NCBI GenBank assembly: GCA_965222605.1
Contig: OZ244960.1
Coordinates: 3,136,001 to 3,200,000, forward strand
Reading direction: 5' to 3'
Origin: Candidatus Latescibacterota bacterium
GTDB lineage: Bacteria; Latescibacterota; UBA2968
DNA: 64,000 nt
A model generated the notes under the pieces. That model had not been told where the DNA came from. It saw nothing but the letters and a program-made list of their open reading frames with translations, and searched no databases. Numbering within the stretch: the stretch's first letter is position 1; each line of letters starts with the position of its first letter. Below are positions 1 through 64,000 of the stretch, piece after piece. A program made the position numbers and the translations under genes.

Positions 1-2094
1 TTCTTTTATGCGCTGTTGTGCGGTGAAAGAGGCGAGTCCGAACAGGCCGAGACTGGCGACAAAGATGGCGAGGATCGAGAAGAGGCCAAAGAGTGTGCCT
101 ATCTGTTCTTCTGTGCGATACAGTTTGTCGTAATCGTCGTCGAGAAAGGAATAATCGAATGGCGTATTCGGTACGACCTCGTGCCATTGGGTTTTTAGAA
201 ACTTCAGTGTGCCAGCAATATCGTCCGAGCGTATCCGGAGGGAAAGGTAGTCTGTCCACCCCCCTCCCATCATGATCACAAGCGGTTCAATTTCATGGTG
301 GAGAGACTTATAATGAAAGTCCTTCACAACTCCCACGACATCTCCCTGAACCTCCACTTTCAATCCACCACCTTCTGGATAGACATTTTCAAACTTTTGA
401 TTGGCGCAGGAAGTCCATCCAAAGTGTCGCATAGCGGCTTCATTGAGGATAAATGCGCCATTCCGATCACTTCCAACATCCTCCGAAAAAGCTCTCCCTT
501 CTAAAACTTCAATACCGAATGTCTGGATAAACTCTTGATCTACATGCATCACGTTCAGGAGTGATGCATCTTTGTGTGCAACGTCCAGGGAAGGACGGAA
601 AAGATGGGCGGCAATCTCTCGCCCTGGTACGGTAGAAGACGCCGACACATTTAATACAGCTGCATGCGCTGATACTGTGGGTTTATATCGCTTCGCCAAT
701 TGTCTATCAATCGGTATGACGATTACCTGTTCTTTATTGAAGCCGAGTTTCTTGTTTTTGATGTAATCCGATTGATGGTAAACGACAACTGTTCCAATAA
801 TGAGAATGATCGAAATGACAAACTGAAATACGACGAGGGTTTTTCGGGAACTGGATGTCTTCAACCCCCGCTTCAGCGTGCTTTTTAACACCTCTACTGG
901 CTGAAAAGCTGAGAGAAAAAAGGCAGGGTAAATTCCAGAGAGCATGCCCGCAAACAACGCAACCCCGAGCAGAGCAAACAACACATCCCAACTTCCCGTG
1001 TAATCCAATACCAATTCGCGTTGGATAAAGGCATTGAACGCAGGGAGTGAGACTTCAACGAGAACAACGGCAAACAATAGGGCCAACAAGGCCAGCAATA
1101 TCGATTCGCCTATAAACTGACGGATTAACTGCGCGCGGTTGGCACCAACCACTTTTCGCATGCCCACCTCTTTTGATCGACTCGCTGAGCGAGCCGTTGA
1201 GAGGTTCATAAAATTGATACAGGCGAGCACAAGCACGAAAAAGGCAATGATCAGGAAAAGATAGACATAACGAATATCGCCATTGGGACTTATTTCAAAT
1301 TCCAGGTGGGAATGCAAATAAATATCGGTTAATGGCTGTAGAAAAGGCCTGATCTGGCCCCCTGCTGCCTTGAGTTGTTTCCCTATGTATCTCTCGATAA
1401 AATCAGGTAATTTTGTTTCTAACTCGTCGGCAGCGTGGTTGTCTTGCAAGAGCAGATAGGTATAATAATCGTGGTCAATCCAATCCTTACGCTTGATGGG
1501 CGATGCCAGAAAATTAAACTGTAAATGGGTATTTTGATCAGTATCTTTCAAAACACCGGTAATTTTACACTCTGCCTCGCCCACCGAAAGCATCTGTCCC
1601 ATCGGATCCTGGTCACCGAAATATTTCCGAGCCATCTTTTCTGTCAGGACAATGGAATAGGGTTCCTGGAGTGCCGTTTGAGGGTCTCCTTTGCTCAGTG
1701 GAAAATCGAAGACCCGAAAGACATTTGCATCGGTGAACAAGACGCCTCTTTCATAGAAATGATTCTGCTGGTTTGCTACAAGTGTCCTTTCATCATTTCT
1801 GAAAAACCGAACAGCATCTACGACGGTGGGATAATCTTGAACGAGAGCTGGTCCCATTGGGAATGATGTAATTGCAATTCGACGTGTTTGCCCTGCTATA
1901 TGTGTCTCTTCGGCGAGCCGATAGATTCGGTGCGCGTGTTCATGGTGCTGGTCGTAGCTCAGTTCATCTTGCACATAGAGTAGAATGAGGATACAACAGG
2001 CCATGCCAATTGCAAGACCGAGGATGTTGATCGCAGAGAATGTTTTGTTTCTGGCGATGTTGCGGACTGCAACGGTCAGATAATTTTTGATCAT
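1..2094 (-). CDS. MacB/FtsX-like duplicated ABC permease (3' end runs off the window)
   Basis: Manual minus-strand translation from ATG at 2094 gives MIKNYLTVAVRNIARNKTFSAINILGLAIG... and later LACINFMNLSTARSASRSKEVGMRKVVGA, the motifs shared by the neighbouring permeases. Confidence 0.9.
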   Translation of the reverse strand, partial: MIKNYLTVAVRNIARNKTFSAINILGLAIGMACCILILLYVQDELSYDQHHEHAHRIYRLAEETHIAGQTRRIAITSFPMGPALVQDYPTVVDAVRFFRNDERTLVANQQNHFYERGVLFTDANVFRVFDFPLSKGDPQTALQEPYSIVLTEKMARKYFGDQDPMGQMLSVGEAECKITGVLKDTDQNTHLQFNFLASPIKRKDWIDHDYYTYLLLQDNHAADELETKLPDFIERYIGKQLKAAGGQIRPFLQPLTDIYLHSHLEFEISPNGDIRYVYLFLIIAFFVLVLACINFMNLSTARSASRSKEVGMRKVVGANRAQLIRQFIGESILLALLALLFAVVLVEVSLPAFNAFIQRELVLDYTGSWDVLFALLGVALFAGMLSGIYPAFFLSAFQPVEVLKSTLKRGLKTSSSRKTLVVFQFVISIILIIGTVVVYHQSDYIKNKKLGFNKEQVIVIPIDRQLAKRYKPTVSAHAAVLNVSASSTVPGREIAAHLFRPSLDVAHKDASLLNVMHVDQEFIQTFGIEVLEGRAFSEDVGSDRNGAFILNEAAMRHFGWTSCANQKFENVYPEGGGLKVEVQGDVVGVVKDFHYKSLHHEIEPLVIMMGGGWTDYLSLRIRSDDIAGTLKFLKTQWHEVVPNTPFDYSFLDDDYDKLYRTEEQIGTLFGLFSILAIFVASLGLFGLASFTAQQRIKE

Positions 2095-2108
2095 GATCTT
2101 ATCCCTTT

Positions 2109-4520
2109 TCACTCATCTCGCAACTCTTTCACAGGGTTTGTTCGCACAATGCGTATGGTGTGATATGAAATTGCCGCAAGTGCAAGGGCGATACAACCAA
2201 TCGCTGGTCCCGCGAAGTGCATTGGTTCTAGTGGCATTTGAAAAGGGAAGCGTTGCAAATACTCACGCATTGCAAAAAAGGACAGGGAGCATCCAATGAT
2301 ACACCCAATGGTCGCAAGACGAACCATGGGTAAGGATAGCAAGACAAAGAGAGAGCGTGCGGAAGCTCCCAGAACTTTGCGAACGCCAACTTCTTTTGTG
2401 CGGCGGGATAGCATGTGCATGGCAAGTCCAATCAATCCGACACAGGCGACAACAATCGCCATGGTCGAGGCCGTGTAGCCGATGGATTGATTCATTTTTC
2501 GGTAATCCCGAATAGAATTTACAAGGTCATCCTGCAAAAGACCGAACTGGGGTATAACATCTGGCGCGATTTCGAGCCAGAGTTGCTTTAATAGTGCTTC
2601 GGTTTCCGTTGCCATATCCGGTTGGAGGCGCACCAGAATAGCCCGAATCGCGGTTTCGGGGTCTTTGTGAATGACCAGCGGACCCATGGGGGGCAAAAGA
2701 TTTTGAAAATAAAAATCAGGGATGACACCTACAACCTGGGGGTGCTCAACCTGCCCCACTTGAAATGGAAATGTTTGACCAGGCGGATGCGCCCATTCAA
2801 ATTGCTTTGCGAAGTGTTCGTTGACCAAAACCTCGTTGATCGGTCCGTTTGGATCCAGATTTTTTCCTGAGACCAGATCTATGCCGAGTGTTTTTAGAAA
2901 ATCGCCGCGTACTTTGTAATGCCAGATTATCGTTTCTGAATTGGTCAGCTTTTTTCTGCCTGCTGACCACAATACCGGGATATTATTTACGGCGGCCAAT
3001 CCGACAACACCCGGAAGTTGTTCTGCTTTTTGGCGAAATCGCTCGTAATAAACTTCTGCCTCAGGCCCCGGTACTTTGGGCTGTATGACCATTAAATGGC
3101 GCATATCGAATCCTCTATCCATAGAAGCGACGTAATCAGTTATCTGTACCATAATCGTGGAGGATGCCACCAAAAATACAGCCACAGCAAATTGAACGAC
3201 CAATAGAAATTGGCTCAGGCGTGCTCTTTGTCCGGGAAATGTCTCACTTTTGAGCGCGTTCACAGGCTGAAGCCGCGACAACAGCCAAGACGGGTAGAAG
3301 CCTGCCAGAATTGCCAATAGTACGGGCAACATGAGAATGAACAGGAACCCGGTCATATTTCCCTGAAACTGGGGATTATAGTGAGGAAAGGGAAAGAGGG
3401 ACGCAAAATGGGGGAGCAATAGTTCGTTTGCACTCAATGCCAGTCCCATTGCGATAAAACAAAGGATCAACGACTCGAGAATGGTCTGCCCGATAATATG
3501 GCGGCGTGTTGCACCGAGGGTCTTGCGAATGCCGACTTCAGTGCCACGCGCCATGAGTCGGCCAATGGTCACGATGCCAAAGTTGACGGCTCCCACAATG
3601 AGCACGAGACCCCCCACCAGAGAAAGCAAGACCAGAAAATGTTGGGGCATTTTCCTTACTTGAAGTCCCAACATCTCGAATTTGGGCAATGCAGACAGGG
3701 GTTGAAGATGGACTTGAATGGGAGACGCTTCCTTTGACCATTGTCCCTCGGCGCGATAGTGGTCAATCTGTTTGGCAAAATAAGCGTCTGAAAAGTAGGG
3801 CAATCGGTTCTTTATGTGATCGGGTGTGGCGTTTTCTTTGAGGTGCAAAAAGAGCATGGCCTCAGATTCACCCATCGGATCAGACGCTGCACGTTGAATC
3901 AGGTTTTGATATGGAATTAGCAAATCGAATTGCAAACTCGAATGATGCGAAAGCGTTTCGACTATACCGCTTATGGTAAAATGTTCGCGCACATTGTTTC
4001 TCACCAGCGTCAATGAGGTTCCAACCATGTCGGCGATTGCTCTGTCACGCGATAGTTTTTCAGCGAGTGTTCGAGAGATGAGTATGTTTTGTGGATGTGA
4101 CAGGGTCTCGGGATTTCCGTAAAGCACGGGGAATGAAAAGAGCGACAAAAACGAGGGATCGACATACGCAGCCTGATCTCTTCGGAAATGTTCGTCTCCG
4201 TAGAGATATGTAAGATGGCTTAACCGGTATCGACAAACTGTTGCCAATTCGCTCAATTCATCCGCGAGCAATGGTCCAGCATTGGAGCGAAAAGATGCGT
4301 GTTGCCGCTCCCACTCGTTCTGAGCTATTTCATTGGTGCGGAAGACCCAGAAGATTTGGTCTGCGTTGTCGTGGAACTCATCTCGCGTGCGATAGCGGTC
4401 TTCGATAATGACAAATACCATCAACGCACATGTAATGCCCACTGCCAGGCTCAACACACTCATTATACTGGCAATCCGGTCGCGTTTGAGTCGTCGCCAT
4501 GCGATTTTGAGACTTTTCAT
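2109..4520 (-). CDS. MacB/FtsX-like duplicated ABC permease (803 aa)
   Basis: Two MacB periplasmic + FtsX halves (EVGIRKTLGA, EVGVRKVLGAS); ends NPVKELRDE. Confidence 0.92.
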   Translation of the reverse strand: MKSLKIAWRRLKRDRIASIMSVLSLAVGITCALMVFVIIEDRYRTRDEFHDNADQIFWVFRTNEIAQNEWERQHASFRSNAGPLLADELSELATVCRYRLSHLTYLYGDEHFRRDQAAYVDPSFLSLFSFPVLYGNPETLSHPQNILISRTLAEKLSRDRAIADMVGTSLTLVRNNVREHFTISGIVETLSHHSSLQFDLLIPYQNLIQRAASDPMGESEAMLFLHLKENATPDHIKNRLPYFSDAYFAKQIDHYRAEGQWSKEASPIQVHLQPLSALPKFEMLGLQVRKMPQHFLVLLSLVGGLVLIVGAVNFGIVTIGRLMARGTEVGIRKTLGATRRHIIGQTILESLILCFIAMGLALSANELLLPHFASLFPFPHYNPQFQGNMTGFLFILMLPVLLAILAGFYPSWLLSRLQPVNALKSETFPGQRARLSQFLLVVQFAVAVFLVASSTIMVQITDYVASMDRGFDMRHLMVIQPKVPGPEAEVYYERFRQKAEQLPGVVGLAAVNNIPVLWSAGRKKLTNSETIIWHYKVRGDFLKTLGIDLVSGKNLDPNGPINEVLVNEHFAKQFEWAHPPGQTFPFQVGQVEHPQVVGVIPDFYFQNLLPPMGPLVIHKDPETAIRAILVRLQPDMATETEALLKQLWLEIAPDVIPQFGLLQDDLVNSIRDYRKMNQSIGYTASTMAIVVACVGLIGLAMHMLSRRTKEVGVRKVLGASARSLFVLLSLPMVRLATIGCIIGCSLSFFAMREYLQRFPFQMPLEPMHFAGPAIGCIALALAAISYHTIRIVRTNPVKELRDE

Positions 4521-4642
4521 TTTGTACCTCCATTAGCCAGTCTTGAGTGGTCAGCAGTACTCATGTTGTGCTGCGCGTGCCGCCGGTCCTAATCCCCACA
4601 GGCGAGATGTCCACTTAACACACCAGCCCCCAGTCCCTGTTT

Positions 4643-4924
4643 TTACTCATATCGCAAGGCGTCAATTGGATTGGAACGCGCTGCGCGAATGGCCTGCATG
4701 CTCACGGTTCCAAAGGCGATGATCAGAGCCATTATTGCGCTCGCAACAAATGGCACTACATTCAGGTCTGTCTGATAGGCAAACCCGGAGAGCCAGTTGT
4801 GCATCAGATAGTAGGCGATTGGCCAGGCGATGCCGTTGGCGAGAAGAACGAGCAATAGAAATTCGCGCGAGAGTAGCATGACCAGATGCGATGTAGATGC
4901 GCCCAGTACCTTCCGTACGCCAAT
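4643..4924 (-). pseudogene. 3' remnant (~93 codons) of a permease paralogous to 8295..10724
   Basis: Aligns by eye with 8295..8576 (IGVRKVLGAS...NPIDALRYE); similarity stops abruptly at ~4924. Confidence 0.85.
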
Positions 4925-4952
4925 AGGTAGAGTGAACGTATGGAAATAGTAA

Positions 4953-4967
4953 GCAATTCCTGTGCCA
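4953..4967 (-). promoter_or_regulatory. Sigma-54 (-24/-12) promoter
   Basis: Minus strand TGGCAC-AGGAA-TTGC matches the RpoN consensus TGGCAC-N5-TTGC. Confidence 0.8.
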
Positions 4968-5026
4968 AAAACTTCTTTTCTATGTTTTACAGGTAGTTAT
5001 GAAAATTTGTGTCATGAGCACAGTTC

Positions 5027-5072
5027 AATAAGTGTCCGATTTTGATACAGTGGTGTCCGAAAATGAACACTT
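5027..5072. promoter_or_regulatory. Tandem enhancer (UAS) sites for a sigma-54 activator
   Basis: GTGTCCGATTTTGATAC and GTGTCCGAAAATGAACAC start 21 bp apart; a near-identical copy lies at 17772..17817 at the same distance from a second RpoN promoter. Confidence 0.75.
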
Positions 5073-5077
5073 AATAC

Positions 5078-5113
5078 AAAAAACAGGCACATTGTTTTGA
5101 TTTCAATGTGCCT
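5078..5113 (-). terminator. Intrinsic terminator after the TA genes
   Basis: AGGCACATTG/CAATGTGCCT stem followed by a T-run on the minus strand. Confidence 0.65.
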
Positions 5114-5220
5114 AATAATAGCTAATTTTTTTGATCCAATAAGTTCGCGTTCAAGTATCCAATTGGTCCCAATCTGGTGGGGTAAGGAACATGACTACAC
5201 TGCTGGTATTTTTAGTATGC

Positions 5221-5379
5221 TCAGGTGAGAGGCAAATTGTCTGGCGTGAAAATCTGAAGGCCAGTTACTCTTGTATAGTGTCGGGTGTTGCGGGTGAGCA
5301 GTGGAAGGTCTTGGGAGAGGCAAATACCTGCAATCATTGTGATGATGTCGGTGTCAACAATCAGGTGGGAAGTTGCCAT
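5221..5379 (-). pseudogene. VapC/PIN toxin with a large in-frame internal deletion (52 aa)
   Basis: PIN N-terminus LIVDTDII is joined almost directly to the PIN C-terminus MIAGICLSQDLPLLTRNTRHYTRV; overlaps the upstream antitoxin. Confidence 0.75.
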
Positions 5380-5624
5380 TTTGACCACAGTTGATTTCTT
5401 TGAGTCTCCCAATCGTCCAGATCCGAGGGTTTGAAAGCTTCTCGAAGTTTTTCGAGAGATTCAGTGAGAAGGCTGGATTTTTCGAACGATTGTATTTCAG
5501 GTTCAAAATCGGCTTTGGGTCTGATTTCAATACGATCTCCTGGGTAGAGTCCCAATTCTTGCTCTGCAGTTTGTTTAGAGATGACAAGATCACTACCCAG
5601 GTATTCCAGTTCTACTTTTGGCAT
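5361..5624 (-). CDS. AbrB/MazE/SpoVT-family antitoxin
   Basis: ISKQTAEQELGLYPGDRIEI AbrB-like motif; overlaps a PIN gene. Confidence 0.7.
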   Translation of the reverse strand: MPKVELEYLGSDLVISKQTAEQELGLYPGDRIEIRPKADFEPEIQSFEKSSLLTESLEKLREAFKPSDLDDWETQRNQLWSKWQLPT

Positions 5625-5637
5625 TGCTTTTTCTCCA

Positions 5638-5808
5638 CTAAGAATTGGAGGAGCGTTTGGAGAGATAGAGCAGTTCTACGCCCACCACTTCGTTTGATGC
5701 ATTGTAATCGAGCACTACGCCCGGCGAAACCTCTTCTGACTCGACAATAGTAGAGTCGTCAAGGCGCAGATAGAGCGCGTCGGCTTCCTTATCGACATGT
5801 AGTTTCAT
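5638..5808 (-). CDS. DUF2283-family small protein (putative antitoxin)
   Basis: Manual translation MKLHVDKEADALYLRLDDSTIVESEEVSPGVVLDYNASNEVVGVELLYLS (56 aa) with GGAG RBS. Confidence 0.8.
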   Translation of the reverse strand: MKLHVDKEADALYLRLDDSTIVESEEVSPGVVLDYNASNEVVGVELLYLSKRSSNS

Positions 5809-5916
5809 AATTCGTTATCTCCATAGTGTACTACTTCTCAGATGTCCATTCGAGATCACCGGGTCCGCATTTACAAATATCTGCAATTTAAGCGAAAAAA
5901 CAAGGGTTTATATGGC

Positions 5917-8268
5917 TCATTCATCTCGCAGGGCATCCGCCGGGTTTGCGCGTGCGGCTTTGAGGATCTGGGACGTGACAGTTGTGAGTACGACGAGGAA
6001 CATGGCTATGCTGCCGAGCAAGAAGGCACCCATGCCCAATTCAGTGCGATAGGCGAAGGTTTGTAACCATTGATTGGTCGCGTAATAGGCGATAGGGAAT
6101 GCGATGAGGCTTGATAGGGCGATGTAGAGGACAAATTCTCGTGAGAGCAGGGATAAGATTTGGGTCTGGGATGCGCCCAGGACTTTGCGAATGCCGATTT
6201 CTTTGGTGCGTCTGGTTGTGGCGAGTGCAGCCAGTCCGAATGCGCCGAGTGCGGCGATGAAGATGGCGAATCCGGTGGCGTATTGGATCATGAGATTCCA
6301 GCGTTCTTCTTTTTTGTATTGTTTGTCTAAGTCTTCATCGATGAATGAAAAGTTGAATGCGTGGTTGGGTGTGACTTTTTCCCACTGTTCTTTGATAAAT
6401 GCGATGGTGCCCGGTACATTTTCGGGGCGAATGCGAACCAACAAGCGTCCGGTGTATGTGCTGAGTGGCAGGACAGCGGGCGCAACTTTGTGATGCAGGG
6501 AGCGAAAATGGAAATTTTGAACAACGCCGATGATGGTTCTGTTTTTTGAGCCACTGTATCTGATTGTTTTGCCAACGGGATCTTCTATGCCGAATTTTTG
6601 GACGAGTGCCTCGTTGACAATGACCGCTTCTTTGGCGTCGGTTGGAAATTCTCTGTCGTATTCTCGACCTGCAACGAGTTTTATGTCGAGTGTTTTGAAC
6701 AGGTCGTAGTCAATACTAATACCTTCAACGGGTTGCTCTGGCTCTCCTTGATATGTTACATAGGTTGACAAACTCATGTCGTTGTTTAGAGGATGGTTAA
6801 GCCATGTTGTGCTGATCACGGCATGATGAGACAGCAGGGCATCCCGAAAAACCGTTTCTGTGGTTTTGTTTTCTTTTTTTAAGTCTCTGGTCGAAATGGC
6901 GACAACGTGTTCGGTTTGATATCCCAGGGATTGGGTTCGCAAGAATGTGAGTTGGTTGTTCATCATCAGGGTGGTGATGATGAAGAATATGGATAGGGCA
7001 AACTGAAAAACGATTAATACGTTGCCAAAACGATTGCCTGTTTTCATTTGCAATTTGCTCGCGATGATTTGGGTCGGCTGCAGGCGGGATAGCACAAAGG
7101 CGGGATAACCTCCTGCTGTGAAGCCAACGAGGCTGACAAGGAGAATGAGAAAAGCGAGAGTTGTGGGATTGAGACCGTCGGCCAGGGCAAGGGATTTTCC
7201 AGATAGGTTATTGAATGTTGGCAAGGCGAGTTCTGCGATGGCAATGCCAGCGATGAGTGCGATGAAGATGAGTAAGAGTGATTCTCCGATAAATTGGTTT
7301 GCGATTTGCATGCGCCCTGCGCCGACGACTTTTCGCAAGCCGACTTCTCGTGCCCGCGTTGCCTGCCTGCCGAGGGTCAGGGTGGTGAAGTTGACACAGG
7401 CGATAAATAGGACGAGGATTGCAATGCCCGATAAGATGTATGAGTAAACTGGATTACTGCGACGGCTTACATACATGGTTTGATCAAAGTGTATTTTGGT
7501 GAGTGGTTGAAGTTTGATCTGGTTCTCGCGCTTTTCGTCCCACCAGTTTTTGGTCCATTTGGGAAATTGCTGTTCGAGACTGTTTGGGGATATATTCGGG
7601 GGGAGCATCATGAAAGTAAATATGCTGTAGAAATCCCATCTGTCTTCGATCTTACTTTGTTCAAAGGGTAGTAGTACGTCAAACTGAATTGTGGAGTTTT
7701 TGGGCACGTTTTGCACAACGCTTGTGATGGTGTAATCTTGAATTTCATTTTTGTATTCAATGGGAAGCACTGCTCCGACGGGGTTGGCATTGTTGAAATA
7801 TTTCTGAGCGGTTTTTTCTGTTATGAGTGCGGAATATTTGTCCTGGAGTGCATTCGCAGGGTCGCCTTGAATGATTGAAAAAGAGAAAATGTCGAGAAAA
7901 TTGGGATCGGTAAAACCCAATTTTGTCCGAAAAGCGCGATTTTCTGTTCCAATTTTCCCCGTGCGAGATGTGAAACGAACCGTTTGCATGTCGGGGAATG
8001 CTTCTGTTATTGCGGGTCCGAGAGGGCCAGGTGTTACACCGTGAACGCGCTCGTTTCGCCCCTTTATGTAAACTCGATAGATGCGGTCGGCGTTTTCGTG
8101 AAAGGCGTCGTAGGTCCATTCGTTGTAGGTAAAGAGGAAGGTGAGGATACAAAAGGCGAGGCCAATGGCAATGCCGGTGATGTTGATGACCGAGTAGATG
8201 CGGTGCCTGGCGAGGTTGCGGATTGCCGTTTTCAGGTAGTTACTGAATAATGACATTTCAACGAACAT
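5917..8268 (-). CDS. MacB/FtsX-like duplicated ABC permease (783 aa)
   Basis: Same two-half architecture; close paralog of 10772..13099. Confidence 0.92.
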   Translation of the reverse strand: MFVEMSLFSNYLKTAIRNLARHRIYSVINITGIAIGLAFCILTFLFTYNEWTYDAFHENADRIYRVYIKGRNERVHGVTPGPLGPAITEAFPDMQTVRFTSRTGKIGTENRAFRTKLGFTDPNFLDIFSFSIIQGDPANALQDKYSALITEKTAQKYFNNANPVGAVLPIEYKNEIQDYTITSVVQNVPKNSTIQFDVLLPFEQSKIEDRWDFYSIFTFMMLPPNISPNSLEQQFPKWTKNWWDEKRENQIKLQPLTKIHFDQTMYVSRRSNPVYSYILSGIAILVLFIACVNFTTLTLGRQATRAREVGLRKVVGAGRMQIANQFIGESLLLIFIALIAGIAIAELALPTFNNLSGKSLALADGLNPTTLAFLILLVSLVGFTAGGYPAFVLSRLQPTQIIASKLQMKTGNRFGNVLIVFQFALSIFFIITTLMMNNQLTFLRTQSLGYQTEHVVAISTRDLKKENKTTETVFRDALLSHHAVISTTWLNHPLNNDMSLSTYVTYQGEPEQPVEGISIDYDLFKTLDIKLVAGREYDREFPTDAKEAVIVNEALVQKFGIEDPVGKTIRYSGSKNRTIIGVVQNFHFRSLHHKVAPAVLPLSTYTGRLLVRIRPENVPGTIAFIKEQWEKVTPNHAFNFSFIDEDLDKQYKKEERWNLMIQYATGFAIFIAALGAFGLAALATTRRTKEIGIRKVLGASQTQILSLLSREFVLYIALSSLIAFPIAYYATNQWLQTFAYRTELGMGAFLLGSIAMFLVVLTTVTSQILKAARANPADALRDE

Positions 8269-8294
8269 TGGTTTCTCCTCTGTATAGGAATTGA

Positions 8295-10724
8295 TTACTC
8301 ATATCGCAGTGCATCAATCGGGTTAGAACGCGCTGCGCGAATGGCTTGCGTGCTCACGGTTCCAAATGCGATGATCAGAGCCATTATCGCGCTTGCAACA
8401 AATGGCAATACATTCAGGTCTGTCTGATAGGCAAACCCGGAGAGCCAGTTGTGCATTAGATAGTAGGCAATTGGCCAGGCGATGCCGTTGGCGAGAAGAA
8501 CGAGGAATATAAATTCGCGCGAGAGTAGCATCACCAGATGTGGTGTGGATGCGCCCAGGACCTTCCGCACGCCAATTTCTTTGGTGCGAGATTGAACCAT
8601 AAACGCGGCCAGTCCAAACAGTCCCAAACACGCTACAAAAATTGCGAGCAACGAAAATATCCCGAGCATTTTGCCGGTGAGTTGTTCGTTGAAATAGACC
8701 CAATCAATGATCTCGTCCATGAAGTGATATTCAAAGGGCGCGTCCGGTACAAAGCGTTTCCACTGTGTTTCGAGAAAGGACAGGGTTTGCGCAGTGTTTT
8801 CTGGTCGGATGCGCAGGACCAGCGAATAAAACATCTTCCAGCGGGCCAAAAATCCCATGGGGGCTATTTCTTCTCGTAGTGTCAAATTGTGGTAATCTTT
8901 TACGACCCCAATTACTATCAGGGATAGGTTGTCATATGCTGGTAACACAATCTGTTTGCCAATCGGATCGTCCTCCCAGCCGAGCAGGCGCACGGCTGTT
9001 TCGTTCAAAATAATCGCCTGAGAGGTATCGCTGGCAACATCGGCTGAAAAGGCGCGACCGCGAAGCACGGGAATATCAAATGTTTCAAAGAATGAATCAT
9101 CGACCTCGTTTATGCGAAATGTCCGTTCTTTTGTGGGGTCCCCATCGGGCCAGGCCAGTCGCAGTCGTCCGCTGTATCCCGTAATGTTGTATCGCAGTGC
9201 CGACGCGCTGAGGATATTGGGATGTTCGAGAAAGACCTGTTTGACCATAAGGTGGCGTGCCGAAAGACGTTTTTGTGGGTTGGATTCTTTCGAAAAATCG
9301 CGGACAAAGATCGGCAAACTCACAATGTGATCGCGTGCAAAACCCATCTCTTTGGTTTCTATAAATCTCAGTTGTTGATAAACTATTAGGGTGCAGATTA
9401 CCAGCAAAATGGACATGCCAAACTGAAAAACCACGAGTCCTTTCTTCAGCCCATTGGAACCCGATGAGGAAGATGCACTGCTTTTTAATGCTGTTACCGG
9501 GCTAAAAGAGGAGAGGAAAAATGCCGGATACCATCCCGCCAGCAATCCGACTGCTAATGTTAGTGCCAATACCGCTGGCGCACCTGCCATAACCATAGCC
9601 GCGTTGAGGTGCAGATCGCCGCGCACAAATTGGTTGAATAAGGGCAGGCATAACTCGACCAGTGCGAGGGCAATCAGCAGGGCGGAACAGGTTAAAAGCA
9701 GGGATTCAGTTAAAAATTGAACCACCAATTGTGGACGATGCGCGCCAACCACTTTTCGCACACCTACTTCGCGCTTGCGGGTGACAGCGCGTGCAGTTGC
9801 CAGATTTGTAAAGTTCACGCATGCAATGACCACTACGATTAGTCCGATAGCCGTTAGCATGTAAATTTTTTGAATGGGGCTGTCGGCAGTTGGGTTAAAA
9901 TCGGATTCGCCATACAGGTACATGCGGTGCAGGGGCTGCAAATAGTAGGTGTTTTTTTTCGCAACTTCATCCCCCATATACTGTTTGATCAACGGCTGCA
10001 TTTTCGTTTGTAGGATTTCTGCGTTTTGTCCTGCTTTTAATAGCACAAAGGTTTTTACCGGACGCCACGATTGCGTGGGTCGCCATAGTGTCCACACCTC
10101 TTGCGTTTCTTCTACGGGCGTCAGAGTGGTTGAGAGTATTTCAAAATAAAGGCCTGATGAGAGATGTGGTGCTTTTACGATGCCGGTGACTGTGTACTCG
10201 CCAGGGAAACTGACGTTGTCGATTGAGAATGTTTGGCCCATTGGGTCAATATCGCCAAATAAGTGTTGCGCCATGTCGTCGGTAATGACTACAGAGTAGG
10301 GCGTGCGAAACGCAGTCTCTAAGTCTCCTTTTATAAGGGGAAAATCAAATACGTCTAAAAAGTTGTCATCTACCAGTCCGAACTGATATTGACCCTCGCG
10401 CTCGCCGTATTGTGCAGATACAGTCCATCGCCAGATACGCACGGTTGTTTCTACTTCGGGAAATGTTTCTTCCAACACGGGACCGAGTGCGCCTGATGTA
10501 CCTTCTGTGTATGATGTTTGCGTACTGCCGCGTTGTTCCCGAATCACTTTGTAAATGCGGTCGCCCAGGGTGTGGGAGCGATTTACTGCAAATTCCTGTT
10601 GGATATACAAGAGGATCAAAATGCCACACGCTAACCCAATGGCAAGTCCCAATACATTGATGGAGGTGTACAATTTGTGCCGCATCAGATTGCGGATCGC
10701 AACGGTCAGATAATTTTTGATCAT
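8295..10724 (-). CDS. MacB/FtsX-like duplicated ABC permease (809 aa)
   Basis: MIKNYLTVAIRNL...REVGVRKVVGA...KEIGVRKVLGAS...NPIDALRYE. Confidence 0.92.
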   Translation of the reverse strand: MIKNYLTVAIRNLMRHKLYTSINVLGLAIGLACGILILLYIQQEFAVNRSHTLGDRIYKVIREQRGSTQTSYTEGTSGALGPVLEETFPEVETTVRIWRWTVSAQYGEREGQYQFGLVDDNFLDVFDFPLIKGDLETAFRTPYSVVITDDMAQHLFGDIDPMGQTFSIDNVSFPGEYTVTGIVKAPHLSSGLYFEILSTTLTPVEETQEVWTLWRPTQSWRPVKTFVLLKAGQNAEILQTKMQPLIKQYMGDEVAKKNTYYLQPLHRMYLYGESDFNPTADSPIQKIYMLTAIGLIVVVIACVNFTNLATARAVTRKREVGVRKVVGAHRPQLVVQFLTESLLLTCSALLIALALVELCLPLFNQFVRGDLHLNAAMVMAGAPAVLALTLAVGLLAGWYPAFFLSSFSPVTALKSSASSSSGSNGLKKGLVVFQFGMSILLVICTLIVYQQLRFIETKEMGFARDHIVSLPIFVRDFSKESNPQKRLSARHLMVKQVFLEHPNILSASALRYNITGYSGRLRLAWPDGDPTKERTFRINEVDDSFFETFDIPVLRGRAFSADVASDTSQAIILNETAVRLLGWEDDPIGKQIVLPAYDNLSLIVIGVVKDYHNLTLREEIAPMGFLARWKMFYSLVLRIRPENTAQTLSFLETQWKRFVPDAPFEYHFMDEIIDWVYFNEQLTGKMLGIFSLLAIFVACLGLFGLAAFMVQSRTKEIGVRKVLGASTPHLVMLLSREFIFLVLLANGIAWPIAYYLMHNWLSGFAYQTDLNVLPFVASAIMALIIAFGTVSTQAIRAARSNPIDALRYE

Positions 10725-10771
10725 GGTCTTATCTCCTGTTCCGTCCTGTTATTCCGCAGCAGGCGCGACGA

Positions 10772-13099
10772 TTACTCATCTCTCAAAGCGTCCGCCGGGT
10801 TTGCGCGTGCGGCTTTGAGGGTCTGGGTGGTGACGGTTGTGAGTACGACGAGGAACATGGCCAGACTGCCGAGTAAGAAGGCGCCAATACCCAATTCGGT
10901 GCGGTAGGCGAAGGTTTGTAACCATTGATTGGTCGCGTAATAAGCGATAGGGAATGCGATGAGGCTTGATAGGGCGATGTAGAGGATAAATTCCCGCGAG
11001 AGCAGGGATAAGATTTGAGATTGCGATGCGCCCAGGACTTTGCGAATGCCAATTTCTTTGGTGCGTCTGGTAGTGGCGAGTGCCGCCAGTCCAAATGCGC
11101 CGAGTGCAGCGATGAAGATGGCGAATCCTGTGGCGTATTGGATCATGAGATTCCAGCGTTCTTCTTTTTTGTATTGTCTGTCTATGTTTTCATTGAGAAA
11201 CGAAAATCTGAATGCATGGTCGGGGGCGACTTCAGCCCATTTTTCTTTTATAAATGCGATGGTGCCCGGCACGTTTTCGGGGCGAATGCGGACTAATAAG
11301 CGTACGGTAATTGCACGGAGGGATAGAACGGCGGGTTCAACTTCGTGATGCAAAGAGCGAAAATGGAAATTTTGAACAACGCCAATGATGGTCTTGTCTC
11401 GTCCATGTTTGATTGTTTTGCCAACGGGATCTTCTATGCCGAGTTTTTTGACGAGTGCTTCGTTGACAATGATTGATTTTTTAGCATCTGTTGGAAATTC
11501 TCTGTCGTATTCTCGACCTGCAACGAGTTTGATGTCGAGTGTTCTGAACAAATCGTAATCAATGTAGATGTTCTCAACGTATTGCCTTGGATTTCCTTCA
11601 TAAGTCACATCAGCCCGGGAACTCATGGTGTTTGTAAAATAATGATTAAGCCAGGTTGTGCTGATCACTGAGGGATGTGACAGCAGGGCATCCCGAAAAA
11701 CGTTTGGAAAGGTTTTGCTTTCTCTTTCCAGTGCATGGGTCTGAATGGCGACAACATGTTCGGTTTGATACCCCAGTGGTTGGGCTCGCAGGAATGTGAG
11801 TTGTTTGCTCATCATCAAGGTGACAATGATGAAAAATATGGATAGGGCAAACTGAAAAATGACCAGTACTTTGCCAAAACGATTGCCCGTTTTAATTTGC
11901 AACCGGCTTGTTATGATTTGGGTTGGCTGCAGGCGGGATAGGATAAAGGCGGGATACCCCCCTGCTGTGATGCCAACGAAGCTGACCAGGAGAATGAGGA
12001 AGGCGAGTGTTGTGGTGTTGAGGCCGTCGCTCATGGATAGGGATTTATCAGCCAGATTGTTGAATGTTGGCAACGTGAGTTCTGCTATGGCAATGCCAAT
12101 GATGAGCGCGATGAAGATGAGCAAGAGGGATTCGCCGATAAATTGGTTTGCAATCTGCATGCGTCCCGCGCCGACGACTTTTCGCAAGCCGACTTCCCGC
12201 GCCCGCGTTGCCTGTCGTCCGAGGGTCAGGGTGATGAAGTTGACACAGGCGATAAACAGGACGAGGATTGCAATGCCCGATAAGATGTATGAATAAACTG
12301 GATTGCTGCTATTATATACCCCCAGGCTTTGAGCGAAATGCATTTGGGTGATAGGTAGGAGTTTGAGTTCTTTCTCGCTTTTTTCGCCCCACCAGATTTT
12401 GGTCAATCTGGGAAATTGTTGTTCGACACTATTTGGGGATACATTCGGGGGGAGCATCATATACGTAGTCAGGTAGTGCGTATTCCATTGGTTTTTGGCC
12501 TGGACCCAGGATGCCCGTTCAAATGGCAGCAGTACGTCAAATTGAATTGTGGAGTTTTTGGGCACGTTTTTTATAATGCCCGTGATGGTGTAGTTTTGAA
12601 TTTCCTCTCCGCGTTGAATAGGAAGCAGTTCTCCAACCGGATTGGCGTTGTTGAAATACTTTTGAGCAATTTTTTCTGTTATGAGTGCTGAATATTTGTC
12701 CTGGAGTGCTTGAGCGGGATCGCCGTGAATGACTGAGAAAGAAAAAATGTCGAGGAAGTTGGGATCGACAACCCCCAAATGCGCTTGAAAAGCGAGATCT
12801 TCTGTACCAATTTTTCCCCCGGTACTCCTGAAACGAACGGTCTGCATGTCTGGGAATGCTTCTGTTAATGCGGGTCCGAGGGGATCTGGTGTTATACCAG
12901 AAACCCGATAGATGCGGTCGGCGTTTTCGTGAAAGGTGTCATAAGTCCATTCGTTGTGGACAAAGAGGGAGGTGAGGATGCAAAAGGCGAGGCCGATGGC
13001 AATGCCAATGATGTTGATGGCAGAGTAGATGCGGTGCCTGGCGAGGTTGCGGATCGCTGTTTTCAGGTAGCTACTGAGTAAAGATATTTCAGAGAACAT
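10772..13099 (-). CDS. MacB/FtsX-like duplicated ABC permease (775 aa)
   Basis: Same architecture; close paralog of 5917..8268. Confidence 0.92.
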   Translation of the reverse strand: MFSEISLLSSYLKTAIRNLARHRIYSAINIIGIAIGLAFCILTSLFVHNEWTYDTFHENADRIYRVSGITPDPLGPALTEAFPDMQTVRFRSTGGKIGTEDLAFQAHLGVVDPNFLDIFSFSVIHGDPAQALQDKYSALITEKIAQKYFNNANPVGELLPIQRGEEIQNYTITGIIKNVPKNSTIQFDVLLPFERASWVQAKNQWNTHYLTTYMMLPPNVSPNSVEQQFPRLTKIWWGEKSEKELKLLPITQMHFAQSLGVYNSSNPVYSYILSGIAILVLFIACVNFITLTLGRQATRAREVGLRKVVGAGRMQIANQFIGESLLLIFIALIIGIAIAELTLPTFNNLADKSLSMSDGLNTTTLAFLILLVSFVGITAGGYPAFILSRLQPTQIITSRLQIKTGNRFGKVLVIFQFALSIFFIIVTLMMSKQLTFLRAQPLGYQTEHVVAIQTHALERESKTFPNVFRDALLSHPSVISTTWLNHYFTNTMSSRADVTYEGNPRQYVENIYIDYDLFRTLDIKLVAGREYDREFPTDAKKSIIVNEALVKKLGIEDPVGKTIKHGRDKTIIGVVQNFHFRSLHHEVEPAVLSLRAITVRLLVRIRPENVPGTIAFIKEKWAEVAPDHAFRFSFLNENIDRQYKKEERWNLMIQYATGFAIFIAALGAFGLAALATTRRTKEIGIRKVLGASQSQILSLLSREFILYIALSSLIAFPIAYYATNQWLQTFAYRTELGIGAFLLGSLAMFLVVLTTVTTQTLKAARANPADALRDE

Positions 13100-13151
13100 T
13101 GGTCTCTCCTGTTTATGGTGTGAAATAAACTTTGTATTTCAGCAGGTGCAG

Positions 13152-13733
13152 TCAGCCCGCCCAACCCCCGACCTGTTGTTTTTCCAACGCGCGTTTTAAC
13201 TGATGGCGTCCTCGGTAGAGCCAGATTTTCACTGTGCCGAGGGGGACTTGCATTTCCCACACGATTTCGCGGTAGGACAGTTCTTTTATGTAGCGAAGCC
13301 ACATTGCGCGTTGTTGTACTTTGGGCAATGTGCGTAAGCCCTGTGTTAAGAGTTGATGGCGTTCCTTTTGTATGACGCTATCTTCTGGCGTTGTCAGAGT
13401 AATTGGTTCGGGCATTTGTTGTGCTGCGGTTTGCAGACCATTTTTTCGGGATAGTCGAGACCGAAGGTGTGATCGCCCGACGTTGAAGGCAATGCGCGTT
13501 AGCCAGGTTGTGAATGCCGAGTCGCCGCGAAAATGGCGCAGGCCCTGAAAGACTTTCATGAATACCACCTGGATCAAGTCATCGGCTTCCTCGCGGTCCT
13601 GCACATATCGCCCGACAATGGCGCGTACGCGATTCTGGTGCAGATAGTAGAGTTTGCCAAACGCGCTTTCGTCGCCGGCTTTTATCATGAGGATCAATTG
13701 TACATCGTTTTCTATGTCTGATCGTTTATTCAT
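13152..13733 (-). CDS. ECF RNA polymerase sigma factor
   Basis: Region 2 (GDESAFGKLY...AFTTWLTRIA) and region 4 (LSYREI...VPLGTVKIWLYRGR); start overlaps the upstream permease stop. Confidence 0.9.
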   Translation of the reverse strand: MNKRSDIENDVQLILMIKAGDESAFGKLYYLHQNRVRAIVGRYVQDREEADDLIQVVFMKVFQGLRHFRGDSAFTTWLTRIAFNVGRSHLRSRLSRKNGLQTAAQQMPEPITLTTPEDSVIQKERHQLLTQGLRTLPKVQQRAMWLRYIKELSYREIVWEMQVPLGTVKIWLYRGRHQLKRALEKQQVGGWAG

Positions 13734-16095
13734 ACCGCAGTGCCTCCACGGGGTTCATTTTTGCCGCTTTCACAGCTTGCAGGCTCACTGTTCCGATTAC
13801 GACCAATAGTGTCAGTACACCGCCCAGCACGAACGCTCCAATCCCCAGCTCAATCCGATACGCGAAGTCCGATAGCCATTTGCTCATTGCCCAGTAGGCG
13901 ACTGGCCAGGCGAGTACATTTGCAATGGCTACCAGCAGAACGAATTCGCGCGATAGCAAACTCACGACGTTTGTGATGCTGGCGCCCAATATTTTGCGAA
14001 TGCCAATCTCTTTGGTGCGCCGGGTTACGGCGAGTGCTGTCAATCCAAATGCTCCCAGACACGCTATAAAAATGGCAAATAGGGTTCCGTATCCGATCAT
14101 GCGATGCCATCGCTCTTCGGTTCGGTATTGGCGATCGATGCCTTCGTCGAGGAATGAATAACGGAATTCAGGGGATTGTGTTATGGCTTCCCATTGTTCT
14201 TTCATAAATGACAGTGTGCCGGGGATATCTTCGGCATGCACCCGGATCAGCAGTCGGCTAAAGTATTGATTTGCTGGGTCGCATTTCAGGAGTGCGGGGC
14301 CAATTTTGTGATGGAGAGAGCGAAAATGAAAATCTTTCACGACGCCAATCACTGTCATATCAGTAAAAAATTTCAGTGTTTTGCCGAGCGGTGGTCCCGG
14401 TCCCAATTGCCTGGCCAGGGTTTCATTGATAATTACAGATGCAGCAGGGTCTGTTACAAATTCTCGTGAATAATTTCGCCCTTCGATCAATTTGATGTCG
14501 AGGGTTGGTACAAAGTCATAATCGACAAAGAAGACCTCCACGCCGCTTAAGCTCGTTCCATCATGTACCACATTCCCGCGCGACTGGTATCCATTGCGCA
14601 TCATGTGATATATTGGGGTTACACCGAGAATTGCGTGATGGGATAACAGGGCGTCCCGATAGGTTTCAATGCCTTTTGGTCCCAGGTCTCGCAGCTTGCT
14701 GAGGCGACTGACGGCAATCAAATGTTCGCTGTCAAATCCCAGGGGTTTGGTCCGCAAATAGTCGAGTTGAGAGGTCATGATGAGGGCACAGATGACCAGA
14801 ACCGCAGACATCGCGATCTGGAAGACTACGAGAAACTGGCTGAATAATCCCGCACTGACAATTTTCAATCTGCCTTTGAGTACGTGAATTGGCATGAAGC
14901 CGGAGAGGACAAAGGCTGGATAGGTGCCTGCAAGCAGGCCGATGATCAAAGTTAGACCCATTAGCGAGGCAAATGCCGGACCATCCAGATGTGCAACCAA
15001 AGATAGTTTTTGCGCCATGAGGTTGTTGAACAATGGCAGTAAAAGTTCTGATAGGGCGAGTCCGATCACAAAGGCTATGAGGCTCAAGAGAACGGATTCT
15101 GTGAGAAATTGTACAATGACCTGGGGCTTGTGTGCGCCAACGACTTTGCGTATGCCGATTTCCCGCGCCCGAGAAGCCGATCGTCCCAGAGCGAGGGTCA
15201 TAAAGTTCACGCAGGCGACAAATAGTACGAGAGCTGTAATGCACAACAGGATGTAGCTGTATGCCGGGTCCGTGGCGGATTCGGGTGCGCGGATATTTGG
15301 ATTGAAATGGACATCTGCAAGCGGCTGCAACTTCATCTCATGGTTTTCACCCATGATGGGCCACTTCCAGTTTAAAAGAAAACGCGGAAATGACTTTTCC
15401 AGGTCTTCGGCGCGAACCTGATTGTGAAGCAAGACGTAAGTACTGGTGTCACTTATGTAATTCCACGAGTTGAGCGCGTCTTCGACATTCTCATAGGACT
15501 GAATGCAGTCGAATTGAATGCTGGATGTTTCGGGGATGTCTTTTACGATGCCTGTAATCAGAGCCTGATGGATTTTTGAGTTTCTTGTGAAAGAGATCGA
15601 TTTCCCCATTGGGTCGGTGTTGCCGAAGAATTTTTGAGCGGCTGTTTCTGATATAATAATGGCGTCTTTGCGATTTAGTGCTGTTGCGGGGTCGCCTTTT
15701 ATCAGGGGAAATGAGAATACATCCCAGAAATCCGGATCGACATAAATAATGCGTTCTTGAAATGAATGGTCGCCATATTGGAGTGTGAGAGAAGTGGTGT
15801 TAATTCTCACGACGTGCTGCATTTGTGTGGGGAATGCTTCTGCCAACTTTGGACCGAGAGGACCCGGCATGGCAGCTGAGGCATCGCTGCCTTCGCCTAC
15901 TTCTCCTTTATTGTAAATGCGATAAATCCGATTTGCTTTTTCGTGGAATGCGTCAAAGGACCATTCGTGTCGTATGTACAAGAATGTCAAGATGCAAAAC
16001 GCAATGCCGATTGCCAGGCCAGTAATGTTAATCGCCGAATACACTTTGTAGCGGACGAGATTGCGGTACGCCACGGTCAGATAGTTGCGGAACAT
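13726..16095 (-). CDS. MacB/FtsX-like duplicated ABC permease (789 aa)
   Basis: MFRNYLTVAYRNL...REIGIRKVVGA...NPVEALRYE. Confidence 0.92.
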   Translation of the reverse strand: MFRNYLTVAYRNLVRYKVYSAINITGLAIGIAFCILTFLYIRHEWSFDAFHEKANRIYRIYNKGEVGEGSDASAAMPGPLGPKLAEAFPTQMQHVVRINTTSLTLQYGDHSFQERIIYVDPDFWDVFSFPLIKGDPATALNRKDAIIISETAAQKFFGNTDPMGKSISFTRNSKIHQALITGIVKDIPETSSIQFDCIQSYENVEDALNSWNYISDTSTYVLLHNQVRAEDLEKSFPRFLLNWKWPIMGENHEMKLQPLADVHFNPNIRAPESATDPAYSYILLCITALVLFVACVNFMTLALGRSASRAREIGIRKVVGAHKPQVIVQFLTESVLLSLIAFVIGLALSELLLPLFNNLMAQKLSLVAHLDGPAFASLMGLTLIIGLLAGTYPAFVLSGFMPIHVLKGRLKIVSAGLFSQFLVVFQIAMSAVLVICALIMTSQLDYLRTKPLGFDSEHLIAVSRLSKLRDLGPKGIETYRDALLSHHAILGVTPIYHMMRNGYQSRGNVVHDGTSLSGVEVFFVDYDFVPTLDIKLIEGRNYSREFVTDPAASVIINETLARQLGPGPPLGKTLKFFTDMTVIGVVKDFHFRSLHHKIGPALLKCDPANQYFSRLLIRVHAEDIPGTLSFMKEQWEAITQSPEFRYSFLDEGIDRQYRTEERWHRMIGYGTLFAIFIACLGAFGLTALAVTRRTKEIGIRKILGASITNVVSLLSREFVLLVAIANVLAWPVAYWAMSKWLSDFAYRIELGIGAFVLGGVLTLLVVIGTVSLQAVKAAKMNPVEALRYE

Positions 16096-16139
16096 TTTGT
16101 TCTCCTTAGCTGTCCCAGGTGGTCAAGACGCAGCTTGTC

Positions 16140-17576
16140 TTACAGGAGCGGAGAGATTAGAGTGAGAGCGACTCGAAAAGAGTGATTCGTCATCATAACC
16201 TTTCCTTGAGGATCGATCAGGACATAGTGCGGATAGCCTCCAATGTTATACATCTTTGACACTTTGTTATTGTTGTCTATAGTGTCCAGGATCTGCGGCC
16301 ATTCAATGTGAGACTTCTCCACATAATTCTTGACTTTGTCTCTTCTGGTATCGGCACTGATGCCGATAATCTCGAAGTTATCCCGGTCGAATTTTTCAGA
16401 TAGTGCTTTCAATCTGGGCGTATCTTTGATACATGGCCCGCACGAGGTGTACCAGAAGTCCAACAAAACGTATTTACCCTTGAAATTTGAAAGCTGAAGA
16501 TTCTTTCCGTCTATATCGGTAACTGCAAAATCCGGTGCTATAGAACCTCGCTTGATCTCAATCTTTGTTGGGACGGAGACATCTGATTTTCTGAGGATAA
16601 TTTCATCACCAGAGGCAGAGATGCTTTTAATTTCAAATGTGGTACCACCGATATTAAAGGGTTTGTCAACGTCGTAATATTCCGCTGATTCGAGTTCACT
16701 CCCGAATATGCCATCGCGATCGAGGTCCCATAGTATTCTGTTAAAAATTTTGGTAGAGTAGGTCGCGAAGCGTCCTTTGTTGTAGATCGCCAGGTCGTAT
16801 AATTGACCATCTATTTCTACTCGTCCTTTTCTGTATTCAGTTACGCTTCCCCTGAATTTTGGGAAGGTTGGATCTTTCCGCTTTTTCACATATTGCGTAT
16901 ATCTATGAACCTCCACGTCCACCCTTTGGGTTTTGGCGATTCTACCATCGTTATATTCAAATTCAACGGTGGCATTTGCCTTTTGCCCATGTGGAAGTTT
17001 CCAAGGTAGAATGTAGCTCAGCAGACGATATACTGTACCGAAGTTCTCTGGATATATCGCATGTTCATCGGAGAAGTCTTCATTGTTGTTGGTATCAAAA
17101 ATGAAAATAGTATTTCCATTCCGATCCCGGCCATTCACAAAGGATACTTTGCTATCTACAGGTACTCCTAAGTCATACGGTTCCCAGAGTTCTCGATCGG
17201 TCTCTTCTTGATAAAGGAGAATGCACAACTGTAGAGCACTCAACTCAAATACCCCATAGAATTCGATGGTCATTTCCGGCGGAAATCCTCGCAGGCTCTT
17301 CTCGATCGGTTTTCGACTTATCCAATCGTGATCATGAAAGTCAATCGATGATGACTCGAATCTCGATAATGCTTGTGCGCTTACAGGTACACGCTCCAGG
17401 GGGATCACAACTTCATCCATGTTAGCTGAGTCAAATCGCGCAACGGATGGGTTATCTGAGGAATCCTGGGCATTCTTGGAAAGGCCGAAGAGTGTGGAAT
17501 GGACAGAGAGTGAGAAGAGTATAAGCAGACCAGTGAGGATGCTGTTCTTTCGGAAAGTCGAGCGGATGGAGATCAT
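16140..17576 (-). CDS. Exported TlpA/ResA-like thiol-disulfide oxidoreductase
   Basis: Signal-like N-terminus; C-terminal APDF...GKYVLLDFWYTSCGPC thioredoxin fold. Confidence 0.85.
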   Translation of the reverse strand: MISIRSTFRKNSILTGLLILFSLSVHSTLFGLSKNAQDSSDNPSVARFDSANMDEVVIPLERVPVSAQALSRFESSSIDFHDHDWISRKPIEKSLRGFPPEMTIEFYGVFELSALQLCILLYQEETDRELWEPYDLGVPVDSKVSFVNGRDRNGNTIFIFDTNNNEDFSDEHAIYPENFGTVYRLLSYILPWKLPHGQKANATVEFEYNDGRIAKTQRVDVEVHRYTQYVKKRKDPTFPKFRGSVTEYRKGRVEIDGQLYDLAIYNKGRFATYSTKIFNRILWDLDRDGIFGSELESAEYYDVDKPFNIGGTTFEIKSISASGDEIILRKSDVSVPTKIEIKRGSIAPDFAVTDIDGKNLQLSNFKGKYVLLDFWYTSCGPCIKDTPRLKALSEKFDRDNFEIIGISADTRRDKVKNYVEKSHIEWPQILDTIDNNNKVSKMYNIGGYPHYVLIDPQGKVMMTNHSFRVALTLISPLL

Positions 17577-17696
17577 GGTTTCCTCCTGAGGATTTAAAGA
17601 GCGGTTACGGTTGTAAGATCTGCGTGGATATTCTCAACCGCTCACAATTTCAGGCGACACTTCCTTTAGGTGCGTATTCTTTGTGCCGATTTTATA

Positions 17697-17712
17697 TGCA
17701 ATAATCGTGCCA
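17697..17712 (-). promoter_or_regulatory. Sigma-54 (-24/-12) promoter of the TlpA-permease operon
   Basis: Minus strand TGGCACGATTATTGCA, essentially the RpoN consensus. Confidence 0.85.
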
Positions 17713-17771
17713 AAAGATACAAATGTTGAAATAACAATAGGTTACGAAAAACTGCTTAAAATTAACGGACG

Positions 17772-17817
17772 AATAAGTGTCCGAATTTGATACAGTAGTG
17801 TCCGAAAATGAACACTT
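17772..17817. promoter_or_regulatory. Tandem enhancer (UAS) sites, second copy
   Basis: AATAAGTGTCCGAATTTGATACAGTAGTGTCCGAAAATGAACACTT, two mismatches to 5027..5072. Confidence 0.75.
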
Positions 17818-18029
17818 GTAAGGGATGGGAGAGGTAAGATGGGAGAGGTGATTACAATCATACACCATTAGAAAAAGTCATGAGCCAAAACAATCACGCA
17901 CAGCGTGTGAGTCCGTCTCGCAGCGGAATCTTTATGCCATTCTAACTGTGCAGGCCATAGCATGGTGTGTGACCACAGAAACGATTTGCGCTGTGCCAGC
18001 CCCTCGGCGTTTGAGAGCGGCATTTTTTG

Positions 18030-18061
18030 CCTACTTTTTTTTGCTGGTGAAAAAAAGTAGG
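18030..18061. repeat. Palindrome (bidirectional terminator or core of a MITE-like element)
   Basis: CCTACTTTTTTT...AAAAAAAGTAGG perfect 12-bp stem within a structured intergenic stretch. Confidence 0.5.
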
Positions 18062-18169
18062 TCGCCGCACGCCGCAGGCATGGCGTAGCCACACGCATGA
18101 AAAGGAAAATAATAGAAAAAACTCTATACGTCGTTATACCACAACAAATGAATTATGCACACCCTTCAA

Positions 18170-19333
18170 TCATGTTCTCTTACCCGGTATTCGAAAAACG
18201 AGCACAACGCCGAGCAACATCAAAATCGCGCTGATTTGAAAAGCCCAGCGCAGACCATAAGCATCTGCCATGATGCCGAGGAGCAACATTGCCACACCTC
18301 GAAGCGCGAATCCCGCGCCCATATAAAGCCCATTGGCAAATGCCCGGTTTTCTGGGCAGCTTTCCTGTACCATTGCCATGACTACTGGGCCTGTGGAGAG
18401 GGCGACAAAGCCCAGGAGCACTAAAATGGGAAATAAGGCCCAGCCCTGGGTTTCGAGAAAGACAAATAGCAGGATGGGGGTGACAATCATGGAAAAGCCG
18501 AGTATCTGTTTGCGTCCCCAGCGGTCGCTTACCCATCCGCCGATTAGCGCACCGCCAATGCCCGCGCCTTCCAGTACGGAAAGAGACGCGCCCGATAGCC
18601 ACAAGCTGGCGCCTTCTTCGGTCAAGAAGGTGGGCAGGAATGCGGTTAGAGAGGCCATCATAAACGCCCGAACAAAAACAATACCCGATAGCGGTATCAT
18701 AACCGGTGCCATGCGTTTGAGGGCAGCCTGCCAGGTCAGTGCTTTATAAGCTGATATGACGCGACCCGCAACGCTTTTCATCCGCAACAAGAGCACCAGC
18801 GAAGCCACAACACCAGCGGGTATCAGATAGGTTGTTCCGCCAATCCCCCACAGGCCAATGACGCTTACGATCAAAATAGGTCCTATGGTGCGACCGAGTT
18901 CACCGCACAACATCCAGATGCCCATTCCGCGACCGAGGTTGGAACCCGAGAGCGTTCCGGCCATTGCCGGTCCAACTGCGTGAAAAGCTGCGGAGCTAAA
19001 TCCCGTGATTAACAATAGCGCGGTCAGGGATAGATAACCGTGCGCGATGCCGAGCAGGCTCATGGCAATGCCCGTTATAACAGGTCCCAGGATTACGAGA
19101 AATCGCAAATTCAGGCGGTCTGCCTGATGCCCGATAATGGGTTGAAATACCGACGGTGCCTGTCTGACGACCATTAACAAACTGGCCTCGGTTTTGGATA
19201 AGGACAGGGTTTGTATAAAAATAGGCAGCAAGGGTGGCAAAAATCCGCTGTATGTATCGTGTACAGCATGGCCACCGGAGAGGGTAATCACGTCACGGGT
19301 CTGAAAACGGCTGTTATCACTATTTGAGGACAT
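18170..19333 (-). CDS. MFS transporter (Fsr-like)
   Basis: Hydrophobic 387 aa; GHAVHDTYSGFLPPLLP and GGWVSDRWGRK motifs. Confidence 0.85.
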   Translation of the reverse strand: MSSNSDNSRFQTRDVITLSGGHAVHDTYSGFLPPLLPIFIQTLSLSKTEASLLMVVRQAPSVFQPIIGHQADRLNLRFLVILGPVITGIAMSLLGIAHGYLSLTALLLITGFSSAAFHAVGPAMAGTLSGSNLGRGMGIWMLCGELGRTIGPILIVSVIGLWGIGGTTYLIPAGVVASLVLLLRMKSVAGRVISAYKALTWQAALKRMAPVMIPLSGIVFVRAFMMASLTAFLPTFLTEEGASLWLSGASLSVLEGAGIGGALIGGWVSDRWGRKQILGFSMIVTPILLFVFLETQGWALFPILVLLGFVALSTGPVVMAMVQESCPENRAFANGLYMGAGFALRGVAMLLLGIMADAYGLRWAFQISAILMLLGVVLVFRIPGKRT

Positions 19334-19495
19334 GGGCTTCTTTCGAAAAACGGTGATGAATGACGACTTTAAGATAAAGCGCGGAGGCGTTTTGAAGGAG
19401 TGCTAAATGATGGGGTGTGACTAAGTACAGCACTGTTTCTTAGGGTTGCGGGAATGTATTTAGGGACATAATTTAATTGGAGGCTGGGGACCATC

Positions 19496-19521
19496 GGGAC
19501 GGCACAGGGACCGTCCCCTAC
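19496..19521 (-). repeat. GTAG-type REP element
   Basis: Minus strand GTAGGGGACGGTCCCTGTGCCGTCCC; related copies at 27572 and 28092. Confidence 0.7.
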
Positions 19522-19551
19522 TGATCGTTCATTTTCACGGAGATCAATAAC

Positions 19552-20715
19552 ATGTCTGATTATCCCCCTGTTCGTGCGATTACTCGGGGACCTGAATACC
19601 ACTGGTTTGGTTATTACGACAAGTGGCAAATAGATCCTACAGGCCGATACGCACTCGGTATGGAGGTCGATTTTGAGCACCGGTCGCCTTCGGCGGATGA
19701 TACGGTTGCGCTGGGTATTATTGATATGGAGGATGGCGATACGTGGTCTGAGTTCGGGCGCACGCGGGCCTGGTGCTGGCAACAGGGGTGTATGTTGCAG
19801 TGGATACCCAATTCGGATACGGATGTTATTTTTAATGATCGCGAAGGGGATGCGTTTGTCTCGCGGATATACAATGTGAAAACTGGGGCTATTCGCACGC
19901 TTCCGCACGCGATTTATACGCTTTCGCCCGATGGCAAAACAGCGATTGGTGCTGATTTTCGCCGTATCAATCACATGCGGCCCGGGTATGGCTATGCGGG
20001 GATTCCCGATCCCAATCGCGATGTGTGTGCGCCCGATGATGTGGGTATTTATTCTGTGGATCTGGCAACTGGCGAATCAACGCTTATTGTTACGATTGCC
20101 GAGGTTGCCGCGATCCCGTATCCGCATGGCGATATTTCTGAGGCACGTCACTATTTTAATCATTTGCTGTTTAATACGGATGGGTCGCGGTTCATTTTTT
20201 TGCATCGCTGGCGATTTGGCGAGGGCGGTTTTGATACGCGGATGATGACGGCAAATGCCGATGGATCAAGTTTGCATGTGGTTGATGATTACGGCAAGAT
20301 GTCGCATTTTATCTGGCGCGATCCGCAGACGATTCTCGGGTGGGCGTATCACCCGTCGCACGGGAATAAGTTTTATCTTTATCGAGATCTTTCCGACGCG
20401 GAGCCAGAGGTGATTGGTGCCGAGGTTATGACGGTTAATGGTCACTGTACGTATTTGCCGGGTAATGAGTGGATTCTCAATGATTCTTATCCGTCACACG
20501 GCCATCGCCATCAGATTCCATATCTTTATTATGTTGCGACTGGCAAGCGCGTTGATCTGGGTATTTTCCCGTCGCCAGAACCCTATACGGGTGAGTGGCG
20601 TTGTGATTTGCATCCGCGCTATAGTCCCGATGGGCAGTTTGTGGTGATTGATTCGGCACATAAGGGCGATGGGCGGCAGATGTATCGGATTGAGGTGGGT
20701 GATGTTGTAGAATAA
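19552..20715 (+). CDS. Beta-propeller protein (oligogalacturonate lyase/TolB-like)
   Basis: WFGYYDK, NHLLFNTDG, SHFIW, CDLHPRYSPDG motifs. Confidence 0.7.
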   Translation: MSDYPPVRAITRGPEYHWFGYYDKWQIDPTGRYALGMEVDFEHRSPSADDTVALGIIDMEDGDTWSEFGRTRAWCWQQGCMLQWIPNSDTDVIFNDREGDAFVSRIYNVKTGAIRTLPHAIYTLSPDGKTAIGADFRRINHMRPGYGYAGIPDPNRDVCAPDDVGIYSVDLATGESTLIVTIAEVAAIPYPHGDISEARHYFNHLLFNTDGSRFIFLHRWRFGEGGFDTRMMTANADGSSLHVVDDYGKMSHFIWRDPQTILGWAYHPSHGNKFYLYRDLSDAEPEVIGAEVMTVNGHCTYLPGNEWILNDSYPSHGHRHQIPYLYYVATGKRVDLGIFPSPEPYTGEWRCDLHPRYSPDGQFVVIDSAHKGDGRQMYRIEVGDVVE

Positions 20716-20727
20716 AGGAGATATGAT

Positions 20728-21469
20728 ATGGCAATAGCTGAAGCACCTGCTGTATTGACGGAAGAGGAGTTGCTGCATTTTCGCACGAGGGGGTATCTCG
20801 GTCCGTATTCGCTGTGTTCGGAGAGGGAGATGGCGGATCTTCGCCCGGCGATTGAAGAGGTGCTGAAGACAGATCCGCCAGATGCTAAGAATCGCATTCA
20901 CAACCGACATCTGGATAGCCGGGTGATTTACGATTTGTCAACGCATCCCGAGATTCTCAGTCGCATGGTGGCTCTGTACGGCGCAGATTTGATGTTGTGG
21001 CGCACCAATTTTTTTATCAAGTACAAGGGTACGCGGGCGATTCCATGGCATCAGGATTTCAATTATTGGCCGCTCGAGCCGCCGATTATTGTTTCGGCGT
21101 GGATTGCGGTGGATGCTTCGACAAAAGAGAATGGAAATTTGCAGCTTATTCCCGGCTCACATCGCAAAATTATTCCCCATATTAAAGCCACGCCAGATGT
21201 GCAGTTTCAGGAGATGGCCGATGCGGGGTATTACGATCCGGATCAACTGGTCGATCTCGAGATGCAACCCGGTGAGTTTATTCTGTTTAATGAGCGCACG
21301 TTGCATCACTCGAAAGCCAATTTTTCGGATTTGCGTCGTATTGGTCTGGCGGTGCGCGATTCCTCCGATTGTCCATGTTCTCAAATACGATTCCGAAGAC
21401 CACGCGCTTCAGATTATTCACGGCGAAGATACGATGGGGTTTAATCGCGTTACACAACCGCCGGTATAA
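20728..21469 (+). pseudogene. Phytanoyl-CoA dioxygenase (PhyH) family, frameshifted near 21357
   Basis: PWHQD, PGSH and LHHS motifs; the plausible C-terminus IPPIVHVLKYDS...QPPV* is in another frame and ends 14 bp before the next gene. Confidence 0.7.
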
Positions 21470-21483
21470 GGGGAACCAACTGT

Positions 21484-22671
21484 ATGAAGATTACCAATAT
21501 TGAGACGTTTATTGTCGATGCGGGTTGGCGCCCGTGGATATTTGTTCGGGTGGATACAGATGAGGGTATTAGTGGCTGGGGGGAGTGCAGCGATGGTCGC
21601 AGTCCTTATGGGGTTACGGGTACGGTGCGCGATCTGACGCCTTTGCTTATCGGCAAGGATCCGCGCGCTTATGAGATGCGCTTTTGGGATATGTTGCGGG
21701 GGACGCGACAGAGTCCGGGGGGTATTGCGGCGAAGGCGATTGCGGGTGTTGAACTCGCGCTTATTGATATTAAGGCGCGTGCGCTCGGTATTTCTGTTGT
21801 GGAACTTTTTGGGGGTCCAACGCGCGAGCAGGTTCGCGTTTACTGGTCGCACTGCGGGACTTCGCGTGCGCGCAATAGCGATTTGCTCAATACCCCACCG
21901 CTTCGGACGATGGACGATATTGCCGCGCTGGGGCGGGAGGTTGTGGAGAGGGGATATACGGCGCTGAAGACGAATATTGTTATACCGGGGGATCCAGCTG
22001 GCGTGTATTTTGGCGGATTTGGCGGTGAACCGGGGACGACAGATGGCGTGGTTACGCGGCAGATTCTCCGGCATATTGAGACGCTTATTGGTACGTTTCG
22101 AGATGCTGTGGGGCCCGATGTCGATATCAATCTGGATCTCAATTTCAATTTTAAACCCGAGTCGTGTATGCGTATTGCCAGGTTGCTCGAACAATTTGAT
22201 TTGCTGTGGCTGGAGATCGATATGTACGAACCCGATGCGATTCGGCAGATTAAGGATGCGACGAGTACTAAAATTTGTACGGGTGAAAATTTGTTTTATA
22301 TGCGCGAATTTATCCCTTATTTTCAGGCGCGGTCTGCGGATGTGTTTATGATCGATGTGCCGTGGAATGGATTTGCTCAGTCTAAAAAGGTAGGGGATTT
22401 GGCCGAGGCGTATCAACTCAATGTTGCGCCGCACAATTATTATAGCCATCTTTCAACATGTATTAGTGCCAGCCTGTGCGCGGTTTTGCCCAATGTGCGT
22501 ATTATGGAGATTGATGTTGACGATGTGCCCTGGCGCGAAGATATGGTTACCCATGTGCCAGCAATTGAAAATGGGTATCTGACGATTCCCACAGGTGTGG
22601 GCTGGGGTACGGAGATGGTCGAGGATGTGCTCAAAGCGCATCCCTGGGAAAAAGGAAATGCGAATTGGTGA
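21484..22671 (+). CDS. Mandelate racemase/muconate lactonizing family (sugar-acid dehydratase-like)
   Basis: MKITNIETF...VDTDEGISGWGE, CTGEN, APHN enolase-superfamily motifs. Confidence 0.88.
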   Translation: MKITNIETFIVDAGWRPWIFVRVDTDEGISGWGECSDGRSPYGVTGTVRDLTPLLIGKDPRAYEMRFWDMLRGTRQSPGGIAAKAIAGVELALIDIKARALGISVVELFGGPTREQVRVYWSHCGTSRARNSDLLNTPPLRTMDDIAALGREVVERGYTALKTNIVIPGDPAGVYFGGFGGEPGTTDGVVTRQILRHIETLIGTFRDAVGPDVDINLDLNFNFKPESCMRIARLLEQFDLLWLEIDMYEPDAIRQIKDATSTKICTGENLFYMREFIPYFQARSADVFMIDVPWNGFAQSKKVGDLAEAYQLNVAPHNYYSHLSTCISASLCAVLPNVRIMEIDVDDVPWREDMVTHVPAIENGYLTIPTGVGWGTEMVEDVLKAHPWEKGNANW

Positions 22672-22681
22672 GGAGGACAAT

Positions 22682-23419
22682 ATGAATAATCAACAACACT
22701 TTTTTGAACTCGATGTCTATGGCTTTACGGTTGTTGAAAATGTTTTGACGACTGAGGAAGCAGGCGAGATGCGCGAAGCACTTATGCGCTGTGAGAAAGA
22801 AGTTGGCACGGAGGCCAAAAATCGGGGAACCGCTCGGCATGTCGCCAATTTGCCTGTGCTGGATCGCGTTTTTCACAAGACTATTGACCATCCGCGGATA
22901 CTTCCATTGCTCGAGCATTATCTGGAGAAGTCGCTTATTTTGGGCAGTCTCAATGCCCGCATCGTGCGTCCGGGCGATCCAGATCAGGGGTTGCACAGTG
23001 ATATTCCATTGGAGATGCTCAATTTCAGTTCGCCAGTTATGATGAATACGATTTGGATGCTCGATGATTTTTCGCCGATAAATGGGGGCACGCGCGTGGT
23101 GCCGGGGTCGCATAAGAGTGGATTGGCTATCCCGCCAGAGGATGTGTCTGTCAAGCATATTGCACAACCCGAGGGATCTGCGGGTAGTGTTATTGTTATT
23201 AACGGTCAAATATGGCATGCGGGCGGCGCGAATACGGGGACGACGAATCGCCACGCGTTGTTCGGCCACTATCGCAAACGCATGTGTATGTTTCAAGTGG
23301 ATCCCCACGATGGTTTTCCACCTGAATGGTTTGACGGGCTTACAGATAGACAAAGGCAATTGATGCGGATGAGTAAGGGGCTTAAAACAGCCCACGCGGC
23401 GGATGCACATTTCAGGTAA
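22682..23419 (+). CDS. PhyH-family dioxygenase
   Basis: LHSD, GGTRVVPGSH, WHAGG; GAGGAGG RBS before ATG at 22682. Confidence 0.85.
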   Translation: MNNQQHFFELDVYGFTVVENVLTTEEAGEMREALMRCEKEVGTEAKNRGTARHVANLPVLDRVFHKTIDHPRILPLLEHYLEKSLILGSLNARIVRPGDPDQGLHSDIPLEMLNFSSPVMMNTIWMLDDFSPINGGTRVVPGSHKSGLAIPPEDVSVKHIAQPEGSAGSVIVINGQIWHAGGANTGTTNRHALFGHYRKRMCMFQVDPHDGFPPEWFDGLTDRQRQLMRMSKGLKTAHAADAHFR

Positions 23420-23439
23420 TTGGAAAATAGGAGATCAAA

Positions 23440-23871
23440 ATGCTCGTTGGTATATCCCCGCTGTTCAGTCCCGAGTTGCTCGCTACGATTTATCGCATGG
23501 GACACGGAGATGAGATTGTTCTGGCAGATGCACATTTTCCCGGGCATTCGGTGAATGCCAATACGCTGCGGGCTGATGGTTTGGGGGTTGCGGATTTGCT
23601 CGAAGCAATTTTGCCGTTGTTTGTGCTGGATACGTATGTGGATAGTCCGGTTTTTATGATGGATGCTGTGCCGGGCGATACGCTCGATCCCGCGGTTGAG
23701 GCGTCTTACCGGGCTGTTATTGATGAGATATGGCCAGGTACGCCTCCGATCGCGCGTGTTGAACGCTTTGCTTTTTACGAACAGGCGAGACACGCTTTTG
23801 CGGTTGTTATGACTGGGGAGACGGCAAAATATGGCAATGTTATTTTAAAAAAAGGTGTGACGCCGGTGTAG
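23440..23871 (+). CDS. fucU: RbsD/FucU-family sugar mutarotase
   Basis: [15 protein letters not shown] and [16 protein letters not shown]. Confidence 0.8.
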
Positions 23872-23879
23872 GAGCAGTT

Positions 23880-25040
23880 ATGCCAACGCAAACCGATCAG
23901 CTCAAACAACGCAATCGCGAACTTTCTATTCTCAATGCGATCGCCCATGCACTCAACCAGTCTGTGGATCTCGATCAAGCCCTGGAGACAGCGCTTGAAA
24001 AAGTAGCTGCACTGCTCGATTTGAGTACCAGCTGGATATGGCTCATGCACGAAGAAACGGGCGAACCCTATCTGGCTGCTGCACAAAACTTACCCCCTGT
24101 ATTGCGCGATAATCCAGATAGAATGGGTGGCTGGTGCTATTGTCTGGACACCTATCAGAAAGGCGATTTGAAGGGGGCTGCTAATGTGAATGTCGTGACA
24201 TGCAGCCGATTGAAAGGACTTGTAGAGGGAACAGACGGGTTGCAGTACCACGCGAGTATTCCACTGTATGCCCAGAAAAAAAAGGTGGGGGTGTTGAATG
24301 TGGGCAGTGTTGAATGGCGCGAGCTTTCGGATGAAGATTTGCGCTTGCTCAATACCGTGGGCGATTTGATGAGTATTGCTATTGAGCGGGCGCGTTTGTA
24401 CGAAAAAAGCGTTGAGATTGGTGCTGCGGATGAGCGTCTCCGCGTTGCGCGAGAAATACACGACACTCTGGGTCAGAATCTGGCGGCGATCTTAATGCGG
24501 TTGGAAATCCTGGATGCGTTGCTCGAAGATAATACAGATCGCAAAAAGCTGTCTGAAACCGTGCGCGATGCCATGGCTTTGGCGCGCGATAATCTGGAAG
24601 ATGCGCGGCGCACTGTGCTGGATTTGCGCGCTGCACCGCTTGAAAATCGCACATTGGCCGAAGCATTGCAAGATCTGGGGCGCGAAATAGGAGACGAGAC
24701 AAATCTGGATATACGCGTAAAGAGTATTGGCGGATATCCCTTGTCTGTGCGGGTCGAAGCGGGGTTGTATCGCATGGCTCAGGAGGCGTTGAACAATGTT
24801 GTGCAACACGCAAGAGCCAGAAGAGTTCTGGTTGAACTGACCTCAACGCCCGAATACGTAGAACTCGTGGTTGAAGACGACGGGCGCGGGTTTGATCCTG
24901 CAAACGTGTCAGAAGGCCGATATGGCCTGGTTGGGCTGAATGAGCGGGCGCATTTGCTCGGGGGATCTTTTGCAATTGAAAGTGCGCCCGAGCACGGTAC
25001 GCGTTTGGATATCCGCATTCCTTTGGAGCGCAAAATATGA
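23880..25040 (+). CDS. GAF-domain sensor histidine kinase (HisKA_3), Cys-rich, AirS/YhcS-like
   Basis: ERLRVAREIHDTLGQ H-box, QEALNNVVQHA, DDGRGF; GAF contains WCYC (C86/C88) and C108. Confidence 0.9.
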   Translation: MPTQTDQLKQRNRELSILNAIAHALNQSVDLDQALETALEKVAALLDLSTSWIWLMHEETGEPYLAAAQNLPPVLRDNPDRMGGWCYCLDTYQKGDLKGAANVNVVTCSRLKGLVEGTDGLQYHASIPLYAQKKKVGVLNVGSVEWRELSDEDLRLLNTVGDLMSIAIERARLYEKSVEIGAADERLRVAREIHDTLGQNLAAILMRLEILDALLEDNTDRKKLSETVRDAMALARDNLEDARRTVLDLRAAPLENRTLAEALQDLGREIGDETNLDIRVKSIGGYPLSVRVEAGLYRMAQEALNNVVQHARARRVLVELTSTPEYVELVVEDDGRGFDPANVSEGRYGLVGLNERAHLLGGSFAIESAPEHGTRLDIRIPLERKI

Positions 25041-25657
25041 GTACGCCAATTCGCATTGTGGTTGTAGATGATCATCCAGTTGTGCGCGATGGCCTTATTG
25101 CAATGTTGAATACGCAGTCCGATTTTGAGGTGGTGGGAGAAGCAGGCGATGGGGAAGAAGCATTGCAGAAGGTTGCAAAACGCAATCCCGATGTGCTATT
25201 GCTCGATCTGGAGATGCCGGGTGTAGATGGGATTGAAACGCTTCGGCGATTGCAAAACGAAAAGGAGCAGGTGCGGGTCATTGTATTTACGGTTTTTGAT
25301 ACGGATGAGCGCATTGTATCGGCTATGCAGGCCGGGGCAAAGGGTTATTTGCTCAAAGGCGCGCCCAGAGACGAGGTGTTTCGCGCCGTGCGCGTGGTCA
25401 ATGAAGGCGGGTCATTGCTCGAGCCCCTTGTTGCTTCCAAGTTTCTGGATAGTGTAAACAACCCGGATGCGTTGACCGCGCGGCAAAAGGAAGTGCTCAA
25501 ACTGCTGGCAACGGGTCTGTTGAACAAGGAAATTGCCGATCAACTCGGTATTGCAGAACGCACGGTGAAATTTCACGTGAGTGAAATACTGGCGAAACTC
25601 GGCGCGGGCAATCGCACAGAGGCAGTGGCTGTTGCGACGCGGAAAGGGTTGATATAA
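25037..25657 (+). CDS. NarL/LuxR-family response regulator
   Basis: VVDDH, DLEMP receiver; LTARQKEVL...NKEIA...TVKFHV HTH. Confidence 0.93.
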   Translation: MSTPIRIVVVDDHPVVRDGLIAMLNTQSDFEVVGEAGDGEEALQKVAKRNPDVLLLDLEMPGVDGIETLRRLQNEKEQVRVIVFTVFDTDERIVSAMQAGAKGYLLKGAPRDEVFRAVRVVNEGGSLLEPLVASKFLDSVNNPDALTARQKEVLKLLATGLLNKEIADQLGIAERTVKFHVSEILAKLGAGNRTEAVAVATRKGLI

Positions 25658-25686
25658 CGATAAGCATAACGCTACATGCAACGCGA

Positions 25687-25754
25687 CCTGTCCGAAAGGA
25701 CAGGTTGTTTTTGTCCCTGGGGACGATGTTTTGGGGTTTCGGATGGCGTATTTT
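25687..25754 (+). promoter_or_regulatory. Tandem palindromic operator plus -10 box (site A); first palindrome may also terminate the regulator gene
   Basis: CCTGTCC-GAAA-GGACAGG, then GTCC-N4-GGACGAT, 21 nt, TATTTT; same layout at 42569 and near 62358. Confidence 0.65.
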
Positions 25755-25798
25755 TGGGGTGAGATTAGATATCATCCCGATAAACAAGGAGGCATACC

Positions 25799-27568
25799 AT
25801 GGCTGTGACGACAATTGATTATGTGCCCTGTGCGCGTGTGGAAGATATTCCCGAGGGTGGGATTATAGCGGTGAATGTGGAGGGCCATGCGATTGCGCTG
25901 GCAAAGTCAGATGGCGAGATTCGGGCGGTGGATAATCGGTGCCCGCATATGGGGTATCCGCTGAGTGAGGGGTCGATTCACAATGGGTTGATTATTTGCC
26001 ACTGGCATCACGCGCGGTTTGATCTGGTGAGTGGGTGTACGTTTGATCCGTTTGCGGATGATGTTCGGAGTTATCCGGTGGATGTGCAGGATGGTGAAAT
26101 TTATGTGAATGTGCATGCCACGCATCCCGATCCGGTGGGACATTGGAAGCGACGGTTGAGCGAGAGTTTGGAGCAGAATATCAATCTGGTGATTGCCAAG
26201 TCGGTGATCGCGCTTCGGGGTCAGCGGGTCGATGGGGATGAGATTGCAGAGATTGGCGCGCGATATGGTGCGTTGAGGCGGCGTCAGGGGTGGGGGCCGG
26301 CGTTGACGATTTTGACGTGTATGGCCAATGCGGTGCCAAAGCTGGCGAATGAGGATCAGGTTCTGGCGCTGTATCAGGGGTTGTTGCATGTGGCGCGCGA
26401 GACGAGTAATGCATCGCCGAGGATTGTTTTTACGCCGCTGGAGACAGAGGAACTGACGCTCGCGCGTATTAAGGAGTGGTTCCGCTATATGATTGAGGTG
26501 CGGAATGCCGATGGTGCGGAACGCGCTTTGTTGACGGCGATTCAGATGGGGGCAACGTCTTCGGAGATGTGCGATATGCTGGTGGCAGCAGCGACAGATC
26601 ACTTTTATCGCGATGGCGGGCATGTGCTGGATTTTATCAATAAAGGTTTTGAGATGCTCGAGCGCATTGGATGGGACAAAGCCGATGAGATTTTGCCTTC
26701 GCTGGTGGGGGTGCTTTCAGGCTCACAGCGCAGTGAGGAGTTGAATCGGTGGCGCAGTCCCGTTGATCTGACGGCGTTGTTACACGGTGCGTTTGATGAG
26801 CTTGAGGATCTGGTTCGAGAGGGCGAGGGAAAGACGTGGGACGATGCGGATGCTTTGACGGAGATTCTGTCAGGTGATGATCCGCATGCGATTGTGGATG
26901 GGCTGAAGGCGGCATTTGCCGGGGGGGCGACGCTGACGCAGTTGACGCAGACGTTGGCTTATGCAGCGGCTTTGCGGATTGCGCGGTTTCACGTTAAGAA
27001 TGAGTTTGGCGATTGGATTGCTGTGTTGCATACGCATTCGGCGGCTAATGCGCTGCATCAATGTGCAAAGCGCGCGCCGTCATTGGAGTTGGCGCGGGGA
27101 ATTTTCCACGGTGCAATGGCGCTGTATTTTGACCGGTGGTTTAATAAGCCAGCAGCCAGATTGCCGCAGGATCAGCGCGCGACCCAACAGTTGCCGGAAG
27201 ATGCAGATGAGTTGCTGGATTCTTTTGTGGAGTTGCTCGATACACAGGCACAGGTGGATGAGGCGGGGCGGATTGCGTATCGGTATTTGTCGCTGGGGCA
27301 TCCGCGCGGTGAGTTGTGCGAGCGGTTGGGCCATGTGTTGCTGCGGGAAGATGCGGAGTTTCATTCGTTTCAGATGCTGGAGTCTGCATTTAGCCAGGCA
27401 GAGGAGCTGGATGAAGAACGCGCACGGATTACGCTGGTGGGCGCAGCGCGCTATCTGGCAGCGCATGCACCAACGGCGCGGGCGTTGAAGCAGACGGCGA
27501 ATTTGGCGCTTCGACTCCACCGGGGAGAGGATCTTTCGGCTGAAGATCCGGATGAGGATGTGGGGTGA
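25799..27568 (+). CDS. Rieske [2Fe-2S] domain fused to a large helical domain
   Basis: NRCPHMGYPL...CHWHHARFD Rieske ligands; AGGAGG RBS. Confidence 0.85.
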   Translation: MAVTTIDYVPCARVEDIPEGGIIAVNVEGHAIALAKSDGEIRAVDNRCPHMGYPLSEGSIHNGLIICHWHHARFDLVSGCTFDPFADDVRSYPVDVQDGEIYVNVHATHPDPVGHWKRRLSESLEQNINLVIAKSVIALRGQRVDGDEIAEIGARYGALRRRQGWGPALTILTCMANAVPKLANEDQVLALYQGLLHVARETSNASPRIVFTPLETEELTLARIKEWFRYMIEVRNADGAERALLTAIQMGATSSEMCDMLVAAATDHFYRDGGHVLDFINKGFEMLERIGWDKADEILPSLVGVLSGSQRSEELNRWRSPVDLTALLHGAFDELEDLVREGEGKTWDDADALTEILSGDDPHAIVDGLKAAFAGGATLTQLTQTLAYAAALRIARFHVKNEFGDWIAVLHTHSAANALHQCAKRAPSLELARGIFHGAMALYFDRWFNKPAARLPQDQRATQQLPEDADELLDSFVELLDTQAQVDEAGRIAYRYLSLGHPRGELCERLGHVLLREDAEFHSFQMLESAFSQAEELDEERARITLVGAARYLAAHAPTARALKQTANLALRLHRGEDLSAEDPDEDVG

Positions 27569-27571
27569 GAC

Positions 27572-27597
27572 GTAGGGGCGGGTCCCCGTGCCCGCCC
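27572..27597 (+). repeat. GTAG-type REP element
   Basis: GTAGGGGCGGGTCCCCGTGCCCGCCC. Confidence 0.7.
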
Positions 27598-27673
27598 GTG
27601 GCGGGACGGATGATTCCAGATCACAGACAGGTATTACAAAAGCCTGTACCAGCGATGGTGCAGGCTTTTGTAT

Positions 27674-28066
27674 TTATATAGTCGGTTCCCATTTTCCCTT
27701 TACGCGATAGGCTTCGCGATCGCCGGGCCACGGCGGCATGGTGATGGCTACGGCGCACAATGGTTCGCTGTTGTGGGCGCGAAATTGGAAGTGTGTGTCT
27801 TGTGGTATGGTGAGGGTTACGCCGGGGGCGAGGGGTGCGATTTCTTCGCGGTTGGCCTGTTTGCGCCACATTTCACCCTGTCCGCTGATGATGTACCAGA
27901 TTTCTTCGACGGTGCGGTGGGCAACGGCGATGGATGTTTTTCCCGGGGCGAGTTCAAAGTGGGCCATGCCACCGCTTTTGAGTTCGAGGAGTATGCGAAC
28001 ATCGGATCCATCGGGCGCGGTGACGTCGGGTTCCCGGGGCAGGCGTTTCGTGCTGAATTCGGTCAT
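27674..28066 (-). CDS. Cupin-domain protein
   Basis: AVAHRTVEEIWYIISGQGEMW and IPQDTHFQFR. Confidence 0.85.
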   Translation of the reverse strand: MTEFSTKRLPREPDVTAPDGSDVRILLELKSGGMAHFELAPGKTSIAVAHRTVEEIWYIISGQGEMWRKQANREEIAPLAPGVTLTIPQDTHFQFRAHNSEPLCAVAITMPPWPGDREAYRVKGKWEPTI

Positions 28067-28091
28067 GGTGTTCTCCTAAAAGCGATTCAAT

Positions 28092-28118
28092 GTAGGGGCG
28101 GTGCCCCTGTGCCCGCCC
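28092..28118 (+). repeat. GTAG-type REP element
   Basis: GTAGGGGCGGTGCCCCTGTGCCCGCCC. Confidence 0.7.
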
Positions 28119-28149
28119 GTTGGGTGGCAGGGCGACGGGGATTGCCGAT

Positions 28150-28713
28150 TTACATTTCTTCTTCTATAGTTTTACGAAGCAGTAATTTTCCGCGGTACAG
28201 CCAGGTTTTTACTGTGCCTATGGGTACTTGCATGGCTTTTTCGATTTCGGCATACGAATAATCCTCGATATAACGCAGGCGCATGGCTTCGCGATATTGT
28301 TGTGGCAGTGTTTGTATGCTCTTGCGTACGAGGTGTTGGCATTCTCGTGCGTGCAGGGCGGTTTCCGGGTCTTGTGTGCAGGCTGGGGCGATTTTTTCTA
28401 TGCCTTCTGGGGAGTGAAAATAGGTTGCCCATTTGCGTCGCACGGATTGCGATTCGCAGTGCGAGAGGCATACGTTCATTGCTATGCGGGTCAACCAGGT
28501 TGAAAATGCCGCGTCACCGCGAAAGCGATTGAGTCCCTGGTATGCTTTTATAAATGCGATTTGAACCAGGTCGTCGATGTCGTCCTTGTTTTTTGTGTGG
28601 CTGGCTACAACCGAATAAATTCGGGCTACGTTTGCTTTGTACAGTTTGCCAAATGCGATCCCATCACCCATCCGCGCTTTTAGAATCATTGTCTGTTCTT
28701 CGTTCGGTGCCAT
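28150..28713 (-). CDS. ECF sigma factor (paralog of 13152..13733)
   Basis: GDGIAFGKLY, RFRGDAAFSTWLTRIA, VPIGTVKTWLYRG; GAGGAG RBS before ATG at 28713. Confidence 0.9.
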   Translation of the reverse strand: MAPNEEQTMILKARMGDGIAFGKLYKANVARIYSVVASHTKNKDDIDDLVQIAFIKAYQGLNRFRGDAAFSTWLTRIAMNVCLSHCESQSVRRKWATYFHSPEGIEKIAPACTQDPETALHARECQHLVRKSIQTLPQQYREAMRLRYIEDYSYAEIEKAMQVPIGTVKTWLYRGKLLLRKTIEEEM

Positions 28714-28828
28714 GATACTCCTCTTGTGTCGTGAGGTCATGTTGTTTTTGTTGTTCGTCCATTGTGTTTCGCACCGATTGTTGTTTGGGTGGTCCTCGAA
28801 TGGGATTGCGATGGTGGTAGGGGGCAAC

Positions 28829-28863
28829 AAAAAACCCGACATCGAATCTATCTCGATGTCGGG
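28829..28863 (-). terminator. Intrinsic terminator inside the ECF 5' leader
   Basis: CCCGACATCGA/TCGATGTCGGG 11-bp stem followed by TTTTTT. Confidence 0.75.
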
Positions 28864-29047
28864 CATATAGGGTGTAGGCACCAAAAACCCCACTCAGGGG
28901 TTGGCAAAATTTTAGCCTCCAGGGCATAATCGCCGCCTCCTGGAGGGATAATGGCGGTGTAAATAGACCATTTTATTTTACCTAAAGGTATTTAAATTCA
29001 GGTATTTATCTCCTAAAATCAGAGGGCTTTTGTTTTTGGGATTGGAC

Positions 29048-29076
29048 AATATAGCCCATTCTGTGTTTTCGTGCAA
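29048..29076 (-). promoter_or_regulatory. Sigma-70-type promoter upstream of the ECF leader
   Basis: TTGCAC-17 nt-TATATT on the minus strand. Confidence 0.55.
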
Positions 29077-29161
29077 GAAAAAATCTGTACCATACAAAAA
29101 AATTATTGTTTGGAAAATGAGGTGGGGTTGTTCACATTGTTAGCCTATATATTAGACCGGG

Positions 29162-29184
29162 TAGGTGAAAATTGTACGTCACGG
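29162..29184 (+). repeat. 23-bp direct repeat, copy 1
   Basis: TAGGTGAAAATTGTACGTCACGG, identical at 32607..32629. Confidence 0.85.
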
Positions 29185-29210
29185 GGTACGGCAAAAAGGG
29201 TTTTGTGTAA

Positions 29211-30161
29211 TCAAAACTGAACGACAAAATCAATATACGGAACGCCGGGAAAAATTGCTCCATCTCCTATCGTATTGATCAGCCCCAGATCTACGCTTAA
29301 TCGTTTGCCAAAAAATCGTATTCCATAAGAGATCAAGGGTTCGTCTATGCCGGGAAAGATCCAGTTTTCCGTAACAAATGCCGTCCGTCGCGTCAAGCGC
29401 TTCTCTCCTCCAATCATTACCATAGGGCGATCTGCCAAATTTCCGTCCACAAAACCATAACCAAGCCCTGCCGTCAGGCTGGCATCGGGTTGCCCAAATG
29501 TTGTTACACCATACAATATGCCCGCAACTTCAGGGTCATCTTGAAAGACATCATCGTCCCCAGGAATACGCACGAGAAGTGCGCCCATGGCAAAAGAGAA
29601 AGTCTTTTCCTGTACTAATCCGAATTTTGGTGCAACAAAAAATAATTGATCATTCATATCCACGCCGGGAAAGATGGAAAGTCCTCCTCCCAGAGTAAAG
29701 CGATCTGTGATCCCATAAGCAAAGCCTGGAAAAAAGAGATAATAATCAGAAAAATAACCTTTGCCCTGTTTCAGCATACGCGCCGTAGGTGCAAAGAATA
29801 GGCGTGTTATATTGGGATTTGCAAACCAGAGTTCTCCCTTTCGTATTAAGTCAACAGACACTGTTTCAATGTGTTTGATCTTTGAAATGGAAATGTGGAT
29901 AATGCCCAGGTCTGTCTTAAATGCGATCTCTTCAGTACCAATCTCCACAATGCGTCCGATATTTGTCGATCCATCGGTTGTTTCAAGCACCTGAATTTGA
30001 GTGGAATCGGGAATCGCCAACCGGGAGGTTAGGGAGGATGGTGCGTTCTTCGCGTGTTCTTCTGCAAAGATACTATTTAGAGAAATTGCAGTATAGATCA
30101 AGAGTAACCATTGCGCTCGTATCATGACGAAACCCTCTGGATAGGAGATTAAAACAAACAC
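29211..30161 (-). CDS. Exported/outer-membrane hypothetical protein (start uncertain)
   Basis: 316-aa ORF with a signal-like segment, amphipathic beta character and C-terminal Phe. Confidence 0.65.
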   Translation of the reverse strand: MFVLISYPEGFVMIRAQWLLLIYTAISLNSIFAEEHAKNAPSSLTSRLAIPDSTQIQVLETTDGSTNIGRIVEIGTEEIAFKTDLGIIHISISKIKHIETVSVDLIRKGELWFANPNITRLFFAPTARMLKQGKGYFSDYYLFFPGFAYGITDRFTLGGGLSIFPGVDMNDQLFFVAPKFGLVQEKTFSFAMGALLVRIPGDDDVFQDDPEVAGILYGVTTFGQPDASLTAGLGYGFVDGNLADRPMVMIGGEKRLTRRTAFVTENWIFPGIDEPLISYGIRFFGKRLSVDLGLINTIGDGAIFPGVPYIDFVVQF

Positions 30162-30251
30162 ATCAAGACCGTAAATTTGTCCTATTGTTCACGATTTGTC
30201 CCGTATAAAGTTTCAAAAAAGTGACAATTTTTCAGACACTGTCTGAAAATA

Positions 30252-30280
30252 AAAGCCCTGCTGGTTTAAGCAGGGCTTCG
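30252..30280 (-). terminator. Intrinsic terminator
   Basis: AAGCCCTGC/GCAGGGCTT stem with a T-rich tail on the minus strand. Confidence 0.6.
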
Positions 30281-30315
30281 ACGTAATTAGAGCAGAACCG
30301 GCCGTTTCCCGCTTT

Positions 30316-30663
30316 TCATAACTCAGAGACCGAAAGCACTGTGGTATAATACGCAAGCATGGCGTTGTCGGCGTCCGATTCAGTAATTTCATAAGGGATA
30401 GATTCAAATGATTTGTGCTCTTGTGCATCCAGTTCTTCTGAAAGGTAAAATTCATGAAGAATATCGTTTCTGCCAAAAGAAAAATTTCTGTCACCCTTAT
30501 CGGCTATACGCACATCCGCTAAGAATACGACAGCGGAAAATATGACTTTAACCTTTTTAGAGTGATGGTTCTGTAGTGATCCTCCGACAGTAACAATATT
30601 GTCTATTTTGCTCATAGATATACCACTTTCATCAATCTCTACTGCTGATGTATTCAGCATCAT
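30316..30663 (-). CDS. Hypothetical protein (AT-rich)
   Basis: 115-aa ORF with GAGGA RBS, followed by a terminator. Confidence 0.55.
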   Translation of the reverse strand: MMLNTSAVEIDESGISMSKIDNIVTVGGSLQNHHSKKVKVIFSAVVFLADVRIADKGDRNFSFGRNDILHEFYLSEELDAQEHKSFESIPYEITESDADNAMLAYYTTVLSVSEL

Positions 30664-30716
30664 AGTTTAATCCTCGTTTTTCCCATTCAGGATAGCTTAA
30701 TGGCGGTGAGATGCGA

Positions 30717-31007
30717 CTAACGAGGTATCAGCCGAATGTCCAGACGACAGCCAACAGCCTCTGCATATTTTTTGAGAGTGGCAAGAGAAGGAGAATGCTT
30801 TTTGTGGCGTCCCGATGCTTCAAGACGTGCAACTGCGGGTGTTTGGGTGCCCATCTTTTTTGCCACATCCGCCTGGGTTAAACCTGCATTCTTTCTGGCT
30901 CTGAGCATTTCATCAAAAAGCGCAAATTCGTCTGCAAGCGCGTCGTATTCAGCGACAAATTCTGGATCTTTCTTCCATTCATCAATCATTTCACGATGTG
31001 TTTTCAT
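30717..31007 (-). CDS. XRE/HTH antitoxin (HigA-like)
   Basis: RARKNAGLTQADVAKKMGT...VARLE; coupled to the upstream toxin. Confidence 0.85.
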   Translation of the reverse strand: MKTHREMIDEWKKDPEFVAEYDALADEFALFDEMLRARKNAGLTQADVAKKMGTQTPAVARLEASGRHKKHSPSLATLKKYAEAVGCRLDIRLIPR

Positions 31008-31326
31008 GTGCAATCTCCTTCTGACGTTTGCGCGCAATCTCCAATTCCTTTCGAGGCGTTTTTTCAGATTTTTTGATATAGGCGTGGAGCACAATCACCC
31101 TTCGAGCAACAACCGTACAAAAAAACGCACGTCCAATTCCTTCTTTACCTTTTGCTCGTATCTCGAATAAACCATTCCCCAACGCTCGTGTAAAAGGCAT
31201 TCCCAAATTTGGACCAAAAATCGAGATACGCTCTGTAATCCGGGCATAGACAGCTCGGATTCCCACAGGCCAGGCATTCACGATACTTTGGACGTTCTCA
31301 TTGTAATAAACAATTTTCCAATTCAT
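30991..31326 (-). CDS. RelE/HigB (Gp49-like) toxin
   Basis: GPNLGMPFTRALGNGLFEIR...VLHAYIKKSEKTP. Confidence 0.87.
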   Translation of the reverse strand: MNWKIVYYNENVQSIVNAWPVGIRAVYARITERISIFGPNLGMPFTRALGNGLFEIRAKGKEGIGRAFFCTVVARRVIVLHAYIKKSEKTPRKELEIARKRQKEIAHENTS

Positions 31327-31333
31327 ATCAAAA

Positions 31334-31351
31334 ATTAACAAATTTGTTAAT
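31334..31351. promoter_or_regulatory. Operator palindrome of the TA operon
   Basis: Perfect 18-bp palindrome ATTAACAAATTTGTTAAT just upstream of the toxin ATG. Confidence 0.7.
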
Positions 31352-31426
31352 AAAAAGCAACTCATAATTCTTCTTTTGATATTATACGGCAATGCCGTAT
31401 ATTTTATTTTTATAAGGAGATCGAAA

Positions 31427-31699
31427 ATGAATAAAAAGAACAGAAATATTGGTCAAGAAATTCTATCTGGCCTGCAGGAAATCAAGCGAGGCGAACACGG
31501 GCGTATTATCACAGTACCTGATATTGCCCAAACGAGAGCGAAAGTGGGTCTTTCTCAAACTCAGTTTGCCCAATTGATGGGTGTGTCTGTTCGAACATTG
31601 CAAGATTGGGAGCAGGGCCGCCGCCGTCCATCAGGTGCAGCCCGGACACTACTGATAATCGCAGACAAAAACCCTCAAGCGATATTGGATGTGATGTAA
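31427..31699 (+). CDS. XRE HTH protein (NadS/HigA-like orphan antitoxin)
   Basis: GLSQTQFAQLMGVSVRTLQDWEQGRRRPSGAA; AAGGAG RBS. Confidence 0.85.
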   Translation: MNKKNRNIGQEILSGLQEIKRGEHGRIITVPDIAQTRAKVGLSQTQFAQLMGVSVRTLQDWEQGRRRPSGAARTLLIIADKNPQAILDVM

Positions 31700-31720
31700 G
31701 AACCCGTTCTCTGGCGACGT

Positions 31721-32563
31721 TCAGGGCGCAGGTCGTCTCACTGTTTCTTCAAAGTAAGCTGCCTCTGGATTGTCAATCCAATCGCAAATCCAACCCAGTT
31801 CCTTTAGTCCGCTTTGAACAATCGGCAATGTCGCTCGCAATTCTTTTACCGGTACCCAGTCACGCCAGTGGCGGTCGGCTGGCGGGTCGAGAAATTCTCT
31901 AATGCCACCTACCGCCCGTTGAATCGACGGATATACCATTGCGCCCAGTTGTGTCTGTTTGGCCGCTTCAACCAGCCATTTGTCATAGGGAAACGGCTGT
32001 CTGTCGGCAACGCAGCATATTTTGCAGAGGTACTCGATGACGTTTCCAACCGCAACAAACGCCGTTTCCACCTTATTTCGAGCTGCCATAGCCAGTGGAC
32101 CGCGCTGCGAGTAATAATACTTGCCGAATAGCCACTTTAGCTTGCGCTCCGCGACCGCTGGCGGATATAGGCTATAGCGATGCTTCAGTTCTTCAGCGGT
32201 ACGTGAAGAACCGTAGAGAGTCCGCGAAGTGGCAACGACCCACATCATTTCATCTGGGTATGTCTCCAACCACGCCCGCAGATCCCCTTCATCATAAAAC
32301 GACCAGTGGGCTTCAGAATCGCCTCGATCGACGAAGAGTTGCTGGCTTTGTTCATAAGTCCTCCGGTCTTCATCGGAAAGGCGCTGCTTATCGCCAATGA
32401 TACACAGGTCGAGATCTGACCATGCATCGGCAAAGTTAGCAGCACGACTCCCAATCAACATGAGGACAGCACGTTCACCCATTTGTTGGCAAAAATCTAT
32501 GGCACGATCAATGAACTGTTGATCTTCTGGACTGAAACGAATCTCTTCTCTCATTGCAGACAT
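31721..32563 (-). CDS. Pol-beta-type nucleotidyltransferase (DUF4037-like)
   Basis: GSRAANFADAWSDLDL signature; PFPYDKWL. Confidence 0.75.
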   Translation of the reverse strand: MSAMREEIRFSPEDQQFIDRAIDFCQQMGERAVLMLIGSRAANFADAWSDLDLCIIGDKQRLSDEDRRTYEQSQQLFVDRGDSEAHWSFYDEGDLRAWLETYPDEMMWVVATSRTLYGSSRTAEELKHRYSLYPPAVAERKLKWLFGKYYYSQRGPLAMAARNKVETAFVAVGNVIEYLCKICCVADRQPFPYDKWLVEAAKQTQLGAMVYPSIQRAVGGIREFLDPPADRHWRDWVPVKELRATLPIVQSGLKELGWICDWIDNPEAAYFEETVRRPAP

Positions 32564-32606
32564 CTCCCTGACGAGTGTTGTCGAGATTATTCATGTTTAG
32601 ACTGTA

Positions 32607-32629
32607 TAGGTGAAAATTGTACGTCACGG
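32607..32629 (+). repeat. 23-bp direct repeat, copy 2
   Basis: Identical to 29162..29184. Confidence 0.85.
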
Positions 32630-32670
32630 CGTCTTGCATATCGCGCGTGTGTTCGGTATACTTTACATTC

Positions 32671-33204
32671 ATGAAAATTGATATTCGCTCTCTTAAATCA
32701 TCCGAGGTGTCTCGGCTTCAGTATTTGCCGTTTGGCCGGAAAGAAACGCATCGGCGGCGGTTTATGCTACAGAAATCTGGCAGGCTCATTTTTTTTGTGG
32801 CGTGGTGGGACAATTTGCCGGTGGCGCAGGTGTTGCTCAATTGGGAAGGTGGCGATGCTTCTGGTGTGCCACCGCAAGTACGACCGTGGCCCGAGGTGTC
32901 GTCGCTTTTTGTGCATCCAGATTATCGGCGAATGGGTATTGCTTCGCGGTTGTTAGACGTGTGTGAGCGGATCACATTTCAGCGGGGTTATGTGAATATT
33001 GGTCTGTGTGTTCATGTGGCGAATCAACCTGCGCTGAATTTATACGCTCGCCGCGGGTACAGAGATGCGGGATGGGATCCGTATTTGGCTCAGGGTGTTT
33101 ATATCGATCCCGATGGAGGGCAGAGTAACTGGAGAGAATTGCGTGTTTATTTGATTAAATCACTCAGGAAAAAAAATGAATCCAGATCCTTTTGTTCAGT
33201 TTGA
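32671..33204 (+). CDS. GNAT acetyltransferase
   Basis: LFVHPDYRRMGIASRLL, NQPALNLYARRGY. Confidence 0.85.
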   Translation: MKIDIRSLKSSEVSRLQYLPFGRKETHRRRFMLQKSGRLIFFVAWWDNLPVAQVLLNWEGGDASGVPPQVRPWPEVSSLFVHPDYRRMGIASRLLDVCERITFQRGYVNIGLCVHVANQPALNLYARRGYRDAGWDPYLAQGVYIDPDGGQSNWRELRVYLIKSLRKKNESRSFCSV

Positions 33205-33762
33205 TATGTGGTTTGAAGAGGCGAAAGCTTCAGAGTTGACACTGCCCGAAGCCGTGGCACTGGCAACGGCGACGAGCGATGGGCGGCCTTCGGTGCGTAT
33301 GGTGCTGGTGAAACAGTGCGATCGAGAGGGGTTTGTGTTTTTTACGAATCGCGAGAGTCGCAAGGTCGATGAATTGGCGGAGAATCCCAGAGCAGCCCTG
33401 CTATACCACTGGAAATCACTGGGCCGGCAGGTGCGTATTGAGGGGACGGTTGAGGCTGTCCCGGATGAGGTGTCCAGAGCGTATTTTGATTCTCGGCCCC
33501 GAGGTAGTCGCTTGAGTGCCTGGGCATCACCTCAAAGTAAAAAAATTCCCGATCGGGGATTTTTGGAAGATCGCGTGGCAGAATTGAGTCGGAAATATCC
33601 GGGAGACGATGTGCCGTTGCCGCATTTTTGGGGGGGCTATCGGGTGATTCCCGATCAGTTTGAATTTTGGGTGAATAGGGATGATCGGTTGCTGCCAACG
33701 ATCGGTTTTTGTATGTTTGGCAAGGTGATGGCGCGTGGAAGCGCGCTTTGCTGGCACCTTAG
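33176..33762 (+). pseudogene. pdxH: Pyridoxamine 5'-phosphate oxidase, frameshifted by a 5-nt insertion
   Basis: PSVRMVLVK, RQVRIEG, SAWASPQS, WGGYRV; removing TGCCA (33693-33697) restores RLHDR...LAP*. Confidence 0.85.
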
Positions 33763-33779
33763 GTATGAGGAGGATGGGA

Positions 33780-34502
33780 ATGACCAAACTCAGTGTAAAT
33801 TTGAATCGGGTGGCGCTGTTGCGGAATAGTAGGCCGCTTACAATGCCAAGTGTGACAAAGGCGGCGCAGGTGTGTATTGATGCGGGGGCGCATGGGATTA
33901 CGGTGCATCCCCGGCCCGATGAGCGGCATATTCGCAAGACTGATGTTTATGAGCTGAAAGAAATGATTTCGGGGGTGGAGTACAATATTGAAGGCAATCC
34001 CTTTCCCGATTTTATGGATATGGTGCGGGATGTGAAGCCAGACCAGTGTACGCTGGTGCCCGATGAACCCGATCAGAGTACGTCCGATCACGGTTGGGAT
34101 TTGAGGCGGGATGGGGAGAGGCTTGAGCCGATTATTGCTGAATTGAAAGATCTGGGCATCCGGGTTTCTTTGTTTATGGATCCGGTGCCGGAGGATATGG
34201 TTCTCGCAAAGGCTCTGGATGCGGATCGCGTTGAACTTTATACGGAGTCTTATGCTTCCGCATTTGAAGGGGGCAATGTGGGGCCTGTTTTTCGACAATA
34301 CGCGGATTCGGCTCGCGCGGCACAGGATGTCGGGCTGGGGGTTAATGCCGGGCACGATCTCAATCTCGATAATTTGGGGGAGTTTGTGACGATTCCCGGT
34401 ATTCTCGAGGTGTCTATTGGTCACGCGCTGATCGCAGATACTGTTTTTATGGGGTTGGAGAATACGGTGAAGGCGTATTTGAAGGTGTTGGGGTATGGGT
34501 GA
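33780..34502 (+). CDS. pdxJ: Pyridoxine 5'-phosphate synthase
   Basis: LSVNLN, GITVHPRPDERHI, NAGHDL, EVSIGHALI. Confidence 0.95.
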   Translation: MTKLSVNLNRVALLRNSRPLTMPSVTKAAQVCIDAGAHGITVHPRPDERHIRKTDVYELKEMISGVEYNIEGNPFPDFMDMVRDVKPDQCTLVPDEPDQSTSDHGWDLRRDGERLEPIIAELKDLGIRVSLFMDPVPEDMVLAKALDADRVELYTESYASAFEGGNVGPVFRQYADSARAAQDVGLGVNAGHDLNLDNLGEFVTIPGILEVSIGHALIADTVFMGLENTVKAYLKVLGYG

Positions 34503-34512
34503 GTGCTAATAA

Positions 34513-34541
34513 TTGACAAAGTGTTTTTATTTATGTATTAT
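34513..34541 (+). promoter_or_regulatory. Sigma-70 promoter of tig-clpPX
   Basis: TTGACA-17 nt-TATTAT. Confidence 0.75.
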
Positions 34542-34595
34542 TGCGAGTTGCTGATTAGTGAGTGAAGTATTATAAAGAAAGGATTACCCAACGCT

Positions 34596-35966
34596 ATGAA
34601 TGTGCAGGTGACCGAGTCGGGGCCGTGGCGTCGAACCTTAGAGATTGAGGCCCCGGCCGAAGACGTGGATAAGCGTCTCGATGACGCTTACAAAAAATAC
34701 AGCAAGACCCTCAATTTGCCGGGATTTCGCAAGGGTAAAGTTCCCCTGAGCGTTATCAAACGGCAATTTGGGCCGGCCATTCAGGGCGAGGTTGTCCAGG
34801 AGATGGTCGAGGAATTTTATCGGGAAGCCAGTGAAGCCGAGGGCATTCAACCCGTTTCTCAGGCGAGTATTGACGATATCAATTTTGAAGAGGGACAGCC
34901 TCTGGTGTTCAAGGCTTCTGTTGATATCCGCCCGGAGATAACTGTCGAGACCTATAAGGGGTTGAGGGTGACGCGGCCTGTGTTTGCGGTTGAAGACGAG
35001 CATGTTGATGGTCGGCTGCGGTATATGCAAGAGGAGAGTGCTACCGAGCAAGTCGTCGAGCGCGTTGCCGATCTTGACGATGTGGTTTTTGCCGATGTGG
35101 AAGAACTCGATGAGGACGGCAGTCCAGTGGCCGATCACAGGTCAGAAGATCAATCGATTCGGCTGTTTAAGACGGAAGACGACAAGCCGACGGAATTGGC
35201 AAAACAATTGATGGGTATTTCGGCCGGTGAAACCCGTGAGATTACTATTACGCGGCCTGTTCAGGATGAGCACGACCACGGGGATCACGAGGGTCACGAT
35301 CATGAGGAGCATGAAGGTCACGATCACGATGATCACGAGGATCACGACGAAGAACCCAAAGAAGAAACCGTGATGTTCCGCGTGACGGCCAAAGAAATAC
35401 GCGAGCGCGAGTTGTCCGAATTGAACGATGAATTGGCGCAGGATGTTGGCGGCGTGGAGACTTTGGACGAACTCAAAACGCAAATTCGCAATGAAATGCA
35501 GGCGCAGTACGATCATGCTATTCGCCAACGCGTTGAGGAAGGTTTGATGGATGCGCTAATTGAGGGGAATCCTTTTGAGGTTCCCGATAGCATGGTCGAA
35601 ACCTATCTCGAGGGTATGATCGAGTCGTATAAGCGAGAACACGCTGGTCACGATCATGGGATTGACGAAGATGCGATTCGCGAAAGTGGACGCGATCAAG
35701 CCGAACGCGGTGTCAAACGCTTTTTGTTGCTGGATGCTGTTGCAGATCAGGAAAATATTGAAGTGACGGATGAAGATCTGGACAAACATCTCGGAGAGAT
35801 GTCGCAACGGCACAATATTGAAGGACCGCGTCTGCGTCAAATTTTGAGTCGGACGGAGCAACTCGAGCAGATTCAGTCGGATATTAAAACTCAGAAGACT
35901 TTTGATTTTCTCATCGATAACGCAGATATTGAAGAGATTGAGGAAGTTGAATCAGATGGTGGATGA
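34596..35966 (+). CDS. tig: Trigger factor
   Basis: LPGFRKGKVP signature; tig-clpP-clpX synteny. Confidence 0.95.
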   Translation: MNVQVTESGPWRRTLEIEAPAEDVDKRLDDAYKKYSKTLNLPGFRKGKVPLSVIKRQFGPAIQGEVVQEMVEEFYREASEAEGIQPVSQASIDDINFEEGQPLVFKASVDIRPEITVETYKGLRVTRPVFAVEDEHVDGRLRYMQEESATEQVVERVADLDDVVFADVEELDEDGSPVADHRSEDQSIRLFKTEDDKPTELAKQLMGISAGETREITITRPVQDEHDHGDHEGHDHEEHEGHDHDDHEDHDEEPKEETVMFRVTAKEIRERELSELNDELAQDVGGVETLDELKTQIRNEMQAQYDHAIRQRVEEGLMDALIEGNPFEVPDSMVETYLEGMIESYKREHAGHDHGIDEDAIRESGRDQAERGVKRFLLLDAVADQENIEVTDEDLDKHLGEMSQRHNIEGPRLRQILSRTEQLEQIQSDIKTQKTFDFLIDNADIEEIEEVESDGG

Positions 35967-35999
35967 CGGAAGAGGCGGATTTTACATTTAAATAACAAA

Positions 36000-36629
36000 A
36001 TGGGGTTTGATGTGGCACTGGTTCCTACAGTTCTTGAACAAACAGGGCGTGGTGAGCGCGCTTATGACATTTTTTCGCGGCTGTTGCGCGATAATATTAT
36101 TTTTATTGGAACGCCGATCAACGATACGATTGCCAATCTGGTGATTGCTCAGATGTTGTTTTGCACATCTGAAACACCTGAGAAACCGATTCGGCTGTAT
36201 ATCAATTCTCCCGGCGGTAGTATTACGGCGGGTTTGGCGATTTACGATACGATGCAATACGTGCCCAACGATGTTGAAACGGTTTGTGTGGGTCAGGCTT
36301 TTTCACTGGGCGCAGTGCTTCTTGCAGGAGGTACGAAGGGGCAGCGCCGCGCATTGCCAAATTCGCGCATTTTGTTGCATCAACCCATTGGTGGTGCAGG
36401 CGGTCAGGCTTCGGATATCGAACGACACGCCGAAGAAATTTTGCAATATCGCGACCGTTTGAATGCCATTTTATCCGAATGTACAGGTCAGGATATTGAG
36501 CGCATAGAAAAGGATGCAGACCGCGATTTCTTTATGTCGGCTGAAGAGGCAAAGAACTATGGCCTGCTTGACGAAGTGCTCCTTCCCGATCAAGATCCCA
36601 AACCCGATATCGACGAAGCCTTGTCATAA
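36000..36629 (+). CDS. clpP: ATP-dependent Clp protease proteolytic subunit
   Basis: [27 protein letters not shown]. Confidence 0.96.
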
Positions 36630-36642
36630 GAGGTAGGGTGCT

Positions 36643-37890
36643 ATGAAACGACGGACTTCCAGAGCAGAAATTCGCTGTTCTTTTTGTGGCAAGAGTGCCG
36701 ATCAGGTCGATAAGATCGTCACTGGCCCGAGCGTGAATATTTGCAGTGAGTGTATCAAGCTCTGCAATGAAGTTTTGCGAGAAGACGATCTCAAAAAGCC
36801 CGTGACGCTTCACAAAGGGTTGCCCAAGCCGCAAGAGATTAAGGACCGTCTCGACGATTATGTGATTGGTCAAGAGCGCGCCAAGCGCGTTCTTTCGGTT
36901 GCGGTATATAATCATTATAAGCGCATTCGGTCCAATCAGTCTGCGGACGATGTAGAGCTCGATAAGAGCAATATTTTGCTTATAGGGCCTACGGGTACTG
37001 GCAAGACGCTTTTGGCGCAAACGCTGGCGCGTATTTTACAGGTTCCATTTTCGATTGCCGATGCCACTATTTTGACTGAAGCGGGATATGTTGGTGAAGA
37101 TGTTGAGAATATCCTGGTGCGCCTGCTTCAGGCGGCGGACTACGATGTGGCGCAAGCCGAGATGGGTATTTTGTATTTGGACGAGGTCGATAAAATTTCT
37201 CGAAAATCGGCCAATCCATCTATTACGCGCGATGTGTCTGGGGAGGGTGTTCAGCAGGCGTTGTTGAAAATTTTGGAAGGCACGGTGGCGAGTATTCCGC
37301 CCAAAGGGGGGCGCAAGCATCCCGAACAACCGCTGATTCAGCTCAATACGAAAAATATTTTGTTTATTTGTGGCGGTGCCTTTGATGGCCTGGAAAGCGT
37401 TATTAGCACCCGCATCGGCAAGAAGACCATTGGTTTTGGGTCCGATTCGACCGATTTGGATGAGCAAAATGTCGGTGAGATTTTCCAGCATGCCGAGCCA
37501 GAAGATTTGATCAAATACGGTCTGATTCCAGAACTGGTTGGGCGAATGCCCGTGATGTGTGCGTTGGGCAATCTGGACGAAACTGAATTGTTGCAGATTT
37601 TGACTGAACCGCAAAATGCAATTACCAAGCAATATCACAAGTTGTTTGAACTCGATGGGGTTGAGCTGACGTTTGAGGATGACGCGTTGCGCGAGGTTGT
37701 TCTCATTACTCAGGAAAAGGGTACAGGTGCGCGTGGGTTGCGGTCGGTTCTCGAAGCCATTATGACGGATTTGATGTACGATATCCCATCCGATGAGGAT
37801 ATGACCGAGGTCACGGTGACCTGCGATATGGTTCAAAACCGCAACAAGCCGCGTATTGAAGTTCTCGAATCGACACAAAAACGCGCTTAA
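36643..37890 (+). CDS. clpX: Clp protease ATP-binding subunit
   Basis: CSFCG zinc finger, [21 protein letters not shown] loop. Confidence 0.97.
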
Positions 37891-37917
37891 AAAGATAGAT
37901 ATTTCCCAAAGATGGGG

Positions 37918-37950
37918 AACCGGGGCCGAATTGGACCCCGGTTTTCGTTT
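37918..37950 (+). terminator. Intrinsic terminator after clpX
   Basis: AACCGGGG/CCCCGGTT stem followed by a T-rich tail. Confidence 0.6.
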
Positions 37951-37965
37951 GTGTGAAAGCTAATC

Positions 37966-38553
37966 ATGCGATTCCATTCTGCCGAATTTGTTACGAGTGT
38001 TGGTTTTTTGAGGCAGTTGCCCCGCGATGAGATGGCCGAGATTGCATTTGCAGGGCGTTCCAATGTGGGCAAGTCGTCGTTGCTCAATCGGCTGTTTAAC
38101 CGACGAAATCTGGCGAAGACCAGTGGCACGCCCGGCAAGACGCGAACCTTGAATTTTTACCGCGTAAACCAGGCGTATTATTTTGTCGATTTGCCCGGTT
38201 ATGGCTATACAAAGCGCAGTTGGCAAGAGCGCCAGGCGTGGGGGCAGTTGATTGAGGGGTATGTGCAGGATCGGCCTTCGATCAGGGGATTTGTTCAGTT
38301 GATCGATGCAAGGCACGATCCAAGCCGAGAGGATTTGCAGATGGTCGATTGGTTGGTACACGGCAAAAAGCCGTTTTTGGTGGTTGCCACCAAGGCCGAT
38401 AAGTTGTCTGGTCATAAACTCAAGAATCGATTGGATCAAACGCGCCGCATGCTCGCTTTGCACGGTGATTTTGAACTCATGCCATTTTCCGCTACGACGG
38501 GTCGCGGCAAGGACGCGGTTTGGCGATGGATTGGAGAGGTGCTGAATGCTTGA
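37966..38553 (+). CDS. engB: Ribosome biogenesis GTPase YihA/YsxC
   Basis: GRSNVGKSS, PGKT, DLPGYG, TKAD. Confidence 0.95.
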   Translation: MRFHSAEFVTSVGFLRQLPRDEMAEIAFAGRSNVGKSSLLNRLFNRRNLAKTSGTPGKTRTLNFYRVNQAYYFVDLPGYGYTKRSWQERQAWGQLIEGYVQDRPSIRGFVQLIDARHDPSREDLQMVDWLVHGKKPFLVVATKADKLSGHKLKNRLDQTRRMLALHGDFELMPFSATTGRGKDAVWRWIGEVLNA

Positions 38554-39646
38554 CTATCGGGTAAAAAATGCCGGGGAGATCCCCACGCCTGCGCTGTTGG
38601 TTTACAAGGAGGCGGTGGCGCATAATATTCGCGCGATTGGGGATATGATGGGTGGGTATGCGCGGTTGCGTCCGCATATTAAGACGCATAAGATGTCGCA
38701 GATTGCGCGTATGGAGATGGGTGAGGGGATTGATAAGTTTAAGTGTGCAACGCCCAAAGAGGCGGCGATGCTCGCTGCGATTGGTGCGACCGATGTGTTG
38801 ATCTCGTATCATATCGTGGGGGCAAATATCGGGCGCGTGGTGGATTTGAAGCGGTTGTATCCCGATGTCAATTTGAAAATTATTGCGGATGATGCGGATA
38901 ATATTCAGGCGTTATCCGATGCTTGCACTTCGGCGGATGTGAGTCTGGGTGTTATGGTGGATGTCAATACGGGGATGAATCGCACGGGGGCATTGCCCGG
39001 TGCGCCTTCATTGGCTCTGGCGCGGCAGATTGCACAATCGCCGGGGTTGTTCTTTGCGGGGTTGCACGTGTATGATGGGCATGTGGGTGATTTCGATGGG
39101 GATATGCGTCAGAAGATGGCGTTTGAGTCGATTGATCGGGCTGTTGAGACCCGGTGCCTGATAGAACGGTCTGGTTTTGAGGTTGAGAAAATGGTGGCTT
39201 CGGGGTCGCCGGGTTTTGAGCATACGCAACGGGTGGATGGGGTGGATGAGGTTTCGCCCGGTACGTGGATTTTTTGGGATATTGGGTATAGTGACAAGCT
39301 GCAGAGTCCCTTTCAATGGGCAGCACTGGTTTTGTCCAGTGTGATTAGTACGACTGCTGACAATCTGATCACGATGGACGCGGGGAGTAAGGCGATTGCG
39401 CCCGATACGCCTGCGCCCCATTTTCGAGCGATGGGGTTGCCAGATGATATTGCGTTTGTGCGGCGCAATGAAGAACACCAGTTGTTGTGTGTGCCGGAGG
39501 GCACACCGCGACCGCGTGTGGGCGATCAATTTTATCTGGTGCCGCGCCATGTGTGTACGACCGTGAATTTGTGGGATGAGGTGTGCGTGATTGATGAAAA
39601 CGGGATGTTTGTAGAGACATGGGCCGTGGATGCGAGAGGACATTGA
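38546..39646 (+). CDS. PLP fold-type III enzyme (D-threonine aldolase/DSD1 family)
   Basis: RPHIKTHK, GLHVYDGH, PRHVCTTVNL. Confidence 0.88.
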   Translation: MLDYRVKNAGEIPTPALLVYKEAVAHNIRAIGDMMGGYARLRPHIKTHKMSQIARMEMGEGIDKFKCATPKEAAMLAAIGATDVLISYHIVGANIGRVVDLKRLYPDVNLKIIADDADNIQALSDACTSADVSLGVMVDVNTGMNRTGALPGAPSLALARQIAQSPGLFFAGLHVYDGHVGDFDGDMRQKMAFESIDRAVETRCLIERSGFEVEKMVASGSPGFEHTQRVDGVDEVSPGTWIFWDIGYSDKLQSPFQWAALVLSSVISTTADNLITMDAGSKAIAPDTPAPHFRAMGLPDDIAFVRRNEEHQLLCVPEGTPRPRVGDQFYLVPRHVCTTVNLWDEVCVIDENGMFVETWAVDARGH

Positions 39647-41233
39647 GTGAAAAAGGAAAAGGTTCTGATCGGCGATTCTCTGGCTGATGGCTGGCAGGAT
39701 GTTTTTGCTTCTTCAGGTATAGAAGTCGATGTGAATACGGGTCTGTCTGAAGATGAATTGTGTGAGATTATTGGCGATTATGCCGGGCTGATTGTGCGCA
39801 GTGCAACGGGGGTTACGCGACGGGTGGTTGAGGCGGGTGTGAATCTTCGCGCGGTTGGTCGGGCTGGTGCTGGTGTGGATAATATCGATGTGGAAGCGGC
39901 CACTGAGCGGGGGATTGTGGTGATGAATGCACCGGGCGGCAATACGATTTCTGCCGCCGAATACGCGATGGCTATGATGATGGCGCTATCGCGCAATATC
40001 CCCCAGGCGACGGCATCGCTTAAAGCTGGCGAATGGGAACGCGGCAAATATACAGGTGTTGAATTATACGGCAAAATTTTGGGTATTATTGGCGTGGGGC
40101 GCGTTGGTCAGCAGGTGGCACGACGTGCCCATGCGTTTGGCATGACGTTGTTGGGTGCCGATCCTTTTTTGTCGGATGATCTGGCGCGGCAGTTGCATAT
40201 CCAGCAGGCTTCTTACGACGAGATTTTTGCCAGATCGGATTATATTTCGCTGCACGCAGCGTTTACGGATCAGACCCATCATCTCATTTCTGCATCGGCG
40301 CTTGCAAGGTGCAAGGATGGGGTGCGTATTATCAATTGCGCCCGGGGTGAGTTGGTGGATGAGGAAGCACTTGCCGAGGCGATTGAAATGGGGAAGGTGG
40401 CTGGGGCTGCATTGGATGTGTTTGACGAAGAACCGCCTTCGGCTGATCATCCGCTGATTAAAAGGTTAGAAGTGGTTTCTACGCCGCATCTGGGGGCTTC
40501 GACATTTGAGGCGCAGGAAAATGTGGCGCGGCAGATTGCCGTGGATTTGCGCGATGCACTGCAGGGTAAGCCGGTTCAAAGTGCCATCAATTTACCGCCG
40601 ATTGATCCCGAGTATTTCGATGCGATCAGCCCTTATTTGTCGTTGGCAGAAAAGGTGGGGTCGCTACACGCGCAACTTATGGGTGGGCATTTGCACAAGG
40701 TGGTTAATCGATATCAGGGTGTGATTCAGGAGTATGCTACGGCGCCGCTTTCGGCTGCGGTTTTGAAAGGTATTTTTGGTTATCAGGCTGAGGAGCCGGT
40801 GACGCTGGTCAACGCGCCTTTATGGGCTAAGGCGCGCAGTATTCGGGTTGAAGAGTCCAAGAGCAGTCACGCGGATTATAATAATTTGATTACGATAGAT
40901 GTCGAGACTTCGGAAGAGACGACGTCGATTTCGGCGACGGTTTTTGGGCGCCGGGATTTGCGATTGGTTCGCATAGATGATATTGAGGTGAAGGCCAAGC
41001 TCGAGGGGAATATGATTGTTTTGGGCAATCGAGATGTGCCCGGCGTGGTGGGGCATATGGGCAATTTGTTTGCTGCAAATGGGATCAATATTTCCGATAT
41101 GGCACTGGGACGCAGGAGCCAGGGCGGCGAGGCGATTATGGTTTTTAATATCGATACGCCGGTGCAGGATACGGTGATGGCCGATATTGTGTCTCAAGAG
41201 TTTGTGAACTGGGTTAAGCAGGTGAAGTTGTAA
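39647..41233 (+). CDS. serA: D-3-phosphoglycerate dehydrogenase
   Basis: GRAGAGVDNID, GVGRVG, TPHLGAST, C-terminal ACT domain. Confidence 0.93.
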   Translation: MKKEKVLIGDSLADGWQDVFASSGIEVDVNTGLSEDELCEIIGDYAGLIVRSATGVTRRVVEAGVNLRAVGRAGAGVDNIDVEAATERGIVVMNAPGGNTISAAEYAMAMMMALSRNIPQATASLKAGEWERGKYTGVELYGKILGIIGVGRVGQQVARRAHAFGMTLLGADPFLSDDLARQLHIQQASYDEIFARSDYISLHAAFTDQTHHLISASALARCKDGVRIINCARGELVDEEALAEAIEMGKVAGAALDVFDEEPPSADHPLIKRLEVVSTPHLGASTFEAQENVARQIAVDLRDALQGKPVQSAINLPPIDPEYFDAISPYLSLAEKVGSLHAQLMGGHLHKVVNRYQGVIQEYATAPLSAAVLKGIFGYQAEEPVTLVNAPLWAKARSIRVEESKSSHADYNNLITIDVETSEETTSISATVFGRRDLRLVRIDDIEVKAKLEGNMIVLGNRDVPGVVGHMGNLFAANGINISDMALGRRSQGGEAIMVFNIDTPVQDTVMADIVSQEFVNWVKQVKL

Positions 41234-41247
41234 AAAAAGGAAAAAAA

Positions 41248-42525
41248 ATGTCTGTTTCAGCAATTGTAGGTGCAAATTGGGGTGATGAAGGTAAGGGCAA
41301 GATGACGGATGTTCTGGCGCGGGATTCCGATTTTGTCATTCGGTTTCAGGGTGGCAATAATGCCGGGCATACGATTATTAATGAGTATGGGAAATTTGCC
41401 CTTCACCTTTTGCCTTCGGGTGTGTTTTATCCGCATACGACGAATATTCTCGGCACGGGGATCGCGTTGAATATTCCGGCATTTTTGAGTGAGTTGGATG
41501 ATCTCATCGCCCGCGGGGTTCCGAAACCGAATCTGTGTATATCCGAGCGCGCACAGGTGGTGCTTCCCTATCATCTTCTTATGGATGAATATGAGGAAGA
41601 GCGGTTGGGGGATCGAAAATACGGTTCGACGAAGTCTGGTATTGCGCCGTTTTATTCGGATAAGTATTTGAAGGTGGGGGTTCAGGTGGCGGATTTGTTT
41701 GATGAGGGCCGGTTGCGCGATCGCGTCGCGCGCGCTCTGGAGGTAAAAAATGTGCTTTTCGAGCATTTGTATCACAAGCCGGTTATGTCTCTGGAGCAGG
41801 TTGTGCCGGATTTGATGGCGTACGGAGAGCAGATTGAGTCTTATGTTTGCGATACGTCATTGCTGCTTCACAATGCGTTGAAAGAGAAGAAGAAGATTCT
41901 CGTGGAGGGGCAATTGGGGGCTTTGCGCGATCCCGATCACGGTATTTATCCCTATCCCACGTCTTCTTCTACTTTGGCGGGTTTTGCGTCGATTGGAGCG
42001 GGGATTCCGCCTTATTCGATTACGCAAGTTGTCGCTGTTGCAAAGGCGTATTCTTCTTGTGTGGGGGCTGGGCCTTTTGTTTCTGAGATTTTTGATGGGG
42101 AGGCGGATGAGCTTCGCGAGAGGGGCGGCGATGCAGGGGAATACGGTGCGACAACGGGACGACCCCGTCGAATGGGGTGGTTTGACGCTGTTGCAACGCG
42201 CTATGGGTGTCGCATGCAAGGGGCGACAGCGGTTGCGTTGACGCTGCTCGATGTGCTGGGTTATCTCGATGAGATTCCAGTTTGTACAGCTTATGAGATT
42301 GATGGCGAGGAAACAGAGGTGTTTCCAGTTCCTGCGCTTATAGACCGGGCGACACCTGTTTTGGAGAAATTGCCGGGATGGAAAACAGATATTTCATCGG
42401 TGCGTCGGTTTTCTGATCTGCCGACTAATGCACAGAGTTATGTCGAGCATATTGAGGAGTGGCTCGAGGTTCCGGTGAAGTGGATTTCCGTTGGGCCAAG
42501 GCGGGAAGATATTATTGAGTTGTGA
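41248..42525 (+). CDS. purA: Adenylosuccinate synthetase
   Basis: WGDEGKGK, GGNNAGHT, GATTGRPRR. Confidence 0.97.
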   Translation: MSVSAIVGANWGDEGKGKMTDVLARDSDFVIRFQGGNNAGHTIINEYGKFALHLLPSGVFYPHTTNILGTGIALNIPAFLSELDDLIARGVPKPNLCISERAQVVLPYHLLMDEYEEERLGDRKYGSTKSGIAPFYSDKYLKVGVQVADLFDEGRLRDRVARALEVKNVLFEHLYHKPVMSLEQVVPDLMAYGEQIESYVCDTSLLLHNALKEKKKILVEGQLGALRDPDHGIYPYPTSSSTLAGFASIGAGIPPYSITQVVAVAKAYSSCVGAGPFVSEIFDGEADELRERGGDAGEYGATTGRPRRMGWFDAVATRYGCRMQGATAVALTLLDVLGYLDEIPVCTAYEIDGEETEVFPVPALIDRATPVLEKLPGWKTDISSVRRFSDLPTNAQSYVEHIEEWLEVPVKWISVGPRREDIIEL

Positions 42526-42568
42526 TGATGTGAGTGTGTGGATCCTTAAGTCATTAAGATGAGAGAAG

Positions 42569-42636
42569 CCTGTCCAAAAGGACGGGCTTTTCTTGTCTCT
42601 AAGGACGATGTTTTGGGATCGCGAATGGGGTATTTT
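42569..42636 (+). promoter_or_regulatory. Tandem palindromic operator plus -10 box (site B); first palindrome may also terminate purA
   Basis: CCTGTCC-AAAA-GGACGGG...GTCTCTAAGGACGAT-21 nt-TATTTT, colinear without gaps with 25687..25754. Confidence 0.65.
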
Positions 42637-42720
42637 GAAGTAATCCGAACGAAACTCCGAACGTTTCGATTTTGTCAAAGAATACGCAGAATATTCAGAA
42701 TACCACACCAACCATAGTTT

Positions 42721-43431
42721 ATGGAGATAAACCCGATGCCGTCTCTTCCCGTTGGCGATTTTGTGCCGTCTGTGTCTGAAGTACGCACCCCGCGACGGAT
42801 GGATTATGAAGGTGAGTATATCGCGCTGTCTCCTCTCGCTTCCGAAAGGGATGCGCCCGGGTTGTTTGCATGTTCGCATAGGACAGAACACAAGGAGCAG
42901 TTGTGGACGTATATGGCGTATGGGCCTTTTGAAGATGTGTCGTCTATGCAGGAGTGGCTTGAGCAGATTGAGGGTTCGGAGGATCCGCTCTTTTTTGTTG
43001 TTCGAGATAAATTATCGGATCGGTCTATTGGGATGGTCAGTTTTTTGAATATTGCGCCCGATGCGCGGCGGTTGGAGCTTGGGAATATCTGGTATGGACC
43101 CGAGGCACAAAATACGTGTGCGAATACCGAGGCCGCGTATCTTATGCTGTGCGAGGCTTTTGATTGTATGAGTTATCGCCGCGTCGAATGGAAATGCGAT
43201 GCGCTCAATAAACGCTCGCGGTCTGCTGCGCTCCGCCTGGGGTTCACTTATGAAGGGCTTTTTCGCCAGCACATGATTGTTAAAGACCGCAATCGGGATA
43301 CGACGTGGTTTTCTATGCTGGATACAGAATGGCCCGCGATTAAAGAAAATATGGAAGAATGGTTGTATCAAAATCCCGATAAATCCTGGTCGCTGAGGGA
43401 AAAGAATCAAGAGTTGGGTTGCGCGAGGTAG
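42721..43431 (+). CDS. RimL-type GNAT acetyltransferase (alternative start 42736)
   Basis: YRRVEWKCDALNKRSRSAALRLGFTYEGLFRQH...RNRDT. Confidence 0.88.
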   Translation: MEINPMPSLPVGDFVPSVSEVRTPRRMDYEGEYIALSPLASERDAPGLFACSHRTEHKEQLWTYMAYGPFEDVSSMQEWLEQIEGSEDPLFFVVRDKLSDRSIGMVSFLNIAPDARRLELGNIWYGPEAQNTCANTEAAYLMLCEAFDCMSYRRVEWKCDALNKRSRSAALRLGFTYEGLFRQHMIVKDRNRDTTWFSMLDTEWPAIKENMEEWLYQNPDKSWSLREKNQELGCAR

Positions 43432-43691
43432 CGGTACATATCTTTCACATGACCGCCCATTCATGGCTCAAAATGTACCCTTTTGTATCCCGGAGTGTTC
43501 CGTTTGTATGTGTCTCTAAAGGCGATCCTTATATTCAAGTTAATGCAATACAGCATATTAAAAGCATGATGAGAATATTTGAGCCTCCGTCCATACAATT
43601 TATCGCTCAATTTCTGTGATGTTGGCTTGATATTTGCTCAGGGTCTGACTGTTGCGTGTAAAATTCACCTATCAGACTCAGGGCATTCCAC

Positions 43692-44621
43692 ATGGCCGAA
43701 TATGACTCTGTCTCCAAAGATCTGATCCAGACCTATCCCAAAGACTTTATCCGCCTCACACTTGAACAGGACGATGTAGAAGTCCTGGACATACTCGATA
43801 CGGAGCAAAACACGGTTGATACACGACATACCGATAGCCTCATCCGCGTCCATATTGCGGGCAAGGAGGCATTGATACATCACGAGTTTCAGACGACTGA
43901 CGATCCATCTATGCCGCTCCGCATGGCGGGCTATATTATACGTGCGATAGAGCAGCACGGTCTGCCGGTTTCTTCCAGTGTGATCTATTTGCGGCGCAGT
44001 GCAGGTCGGCGCGATCCGGGGCACTTTATTCAGGAAATATCCGGCCGTCGCGTTTTGATAGAATACACAGTGATTCGGCTCAGTGAGATAGAGGGACAGG
44101 ATATTATTGATGGCGGGCCTTCGGGCTTGTTTCCGTTCGTGCCGTTGATGAAACGGCCTGATAGGATAGATTCAGAAGCGTGGTTGCGTCACTGTGTTGA
44201 CGCGACGAATGCGCTGCCAGTGGATGAATCAATAAAGATTGACTTTTTAGGCAGGTTGATGATATTGAGTGGGTTAGAGTATGATCCAACACTAATCAAT
44301 CGTATTCTATCACAGGAGGGTCTTATGGATGCCATTATGCGCGAATCGTCGTTTGCACAATACCTTAAGCAAGAAGGCATTGAAGAAGGCATTGAGCAAG
44401 GTATTGAGCAAGGTATTGAGCAAGGTATTGAGCAAGGGGGCAGGCAACGTGCCATTGAAGATATCCTCGATGTGTTGGAGATTCGATTTGACCTGAGCGA
44501 AGCGCACCCTCTATCCACCCGCATTGCCTCCATTGACGATTTGCAACACCTCAAGCAGTTGCTCCGTGCGGCGATACAGGTGCCCAATCTCGAGGCATTT
44601 CAGCGCATGTTAGATGCGTGA
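43692..44621 (+). CDS. Rpn/YhgA-like PD-(D/E)XK nuclease with EQGI repeats
   Basis: YDSVSK, TDSLI...HHEFQT...MPLRM, MRESSF and (E/Q)GIE tandem repeats. Confidence 0.8.
   Translation: MAEYDSVSKDLIQTYPKDFIRLTLEQDDVEVLDILDTEQNTVDTRHTDSLIRVHIAGKEALIHHEFQTTDDPSMPLRMAGYIIRAIEQHGLPVSSSVIYLRRSAGRRDPGHFIQEISGRRVLIEYTVIRLSEIEGQDIIDGGPSGLFPFVPLMKRPDRIDSEAWLRHCVDATNALPVDESIKIDFLGRLMILSGLEYDPTLINRILSQEGLMDAIMRESSFAQYLKQEGIEEGIEQGIEQGIEQGIEQGGRQRAIEDILDVLEIRFDLSEAHPLSTRIASIDDLQHLKQLLRAAIQVPNLEAFQRMLDA
44370..44437 (+). repeat. 12-bp coding tandem repeat (GAGCAAGGTATT-like)
   Basis: Encodes QEGIEEGIEQGIEQGIEQGIEQG. Confidence 0.85.
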
Positions 44622-44633
44622 CGCGATTTCCCA

Positions 44634-45010
44634 ATGAGTGCTCTTAATAAATTTCACGACAAGGCTATGGATAAAGCGTTTTTCGCTGATCAAGAGCGGC
44701 GTCAAGGCAACGAGGAGCGGGCAGTAGCGTTGTTCGAGCAGGCATTAGATCTGGAGCTTAAGGCCCTCGCAGAAATAACCGAGCCTGTTGATCAGGATGG
44801 GCTAACCTGGTCCGTGCTGCACCGCAGTGCCGGTTGGCTGGCTTTGGACTGCACCGGCCGCGTTTAGCCGAGCAACTGGCCTGCAAAGCCCTCGCTGGCG
44901 ATCCGCATCCAGAGATTGCGGAAGAATTGCGCGACCTTCTGGCAGAGACCTATGCACGAATGCATCGTAAACCAAAGGGTGCCTCTATGGCCGAGACTGC
45001 TGATAACTAA
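44634..45010 (+). pseudogene. Helical hypothetical protein frameshifted near 44853
   Basis: ...VLHRSAGWLALDC continues in a shifted frame as RLAEQLACKALAGDPHPEIAEELRDLL...ADN*. Confidence 0.65.
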
Positions 45011-45036
45011 CCGATCAGTGCTGTATCTCATAATAC

Positions 45037-45075
45037 ACCAAACCCCAGACGATTTTCGCCTGGGGTTTGGTTTTG
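45037..45075 (+). terminator. Intrinsic terminator
   Basis: ACCAAACCCCAG/CTGGGGTTTGGT stem followed by Ts. Confidence 0.65.
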
Positions 45076-45090
45076 AATAAGGAGTCCACT

Positions 45091-45885
45091 ATGTCTCTCG
45101 CTGCCTGTATATGGGCACTGCCCTGCCCAGAGGAAATTGCTTTAGAGCAAGTTGCCGATGCGGGGTTTACGCATATTGATATTCGTCCGGGTTGGCTTCA
45201 GACAGCCGATCTTCAACAACGGGTGAAAGATCTCGGTCTCGCTGTTTCGTGTATTGCCGCTTCTGCGGATATGCCCGAGGGAGTGTCTCTGGCTGGGGAT
45301 AATCCACAATCCGCACGCGATCATGTGTGTCGCGCATTTGAACACGGAGCTTTGCTCGGTGCGACGACTGCGTACCTGGTGCCCCAGGGCGATGATCCCG
45401 ACCTGTTTGCCGAGTCTTTGAGCACGCTGGCTGAGCGGGCGCAAGATGCGGGTATCAGGCTGGCTGTTGAACACTTTCCCGGTACGTTTTTGCCGACGGT
45501 GCCGTTTACGCTCAATTATCTCGAGCAGATCGGCCATCCCAATCTCTTTCTGCTTTTTGATATCGGACATGCACAGATGGCGAATGAAGATCCCGCGGAT
45601 ATGATCGCGTTGGCAGGGGACCGTCTGGGTTATGTTCATCTCGATGATAACGATGGGGAGGAGGACCTGCACCTGGGCCTGTGCGATGGGGTGCTTACGC
45701 GGGAGGTGCTGCGATCTACATTCGCCGCGCTTCTTTCGGTCAATTATACCGGGAATATGAGTCTCGAACTCAAGTCGGATATTCCAGATCCTCTCGACGC
45801 GCTGAAGAGAAGCCGCGGGATTGTGATCGAAAGTCAAAAGCAACCACAGATGAACACAGATGAACACAGAGTGAGAGGCGGTTAA
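45091..45885 (+). CDS. Sugar phosphate isomerase/epimerase (xylose-isomerase-like TIM barrel)
   Basis: LAVEH, FDIGH, VHLDD, SLE; AAGGAG RBS. Confidence 0.85.
   Translation: MSLAACIWALPCPEEIALEQVADAGFTHIDIRPGWLQTADLQQRVKDLGLAVSCIAASADMPEGVSLAGDNPQSARDHVCRAFEHGALLGATTAYLVPQGDDPDLFAESLSTLAERAQDAGIRLAVEHFPGTFLPTVPFTLNYLEQIGHPNLFLLFDIGHAQMANEDPADMIALAGDRLGYVHLDDNDGEEDLHLGLCDGVLTREVLRSTFAALLSVNYTGNMSLELKSDIPDPLDALKRSRGIVIESQKQPQMNTDEHRVRGG
45845..45870 (+). repeat. CACAGATGAA tandem repeat
   Basis: CACAGATGAA-CACAGATGAA-CACAGA, read as PQMNTDEHR at the gene's C-terminus. Confidence 0.7.
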
Positions 45886-45910
45886 AGGCGAGACGCGAGA
45901 AATCCGCCTT

Positions 45911-46897
45911 TCACAGGTTGACCACGATCCGTCCGCGCATTTGTCCGGATAGGATGCGGTCTATTTGGACATTTAGTTCTTCCAAGTCGCATTCTACGAT
46001 TATGTTGTTCAGTGTATTGATTTTCCAATCTGTGGCGATCTTCTGCCAGATTTTTAATCTGAGGTCCATGGGGCATAAGACAGAGTCGATGCCGATTAGT
46101 TTTACGCCGCGGAGGATGAATGGATATACTGTGGTGTGCAGTTCCGGCGATGATACCAGGCCACAACAGGTTATCGCGCCGTGATATTGCGTTGTTTTGA
46201 TGAGTGTTGACAGGATGTTTCCGCCGACGGTATCTATTCCCGCTGCCCAGCGGCCCGATAGGATGGGCCGTCCAGAGTCGTCGTCCAATGTGCGCCGATC
46301 TATGACTTCATAAGCACCAAGTCCTTTCAGGAAATCAGTTTCTGACGCTTTTCCCGTGGCTGCCACAACCCGAAAGCCGTTTTTGGCCAATATTGCTACT
46401 GACAGACTGCCTACGCCGCCGGTTGCGCCGGTTACTACGATGTCGCCCTGGTCGGGCGTCACGCCTGTATTGATGATGTGATGGACTGATAGTGCTGCTG
46501 TAAATCCCGCTGTTCCATATCCCATGCTTTCTTTCAGGGTCAATCCTTCGGGGAGCCTGACCAGCCAATGCGCGGGTACTCTGATGAATTGTCCGAATCC
46601 GCCCGCGGTATTCATTCCCAGATCGTAGCCCGTGACCAATACGTTGTCGTCAGGTTGAAAGTCGGCAACCGTGCTCTCGACGACTTCACCCGCTGCATCA
46701 ATGCCCGGCGTGTGTGGATACGCCTGCGTTACGCCGCGGTGCCCGGTTGCGGATAGGGCATCTTTGTAATTTAGCGAGGAATAGCACACCCGTATCAATA
46801 CTTCGCCTTCGGGTAGTTCATCTATCTGTCGTTCCTCTATTGATCTCAAAAATTGATCCTCTGCTTCGCGTACGACCAGTGCACGAAATGATGTCAT
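45911..46897 (-). CDS. YhdH/AcuI-family MDR oxidoreductase
   Basis: YSSLNYKDAL, GTAGFTA, TGATGGVGS, PFILRGV. Confidence 0.9.
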   Translation of the reverse strand: MTSFRALVVREAEDQFLRSIEERQIDELPEGEVLIRVCYSSLNYKDALSATGHRGVTQAYPHTPGIDAAGEVVESTVADFQPDDNVLVTGYDLGMNTAGGFGQFIRVPAHWLVRLPEGLTLKESMGYGTAGFTAALSVHHIINTGVTPDQGDIVVTGATGGVGSLSVAILAKNGFRVVAATGKASETDFLKGLGAYEVIDRRTLDDDSGRPILSGRWAAGIDTVGGNILSTLIKTTQYHGAITCCGLVSSPELHTTVYPFILRGVKLIGIDSVLCPMDLRLKIWQKIATDWKINTLNNIIVECDLEELNVQIDRILSGQMRGRIVVNL

Positions 46898-47001
46898 GAA
46901 GTGTTCCTCCTTAACCTATAACCCAAAAATTGTCTCTCATTCGGTATTCATTACACTATATTACACGTTACAACTCTAATCCCAAACAATAGTATAACAC
47001 A

Positions 47002-48831
47002 ATGCGATACAAATCCCTCAAACAGTGCGTTGACGATCTCGACCGCAACGGCCATCTCGTCCGCATTGACCAGGAGGTGGATCCCCATCTGGAGATGGCG
47101 GAGATCCATCGCCGCGTTTTTCAGGCAAATGGTCCGGCTATTTACTATGCGAATGTGAAAGATAGTCCGTTCCCGGCGGTTTCCAATCTGTTTGGTACGC
47201 TCGACCGCTCGCGTTTTCTCTTTCGGTCAACTCTGAGATGGGTACAACGCCTTGTCGAAGCCAAAGCCGATCCGGTTGCGTTTCTGCGCGCTCCCTGGCG
47301 CGCACTGGGGATTGCGAGTATTGCATTTCATACATTGCCAAAAAAGGTGCGCTCTGGCGCGGTACTCAAACAGAGTACGACTATTGATCAGCTCCCTCAG
47401 ATTCAATGCTGGCCCGACGATGGCGGTCCATTTGTTCTTTTGCCCCAGGTTTATACTGAGGACCCCGACCGTCCGGGTGTTATGAATGCCAATTTGGGTA
47501 TGTATCGCATCCAGCTCTCTGGCAATGAGTACATACAGAACGAAGAAATCGGTCTGCACTACCAGATCCGCCGCGATATTGGGATTCACCATGCCAATGC
47601 GCTGAGGCGGGAGGAACGGTTGCGCGTGAGTATTTTTATCGGTGGACCGCCCGCGCATACGTTCTCTGCTGTTATGCCTTTGCCCGAGGGTTTGTCCGAA
47701 CTCATTTTTGCCGGAGGTCTGGCCGGGCGTCGGTTTCGCTATGCCCGCAGGAATGCCTATGTCATTTCTTCGGAGGCCGATTTTGTTATTACGGGAACCG
47801 TGCATCCGGACGAAACCAGGCCCGAAGGTCCGTTTGGCGATCATTTGGGTTATTATAGCCTGGCGCATGATTTTCCCGTTCTCCACGTCGAAGATGTTTG
47901 GCACCGGCAAGATGCTATTTATCCCTTTACTGTTGTGGGTCGCCCTCCGCAGGAAGATACTGCGTTTGGTTTGCTTATCCACGAGATTACCGGGCCGATG
48001 GTTCCCGTCGAGATTCCCGGTCTCAAGTCTATTAATGCTGTGGATGCCGCGGGTGTTCACCCTTTGCTCATTGCCATTGGTTCTGAACGCTATGTGCCCT
48101 ACCGCGAGCGACAACCGCAGGAAATTCTCACGCTTGCCAATGCGCTGCTCGGTTTTGGTGCGTGCTCTTTGGCAAAGTATCTTTTTATTTGTGCAGGTGA
48201 AGATAATCCCCATCTGAATACCCACGATATCGGCTCTTATTTTATCCATGTTCTCGAGCGGGTGGATTGGCGGCGCGATCTCCATTTTCAAACCCGTACG
48301 ACGATAGATACGCTGGATTATTCGGGTACGGGATTTAATGAGGGTTCCAAAGTCGTGATCGCCGCAGCCGGTGCGAAAAGACGCGATCTGTGGCGCGAGA
48401 TTCCGGGTGATCTGGCTCTGCCTGAGGGATTTAAAAATCCCGCCATTGCCTTGCCCGGTATCGCAGCTATTGAAGGTCCCGATTTCGAGGATGCAGATCA
48501 GGGGGGTAAGGACGCAGTTCGTTTGGGTGAGACGCTCGCGTCTCAATCTCTCGATGGTTTGCCGCTTATCCTCATTGTCAATGACAGCGCATTTAGTTCG
48601 CGCACCCTCAACAATTTTCTCTGGGTTACGTTCACTCGCTCCAATCCCTCGCACGATATTTACGGTGTTGATAGCTTTATTGAACACAAACACTGGGGCT
48701 GTAACGGGTCGCTGATTATTGATGCACGCCACAAGCCCCACCACGCGCCCCCGCTTGTTGAAGATCCCAAAATTACTAAAAAAGTAGAGGCACTCGGGGC
48801 ATCGGGCGGGCCATTGTATGGCATTATATGA
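47002..48831 (+). CDS. UbiD-family decarboxylase
   Basis: NLGMYRIQ, EGPFGDHLGYYS, GRPPQED, DTLDYSG. Confidence 0.92.
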   Translation: MRYKSLKQCVDDLDRNGHLVRIDQEVDPHLEMAEIHRRVFQANGPAIYYANVKDSPFPAVSNLFGTLDRSRFLFRSTLRWVQRLVEAKADPVAFLRAPWRALGIASIAFHTLPKKVRSGAVLKQSTTIDQLPQIQCWPDDGGPFVLLPQVYTEDPDRPGVMNANLGMYRIQLSGNEYIQNEEIGLHYQIRRDIGIHHANALRREERLRVSIFIGGPPAHTFSAVMPLPEGLSELIFAGGLAGRRFRYARRNAYVISSEADFVITGTVHPDETRPEGPFGDHLGYYSLAHDFPVLHVEDVWHRQDAIYPFTVVGRPPQEDTAFGLLIHEITGPMVPVEIPGLKSINAVDAAGVHPLLIAIGSERYVPYRERQPQEILTLANALLGFGACSLAKYLFICAGEDNPHLNTHDIGSYFIHVLERVDWRRDLHFQTRTTIDTLDYSGTGFNEGSKVVIAAAGAKRRDLWREIPGDLALPEGFKNPAIALPGIAAIEGPDFEDADQGGKDAVRLGETLASQSLDGLPLILIVNDSAFSSRTLNNFLWVTFTRSNPSHDIYGVDSFIEHKHWGCNGSLIIDARHKPHHAPPLVEDPKITKKVEALGASGGPLYGII

Positions 48832-48859
48832 CGCCTATTTTTTGTGGAGGACTGTTTCC

Positions 48860-49717
48860 ATGATTTACCGGTATCTCTTGATCATTCTCGGTATCTGCTT
48901 CGTCGGCTACGGTGAATGCGACGCAGGCGCTCATAAGAAGGGCGGGGAAATAACGATTCCGGATGTCAATCTGCGTGCGGTGATTGAGGATTCTCTGAAT
49001 AAGGCGAGAGGTGAGGCGATTACTGCGGCTGAAATGGCGACGTTGAAGCGTCTTGAAGCACCGAATTCGAATATTCGCGATTTGACGGGTATTGAGTACG
49101 CAACCGAGCTGACGGTGCTGAATCTCGGCGATGTATTTGTGAATGGCAACCGGATCAATAGTAATGATATTACGGATCTCTCGCCGCTGGCGGGTTTAAT
49201 CAAGCTGATGGAGTTGCATCTTCATCGCAATATAATATATGATATCTCGCCGCTGTCTGGTTTAACGGAGCTGAAGATTCTGGATGTTAGTGCGAATTTT
49301 TATATTTCGGATATTTCTCCCTTGTCGGGTATGACCAGGCTGAGGACGCTGAATCTTTATACCAACGATATTTCGGATCTATCGCCGCTGTCGGGTTTGA
49401 CCGATTTGAGATGGCTGAGGCTGAGTAATAACCTGATCTGGGATATTTCTCATCTGTCGAGTTTGACCGAGTTGAGGGGATTGACTCTCAATGTCAATGC
49501 GGTCTCGGATATTTCTCATCTGTCGGGTTTGACCGATTTGAGATGGCTGAATATTTGGGACTGCGATATTGTGGATTTATCGCCTCTGGTGGAGAATGCG
49601 GGATTGAGTGGCGAAAAGGATTTTATCGATTTGAGGGATAATCCCCTGAGCGATGTATCAATTAACACGCATATTCTGGCGCTTCGGGAAAGAGGGGTCA
49701 GGGTGAGGCTTGACTAA
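48860..49717 (+). CDS. Secreted internalin-like LRR protein, copy 1
   Basis: Signal peptide, IPDVNLRAVI cap, 22-aa ISDLSPLSGLT repeats. Confidence 0.9.
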   Translation: MIYRYLLIILGICFVGYGECDAGAHKKGGEITIPDVNLRAVIEDSLNKARGEAITAAEMATLKRLEAPNSNIRDLTGIEYATELTVLNLGDVFVNGNRINSNDITDLSPLAGLIKLMELHLHRNIIYDISPLSGLTELKILDVSANFYISDISPLSGMTRLRTLNLYTNDISDLSPLSGLTDLRWLRLSNNLIWDISHLSSLTELRGLTLNVNAVSDISHLSGLTDLRWLNIWDCDIVDLSPLVENAGLSGEKDFIDLRDNPLSDVSINTHILALRERGVRVRLD

Positions 49718-49778
49718 TTGCGCTCGGGTCTTGAAAGACGAGTTCCATGCCGTCTATTTTTTGTGGAGGACTGTTTCC

Positions 49779-50639
49779 ATGATCTACCGGCATCTCTTGA
49801 TCATTCTCGGTATCTGCTTCGTCAGCTATGGCGAATGCGACGCAGACGCTCATAAAAAGGGTGGAGAAATAACGATTCCGGATGTCAACCTGCGTGCGGT
49901 GATTGAGGATTCTCTGAATAAGGCGAGAGGTGAGGCGATTACTGCGGCTGAGATGGCGACATTGAAGCGTCTTGAAGCACCGAATTCAAGGATTCGCGAT
50001 TTGACGGGGATTGAGTACGCTACCGAACTGACGGTGCTGAATCTCGGCTATGTATTGGTGAATGGCAATCGCGTCAATAGCAATAATATTTCGGATCTCT
50101 CTCCGTTGTTGGGTTTAACCAGGCTGACAGAGTTGAACCTCTTTCGCAATACAATAGCGGATCTATCGCCGCTGTCGAGTTTGACCGAACTGAGAGTACT
50201 GGATCTTAGTGGGAATTCCTATATCTCAGATATTTCTCCTCTGTCGGGTTTGACCAGGATGAGAACGCTGCATCTCTATACCAACGATATTTCGGATCTA
50301 TCGCCGCTGTCGGGTTTGACCGATTTGAGGTGGCTGGATGTGAGTAATAATCTCATCTGGGATATTTCTCCGCTGTCGAGTTTGACCGAGCTGAGGGGAT
50401 TGGCTCTGAATAACAATGCGGTCTCGGATCTTTCTCCTCTGTCGGGTTTGACCAGGCTGCAAAGGGTGCATAGTTGGGATTGCGATGTTTCGGATTTATC
50501 GCCTCTGGTGGAGAATGCGGGATTGCGTGGCGAAAAAAGTTTGATCGATTTGAGGGATAATTCCCTGAGCGATATTTCAATTAATACGCATATTCCTGCG
50601 CTTCGGGAGAGAGGGGTCAGGGTGAGGCTCGATAACTGA
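49779..50639 (+). CDS. Secreted internalin-like LRR protein, copy 2
   Basis: Tandem paralog with the same upstream RBS region. Confidence 0.9.
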   Translation: MIYRHLLIILGICFVSYGECDADAHKKGGEITIPDVNLRAVIEDSLNKARGEAITAAEMATLKRLEAPNSRIRDLTGIEYATELTVLNLGYVLVNGNRVNSNNISDLSPLLGLTRLTELNLFRNTIADLSPLSSLTELRVLDLSGNSYISDISPLSGLTRMRTLHLYTNDISDLSPLSGLTDLRWLDVSNNLIWDISPLSSLTELRGLALNNNAVSDLSPLSGLTRLQRVHSWDCDVSDLSPLVENAGLRGEKSLIDLRDNSLSDISINTHIPALRERGVRVRLDN

Positions 50640-50645
50640 GGTCGC

Positions 50646-51647
50646 TCAGGCGCCCGGGTCTTTAAAGACCAATTCCATGCCGTCTGTGACAGTGACCGTG
50701 ATCTGCAATTTTCTCGGTTCGATCAGGTGTGCGAGGTGGGGTTGTCCGTTGATCCACACGTTGGGGAAGCGACACCAGGGGACGGGGACGTCGGCGTGGA
50801 GGGTGAGCGTGCGGCAGGTGACGCGGTCGCTCAGGTTGTGGAGGTGGAGGCGGTAGCGCTTTTGGGTTTGTGTGTCGGACAGTGTTTCGATTTGTGTGTG
50901 GCGTCTGGTCTGGTGATAGAAGAGTACTTCTTCGGGTACGGCACACCAGACGTTGTCAGTGCCTTCTGTGAGGATGGTTTCAAATCTTTTTCTGAGTTGT
51001 GGATGCGAGCAGTCTTTGTTGGGGTGGATGGGTTTTTGTAGAGGGCAATGGCAGTAGTCGATGATCCAGCCGTTTTGCGCTTGTGCATGGCGGATGTTGC
51101 GGAATGGGTCGTATTCGCTAAAGAATGGGGCGTAATACTGTTCGTGCAATGCCGTGCGATTGATCCAGAAGAGCGGGGTGTTCGGACGGTTGAGGGCGTC
51201 GGTTAGACTCATTGCGCCGAGGTAGCCGTGTTTGCGACAGGCTTTGAGGACGTGGTCTGACATGTTGGCGTTGTTTCCGGGGGCGCAGTAGAGATCGACG
51301 GGTGCGTCAATGGCGGCTTCGAGTACGTCTTTTGCGCGGCCAATTTCCAGGTCAACCATGTCGGGTTGTATGAGTTGGTGGCTCCAGGAGTGATTGCCAA
51401 TTCCCCAGCCCCGGGCGAGCAGGTCTTTGAGTTCGTCGGCATTCATGTGGCGATAGCCATTGTAGCTGGAGTTGCCAATATTGCGGGTTTCGCCCAGTTG
51501 CCCGACTACGACTTCCACATGTCCCGGAATGCCGTATTCTTCGTGGATGGGGATTGCGAATTGGTGCAGATCAACAAGGGCTTCGTCATACGTGATGGAA
51601 TAGACCCAGGTTTTGTTGTATTTCCATGGGCATATTGTGAGGGCCAT
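50646..51647 (-). CDS. Polysaccharide deacetylase family protein
   Basis: SITYDE and GNHSWSH NodB-like motifs. Confidence 0.75.
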   Translation of the reverse strand: MALTICPWKYNKTWVYSITYDEALVDLHQFAIPIHEEYGIPGHVEVVVGQLGETRNIGNSSYNGYRHMNADELKDLLARGWGIGNHSWSHQLIQPDMVDLEIGRAKDVLEAAIDAPVDLYCAPGNNANMSDHVLKACRKHGYLGAMSLTDALNRPNTPLFWINRTALHEQYYAPFFSEYDPFRNIRHAQAQNGWIIDYCHCPLQKPIHPNKDCSHPQLRKRFETILTEGTDNVWCAVPEEVLFYHQTRRHTQIETLSDTQTQKRYRLHLHNLSDRVTCRTLTLHADVPVPWCRFPNVWINGQPHLAHLIEPRKLQITVTVTDGMELVFKDPGA

Positions 51648-51663
51648 GTTTTTCTCCAGCGTC

Positions 51664-52908
51664 TTAGACTCGATTCTGGTCGGCGACAGTGGCGACAATT
51701 TGGGCGGCGAGGTCACAGTGTTCGGGTTGGTATTTTTCGCAAAACGTCGTCCAGCGGATGAAATTGTCGAGAAAGTCCCGGGCATTGGGACAGGTGTTTG
51801 CGCCGTATTTGTAGGTGTGGGATGCCGGGGGTTTGGAGAAGGGAAAGAGGTGTTTTTCGGCTTTATCTGTTAAAAAGGGCAGGGCAGCGGGCATGAGATA
51901 GTATTTTCCGAGTCCCGCACCGGTGAGTCCTGCATCGGCGACTTGCTGTGCAAAGGATTCGGCGTTGCATCTAAAGGCATTGGGGTCGATGCTGAATCCG
52001 GCCATCCAGCAGGAATAGATTTCCATGTAATCTGGGATAGATAGTGGGATGATGCCGGGTATTTCGGCGAGTTTGTCGGTGATGAGGCGAATCATGCGGT
52101 CGATATGTGCAACGGCCGGGCGGATGATTTCGAGTTGTGCAAGGGTGATGGCAGCGGTCGATTGGGTCATGCGGAGGGCGTATCCATTTACGGCGTGTAC
52201 GCGCCCCAGTCCTTCAACCATTTGTCCGCCTCTGCTTTGACCGACAAACCGAATTTGTTCGTCGAGTTCATCGTCATCTGTAATGACACAGCCGCCGACG
52301 TCGGAGCCGAGTGTTTTTTCGGAGTCGAATGAGAAGGCTGCGACATCGCCGAGGGTGCCTGCAAGGCGGCCTTTGTACGTGCCAAATACGGCCTGGCATA
52401 CGTCTTCAATGACGGTCAGGCCATGTTTTTTTCCCAGCGCGTGGATGGGGTCCATGTCGCAGATGAGACCGGTTATGTGGACGGCGAGAATGGCTCGCGT
52501 GCGGTTGGTGATACAGGGTGCGATGGTGCGGGCGCTGATGAGCGGTGTGTCGGGTTCGGTGTCGGGGAAGACCGGGATGTAGTTTTCTTTGAGCAGTCCC
52601 ATAACCGTGCCGTAGTCGGTGATGGGCGATACGATGATTTCATCGCCGGGTTCGAGACTGAGCGCGGCTGCGAGTATGTTGAGCGCTGCGGTGCATCCGG
52701 GTGTGCCGATGCAGTGTTTGATGCCCATTTCTCTTTCAAAAGCGGCTTCAAATCGCCGAACCATGTCGCATTGCAGGCCCGATGTTACGACTTCCTGAAG
52801 GTATGTCAGGCAATTTGAACCCATGGTGCGCGGGAAGGGTTGGGGCAGGCTACCTCTGAGTCCGTCAAATGCTTCGGCACCGTATTTTGCGCGTTCTTGA
52901 ATAGACAT
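51664..52908 (-). CDS. DegT/DnrJ/EryC1/StrS aminotransferase family
   Basis: PGDEII, VIEDVCQA, AFSFDSEK, GGCVITDD. Confidence 0.88.
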   Translation of the reverse strand: MSIQERAKYGAEAFDGLRGSLPQPFPRTMGSNCLTYLQEVVTSGLQCDMVRRFEAAFEREMGIKHCIGTPGCTAALNILAAALSLEPGDEIIVSPITDYGTVMGLLKENYIPVFPDTEPDTPLISARTIAPCITNRTRAILAVHITGLICDMDPIHALGKKHGLTVIEDVCQAVFGTYKGRLAGTLGDVAAFSFDSEKTLGSDVGGCVITDDDELDEQIRFVGQSRGGQMVEGLGRVHAVNGYALRMTQSTAAITLAQLEIIRPAVAHIDRMIRLITDKLAEIPGIIPLSIPDYMEIYSCWMAGFSIDPNAFRCNAESFAQQVADAGLTGAGLGKYYLMPAALPFLTDKAEKHLFPFSKPPASHTYKYGANTCPNARDFLDNFIRWTTFCEKYQPEHCDLAAQIVATVADQNRV

Positions 52909-52929
52909 GTTACCACCTGAGCGATTTTT

Positions 52930-53466
52930 TTAATCATTGGATAGTGCTTCAAAGGATAGCGTATCAGCCACTGATTTTATTACGGTGGCAATGCGGGCGA
53001 TATCTGCGATTTGTTGTGCGTCAATGCCCAGCTTGTTCAATTGCGATGCGTGTGCGTTTACACAAATACCACACGCGTTCACTACACTCGCCGAGAGGCT
53101 CCACGCTTCGAACAAAGCGCGATCGACACCGCCGTGGGTCAGCACGGCATTCATGCGCAATTTGGGCGGCTGTTTCTTTACTTCGTTGTCCCGAATGAGA
53201 TCGGTGAATTTATACCATACATTGGTCATGCTCATCATGGCAGCAGCGGATTTCACGGCTTTTATGTGTTTTTCGTCCATAACAGCCTGTGCGTCCTCGG
53301 CGATATTCTGAATTACCTGTGCATTTTTTGATACCAGTGCCGCTGTGAGTGCCGACCCCCAGGCCATGGCTGGGTCGAGACGAGACGCAGATATTACCGA
53401 TCCCAGGTTCAACCGAATATCCCGCGCATAGTCGGGCATTGCCGATCTCAGATTATCTATACCCAT
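52930..53466 (-). CDS. ahpD: Alkyl hydroperoxide reductase AhpD
   Basis: PDYARDIRLNL, MSMTNVWY, VNACGICVNAH. Confidence 0.88.
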   Translation of the reverse strand: MGIDNLRSAMPDYARDIRLNLGSVISASRLDPAMAWGSALTAALVSKNAQVIQNIAEDAQAVMDEKHIKAVKSAAAMMSMTNVWYKFTDLIRDNEVKKQPPKLRMNAVLTHGGVDRALFEAWSLSASVVNACGICVNAHASQLNKLGIDAQQIADIARIATVIKSVADTLSFEALSND

Positions 53467-53484
53467 AAAATCTCCTGTATGACG

Positions 53485-53524
53485 TACAAAGCGCAGAGAA
53501 CGGCATTGCTCTCTGCGCTTTGTA
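53485..53524. terminator. Long hairpin, probable terminator
   Basis: TACAAAGCGCAGAGA/TCTCTGCGCTTTGTA inverted repeat. Confidence 0.5.
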
Positions 53525-53637
53525 TAAAATTACTTTTGTGCTGATTTAACCATTCTTCATCATCAGACAAAGGATGAATCAGTACGGCTATAATACCGTG
53601 GACCAGCGGTTACAGGTCGCTGATCCACCAGTCATCT

Positions 53638-53964
53638 TTAACCTTTGACGCGATTGAACGTCCTCATTGCGAATACGGCTATGACGCTGGCATACAGAGC
53701 GGTAACGATCGGATCGACGATGGCGTCCAGGCTGGCGCCAATTCCCTGTATGTTGCTCAACACGTTCGCATCTCCAGCAGCGCCGACCGCAAGCGCAACC
53801 ACCAGATAGGCTGTCGCGTCCTCAGCATCAACCGCCATCCCCCCGTACACCAGGCCCAGAAGCACCAGCACGAGCGGCACAATTCCCATAGGGATCGCGT
53901 CGGCCGCCAAGCCCTGAATAATCGCCAGAACGACGATCAGGCCAATAATAATCCTGTTTACCAT
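53638..53964 (-). CDS. Small 4-TM membrane protein, copy 2 (108 aa)
   Basis: GGAGG RBS; shares AVDAEDATAYLVVALAVGAA with 54059..54385. Confidence 0.8.
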   Translation of the reverse strand: MVNRIIIGLIVVLAIIQGLAADAIPMGIVPLVLVLLGLVYGGMAVDAEDATAYLVVALAVGAAGDANVLSNIQGIGASLDAIVDPIVTALYASVIAVFAMRTFNRVKG

Positions 53965-54058
53965 TTCTACCTCCCAGAATAAGTTAGTGTGTCGCTTACA
54001 GACGGAGTGCAAATGTACCACCCCGTACAAAGGCTCTAAAAAACGATTTTAGAAGCCT

Positions 54059-54385
54059 TTAACCCTTGATGAGGTTTGCCGCCTTTGTCACGAGTATGGC
54101 TATGACACCGGCATACAAAGCGGTACTGATCGGATCGACGATGGCGTCCAGGTGGGCGCCAATTCCCTGTATGTGGCTCAACACATCGGATCCTGCAGCA
54201 GCGCCGACCGCAAGCGCAACCACCAGGTAGGCTGTCGCGTCCTCAGCGTCAACCGCCACTATCGCGTAGAGTAAGCCCAGAATTACCAACGCAAGTGGCA
54301 CAAGTCCCCCAGGGATCGCGTCGGGCAACAAGCCCTGCACAATCGCGAGAAGGATGACCAGACCAACAATAATTCTGCTTGCCAT
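54059..54385 (-). CDS. Small 4-TM membrane protein, copy 1 (108 aa)
   Basis: GGAGG RBS; tandem paralog of 53638..53964. Confidence 0.8.
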   Translation of the reverse strand: MASRIIVGLVILLAIVQGLLPDAIPGGLVPLALVILGLLYAIVAVDAEDATAYLVVALAVGAAAGSDVLSHIQGIGAHLDAIVDPISTALYAGVIAILVTKAANLIKG

Positions 54386-54665
54386 TTCTACCTCCCAGAA
54401 TGTAGTTGTGTCACTGCCTGCGTGATAACGCAGGCGTAACGGTTACAGACGGAGTGACACAAAATGCACCACCCCCGTCCCTCCCTAAAAGTGTATGAAT
54501 ATGATCTTAGGTCATGGACAAGATAACTCAATTTTTTTCGAAATCAAGCTAAACTTATAGGGACGGTAAATATTTTTTTATTTATTTTGTTGGATGTAAC
54601 TTGTAGATTATATTTTGTGGGAAACTCAATTTTATCAATACCTTCAGACAATTTATTGCGCTTTT

Positions 54666-56447
54666 ATGTTCTCTTTCTCTCCCAACGATTTTCTCGCCTG
54701 TAATGGCACGCGCATAGGTGCTGAGTATCTGCATGGTCGCATGCAAACCCTCCGCGATGAGATTGAACCTGCCCTGACGAAACAGCATCCAGACTTTACC
54801 GCTGTTATTTCACCTGTTTACACGACGACTAATTTTCGCTCCAATCCCAGCCGGCCCCGGGATCACGCGTGTCTCTATTTTGTCGATCGCAAGCTGAAGA
54901 AAAGCGCGTTTCCCCGGTTGCCTCAGCTGGGTATTTATTTGCACCACAATGCCGTTGCCATAGGTTTTTACTCTGGCTGGTGGACTTCCGAGGCAATGAA
55001 AATGGCTCTTGCTGACCGCAAGAAGTTTCGCGGTCTGGTGCCGCGCAAGGGGTATCGCTGTTTGGCTGGCGATATTATTGTTGAATCACCCGGTCGTTCA
55101 GTGCCCTGGTCGCCTTCCAGACTTGAGGGGGTTGATCGCTCTTTGTTTGTTGGTTCGATTCTCACGCCCGAGGAAGCCGCGGCGCCGAGGCTTATTGACG
55201 ATATCAATGGGGTGCTTGCGGATCTCTACGCGCTGTATGCGGTATTTACAGGAGCCAGATACCGGGCCTCTAAAAGCAGTATTGTATATCAGGTGCCCGA
55301 TCCCGCAGAAGCCGGTATTGTGCGGGATGCGCTTGTGCCGGTGGAGGCCGAGCTTTTGTGCGATCTTTACCGGTTCACGGCGCTGAAGAATTTCCATATT
55401 GAAGCGAGTATGTTGTTCAATCTCTATCTGTGTCTTAAGACGAAGCCTTTTCTCATTCTGGCAGGGATATCTGGGACGGGCAAGAGCACTGTGATTCGCC
55501 TTTTGGCCGAGGCGATCAATGGTCTCGATAAGGGTCGGGCCAGGGGGTATCGCCTCATTCCCGTGCGCCCGGATTGGAATGATGTGCGCGATTTGCTCGG
55601 GTTTGAAAATTTGCTTACGGGGGTGTTTCGCCCCGGTGCGTTGCTTCAGGCGATGTGCGAAGCACAAGCCGATCCGGACCGTCCTTATTTTGTGTGTTTG
55701 GACGAGATGAATCTCGCCCGCGTAGAACACTATTTTGCCGATTTTTTGAGTGTTATGGAAACGGCGAGACGCACGCCGGATGGCGCGTGGACAACAGATC
55801 CGATTGAGCTCGCGCAGGGAGGCGATATTGTGTCAACAGATGAGATGGGAGACCTGCCTCCGCGTCTGCCGATTCCGCCCAATTTGTTTGTTGCAGGCAC
55901 GGTTAATATGGACGAGACGACTTATACGTTTAGTCCCAAGGTGCTCGACCGGGCAAATACTGTTGCTTTTGACCGCGTTGATCTGGGTCTATCGGATTAT
56001 GATCCAGATATGCAAATTGATTCGACTGCCCTGCGCGCCCTCGGTGCAGCACTTATTGACCGTCCCTATCGCCAGTTGGAAGATGTTCGCCACCGCGATG
56101 AGGTTATTGCGTGGAATGAACCGTTAGAGGAGATCAATGCGATGCTCGCCGAAGAAGATCTGCATTTTGGCTATCGCATTCGCGACGAGGTTCTCATCTA
56201 TATGGCGTATGCGCTCGATCTGATTGAGGGGCTTCCATCAAATGCGCCAGCGTTCACGCCCCGAGACGCTTTTGATTATCAAATTTTACAAAAAATTCTC
56301 CCACGCCTGTCCGGCGCAGGAGAAGAACTCGCAGATCTGCTCGATACGCTTATCGCTTTTTGCGATCTCTCATATCCCCGCACAACTCACAAACTCCAGC
56401 GCGTTAAACGCCGTCTTGAACTCACGGGCTTTGTCAGTTTTTGGTAG
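54666..56447 (+). CDS. McrB-family AAA+ GTPase (start uncertain)
   Basis: GISGTGKS, LDEMNLARVEHYF, GTVNMDETT (NxxD), FSPKVLDRA, QKILPR. Confidence 0.88.
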   Translation: MFSFSPNDFLACNGTRIGAEYLHGRMQTLRDEIEPALTKQHPDFTAVISPVYTTTNFRSNPSRPRDHACLYFVDRKLKKSAFPRLPQLGIYLHHNAVAIGFYSGWWTSEAMKMALADRKKFRGLVPRKGYRCLAGDIIVESPGRSVPWSPSRLEGVDRSLFVGSILTPEEAAAPRLIDDINGVLADLYALYAVFTGARYRASKSSIVYQVPDPAEAGIVRDALVPVEAELLCDLYRFTALKNFHIEASMLFNLYLCLKTKPFLILAGISGTGKSTVIRLLAEAINGLDKGRARGYRLIPVRPDWNDVRDLLGFENLLTGVFRPGALLQAMCEAQADPDRPYFVCLDEMNLARVEHYFADFLSVMETARRTPDGAWTTDPIELAQGGDIVSTDEMGDLPPRLPIPPNLFVAGTVNMDETTYTFSPKVLDRANTVAFDRVDLGLSDYDPDMQIDSTALRALGAALIDRPYRQLEDVRHRDEVIAWNEPLEEINAMLAEEDLHFGYRIRDEVLIYMAYALDLIEGLPSNAPAFTPRDAFDYQILQKILPRLSGAGEELADLLDTLIAFCDLSYPRTTHKLQRVKRRLELTGFVSFW

Positions 56448-56724
56448 GTAAAATTCCAAATTTTTCGCGCAGTCCACGAAGTTCATATTCGAAATTTTCG
56501 GGGGAGTAATCAATCGCAGGCACATGATGATCATTCATGAGATCTAAAAAATCATGCCGGGACAGGTTAAGCAACTCTGCACCCTTTCCCACACTGATTT
56601 TTCCTGTACGCACCAAATCTAAAACGGTTGCCCGGGTGGCCTCTTTTGTTGCTTTCTGAGCACCACCGAGTATTTCGACGAGTGGCTCAGGCAACCTGAT
56701 CGTCAATTCCTTTTCAGTAGCCAA
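56434..56724 (-). CDS. UPF0175-family protein (putative antitoxin)
   Basis: GKISVGKGAELLNLSRHDFLDLM. Confidence 0.8.
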   Translation of the reverse strand: MATEKELTIRLPEPLVEILGGAQKATKEATRATVLDLVRTGKISVGKGAELLNLSRHDFLDLMNDHHVPAIDYSPENFEYELRGLREKFGILPTKN

Positions 56725-56727
56725 GAT

Positions 56728-57279
56728 TCATCTCTTGTATTCTGATTTTGTGATCTCAAAGTCCAGCGTCTTTCCGTTATCCATTTCTCTTGAGACGGTC
56801 AATCCACATGACCGCCACAAGGCTTTTGAACGCTCGTTGTCTGCACGCACATCCATCGCGCAGAATCGATCAATTCCCAATTCCTCAAATGCGTACGCCA
56901 TCAGGCGTCGCACCACTTCTTTTCCATAGCCTTTATCCCATTGGGATTTGTCCCATATCCCAATGGGCAAGCGCATTATCTTCTCACTCTCGATTTTTGC
57001 CCGTTCCAAATTCATCCACTGCAAACATACTTCGCCAATGGTTCGTCCACTCGCCTTTTCCTCAATTGCAAATAGGAATCCCTGTTTTGCCATGTGTTTG
57101 CCTACACGTCTGAGATAGTCACCTGTCACGGGTTCTTCAGGTGGCTCTCCCTCCATTGCATTCAGAAAATCGGGATCTCGATAAAAAGGCACCGCGAGAT
57201 CAAAATCAGCGTCCTCAAATGGTCGAAGCCTCAAGCGTTCTGTTTTCAGGTGAATATTGTGAAGAGCAAAGTTGTCCAT
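56728..57279 (-). CDS. GNAT (RimJ/RimL-type) acetyltransferase
   Basis: LKTERLRLRPF, WDKGYGKE, NERSKAL. Confidence 0.85.
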   Translation of the reverse strand: MDNFALHNIHLKTERLRLRPFEDADFDLAVPFYRDPDFLNAMEGEPPEEPVTGDYLRRVGKHMAKQGFLFAIEEKASGRTIGEVCLQWMNLERAKIESEKIMRLPIGIWDKSQWDKGYGKEVVRRLMAYAFEELGIDRFCAMDVRADNERSKALWRSCGLTVSREMDNGKTLDFEITKSEYKR

Positions 57280-57600
57280 CTATTGAATCACGGATCTCGA
57301 TGTTGCGTTCAGGCGCGTTACCACGATGCGCTCTCGGTCAATTAGCGCACCTACCTGATCGCTCAATGTGTCGGTCCAGTACGGGTCTTCATAGACGGCT
57401 TTGTAGAGTTGCTCCCTTTGTTCCTCGCTTTCAAATCGACGGATCCACACGTAGAGATCGTCTTCTTCTTCGCCGACAAAACTACCGATAACTACCATGC
57501 CTTTTGATATTTGAAATGGGATGATTTCACTCTCCATAAATGCAACCCATTCTTCTCGTTTTCCAGGTTGGGTGCGATATTGACGTAATTCAAAAAACAT
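57280..57600 (-). CDS. NIPSNAP-family protein
   Basis: MFFELRQYRTQPGK...YVWIRRFES. Confidence 0.85.
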   Translation of the reverse strand: MFFELRQYRTQPGKREEWVAFMESEIIPFQISKGMVVIGSFVGEEEDDLYVWIRRFESEEQREQLYKAVYEDPYWTDTLSDQVGALIDRERIVVTRLNATSRSVIQ

Positions 57601-57634
57601 ATTTTTTTCCTTTGTGAGTGTTGTGATGGGAATC

Positions 57635-57862
57635 TCATGTCGAAGAAACAGACATAAGCCTGCGCTCTCGGTCCGCGGCAAATGCCAGGCAGGCGCGAAT
57701 GTCTTCTCGTGTAAGTTCGGGAAAGTCACTCAAGATTTCTTCAACAGACATGTCTGAGGCAAGATAGTCAAGCACGTCATAAACGGTGATCCGCATGCCG
57801 CGAATACACGGTTTCCCACTGCGTTTGCCAGGTTCAATGGTGATGATGTGTTGGTAGTCCAT
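57635..57862 (-). CDS. DUF433-family protein (putative antitoxin)
   Basis: GKPCIRGMRITVYDVL...FPELTREDIRACLAFAA. Confidence 0.9.
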   Translation of the reverse strand: MDYQHIITIEPGKRSGKPCIRGMRITVYDVLDYLASDMSVEEILSDFPELTREDIRACLAFAADRERRLMSVSST

Positions 57863-58091
57863 TGTCTTCCTTTTTTTAAAGGATTAAAATGCACGGCGAC
57901 GATTTAACTAATAGCCCGTAAGTCCCATCGCATCGGCTTTAGCGATGGGTCGCATGGCGAAGGGCTTACGAATCCCTACTTTCGCAGGGACATGCTTATG
58001 GAGCGGTGCTCTATCAGTGGGCATATCGCTAAGAGGCGATATGGATGCGGTGCGCCAACCAGATTTTTCCTCTATTCCCACGAAAAATGAC

Positions 58092-58120
58092 TTGACATAA
58101 TATACTCATAACTATATATT
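58092..58120 (+). promoter_or_regulatory. Sigma-70 promoter, probably giving a leaderless tnpB mRNA
   Basis: TTGACA-17 nt-TATATT, ATG 6 nt later and no Shine-Dalgarno. Confidence 0.7.
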
Positions 58121-58126
58121 TTTATT

Positions 58127-59245
58127 ATGCTTAAGTCCTTTAAATACAGATTGCGTCCGACGAAAAAACAGGAGAAAATCCTACTGGCGCACATTGAAGA
58201 ATGTCGCTTGCTGTATAACCAACTTGTCTGTGCAAGAGTGCAAGCATGGGAAAAGAATAAAGAAAGTTTATCTCGTTTCGAGCAACAGGCGACATTGCCA
58301 ATGCTGAAGCAACAGCGTATATCTTTTTCTCTTGTATACTCTCAAGTTCTTCAGCAAGTATGCCAGAGAGTAGATTGGGCGTTCAAAGGATTTTTCCGTC
58401 GCCTCAAAGAGCGGGCAAAGACGGGCGAGAAAGCTGGCTTTCCAAGATACAAGGGTCAGAATCGCTATGATTCTATCACCTATCCTCAGTTTTCCAACGG
58501 ATGCTGGCTGGACGAGAAGGGCTTGCGATTGGGTAAGATAGGCTGTATTCGTGTTGTGCAACACAGACATCTTGAAGGAACGCCCAAATCTTGCACAGTC
58601 ACACGCACGGCTACTGGTAAGTGGTTCGTGTCTATCTCTTGCGATATTGGTAGTGTGCGAGAAAAACGGGATGATGGCTCTGCCATAGGCATTGACGTGG
58701 GCATTGAAAAGTTCGCCGTGTTTTCTGACGAGACAAAGGTCGCTAATCCTCGCTTTTTTCAAAAAGAGGAAAAGGCACTTGCCAAAGCACAACGCAAGTG
58801 GGATAAAGTTAAAAAAGCGTCGCCAAAGAGACGCGAGAGAGCACGTAAGGTTGTTGCCAGAGTGCATGAGCGTATCCGTAATAAGCGACATAATTTTGTG
58901 CATCAAGCGTCTCGAAAGATAGTGAATAAATACGGCTTTGTTGCCGTAGAGAAGTTGAAAGTTAAAGCGATGCAAAAGCGTCGCCGTTTGTCTAAGCGTA
59001 TTTCCGACGTAGCGTGGTCACTGTTTCGGCATTGTCTCGAATACAAAGCGGAAGAGGCTGGTATTGGATTCAAGGCCGTAAATCCTAAATATACGTCGCA
59101 AGACTGTTCAGCTTGCGGACACAGAGAGAAGAAAGAACTTTCTGATCGTGTGCATCAGTGTAGGCAATGTGGTTATACCACAGACAGAGACCACAATGCT
59201 GCGATAAACATATTGACTTTGGGATTACAAAGTCAGGTGGCTTGA
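58127..59245 (+). CDS. tnpB: RNA-guided nuclease TnpB
   Basis: FKYRLRPT N-terminus, GIDVG (RuvC-I), VAVEKL (RuvC-II), CSACG/CRQCG, DRDHNAAINI (RuvC-III). Confidence 0.95.
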   Translation: MLKSFKYRLRPTKKQEKILLAHIEECRLLYNQLVCARVQAWEKNKESLSRFEQQATLPMLKQQRISFSLVYSQVLQQVCQRVDWAFKGFFRRLKERAKTGEKAGFPRYKGQNRYDSITYPQFSNGCWLDEKGLRLGKIGCIRVVQHRHLEGTPKSCTVTRTATGKWFVSISCDIGSVREKRDDGSAIGIDVGIEKFAVFSDETKVANPRFFQKEEKALAKAQRKWDKVKKASPKRRERARKVVARVHERIRNKRHNFVHQASRKIVNKYGFVAVEKLKVKAMQKRRRLSKRISDVAWSLFRHCLEYKAEEAGIGFKAVNPKYTSQDCSACGHREKKELSDRVHQCRQCGYTTDRDHNAAINILTLGLQSQVA

Positions 59246-59282
59246 CCGCCAAGAAGCCCAACTCCTCTATCGTTGGGAGTAA

Positions 59283-60359
59283 TCACATTTGTTCATACCA
59301 CCGCACATTGCCGGTTGACATACCGCTTGCTGCGATGTCCAATTTGCCGTTGCCGTTGATATCTACGACTTCCATTTGCCCCATGCCAATGCCGTTGTCG
59401 ATTTGTTCAATGTGCCATGTGTCTGTTTTCAGGTTCTCTGGACGATAGATGTTGAGGGCTGTGCCCGGACCGTTGTATCCGGCGACGACTTCCAGTGCGT
59501 TGTCGCTGTCTATGTCGCCACACCACAGGGAATGTCCGCGGTTGAGTTTGTCGCTGATTAGATGGCGTTCCCACGCGCCTGTTCGGATGTCGCTGGCCGC
59601 TTTGTACCAGACGAGTTCATTGCCGTGCCAGGGTTCGATGGATAGTATTTCATTCACGCCATCTCCATCTATATCTACGGCAAAGGTCTCGCTGCTTTCG
59701 CGGGGGCTTATGGTCCACCGGTTCCAGTTTTCCGCAAATCCATCCCCTTTGGGTGGCTCAAACCAGATCAGGCCGTCGCGTGTGCCGAGCAATAAATCCA
59801 TGCGGCCATCGCCATCTACGTCGCATACACTCAGGCCGTGATTGAGTCTCAATTGCCCATCGATTAATCGTTTTTCCCACGGTTCATTTACCGGGTCTTG
59901 GGGCACGCGATAACACCACAATTCACCCGGCGCATCAAAATCGTTGATATGGCTTCCCGCCCCTTGCAATGTCGCTACAAATAGCAGGGGTTGCCCGTTG
60001 ACATCTACCATTGCTATGCGGTGTAAATAGGGTACCCAGTCGATGAAGTGTTGTGTCCAGGCAGGTGCTTGAAACCAGTGCAAGTACTCCGGTGGTATCC
60101 GCTGTCTTCGCGCAAATCCGCTGCCTGCAATTACGTCTTTTCGACCGTTGCCCGTGACGTCGAATACCGATAGGGCGATGGTGCCGGGGTGCGCTTCTGA
60201 GATTATTTGTTTCTCAAAATCGGGACCTTCGTACAGGGCGATCATCGAGATTCCCGTGGAGCCGACCACGATGTCCAGGTGTCCTGTGCCTGTGACATCG
60301 GCGACTGTCATGCCATAGGCGCTGAGGATGTTGTCGTCTATTTCGTGAATTTTGAACAT
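59283..60359 (-). CDS. FG-GAP/VCBS repeat beta-propeller protein
   Basis: Repeated D-[VI]-x-G-x-G-x-x-D motifs; EPWHGN. Confidence 0.8.
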   Translation of the reverse strand: MFKIHEIDDNILSAYGMTVADVTGTGHLDIVVGSTGISMIALYEGPDFEKQIISEAHPGTIALSVFDVTGNGRKDVIAGSGFARRQRIPPEYLHWFQAPAWTQHFIDWVPYLHRIAMVDVNGQPLLFVATLQGAGSHINDFDAPGELWCYRVPQDPVNEPWEKRLIDGQLRLNHGLSVCDVDGDGRMDLLLGTRDGLIWFEPPKGDGFAENWNRWTISPRESSETFAVDIDGDGVNEILSIEPWHGNELVWYKAASDIRTGAWERHLISDKLNRGHSLWCGDIDSDNALEVVAGYNGPGTALNIYRPENLKTDTWHIEQIDNGIGMGQMEVVDINGNGKLDIAASGMSTGNVRWYEQM

Positions 60360-60415
60360 GTGTTCTCCAGTTTTGACTGTTCTCCTTATCGCTAATGGCT
60401 CAATATACCGCGTGT

Positions 60416-61525
60416 TCAAGGCAAAATCAAATGTAGATCGCCGAACTCGTGCCACAAATAATGTTTGTTGAGTGCGGCTTCATAAGTCAGTTTTAAGTGT
60501 TCTAATCCCGCCAATGCCTGGAGCATGGATAGATGTGTGGCACTCGGTTCGTGCATTCCGGTCAGCAAGCCATCTACAATTCGCATGGGATGATTGGGTG
60601 AGATTATCAGGGATGTCCATCCTTCACCTTGAGAGACCTGTCCGGTTTTATCGGCAACGGTCTCGAGTGCGCGCACTACTGTTGTGCCAATGGCGATGAT
60701 CCGTCCGCCATTTTTTCGCGCGTTGTTGATTACCTGCGCTGTTTCGGCTGATACGCGGTAGTATTCCTCGTAAGGCGGTTCATCGGCTTCCAGGCTTGCC
60801 ACGCCGGTGTGCAAGATCAGGGGTGCAATTTGAATGCCTTTTGCGACCAATTTTGTGATGATTTTGGGTGTGAATGCTCGGCCAGCCGATGGCATTTCAG
60901 CGCTGCCTATTTCTGTTGCATATACGGTTTGGTAATAGTCGATAGGCCAGTCGTTTTGCACATATCCATACCGGATGGGCATGCCGTATATATCCAGGTA
61001 CATATCCAGATCATAAGGCAGGTTCAGGGTTGCAACCCAAAGACGAATATCGGCGTTGGGAGTGTGCCGCTGTTCGGGGCGATAGGGCGCGTGCAGTTGT
61101 GCGGATCCACCACCGGGTAATGTAAAGACTTCGCCCGCGTGTGCATGAGAAAAAGGCAGTGTTGCTATATCATTGGGTTGACGTACTTCAACTGCCCACA
61201 TGTCGGCGGGCAGTTGCGTTGATAAATGCAGTCTGAGTTCTGTACCATCGGGCCGAATGATGGGCAAAGATGCTTTGCGCGTGCCACTGGTGTTGATGAC
61301 GACTACGTCGCCTGCATGTAGTACATTGGGCAGGTCGCGAAATGCGATGTGTTCAATCGCATCATCTCTTTGCCAAGAGACCATCAACCGAACCTGGTCC
61401 CGGCTGAGTCCACGCTCTTCGGGCGGTTCACCCGCTTCCAGATTGGATGGCAGGTCAAATGTTAGAGAGTCCAGCTTTGAGTCCATCATTGTAATGGGTA
61501 GTACTGTGTTGGGTATTATGGACAT
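60416..61525 (-). CDS. QueA-like protein (non-canonical subfamily)
   Basis: QueA fold (GDVVVINTS, YQTVYA, IAIGTTVVRALE) but GSAEMPSAGRAF/YLWHEFGD in place of the canonical APTAGLHF/YRFYSYGD. Confidence 0.82.
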   Translation of the reverse strand: MSIIPNTVLPITMMDSKLDSLTFDLPSNLEAGEPPEERGLSRDQVRLMVSWQRDDAIEHIAFRDLPNVLHAGDVVVINTSGTRKASLPIIRPDGTELRLHLSTQLPADMWAVEVRQPNDIATLPFSHAHAGEVFTLPGGGSAQLHAPYRPEQRHTPNADIRLWVATLNLPYDLDMYLDIYGMPIRYGYVQNDWPIDYYQTVYATEIGSAEMPSAGRAFTPKIITKLVAKGIQIAPLILHTGVASLEADEPPYEEYYRVSAETAQVINNARKNGGRIIAIGTTVVRALETVADKTGQVSQGEGWTSLIISPNHPMRIVDGLLTGMHEPSATHLSMLQALAGLEHLKLTYEAALNKHYLWHEFGDLHLILP

Positions 61526-61539
61526 GAGAAGTCTCCTTT

Positions 61540-62241
61540 TTAGTTTACGAGCGCGGCGCGTAACTCGCGTGCTGCGTAGCGGCCACTGGGAGAATTACTT
61601 TTCAGGAGTTCGATAAATCCCGGTACACTCGTTTCTGGCAAGGGGCGGTCGCTGATGTCTTCGAAAGGAAATGCTTCGCGGTGCATTTGCGTTCGCATAT
61701 CGCCGGGATCTACCCAGTAGATGCGCCAGTCGGGACGTTCTGCTGCGAGTACGTTTGAGAGTTGTTCAAGTGCGGCTTTAGAAGAGCCGTATCCGCCCCA
61801 GCCCGGGTATGCTTCGCGGGCGGCATCGCTGGTGATATTGATTACGCGGGCATCTAATTTTAATGTGTGTTGAAGTGCCTGGAGCACGCCCAGAGGTGCG
61901 ATTACATTGGCGCGATAGACGTCTGTCAGGATGTCGAGCGGGTAATTGAGCAATTCGGGTTGGGGACTCGGTCCCAATATGCTCGCGTTGTTGATTAAGG
62001 CGTCCAATCCACCGAGTTCATTTGCAGCGTGAGTTAGTGCTTTCCGATGTTCGGGGTCTGTTACGTCTCCGGCAATGGCGATGACGTCGGTCCATTTGCT
62101 CAGTTCTTCGCGTGCGTCTTCGAGTGCGTCTGCGCCTCTTGCGTTGATGATAAGTCGCCAGTTTTGCTGTACGAGTTCACGTGCGAGTGCCAGGCCCAGA
62201 CCACGAGATGCGCCGGTAATGAGAGCTGTTTGTGTTGACAT
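61540..62241 (-). CDS. SDR-family oxidoreductase
   Basis: TGASRGLG, NNAS, YGSSK, DPGDMRT; AGGAGG RBS. Confidence 0.9.
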   Translation of the reverse strand: MSTQTALITGASRGLGLALARELVQQNWRLIINARGADALEDAREELSKWTDVIAIAGDVTDPEHRKALTHAANELGGLDALINNASILGPSPQPELLNYPLDILTDVYRANVIAPLGVLQALQHTLKLDARVINITSDAAREAYPGWGGYGSSKAALEQLSNVLAAERPDWRIYWVDPGDMRTQMHREAFPFEDISDRPLPETSVPGFIELLKSNSPSGRYAARELRAALVN

Positions 62242-62289
62242 TTTGAAACCTCCTGTTAGGTTGAGATGCCATCTGTTTGTTGTGGTCAA

Positions 62290-62380
62290 AATGTAGCATA
62301 AAAAAAAGCCCTCTGCATCGCACAGAGGGCGTGTTTGAATCCCGTTCTTTAGGACAGGAAAGGACCTGTCTATTTTGTCA
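62290..62380 (-). promoter_or_regulatory. Operator plus -10 box (site C), overlapping the upstream gene's terminator
   Basis: Minus strand AGACAGG...CCTGTCC-TAAA-GAACGGG...CGAT-21 nt-TACATT; GCCCTCTG/CAGAGGGC + T-run terminator at 62300-62330. Confidence 0.6.
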
Positions 62381-62403
62381 AAATATAGTGCATCACTCGT
62401 TCT

Positions 62404-64000
62404 TCATCGTTTCCCTTCCCACAACTGCTGCATCTCTTCACAGTGATCCAGGAGTTCGTCCAATCGGCCCTGTGCATGCACGCGCCCGTCTTTGAGCACT
62501 ACAATGTGATCGGCACGACGAAGCGCGACCCGACGATGCGACGCAGCCAAACAGGTTGTGCCTTCGCGTTCAAACAAACGCGCCCAGAGCGCCCGTTCAG
62601 TTTCCACATCCAATGCACTGGACAAGTCATCAAATACATAGAGTTCGGGTTGGCGCACGTACATGCGGGCTGCTGCTGCGCGTTGAATTTGTCCACCGGA
62701 AAGTTTCACGCCACGCGATCCCACGCGTGTGTCCAATCCTTTCTCCATATCCTTCAGATCAGCTTCAAAAATCGCATCCCGAATCGCCGCATCCAAATCG
62801 ACGCGGTCTTCAGACAATCCCAGCAGAATATTATCGCGCAGGGTTTCGCTGAACAATCGGGGAACTTGCGCTGTGTACGCACAGCGCGGTGGCACCAGCA
62901 CAGATCCCGGATTTTCTACTACATCGCCATTCCATCGAACCGTGCCCCCATCGCGTGGCAACAGACCGAGCAGGGTGCGCAGCAGCGTTGTTTTACCCGA
63001 TCCCATGCGTCCCGTAATGACAGTGAATGCGCCGCGTTTAATGCGAAAACTCACATCTTCAATCCCGCGGTTGGTATCGAGATAGCGAAATGTGAGACCT
63101 TCAACGTCAAGCGCGTTTAATCGGTCTTCATCTTTTCGCTCCGGGTCGGGAATATCGGGCAAATCGCCTTTGAGATAAACCGGACTGTGCGCTACGAGGT
63201 TTTCGGGCGGTGCATCATTTAGCAATGTCAACAATCGCGCTCTTGAAACGCCCGCTTGTCTGTAGTGTGCAATTATTCGCCCCACATCGCGCGTAATGAT
63301 CGTTACGTAGGAGAGATAAAATACAAACAGGGCAAAATCGCCCACACCAAATGCGCCCGATTGCATTGCTTGCCCGGCCATGATTAGAATAATGCCCGTG
63401 CCCAGGTTTACCGTATTCCAGATCAGCGAATCGAGCACCCGGTTAAAAATCAGATCTTTGAGCGTACTGAGCCGACGTTTGTCATTGAGCGCATCAAAAT
63501 GCCCCAGCATGCGTTCCTCGGCATTGGCCACTTTAATCGCCTGCGCCGAAGCAAATAATTCGCCAATAAATCCGGTCACGTTACCCGTGGTTTCACGATT
63601 CGCTTCGCGGTATTTTTGAATGCGGTCCAGTGCCAGATTTACAATCAACACGATCAGTACCAGCGGCGTAAAGACCACCAGCGTGATCATGGGATCAATG
63701 TGAACCATTACGTAAATGGCTACAATTGTAAAGAGAAAATTTCCCACCAGGAATGGAAAACGCGCCAGAAACTGCGTTATCTCATTCACATCACCTCGAA
63801 AGCGGCTGATCGCCTCACCCGAGGAACCGGGGAGCAACATTGCCCCAGGACGTGAGAGGAGATGCGCCAAGACATTCTTGCGCAACAGTGCGCCCATGGC
63901 AAAAAACGTTTTGAAATGCAACGGAATATCAATAAAAACGAATACCGATCGCACTGCGGCGTTGGCGACTATCAGCGCACACAGTGTATAGGGTTCAAGG
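62404..64000 (-). CDS. ABC exporter, fused TMD + ATPase (5' end outside window)
   Basis: [22 protein letters not shown]. Confidence 0.92.

Follow-up and report, generated by a model that had tools for sequence, protein, structure and literature searches.

Genes at the three loci

The window, i.e., the whole stretch of 64,000 nucleotides analyzed here, encodes at 23880..25040 (+) a cytoplasmic sensor histidine kinase that Pfam resolved into GAF, HisKA_3 and HATPase_c domains, followed at 25037..25657 (+) by a NarL/FixJ-family response regulator with a receiver and a GerE helix-turn-helix (Pfam). Its source organism is an uncultured, sponge-associated bacterium. The first-pass annotation had labeled the two genes a Cys-GAF kinase/NarL pair, and had also named the Rieske, GNAT, SDR and QueA-like genes described below; Pfam agreed throughout, and C86, C88 and C108 of the kinase GAF domain proved invariant in 11 of 11 aligned orthologs (genera g1, g5, g6, g8 and g9). 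The regulator matched the MadR family best among NCBIfam models (183 bits; cut-off 300), with NarL next (172.6 bits), and its nearest solved chains were VraR (5hev, 150.6 bits), ChrA, NarL and DevR (3c3w_A, 136 bits).

At 25799..27568 (+) lies the gene for a 589-residue protein with an N-terminal Rieske [2Fe-2S] domain and an all-helical domain of ~450 residues, the Pfam match being confined to residues 9-103. Its AF2 model had a mean pLDDT of 80.4, and its residues 140-560 aligned with questin oxidase (7y3w_A) over 331 positions at Z 16.9 and rmsd 4.5, and with hydroquinone dioxygenase (8z4q_A) over 323 at Z 14.6; since the comparison tool itself names ~14 as the best Z usually reached by mostly helical models, the modeled likeness to questin oxidase is a lead only. 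A gene for an ECF sigma factor (28150-28893) follows the Rieske locus in convergent orientation. The second locus holds a GNAT acetyltransferase gene (42721..43431, +; Pfam), for which the ATG at 42736, preceded by GGAG, is probably the real start. The third, on the minus strand, holds a Pfam-supported short-chain dehydrogenase/reductase (SDR) gene at 61540..62241 (longest reading frame to 62289), the likely start being the ATG at 62241, which stands behind AGGAGG and agrees with orthologs that begin MS..TALITGASRG. Beside it are a QueA paralog of the Queuosine_synth family (60416..61525, −; Pfam 255 bits), whose nearest protein-atlas clusters are commonest in Actinomycetota, a lead and no more toward the clustering in Actinobacteria that the first-pass annotation had put forward, and an FG-GAP repeat protein gene (59283..60455, −; Pfam), which, to judge by its 40-nt overlap with the end of the QueA-like gene, possibly belongs to the same operon. 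We rejected 60416..61525 as the housekeeping queA: its product scored 181.9 bits against the NCBIfam QueA equivalog, for which the cut-off is 324, and a better-scoring copy (452 bits) is present elsewhere, at G000:C1:4919233-4920255.

Three copies of one module

Upstream of these genes lie three similar sites. Site 1 (25687..25754, +), an A-type module before the Rieske gene, opens with the inverted repeat CCTGTCC-GAAA-GGACAGG (25687-25704) and an adjoining T-run, followed by a second inverted repeat, TTGTCCCTGGGGACGA (25711-25726), CGATG (25724-25728) and TATTTT (25749-25754); between the first repeat and TATTTT are 23 nt ending in GGACGAT (to 25727), then 21 nt. Site 2 (42569..42636, +), a B-type module between purA and the GNAT gene, has the same layout: a repeat at 42569-42586 with GGACGGG as its second arm, then a second small hairpin, CGATG (42606-42610) and TATTTT (42631-42636). 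Site 3 (62290..62370, −), a D-type module before the SDR and QueA-like genes, starts with an extra half-site, GACAGG (62370-62365), and continues with CCTGTCC-TAAA-GAACGGG (62358-62341), 24 nt ending in CGAT, 21 nt and TACATT (62295-62290); a terminator hairpin (62330-62308), whose loop holds CGATG (62320-62316), is followed by T8. The strings and spacings that the first-pass annotation had given for the three sites, extra half-site included, are all present, and its gapless 68-bp alignment of sites 1 and 2 holds, with 55 of 68 positions identical. Sites 1 and 3 share 38 of 69 positions with one gap, against a mean of 18.7 (sd 3.5, maximum 33) in 2000 shuffles.

The genome scan that had been suggested was carried out with two profiles. 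The one built from sites 1 and 2, without site 3, found in the genome (6,338,376 bases) those two alone (E 2.9e-21 and 1.9e-20; next match E 1.6) and gave site 3 a chance-level score (7.1 bits, E 30). The family profile, seeded with 34 distinct members from relatives that included copies of sites 1 and 3 and no site-2-type copy, returned exactly the three sites in 6.3 Mb (site 1, E 6.4e-17; site 3, E 2.5e-15; site 2, E 2.1e-11; next match E 1.5). The earlier view of one family with promoter-like geometry is supported. The post-hoc pattern CCYGTCCNNNNGRACRGG likewise matched only the three sites, with 5 strand hits against 0.43 expected by composition. We judge it probable that the sites are copies of one ~70-bp operator plus core promoter and make up a small regulon under the Cys-GAF kinase/NarL regulator, a reading based on the way the module travels with the kinase/regulator pair in related genomes. 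Counting against it, the strict repeat CTGTNC-N4-GNACAG showed no genome-wide enrichment (5 sites against 6.0 expected), site 1 being the only intergenic one.

The module family in related genomes

The module can be written as CCYGTCC-N4-GRACRGG, 19-20 nt, CGRTG, 20 nt and TAnnTT, ~70 bp in all, a layout that recurs in four gene contexts despite differing spacer sequences. A strict composite pattern matched 58 places in 28 of the 53 genomes of the order, its reversed control none in all 53; two of the 58 places (in G035 and G027), with neither an SDR nor a Rieske gene downstream, look like chance matches. Every module-bearing site has a gene downstream in the same orientation, regardless of what lies farther upstream. 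By genus, the module occurred in 18/20 genomes of g1, 2/3 of g9, 1/1 of g5 and, in g6, 6/15 by the strict pattern and 15/15 by profile; the kinase was present in all four genera, and neither module nor kinase was found in the 10 genomes of g2, g3, g4, g7 and g11. The site 1 module stands before the Rieske gene in 18/20 genus relatives, the site 3 region was matched in 18/20, and the D type precedes the SDR ortholog in all 15 g6 genomes. The site 2 type was found in g1 only; at 15 relatives' loci it was full length in 8, had lost TATTTT to an internal deletion in 5 and was reduced to the hairpin in 2; it is a decaying, genus-specific copy.

Such observations bear on whether the likeness reflects mere recent duplication of an intergenic segment, a repeat or a "mobile promoter" with no shared regulation; Matus-Garcia and colleagues reportedly described in Nucleic Acids Res in 2012 propagated promoters of this kind, homologous upstream regions before unrelated genes. 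The A, B and C types are indeed mutually 78-81% identical (55/68, 54/68 and 53/68) before unrelated Rieske, GNAT and FMN reductase genes, the B and C types are restricted to g1, and 7 of 15 B-type loci show decay. Types D and E, however, are old, with the same geometry in families f1, f2 and f4 before orthologous genes (products 38-80% identical), and selection is indicated by the constancy of the three conserved blocks amid diverging spacers. We regard simple duplication as highly improbable. Unlike mobile promoters, the copies also carry a defined putative operator and a terminator, and the family they come from is older and linked with a single regulator pair.

Gene order was surveyed in the relatives by tblastn plus profile. 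In 15/15 genomes of the sister genus g6, module, SDR, QueA-like, kinase and regulator genes form, in that order, one co-directional cluster. In g5 (G024) the same series continues into a second module and the Rieske gene; in g9 the order is module, QueA-like, kinase, regulator and, farther on, module and Rieske (G047), or kinase, regulator, module and Rieske (G048); in g8 (G046) kinase and regulator precede module, SDR and QueA-like. Within f4, where the QueA-like proteins are 57-60% identical, G129 and G140 have kinase, regulator, inverted repeat, hairpin, SDR and QueA-like, and G150 has an inverted repeat, a Rieske-like gene, another inverted repeat and, farther on, CGATG-N20-TATGAT before SDR, QueA-like, kinase and regulator. 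The proposal that a single cluster had been split was therefore borne out within the order, the cluster being intact in g6 and rearranged in g5, g8, g9 and f4. What did not stand was the claim that the Rieske gene had been gained: with g5, g9 and one f4 genome carrying it inside the cluster behind its own module copy, it is an ancestral member.

Linkage is looser in the genus itself, which counts against the regulon reading. The pair adjoins site 1 only in G000 and at 3 of 18 relatives' loci; rbsD lies directly upstream of the A-type module at 14 of the 18, with the pair elsewhere, and no module or repeat occurred within ~4 kb of the pair in the seven such loci scanned. Within g1, a full-length kinase and the QueA paralog occur in exactly the same 15 relatives, and in the 5 without an intact kinase (none found in G010 and G018; truncated in G019 and G020; not found in G012, which is 91% complete) the QueA paralog was not found at E <= 1e-70. 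Intact A-type and C-type modules are nonetheless retained by G019, G020 and G012.

Such modules could belong to a promoter/operator family read by another factor, e.g., the ECF sigma factor of 28150-28893 or an unlinked transcription factor, with the kinase and regulator genes as mere targets, and the g6 pair does lie downstream in a module-driven operon. The ECF sigma gene adjoins the Rieske gene in all genus loci examined, and G021 has one near SDR/QueA-like with no kinase found within ~4 kb; moreover, the CGRTG-N20-TAnnTT core differs from the TTGACA-type promoters of the genome. Yet the partner that recurs, over five arrangements and three families, is the kinase/regulator pair, not the ECF gene, the 22-23 nt from the repeat's GAAC/GGAC to CGAT exceed the 16-17 nt of ECF promoters, and autoregulated two-component systems usually sit inside their own operons (liaIH-liaFSR, Rv3134c-devRS). 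We consider control by another factor quite unlikely.

Terminators, RNA and the proposed promoter

A genuine terminator on the sense strand appears to form part of the module: the terminator scan picked out the first hairpin and T-run at sites 1 and 2 and the second hairpin and T8 at site 3. The first-pass annotation had named a terminator family, at gene 3' ends, only as what would refute its regulon, a reading that these terminator-like hairpins correct in part. A rival reading is that the module works mainly as RNA, as a 5' leader/attenuator or terminator family, with linkage to the pair reflecting operon co-membership and no binding. The D-type second hairpin speaks for this, being 95.7% paired on the sense strand vs 89.5% on the antisense, with a sense-strand G-U after each of the 10 one-sided changes and a switch at pair 11-21 from CG (12) to UA (6), and the D-type CCTGTCC has two possible partners, GRCAGG upstream or GNACNGG downstream. 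Pair 8-21 of the first repeat (UA 21, UG 10, CG 7, one non-pair) changes in a way that looks compensatory, which a pure protein site would not predict and which counts against the regulon. So do metatranscriptome contigs from two studies that extend from rbsD across the entire module and into the Rieske gene, meaning that read-through transcripts, or DNA in those libraries, cover the module. The related record L089 retains the hairpin alone, 24 nt from the Rieske start codon and thus too near for a promoter in between.

Other features weaken the RNA reading or argue for DNA. Sense-strand folding z-scores of −2.8 to −3.7, which by themselves favor RNA, are equaled on the antisense (−4.1 and −2.6), and the first hairpin scarcely differs between strands (78.6% vs 75.8% paired). 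The fifth half-site position is free to change with no regard to its partner (in 22/39 sequences pair 11-18 does not form), the mismatch there being G-U on the antisense only. Read on the sense strand, the central spacer is NAAA in families f1 and f2; it is flipped to TTTG in family f4 and to TTTT in four copies of the B type, with the palindrome retained. A leader that ended at the terminator would have no use for TAnnTT, exactly 20 nt past CGRTG and downstream of the U-run; upstream there is no conserved promoter, and the flanks change right at the module edge; and Rfam gave 0 families at gathering thresholds, the best relaxed match being PyrR (20.2 bits vs 54). The GerE output domain of the regulator, moreover, is of the DNA-binding type. 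A mainly RNA-level role is, in our estimation, unlikely, if deserving of attention.

The housekeeping promoters of the genome are sigma-70-like (TTGACA-N16-18-TAnnnT before 1649 genes: 113 sense vs 46 antisense). TAnnTT would suit as a −10 element and lies 40-70 nt before start codons, and beyond it types A, B, C and D are no longer alike. Against a promoter under the regulator are the want of a recognisable −35 element in the module, for which no sigma factor can be named, and the variable offsets, which break helical phase: the repeat-to-CGAT gap, mostly 19-20 nt, is ~44-45 nt in G046, G024 (SDR copy), G129 and G140, and ~35 nt in G150.

For the regulon that we favor, a dimer of the phosphorylated regulator would bind CTGTNC-N4-GNACAG, each module offering one to three repeats or half-sites centered near −65 and, in the A type, also near −42, if TAnnTT is taken as −10 and start sites are placed accordingly. 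Bound regulator would activate a promoter having the conserved −10-like box and CGRTG at the −35 position, without TTGACA. The built-in terminator, formed by the first repeat and T-run in the A, B and C types and by a separate hairpin and T-run in the D type, would shield this promoter against read-through from the upstream gene. Predicted targets are the Rieske-domain/questin-oxidase-like protein, the SDR and QueA paralog (possibly with the FG-GAP protein) and perhaps the GNAT, as well as an FMN-reductase-like protein, an additional module target gene in seven relatives. Together with the three invariant sensor cysteines, this set is consistent with a stress or metabolite pathway of the redox or quinone type.

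Likeness to known systems

The arrangement resembles NarL/FixJ-family two-component regulons in its HisKA_3 kinase and receiver-GerE regulator, in inverted repeats of 6-4-6 layout, in some cases tandem, that precede a promoter whose −35 is weak (binding being predicted here), and in the g6 regulator genes, which lie inside the operon they would control; the built-in terminator sets it apart. Short-spacer operators of that family include ComA TTGCGG-N4-CCGCAA, NreC TAGGG-N4-CCCTA and the VraR/LiaR boxes; to our knowledge, none of its motifs corresponds to CTGTNC-N4-GNACAG or to the CGRTG box. With DosS/DosT-DosR (DevSR) of mycobacteria it shares a cytoplasmic GAF kinase with a NarL-type regulator, a plausible redox-type signal, oxidoreductase-rich targets and a putative operator built of GGAC/GTCC words. 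The Dos box is GGGAC-N4-GTCCC, however, and the module half-sites are inverted in orientation (GTCC-N4-GGAC); the sensor has a single GAF with a CxC…C triad in place of a haem-histidine GAF pair, and the target genes differ. The QueA-like protein, finally, has the full-length Queuosine_synth domain of QueA, the tRNA preQ1(34) S-adenosylmethionine ribosyltransferase-isomerase, but falls below the NCBIfam QueA cut-offs, is a second copy besides the canonical queA, and is always paired with the SDR and the kinase/regulator set, not with tgt.

A family of upstream modules

The first-pass annotation had described one promoter architecture at three unlinked places, before a Rieske gene (site 1), before a GNAT gene (site 2) and, on the minus strand from 62358 down to 62290, before the SDR and QueA-like genes (site 3), and all of its strings and spacings were confirmed in the sequence. 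Sites 1 (25687-25754) and 2 (42569-42636) align without gaps and are identical at 55 of 68 positions, and a profile made from the two found both in the 6.34 Mb source genome (E 2.9e-21 and 1.9e-20), with the next match at E 1.6. Under that profile site 3 scored at chance level (E 30). That site 3 was itself a chance match was overturned by three comparisons: it shares 38 of 69 positions with site 1, whereas 2000 shuffles averaged 18.7 (sd 3.5) and never exceeded 33; the Rieske upstream regions of two other genera of the order, g5 and g9, carry at the position of site 1 a first half that is site 3-like (CCTGTCC-TAAAG…CAAAAC-CCGCCCTCTGTTCGATG); and a family profile of 34 distinct members returned three places in the source genome, the same three sites (E 6.4e-17, 2.5e-15 and 2.1e-11; next match E 1.5). 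It is on the strength of these intermediates and the family profile that site 3 was accepted into the family.

The module has the blocks CCYGTCC-N4-GRACRGG, then 19-20 nt, CGRTG, exactly 20 nt, and TAnnTT, the spacing being fixed and the sequence between blocks variable, and each module repeats one half-site word between two and four times. Five types can be told apart: A, before the Rieske gene (site 1, with the same type in 18 of 20 genus relatives); B, between purA and the GNAT gene (site 2; source genus g1 only); C, before a gene for a 192-aa FMN-reductase-like protein in 7 relatives and absent from the source genome; D, before the SDR and QueA-like genes (site 3); and E, before the Rieske gene in g5 and g9. 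Of the 53 genomes of the order, 28 contained matches to a strict composite pattern, at 58 places in all, two of which look like chance matches; the reversed control matched nowhere. The module always lies upstream of a gene and in its orientation, and in the A and D types the upstream flank switches exactly at the module edge, from rbsD, the kinase/regulator pair or repeats (A) and from three or four different flanks (D). The modules form a real, conserved cis-regulatory family. Within the source genome the family profile found no regulon members past the three sites, and the strict repeat CTGTNC-N4-GNACAG occurred at 5 sites against 6.0 expected, only site 1 being intergenic.

Two kinds of rearrangement were seen at individual modules. 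In five C-type loci (L050-L054) a partial second copy of the module middle (GRTGTTTTTAAGGCTTC) stands ~40 nt upstream of the repeat, as if the module had been duplicated in tandem. At the A-type module of two relatives (L021/L032, in G020 and G017), an insertion of some 60-120 nt consists of a CTTCT-rich simple repeat (…TCACTTCTTCCTTCTTCC…); in one genome it stands directly upstream of the module, in the other it follows the TATTTT box and precedes the Rieske ribosome-binding site.

Linkage to the kinase/regulator pair

The candidate regulators are a histidine kinase (23880-25040) with HisKA_3 and HATPase_c domains (Pfam E 1.2e-14 and 4e-13) and a regulator (25037-25657) with a receiver and a GerE/LuxR helix-turn-helix (E 3.4e-31 and 5e-22), a domain content that assigns them to the NarL/FixJ two-component systems as predicted proteins. 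The kinase has a single GAF domain (residues 29-169), in which C86, C88 and C108 are invariant in 11 of 11 aligned orthologs, and no membrane segment when judged by eye; the nearest solved relatives of the regulator are VraR, ChrA, NarL and DevR. The Dos box of the DosRST-type hypoxia/redox systems is GGGAC-N4-GTCCC, and it is not matched by the module, whose half-sites are arranged GTCC-N4-GGAC instead; the DosRST sensor has haem-binding tandem GAF domains, whereas the kinase here has the one GAF domain with its three cysteines.

The order rbsD, kinase, regulator, module, Rieske gene is found in the source genome and three relatives. Of the 18 loci in relatives, 14 have rbsD directly against the module, and in those genomes the kinase (83-87% identical) is located elsewhere, behind three unrelated genes, with no module within ~4 kb of it in the 7 such loci scanned. 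Taken alone, this non-adjacency would weaken the first-pass idea of a regulon of the pair. Across the order the linkage of module and pair is strong, and it occurs in five arrangements. In genus g6 the module is followed by the SDR gene, the QueA-like gene, the kinase and the regulator in 15 of 15 genomes, and in G024 (g5) this same series runs on into a second module and the Rieske gene; G047 and G048 (g9) and G046 (g8) have further permutations. In family f4, two genomes (G129, G140) have kinase, regulator, repeat, hairpin, SDR gene and QueA-like gene, the QueA-like proteins of the family being 57-60% identical, and a third (G150) has repeat, Rieske-like gene, a second repeat, CGATG-N20-TATGAT, SDR gene, QueA-like gene, kinase and regulator. 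The module is absent from the kinase-less genera g2, g3, g4, g7 and g11 (10 genomes). Intact kinase and QueA paralog occur in the same 15 relatives within g1, no paralog being found at E ≤ 1e-70 in the five g1 relatives that lack an intact kinase; since related genomes are not independent, these phyletic counts are descriptive. The module family very probably marks the regulon of the Cys-GAF kinase/NarL pair, and the five arrangements and the phyletic pattern speak indirectly for a regulator that would bind the inverted repeat and change transcription.

The pair itself has two alternative chromosomal homes in one genus (window 23880-25657, compared with the neighbourhood of G000:C1:903817-907774 in the source genome). 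One is behind three unrelated genes that include an oligopeptidase-like gene; at the other the pair is an insertion that exactly separates the rbsD stop codon from the A-type module.

Candidate operator, hairpin and promoter

CTGTNC-N4-GNACAG, a candidate for a conserved inverted-repeat operator, stands upstream of the target genes. It has been retained ahead of the SDR and Rieske orthologs in families f1, f2 and f4, with no constraint on the orientation of its spacer. A less likely reading is that the module works at the RNA level through terminator-like hairpins. The first hairpin with its T-run in the A, B and C types, and the second hairpin of the D type with its T8, are terminator-like; the D-type hairpin pairs better in the sense (95.7%) than in the antisense direction (89.5%); its 10 G-U cells are all confined to the sense strand, and it shows a CG↔UA exchange. 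Applied to the first hairpin, the strand test was a draw (78.6% vs 75.8%), and Rfam holds no matching family: a search of the 64 kb window with Rfam 15 gave 0 matches at gathering thresholds, the best relaxed matches being PyrR at site 3 (20.2 bits vs 54) and OmrA-B at site 1 (15.7 vs 40). In two studies, metatranscriptome contigs extend from rbsD across the module to the Rieske gene, so that either read-through RNA or DNA in the libraries covered the module; as contigs only, they leave starts and ends unreadable and give no meaning to the parts uncovered. Several features favour a DNA operator: the palindrome persists although its spacer changes orientation (sense TTTG in f4, TTTT in four B-type copies, NAAA elsewhere), position 5 of each half-site varies without pairing, the TAnnTT box lies beyond the U-runs at the end of the between-type conservation, the half-site word recurs, and the partner protein has a DNA-binding GerE domain.

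A terminator scan picked out 25683-25708 (11 pairs) and 62330-62308 (10 pairs, T8), and sites 1 and 3 have the G+C-rich hairpin and U-run on the transcribed strand of a predicted intrinsic terminator; the T-run of site 2 (CTTTTCTTGT) failed the scan. The geometry that the sites share is promoter-like, and the first-pass annotation had overlooked a terminator function. Two other RNA-level candidates were rejected: a riboswitch, of the preQ1 or another class, ahead of the QueA-like operon (no Rfam match) and a leader peptide from the ATG/GTG of CGRTG (no conserved peptide, and, as read from the sequence, no Shine-Dalgarno in the D type).

The -10-like boxes are TATTTT, TATTTT and TACATT in the window and, in relatives, TAAATT, TAGATT, TATCTT, TATGAT and GAATTT. 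Each is 40-100 nt upstream of a start codon, and the predicted hexamers conform to the sigma-70-type TAnnnT. No TTGACA was found 16-18 nt upstream, the hexamer at 17-nt spacing being RTGnnn, and a consensus promoter scan listed none of the three sites, so that the module appears to have a -10 without a -35. Housekeeping promoters of this genome are of the TTGACA/TAnnnT type (113 sense vs 46 antisense). Bacteroidetes-type promoters have the form TTTG…TAnnTTTG; as the general promoter here that type was rejected, TAnnTTTG occurring 120 times sense against 87 antisense upstream of genes and the TTGACA type being dominant. A sigma-54 reading of site 1 (TGGCGT…), which as read from sequence is not common to the C, D and E types, was likewise rejected, and so were ECF-type and sigma-28-type spacings, whose consensus values the distances miss.

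It is on balance probable that the module is a composite, in which an operator for the regulator would be joined to an activator-dependent core promoter, and a sense-strand terminator built into it would act as an insulator. Such an operator/promoter candidate is concrete and open to tests in a heterologous host.

Two promoter observations stand apart. TGGCAC has a strong sense bias upstream of genes in the whole genome (59 vs 16), which suggests a sizeable sigma-54 regulon. The gene at 58127-59245 has a near-consensus promoter (58092-58127; TTGACA-17-TATATT, 11 of 12) that stops 7 nt short of the ATG, and its mRNA would be leaderless or nearly so.

Genes of the probable regulon

The small, defined regulon would comprise a Rieske-oxygenase-like protein, the SDR and QueA paralog, the FMN reductase and perhaps the GNAT. 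The QueA-like protein falls below the NCBIfam equivalog cut-offs for QueA (181.9 bits vs 324 for NF001140, 166.8 vs 267.45 for TIGR00113), which makes it by its predicted sequence a paralog, and the canonical queA is elsewhere in the genome, at 4.919 Mb. A paralog of unassigned role thereby gains a conserved genomic context. The Actinobacteria version of the cluster proposed in the first-pass annotation is a possibility, for which a protein atlas gave the one lead; a literature search at the level of listings found no published work on the gene cluster or motif, and passages of PMC1282579 are silent on QueA paralog clusters.

The Rieske gene had been thought a gain, a view that must be reversed: it is ancestral to the cluster, and sits within it in G024 (g5), in g9 and in G150 of f4. 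Its product has an N-terminal Rieske ferredoxin-like domain and a helical domain, the model of which aligns over ~330 residues with questin oxidase (7y3w_A: Z 16.9, 331 aligned, rmsd 4.5, 10% identity) and with hydroquinone dioxygenase (8z4q_A: Z 14.6), where mostly helical models typically reach a best Z of ~14. Foldseek with the whole model gave matches only to the N-terminal domain, and Pfam gave no questin-oxidase or dioxygenase-like family for the protein. A questin oxidase-like helical domain is thus a lead from modelling rather than proof. Together with the SDR, and the FMN reductase of relatives, these proteins would suggest an oxidoreductive treatment of quinone-type or similar compounds.

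Latescibacterota are known here from sponge-associated metagenome genomes, and the runs with related sequence were mostly sponge metatranscriptomes. We know of nothing established about transcriptional control in this uncultured phylum, in which the module shows cleanly how a regulatory unit can be copied to new genes and how a regulator pair can shift from one target locus to another. A bolder proposal, which we think improbable, is that a self-contained, insulated cassette of ~70 bp, made up of operator, terminator and core promoter, was copied within the genus, after purA and before the GNAT and before the FMN reductase, recruiting genes to the regulon of a Cys-GAF redox/quinone sensor. The core would then be an undescribed sponge-symbiont pathway. 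Its QueA paralog and SDR would load an acceptor other than tRNA with a ribosyl or cyclopentenoid unit derived from SAM, and quinone-type aromatics would be cleaved or oxidised by the questin-oxidase-like oxygenase fused to the Rieske domain.

The 589-aa Rieske fusion (25799-27568; loci L102-L154) has homologs 66-75% identical in records titled Poribacteria and ~53% identical in records titled Gemmatimonadota or similar; the high cross-phylum identities may reflect gene exchange among sponge symbionts. Upstream of these homologs are ordinary TTGACA/TAAAAT promoters and no module. Beside the Rieske gene, and conserved there in genus relatives, are an ORF without a family match (27668-28261, plus strand) and a convergent ECF sigma gene (28150-28893, minus strand), the 3' ends of which overlap by ~110 nt, so that one start or end is probably miscalled.

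Site 2 and the GNAT locus

The GNAT had also been regarded as a gained member. Its link to the module is recent and in decay, 5 of 15 B-type loci having no TATTTT and 2 of 15 only the hairpin. Between site 2 and the GNAT start there is what looks, from its sequence, like a gene-fragment relic rather than a regulatory box: a 47-nt stretch (42645-42694) that shares 87% identity with an apparently coding segment from the interior of a gene at a distance of 2.4 Mb (G000:C1:5594486-5594532, minus strand). The idea of a purine-repressor box at this position was rejected, since the stretch is a fragment of that gene, of which the full copy exists; the piece occurs once per genome in many relatives.

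After the GNAT gene, a 309-aa ORF (43692-44621) has a weak match to the Rpn-family nuclease/transposase proteins. Its ortholog in one relative (L040, in G014) lies between purA and the GNAT gene, as does a ~2.3 kb insertion in another (L049, in G019), and both insertions cut the B-type module after the hairpin.
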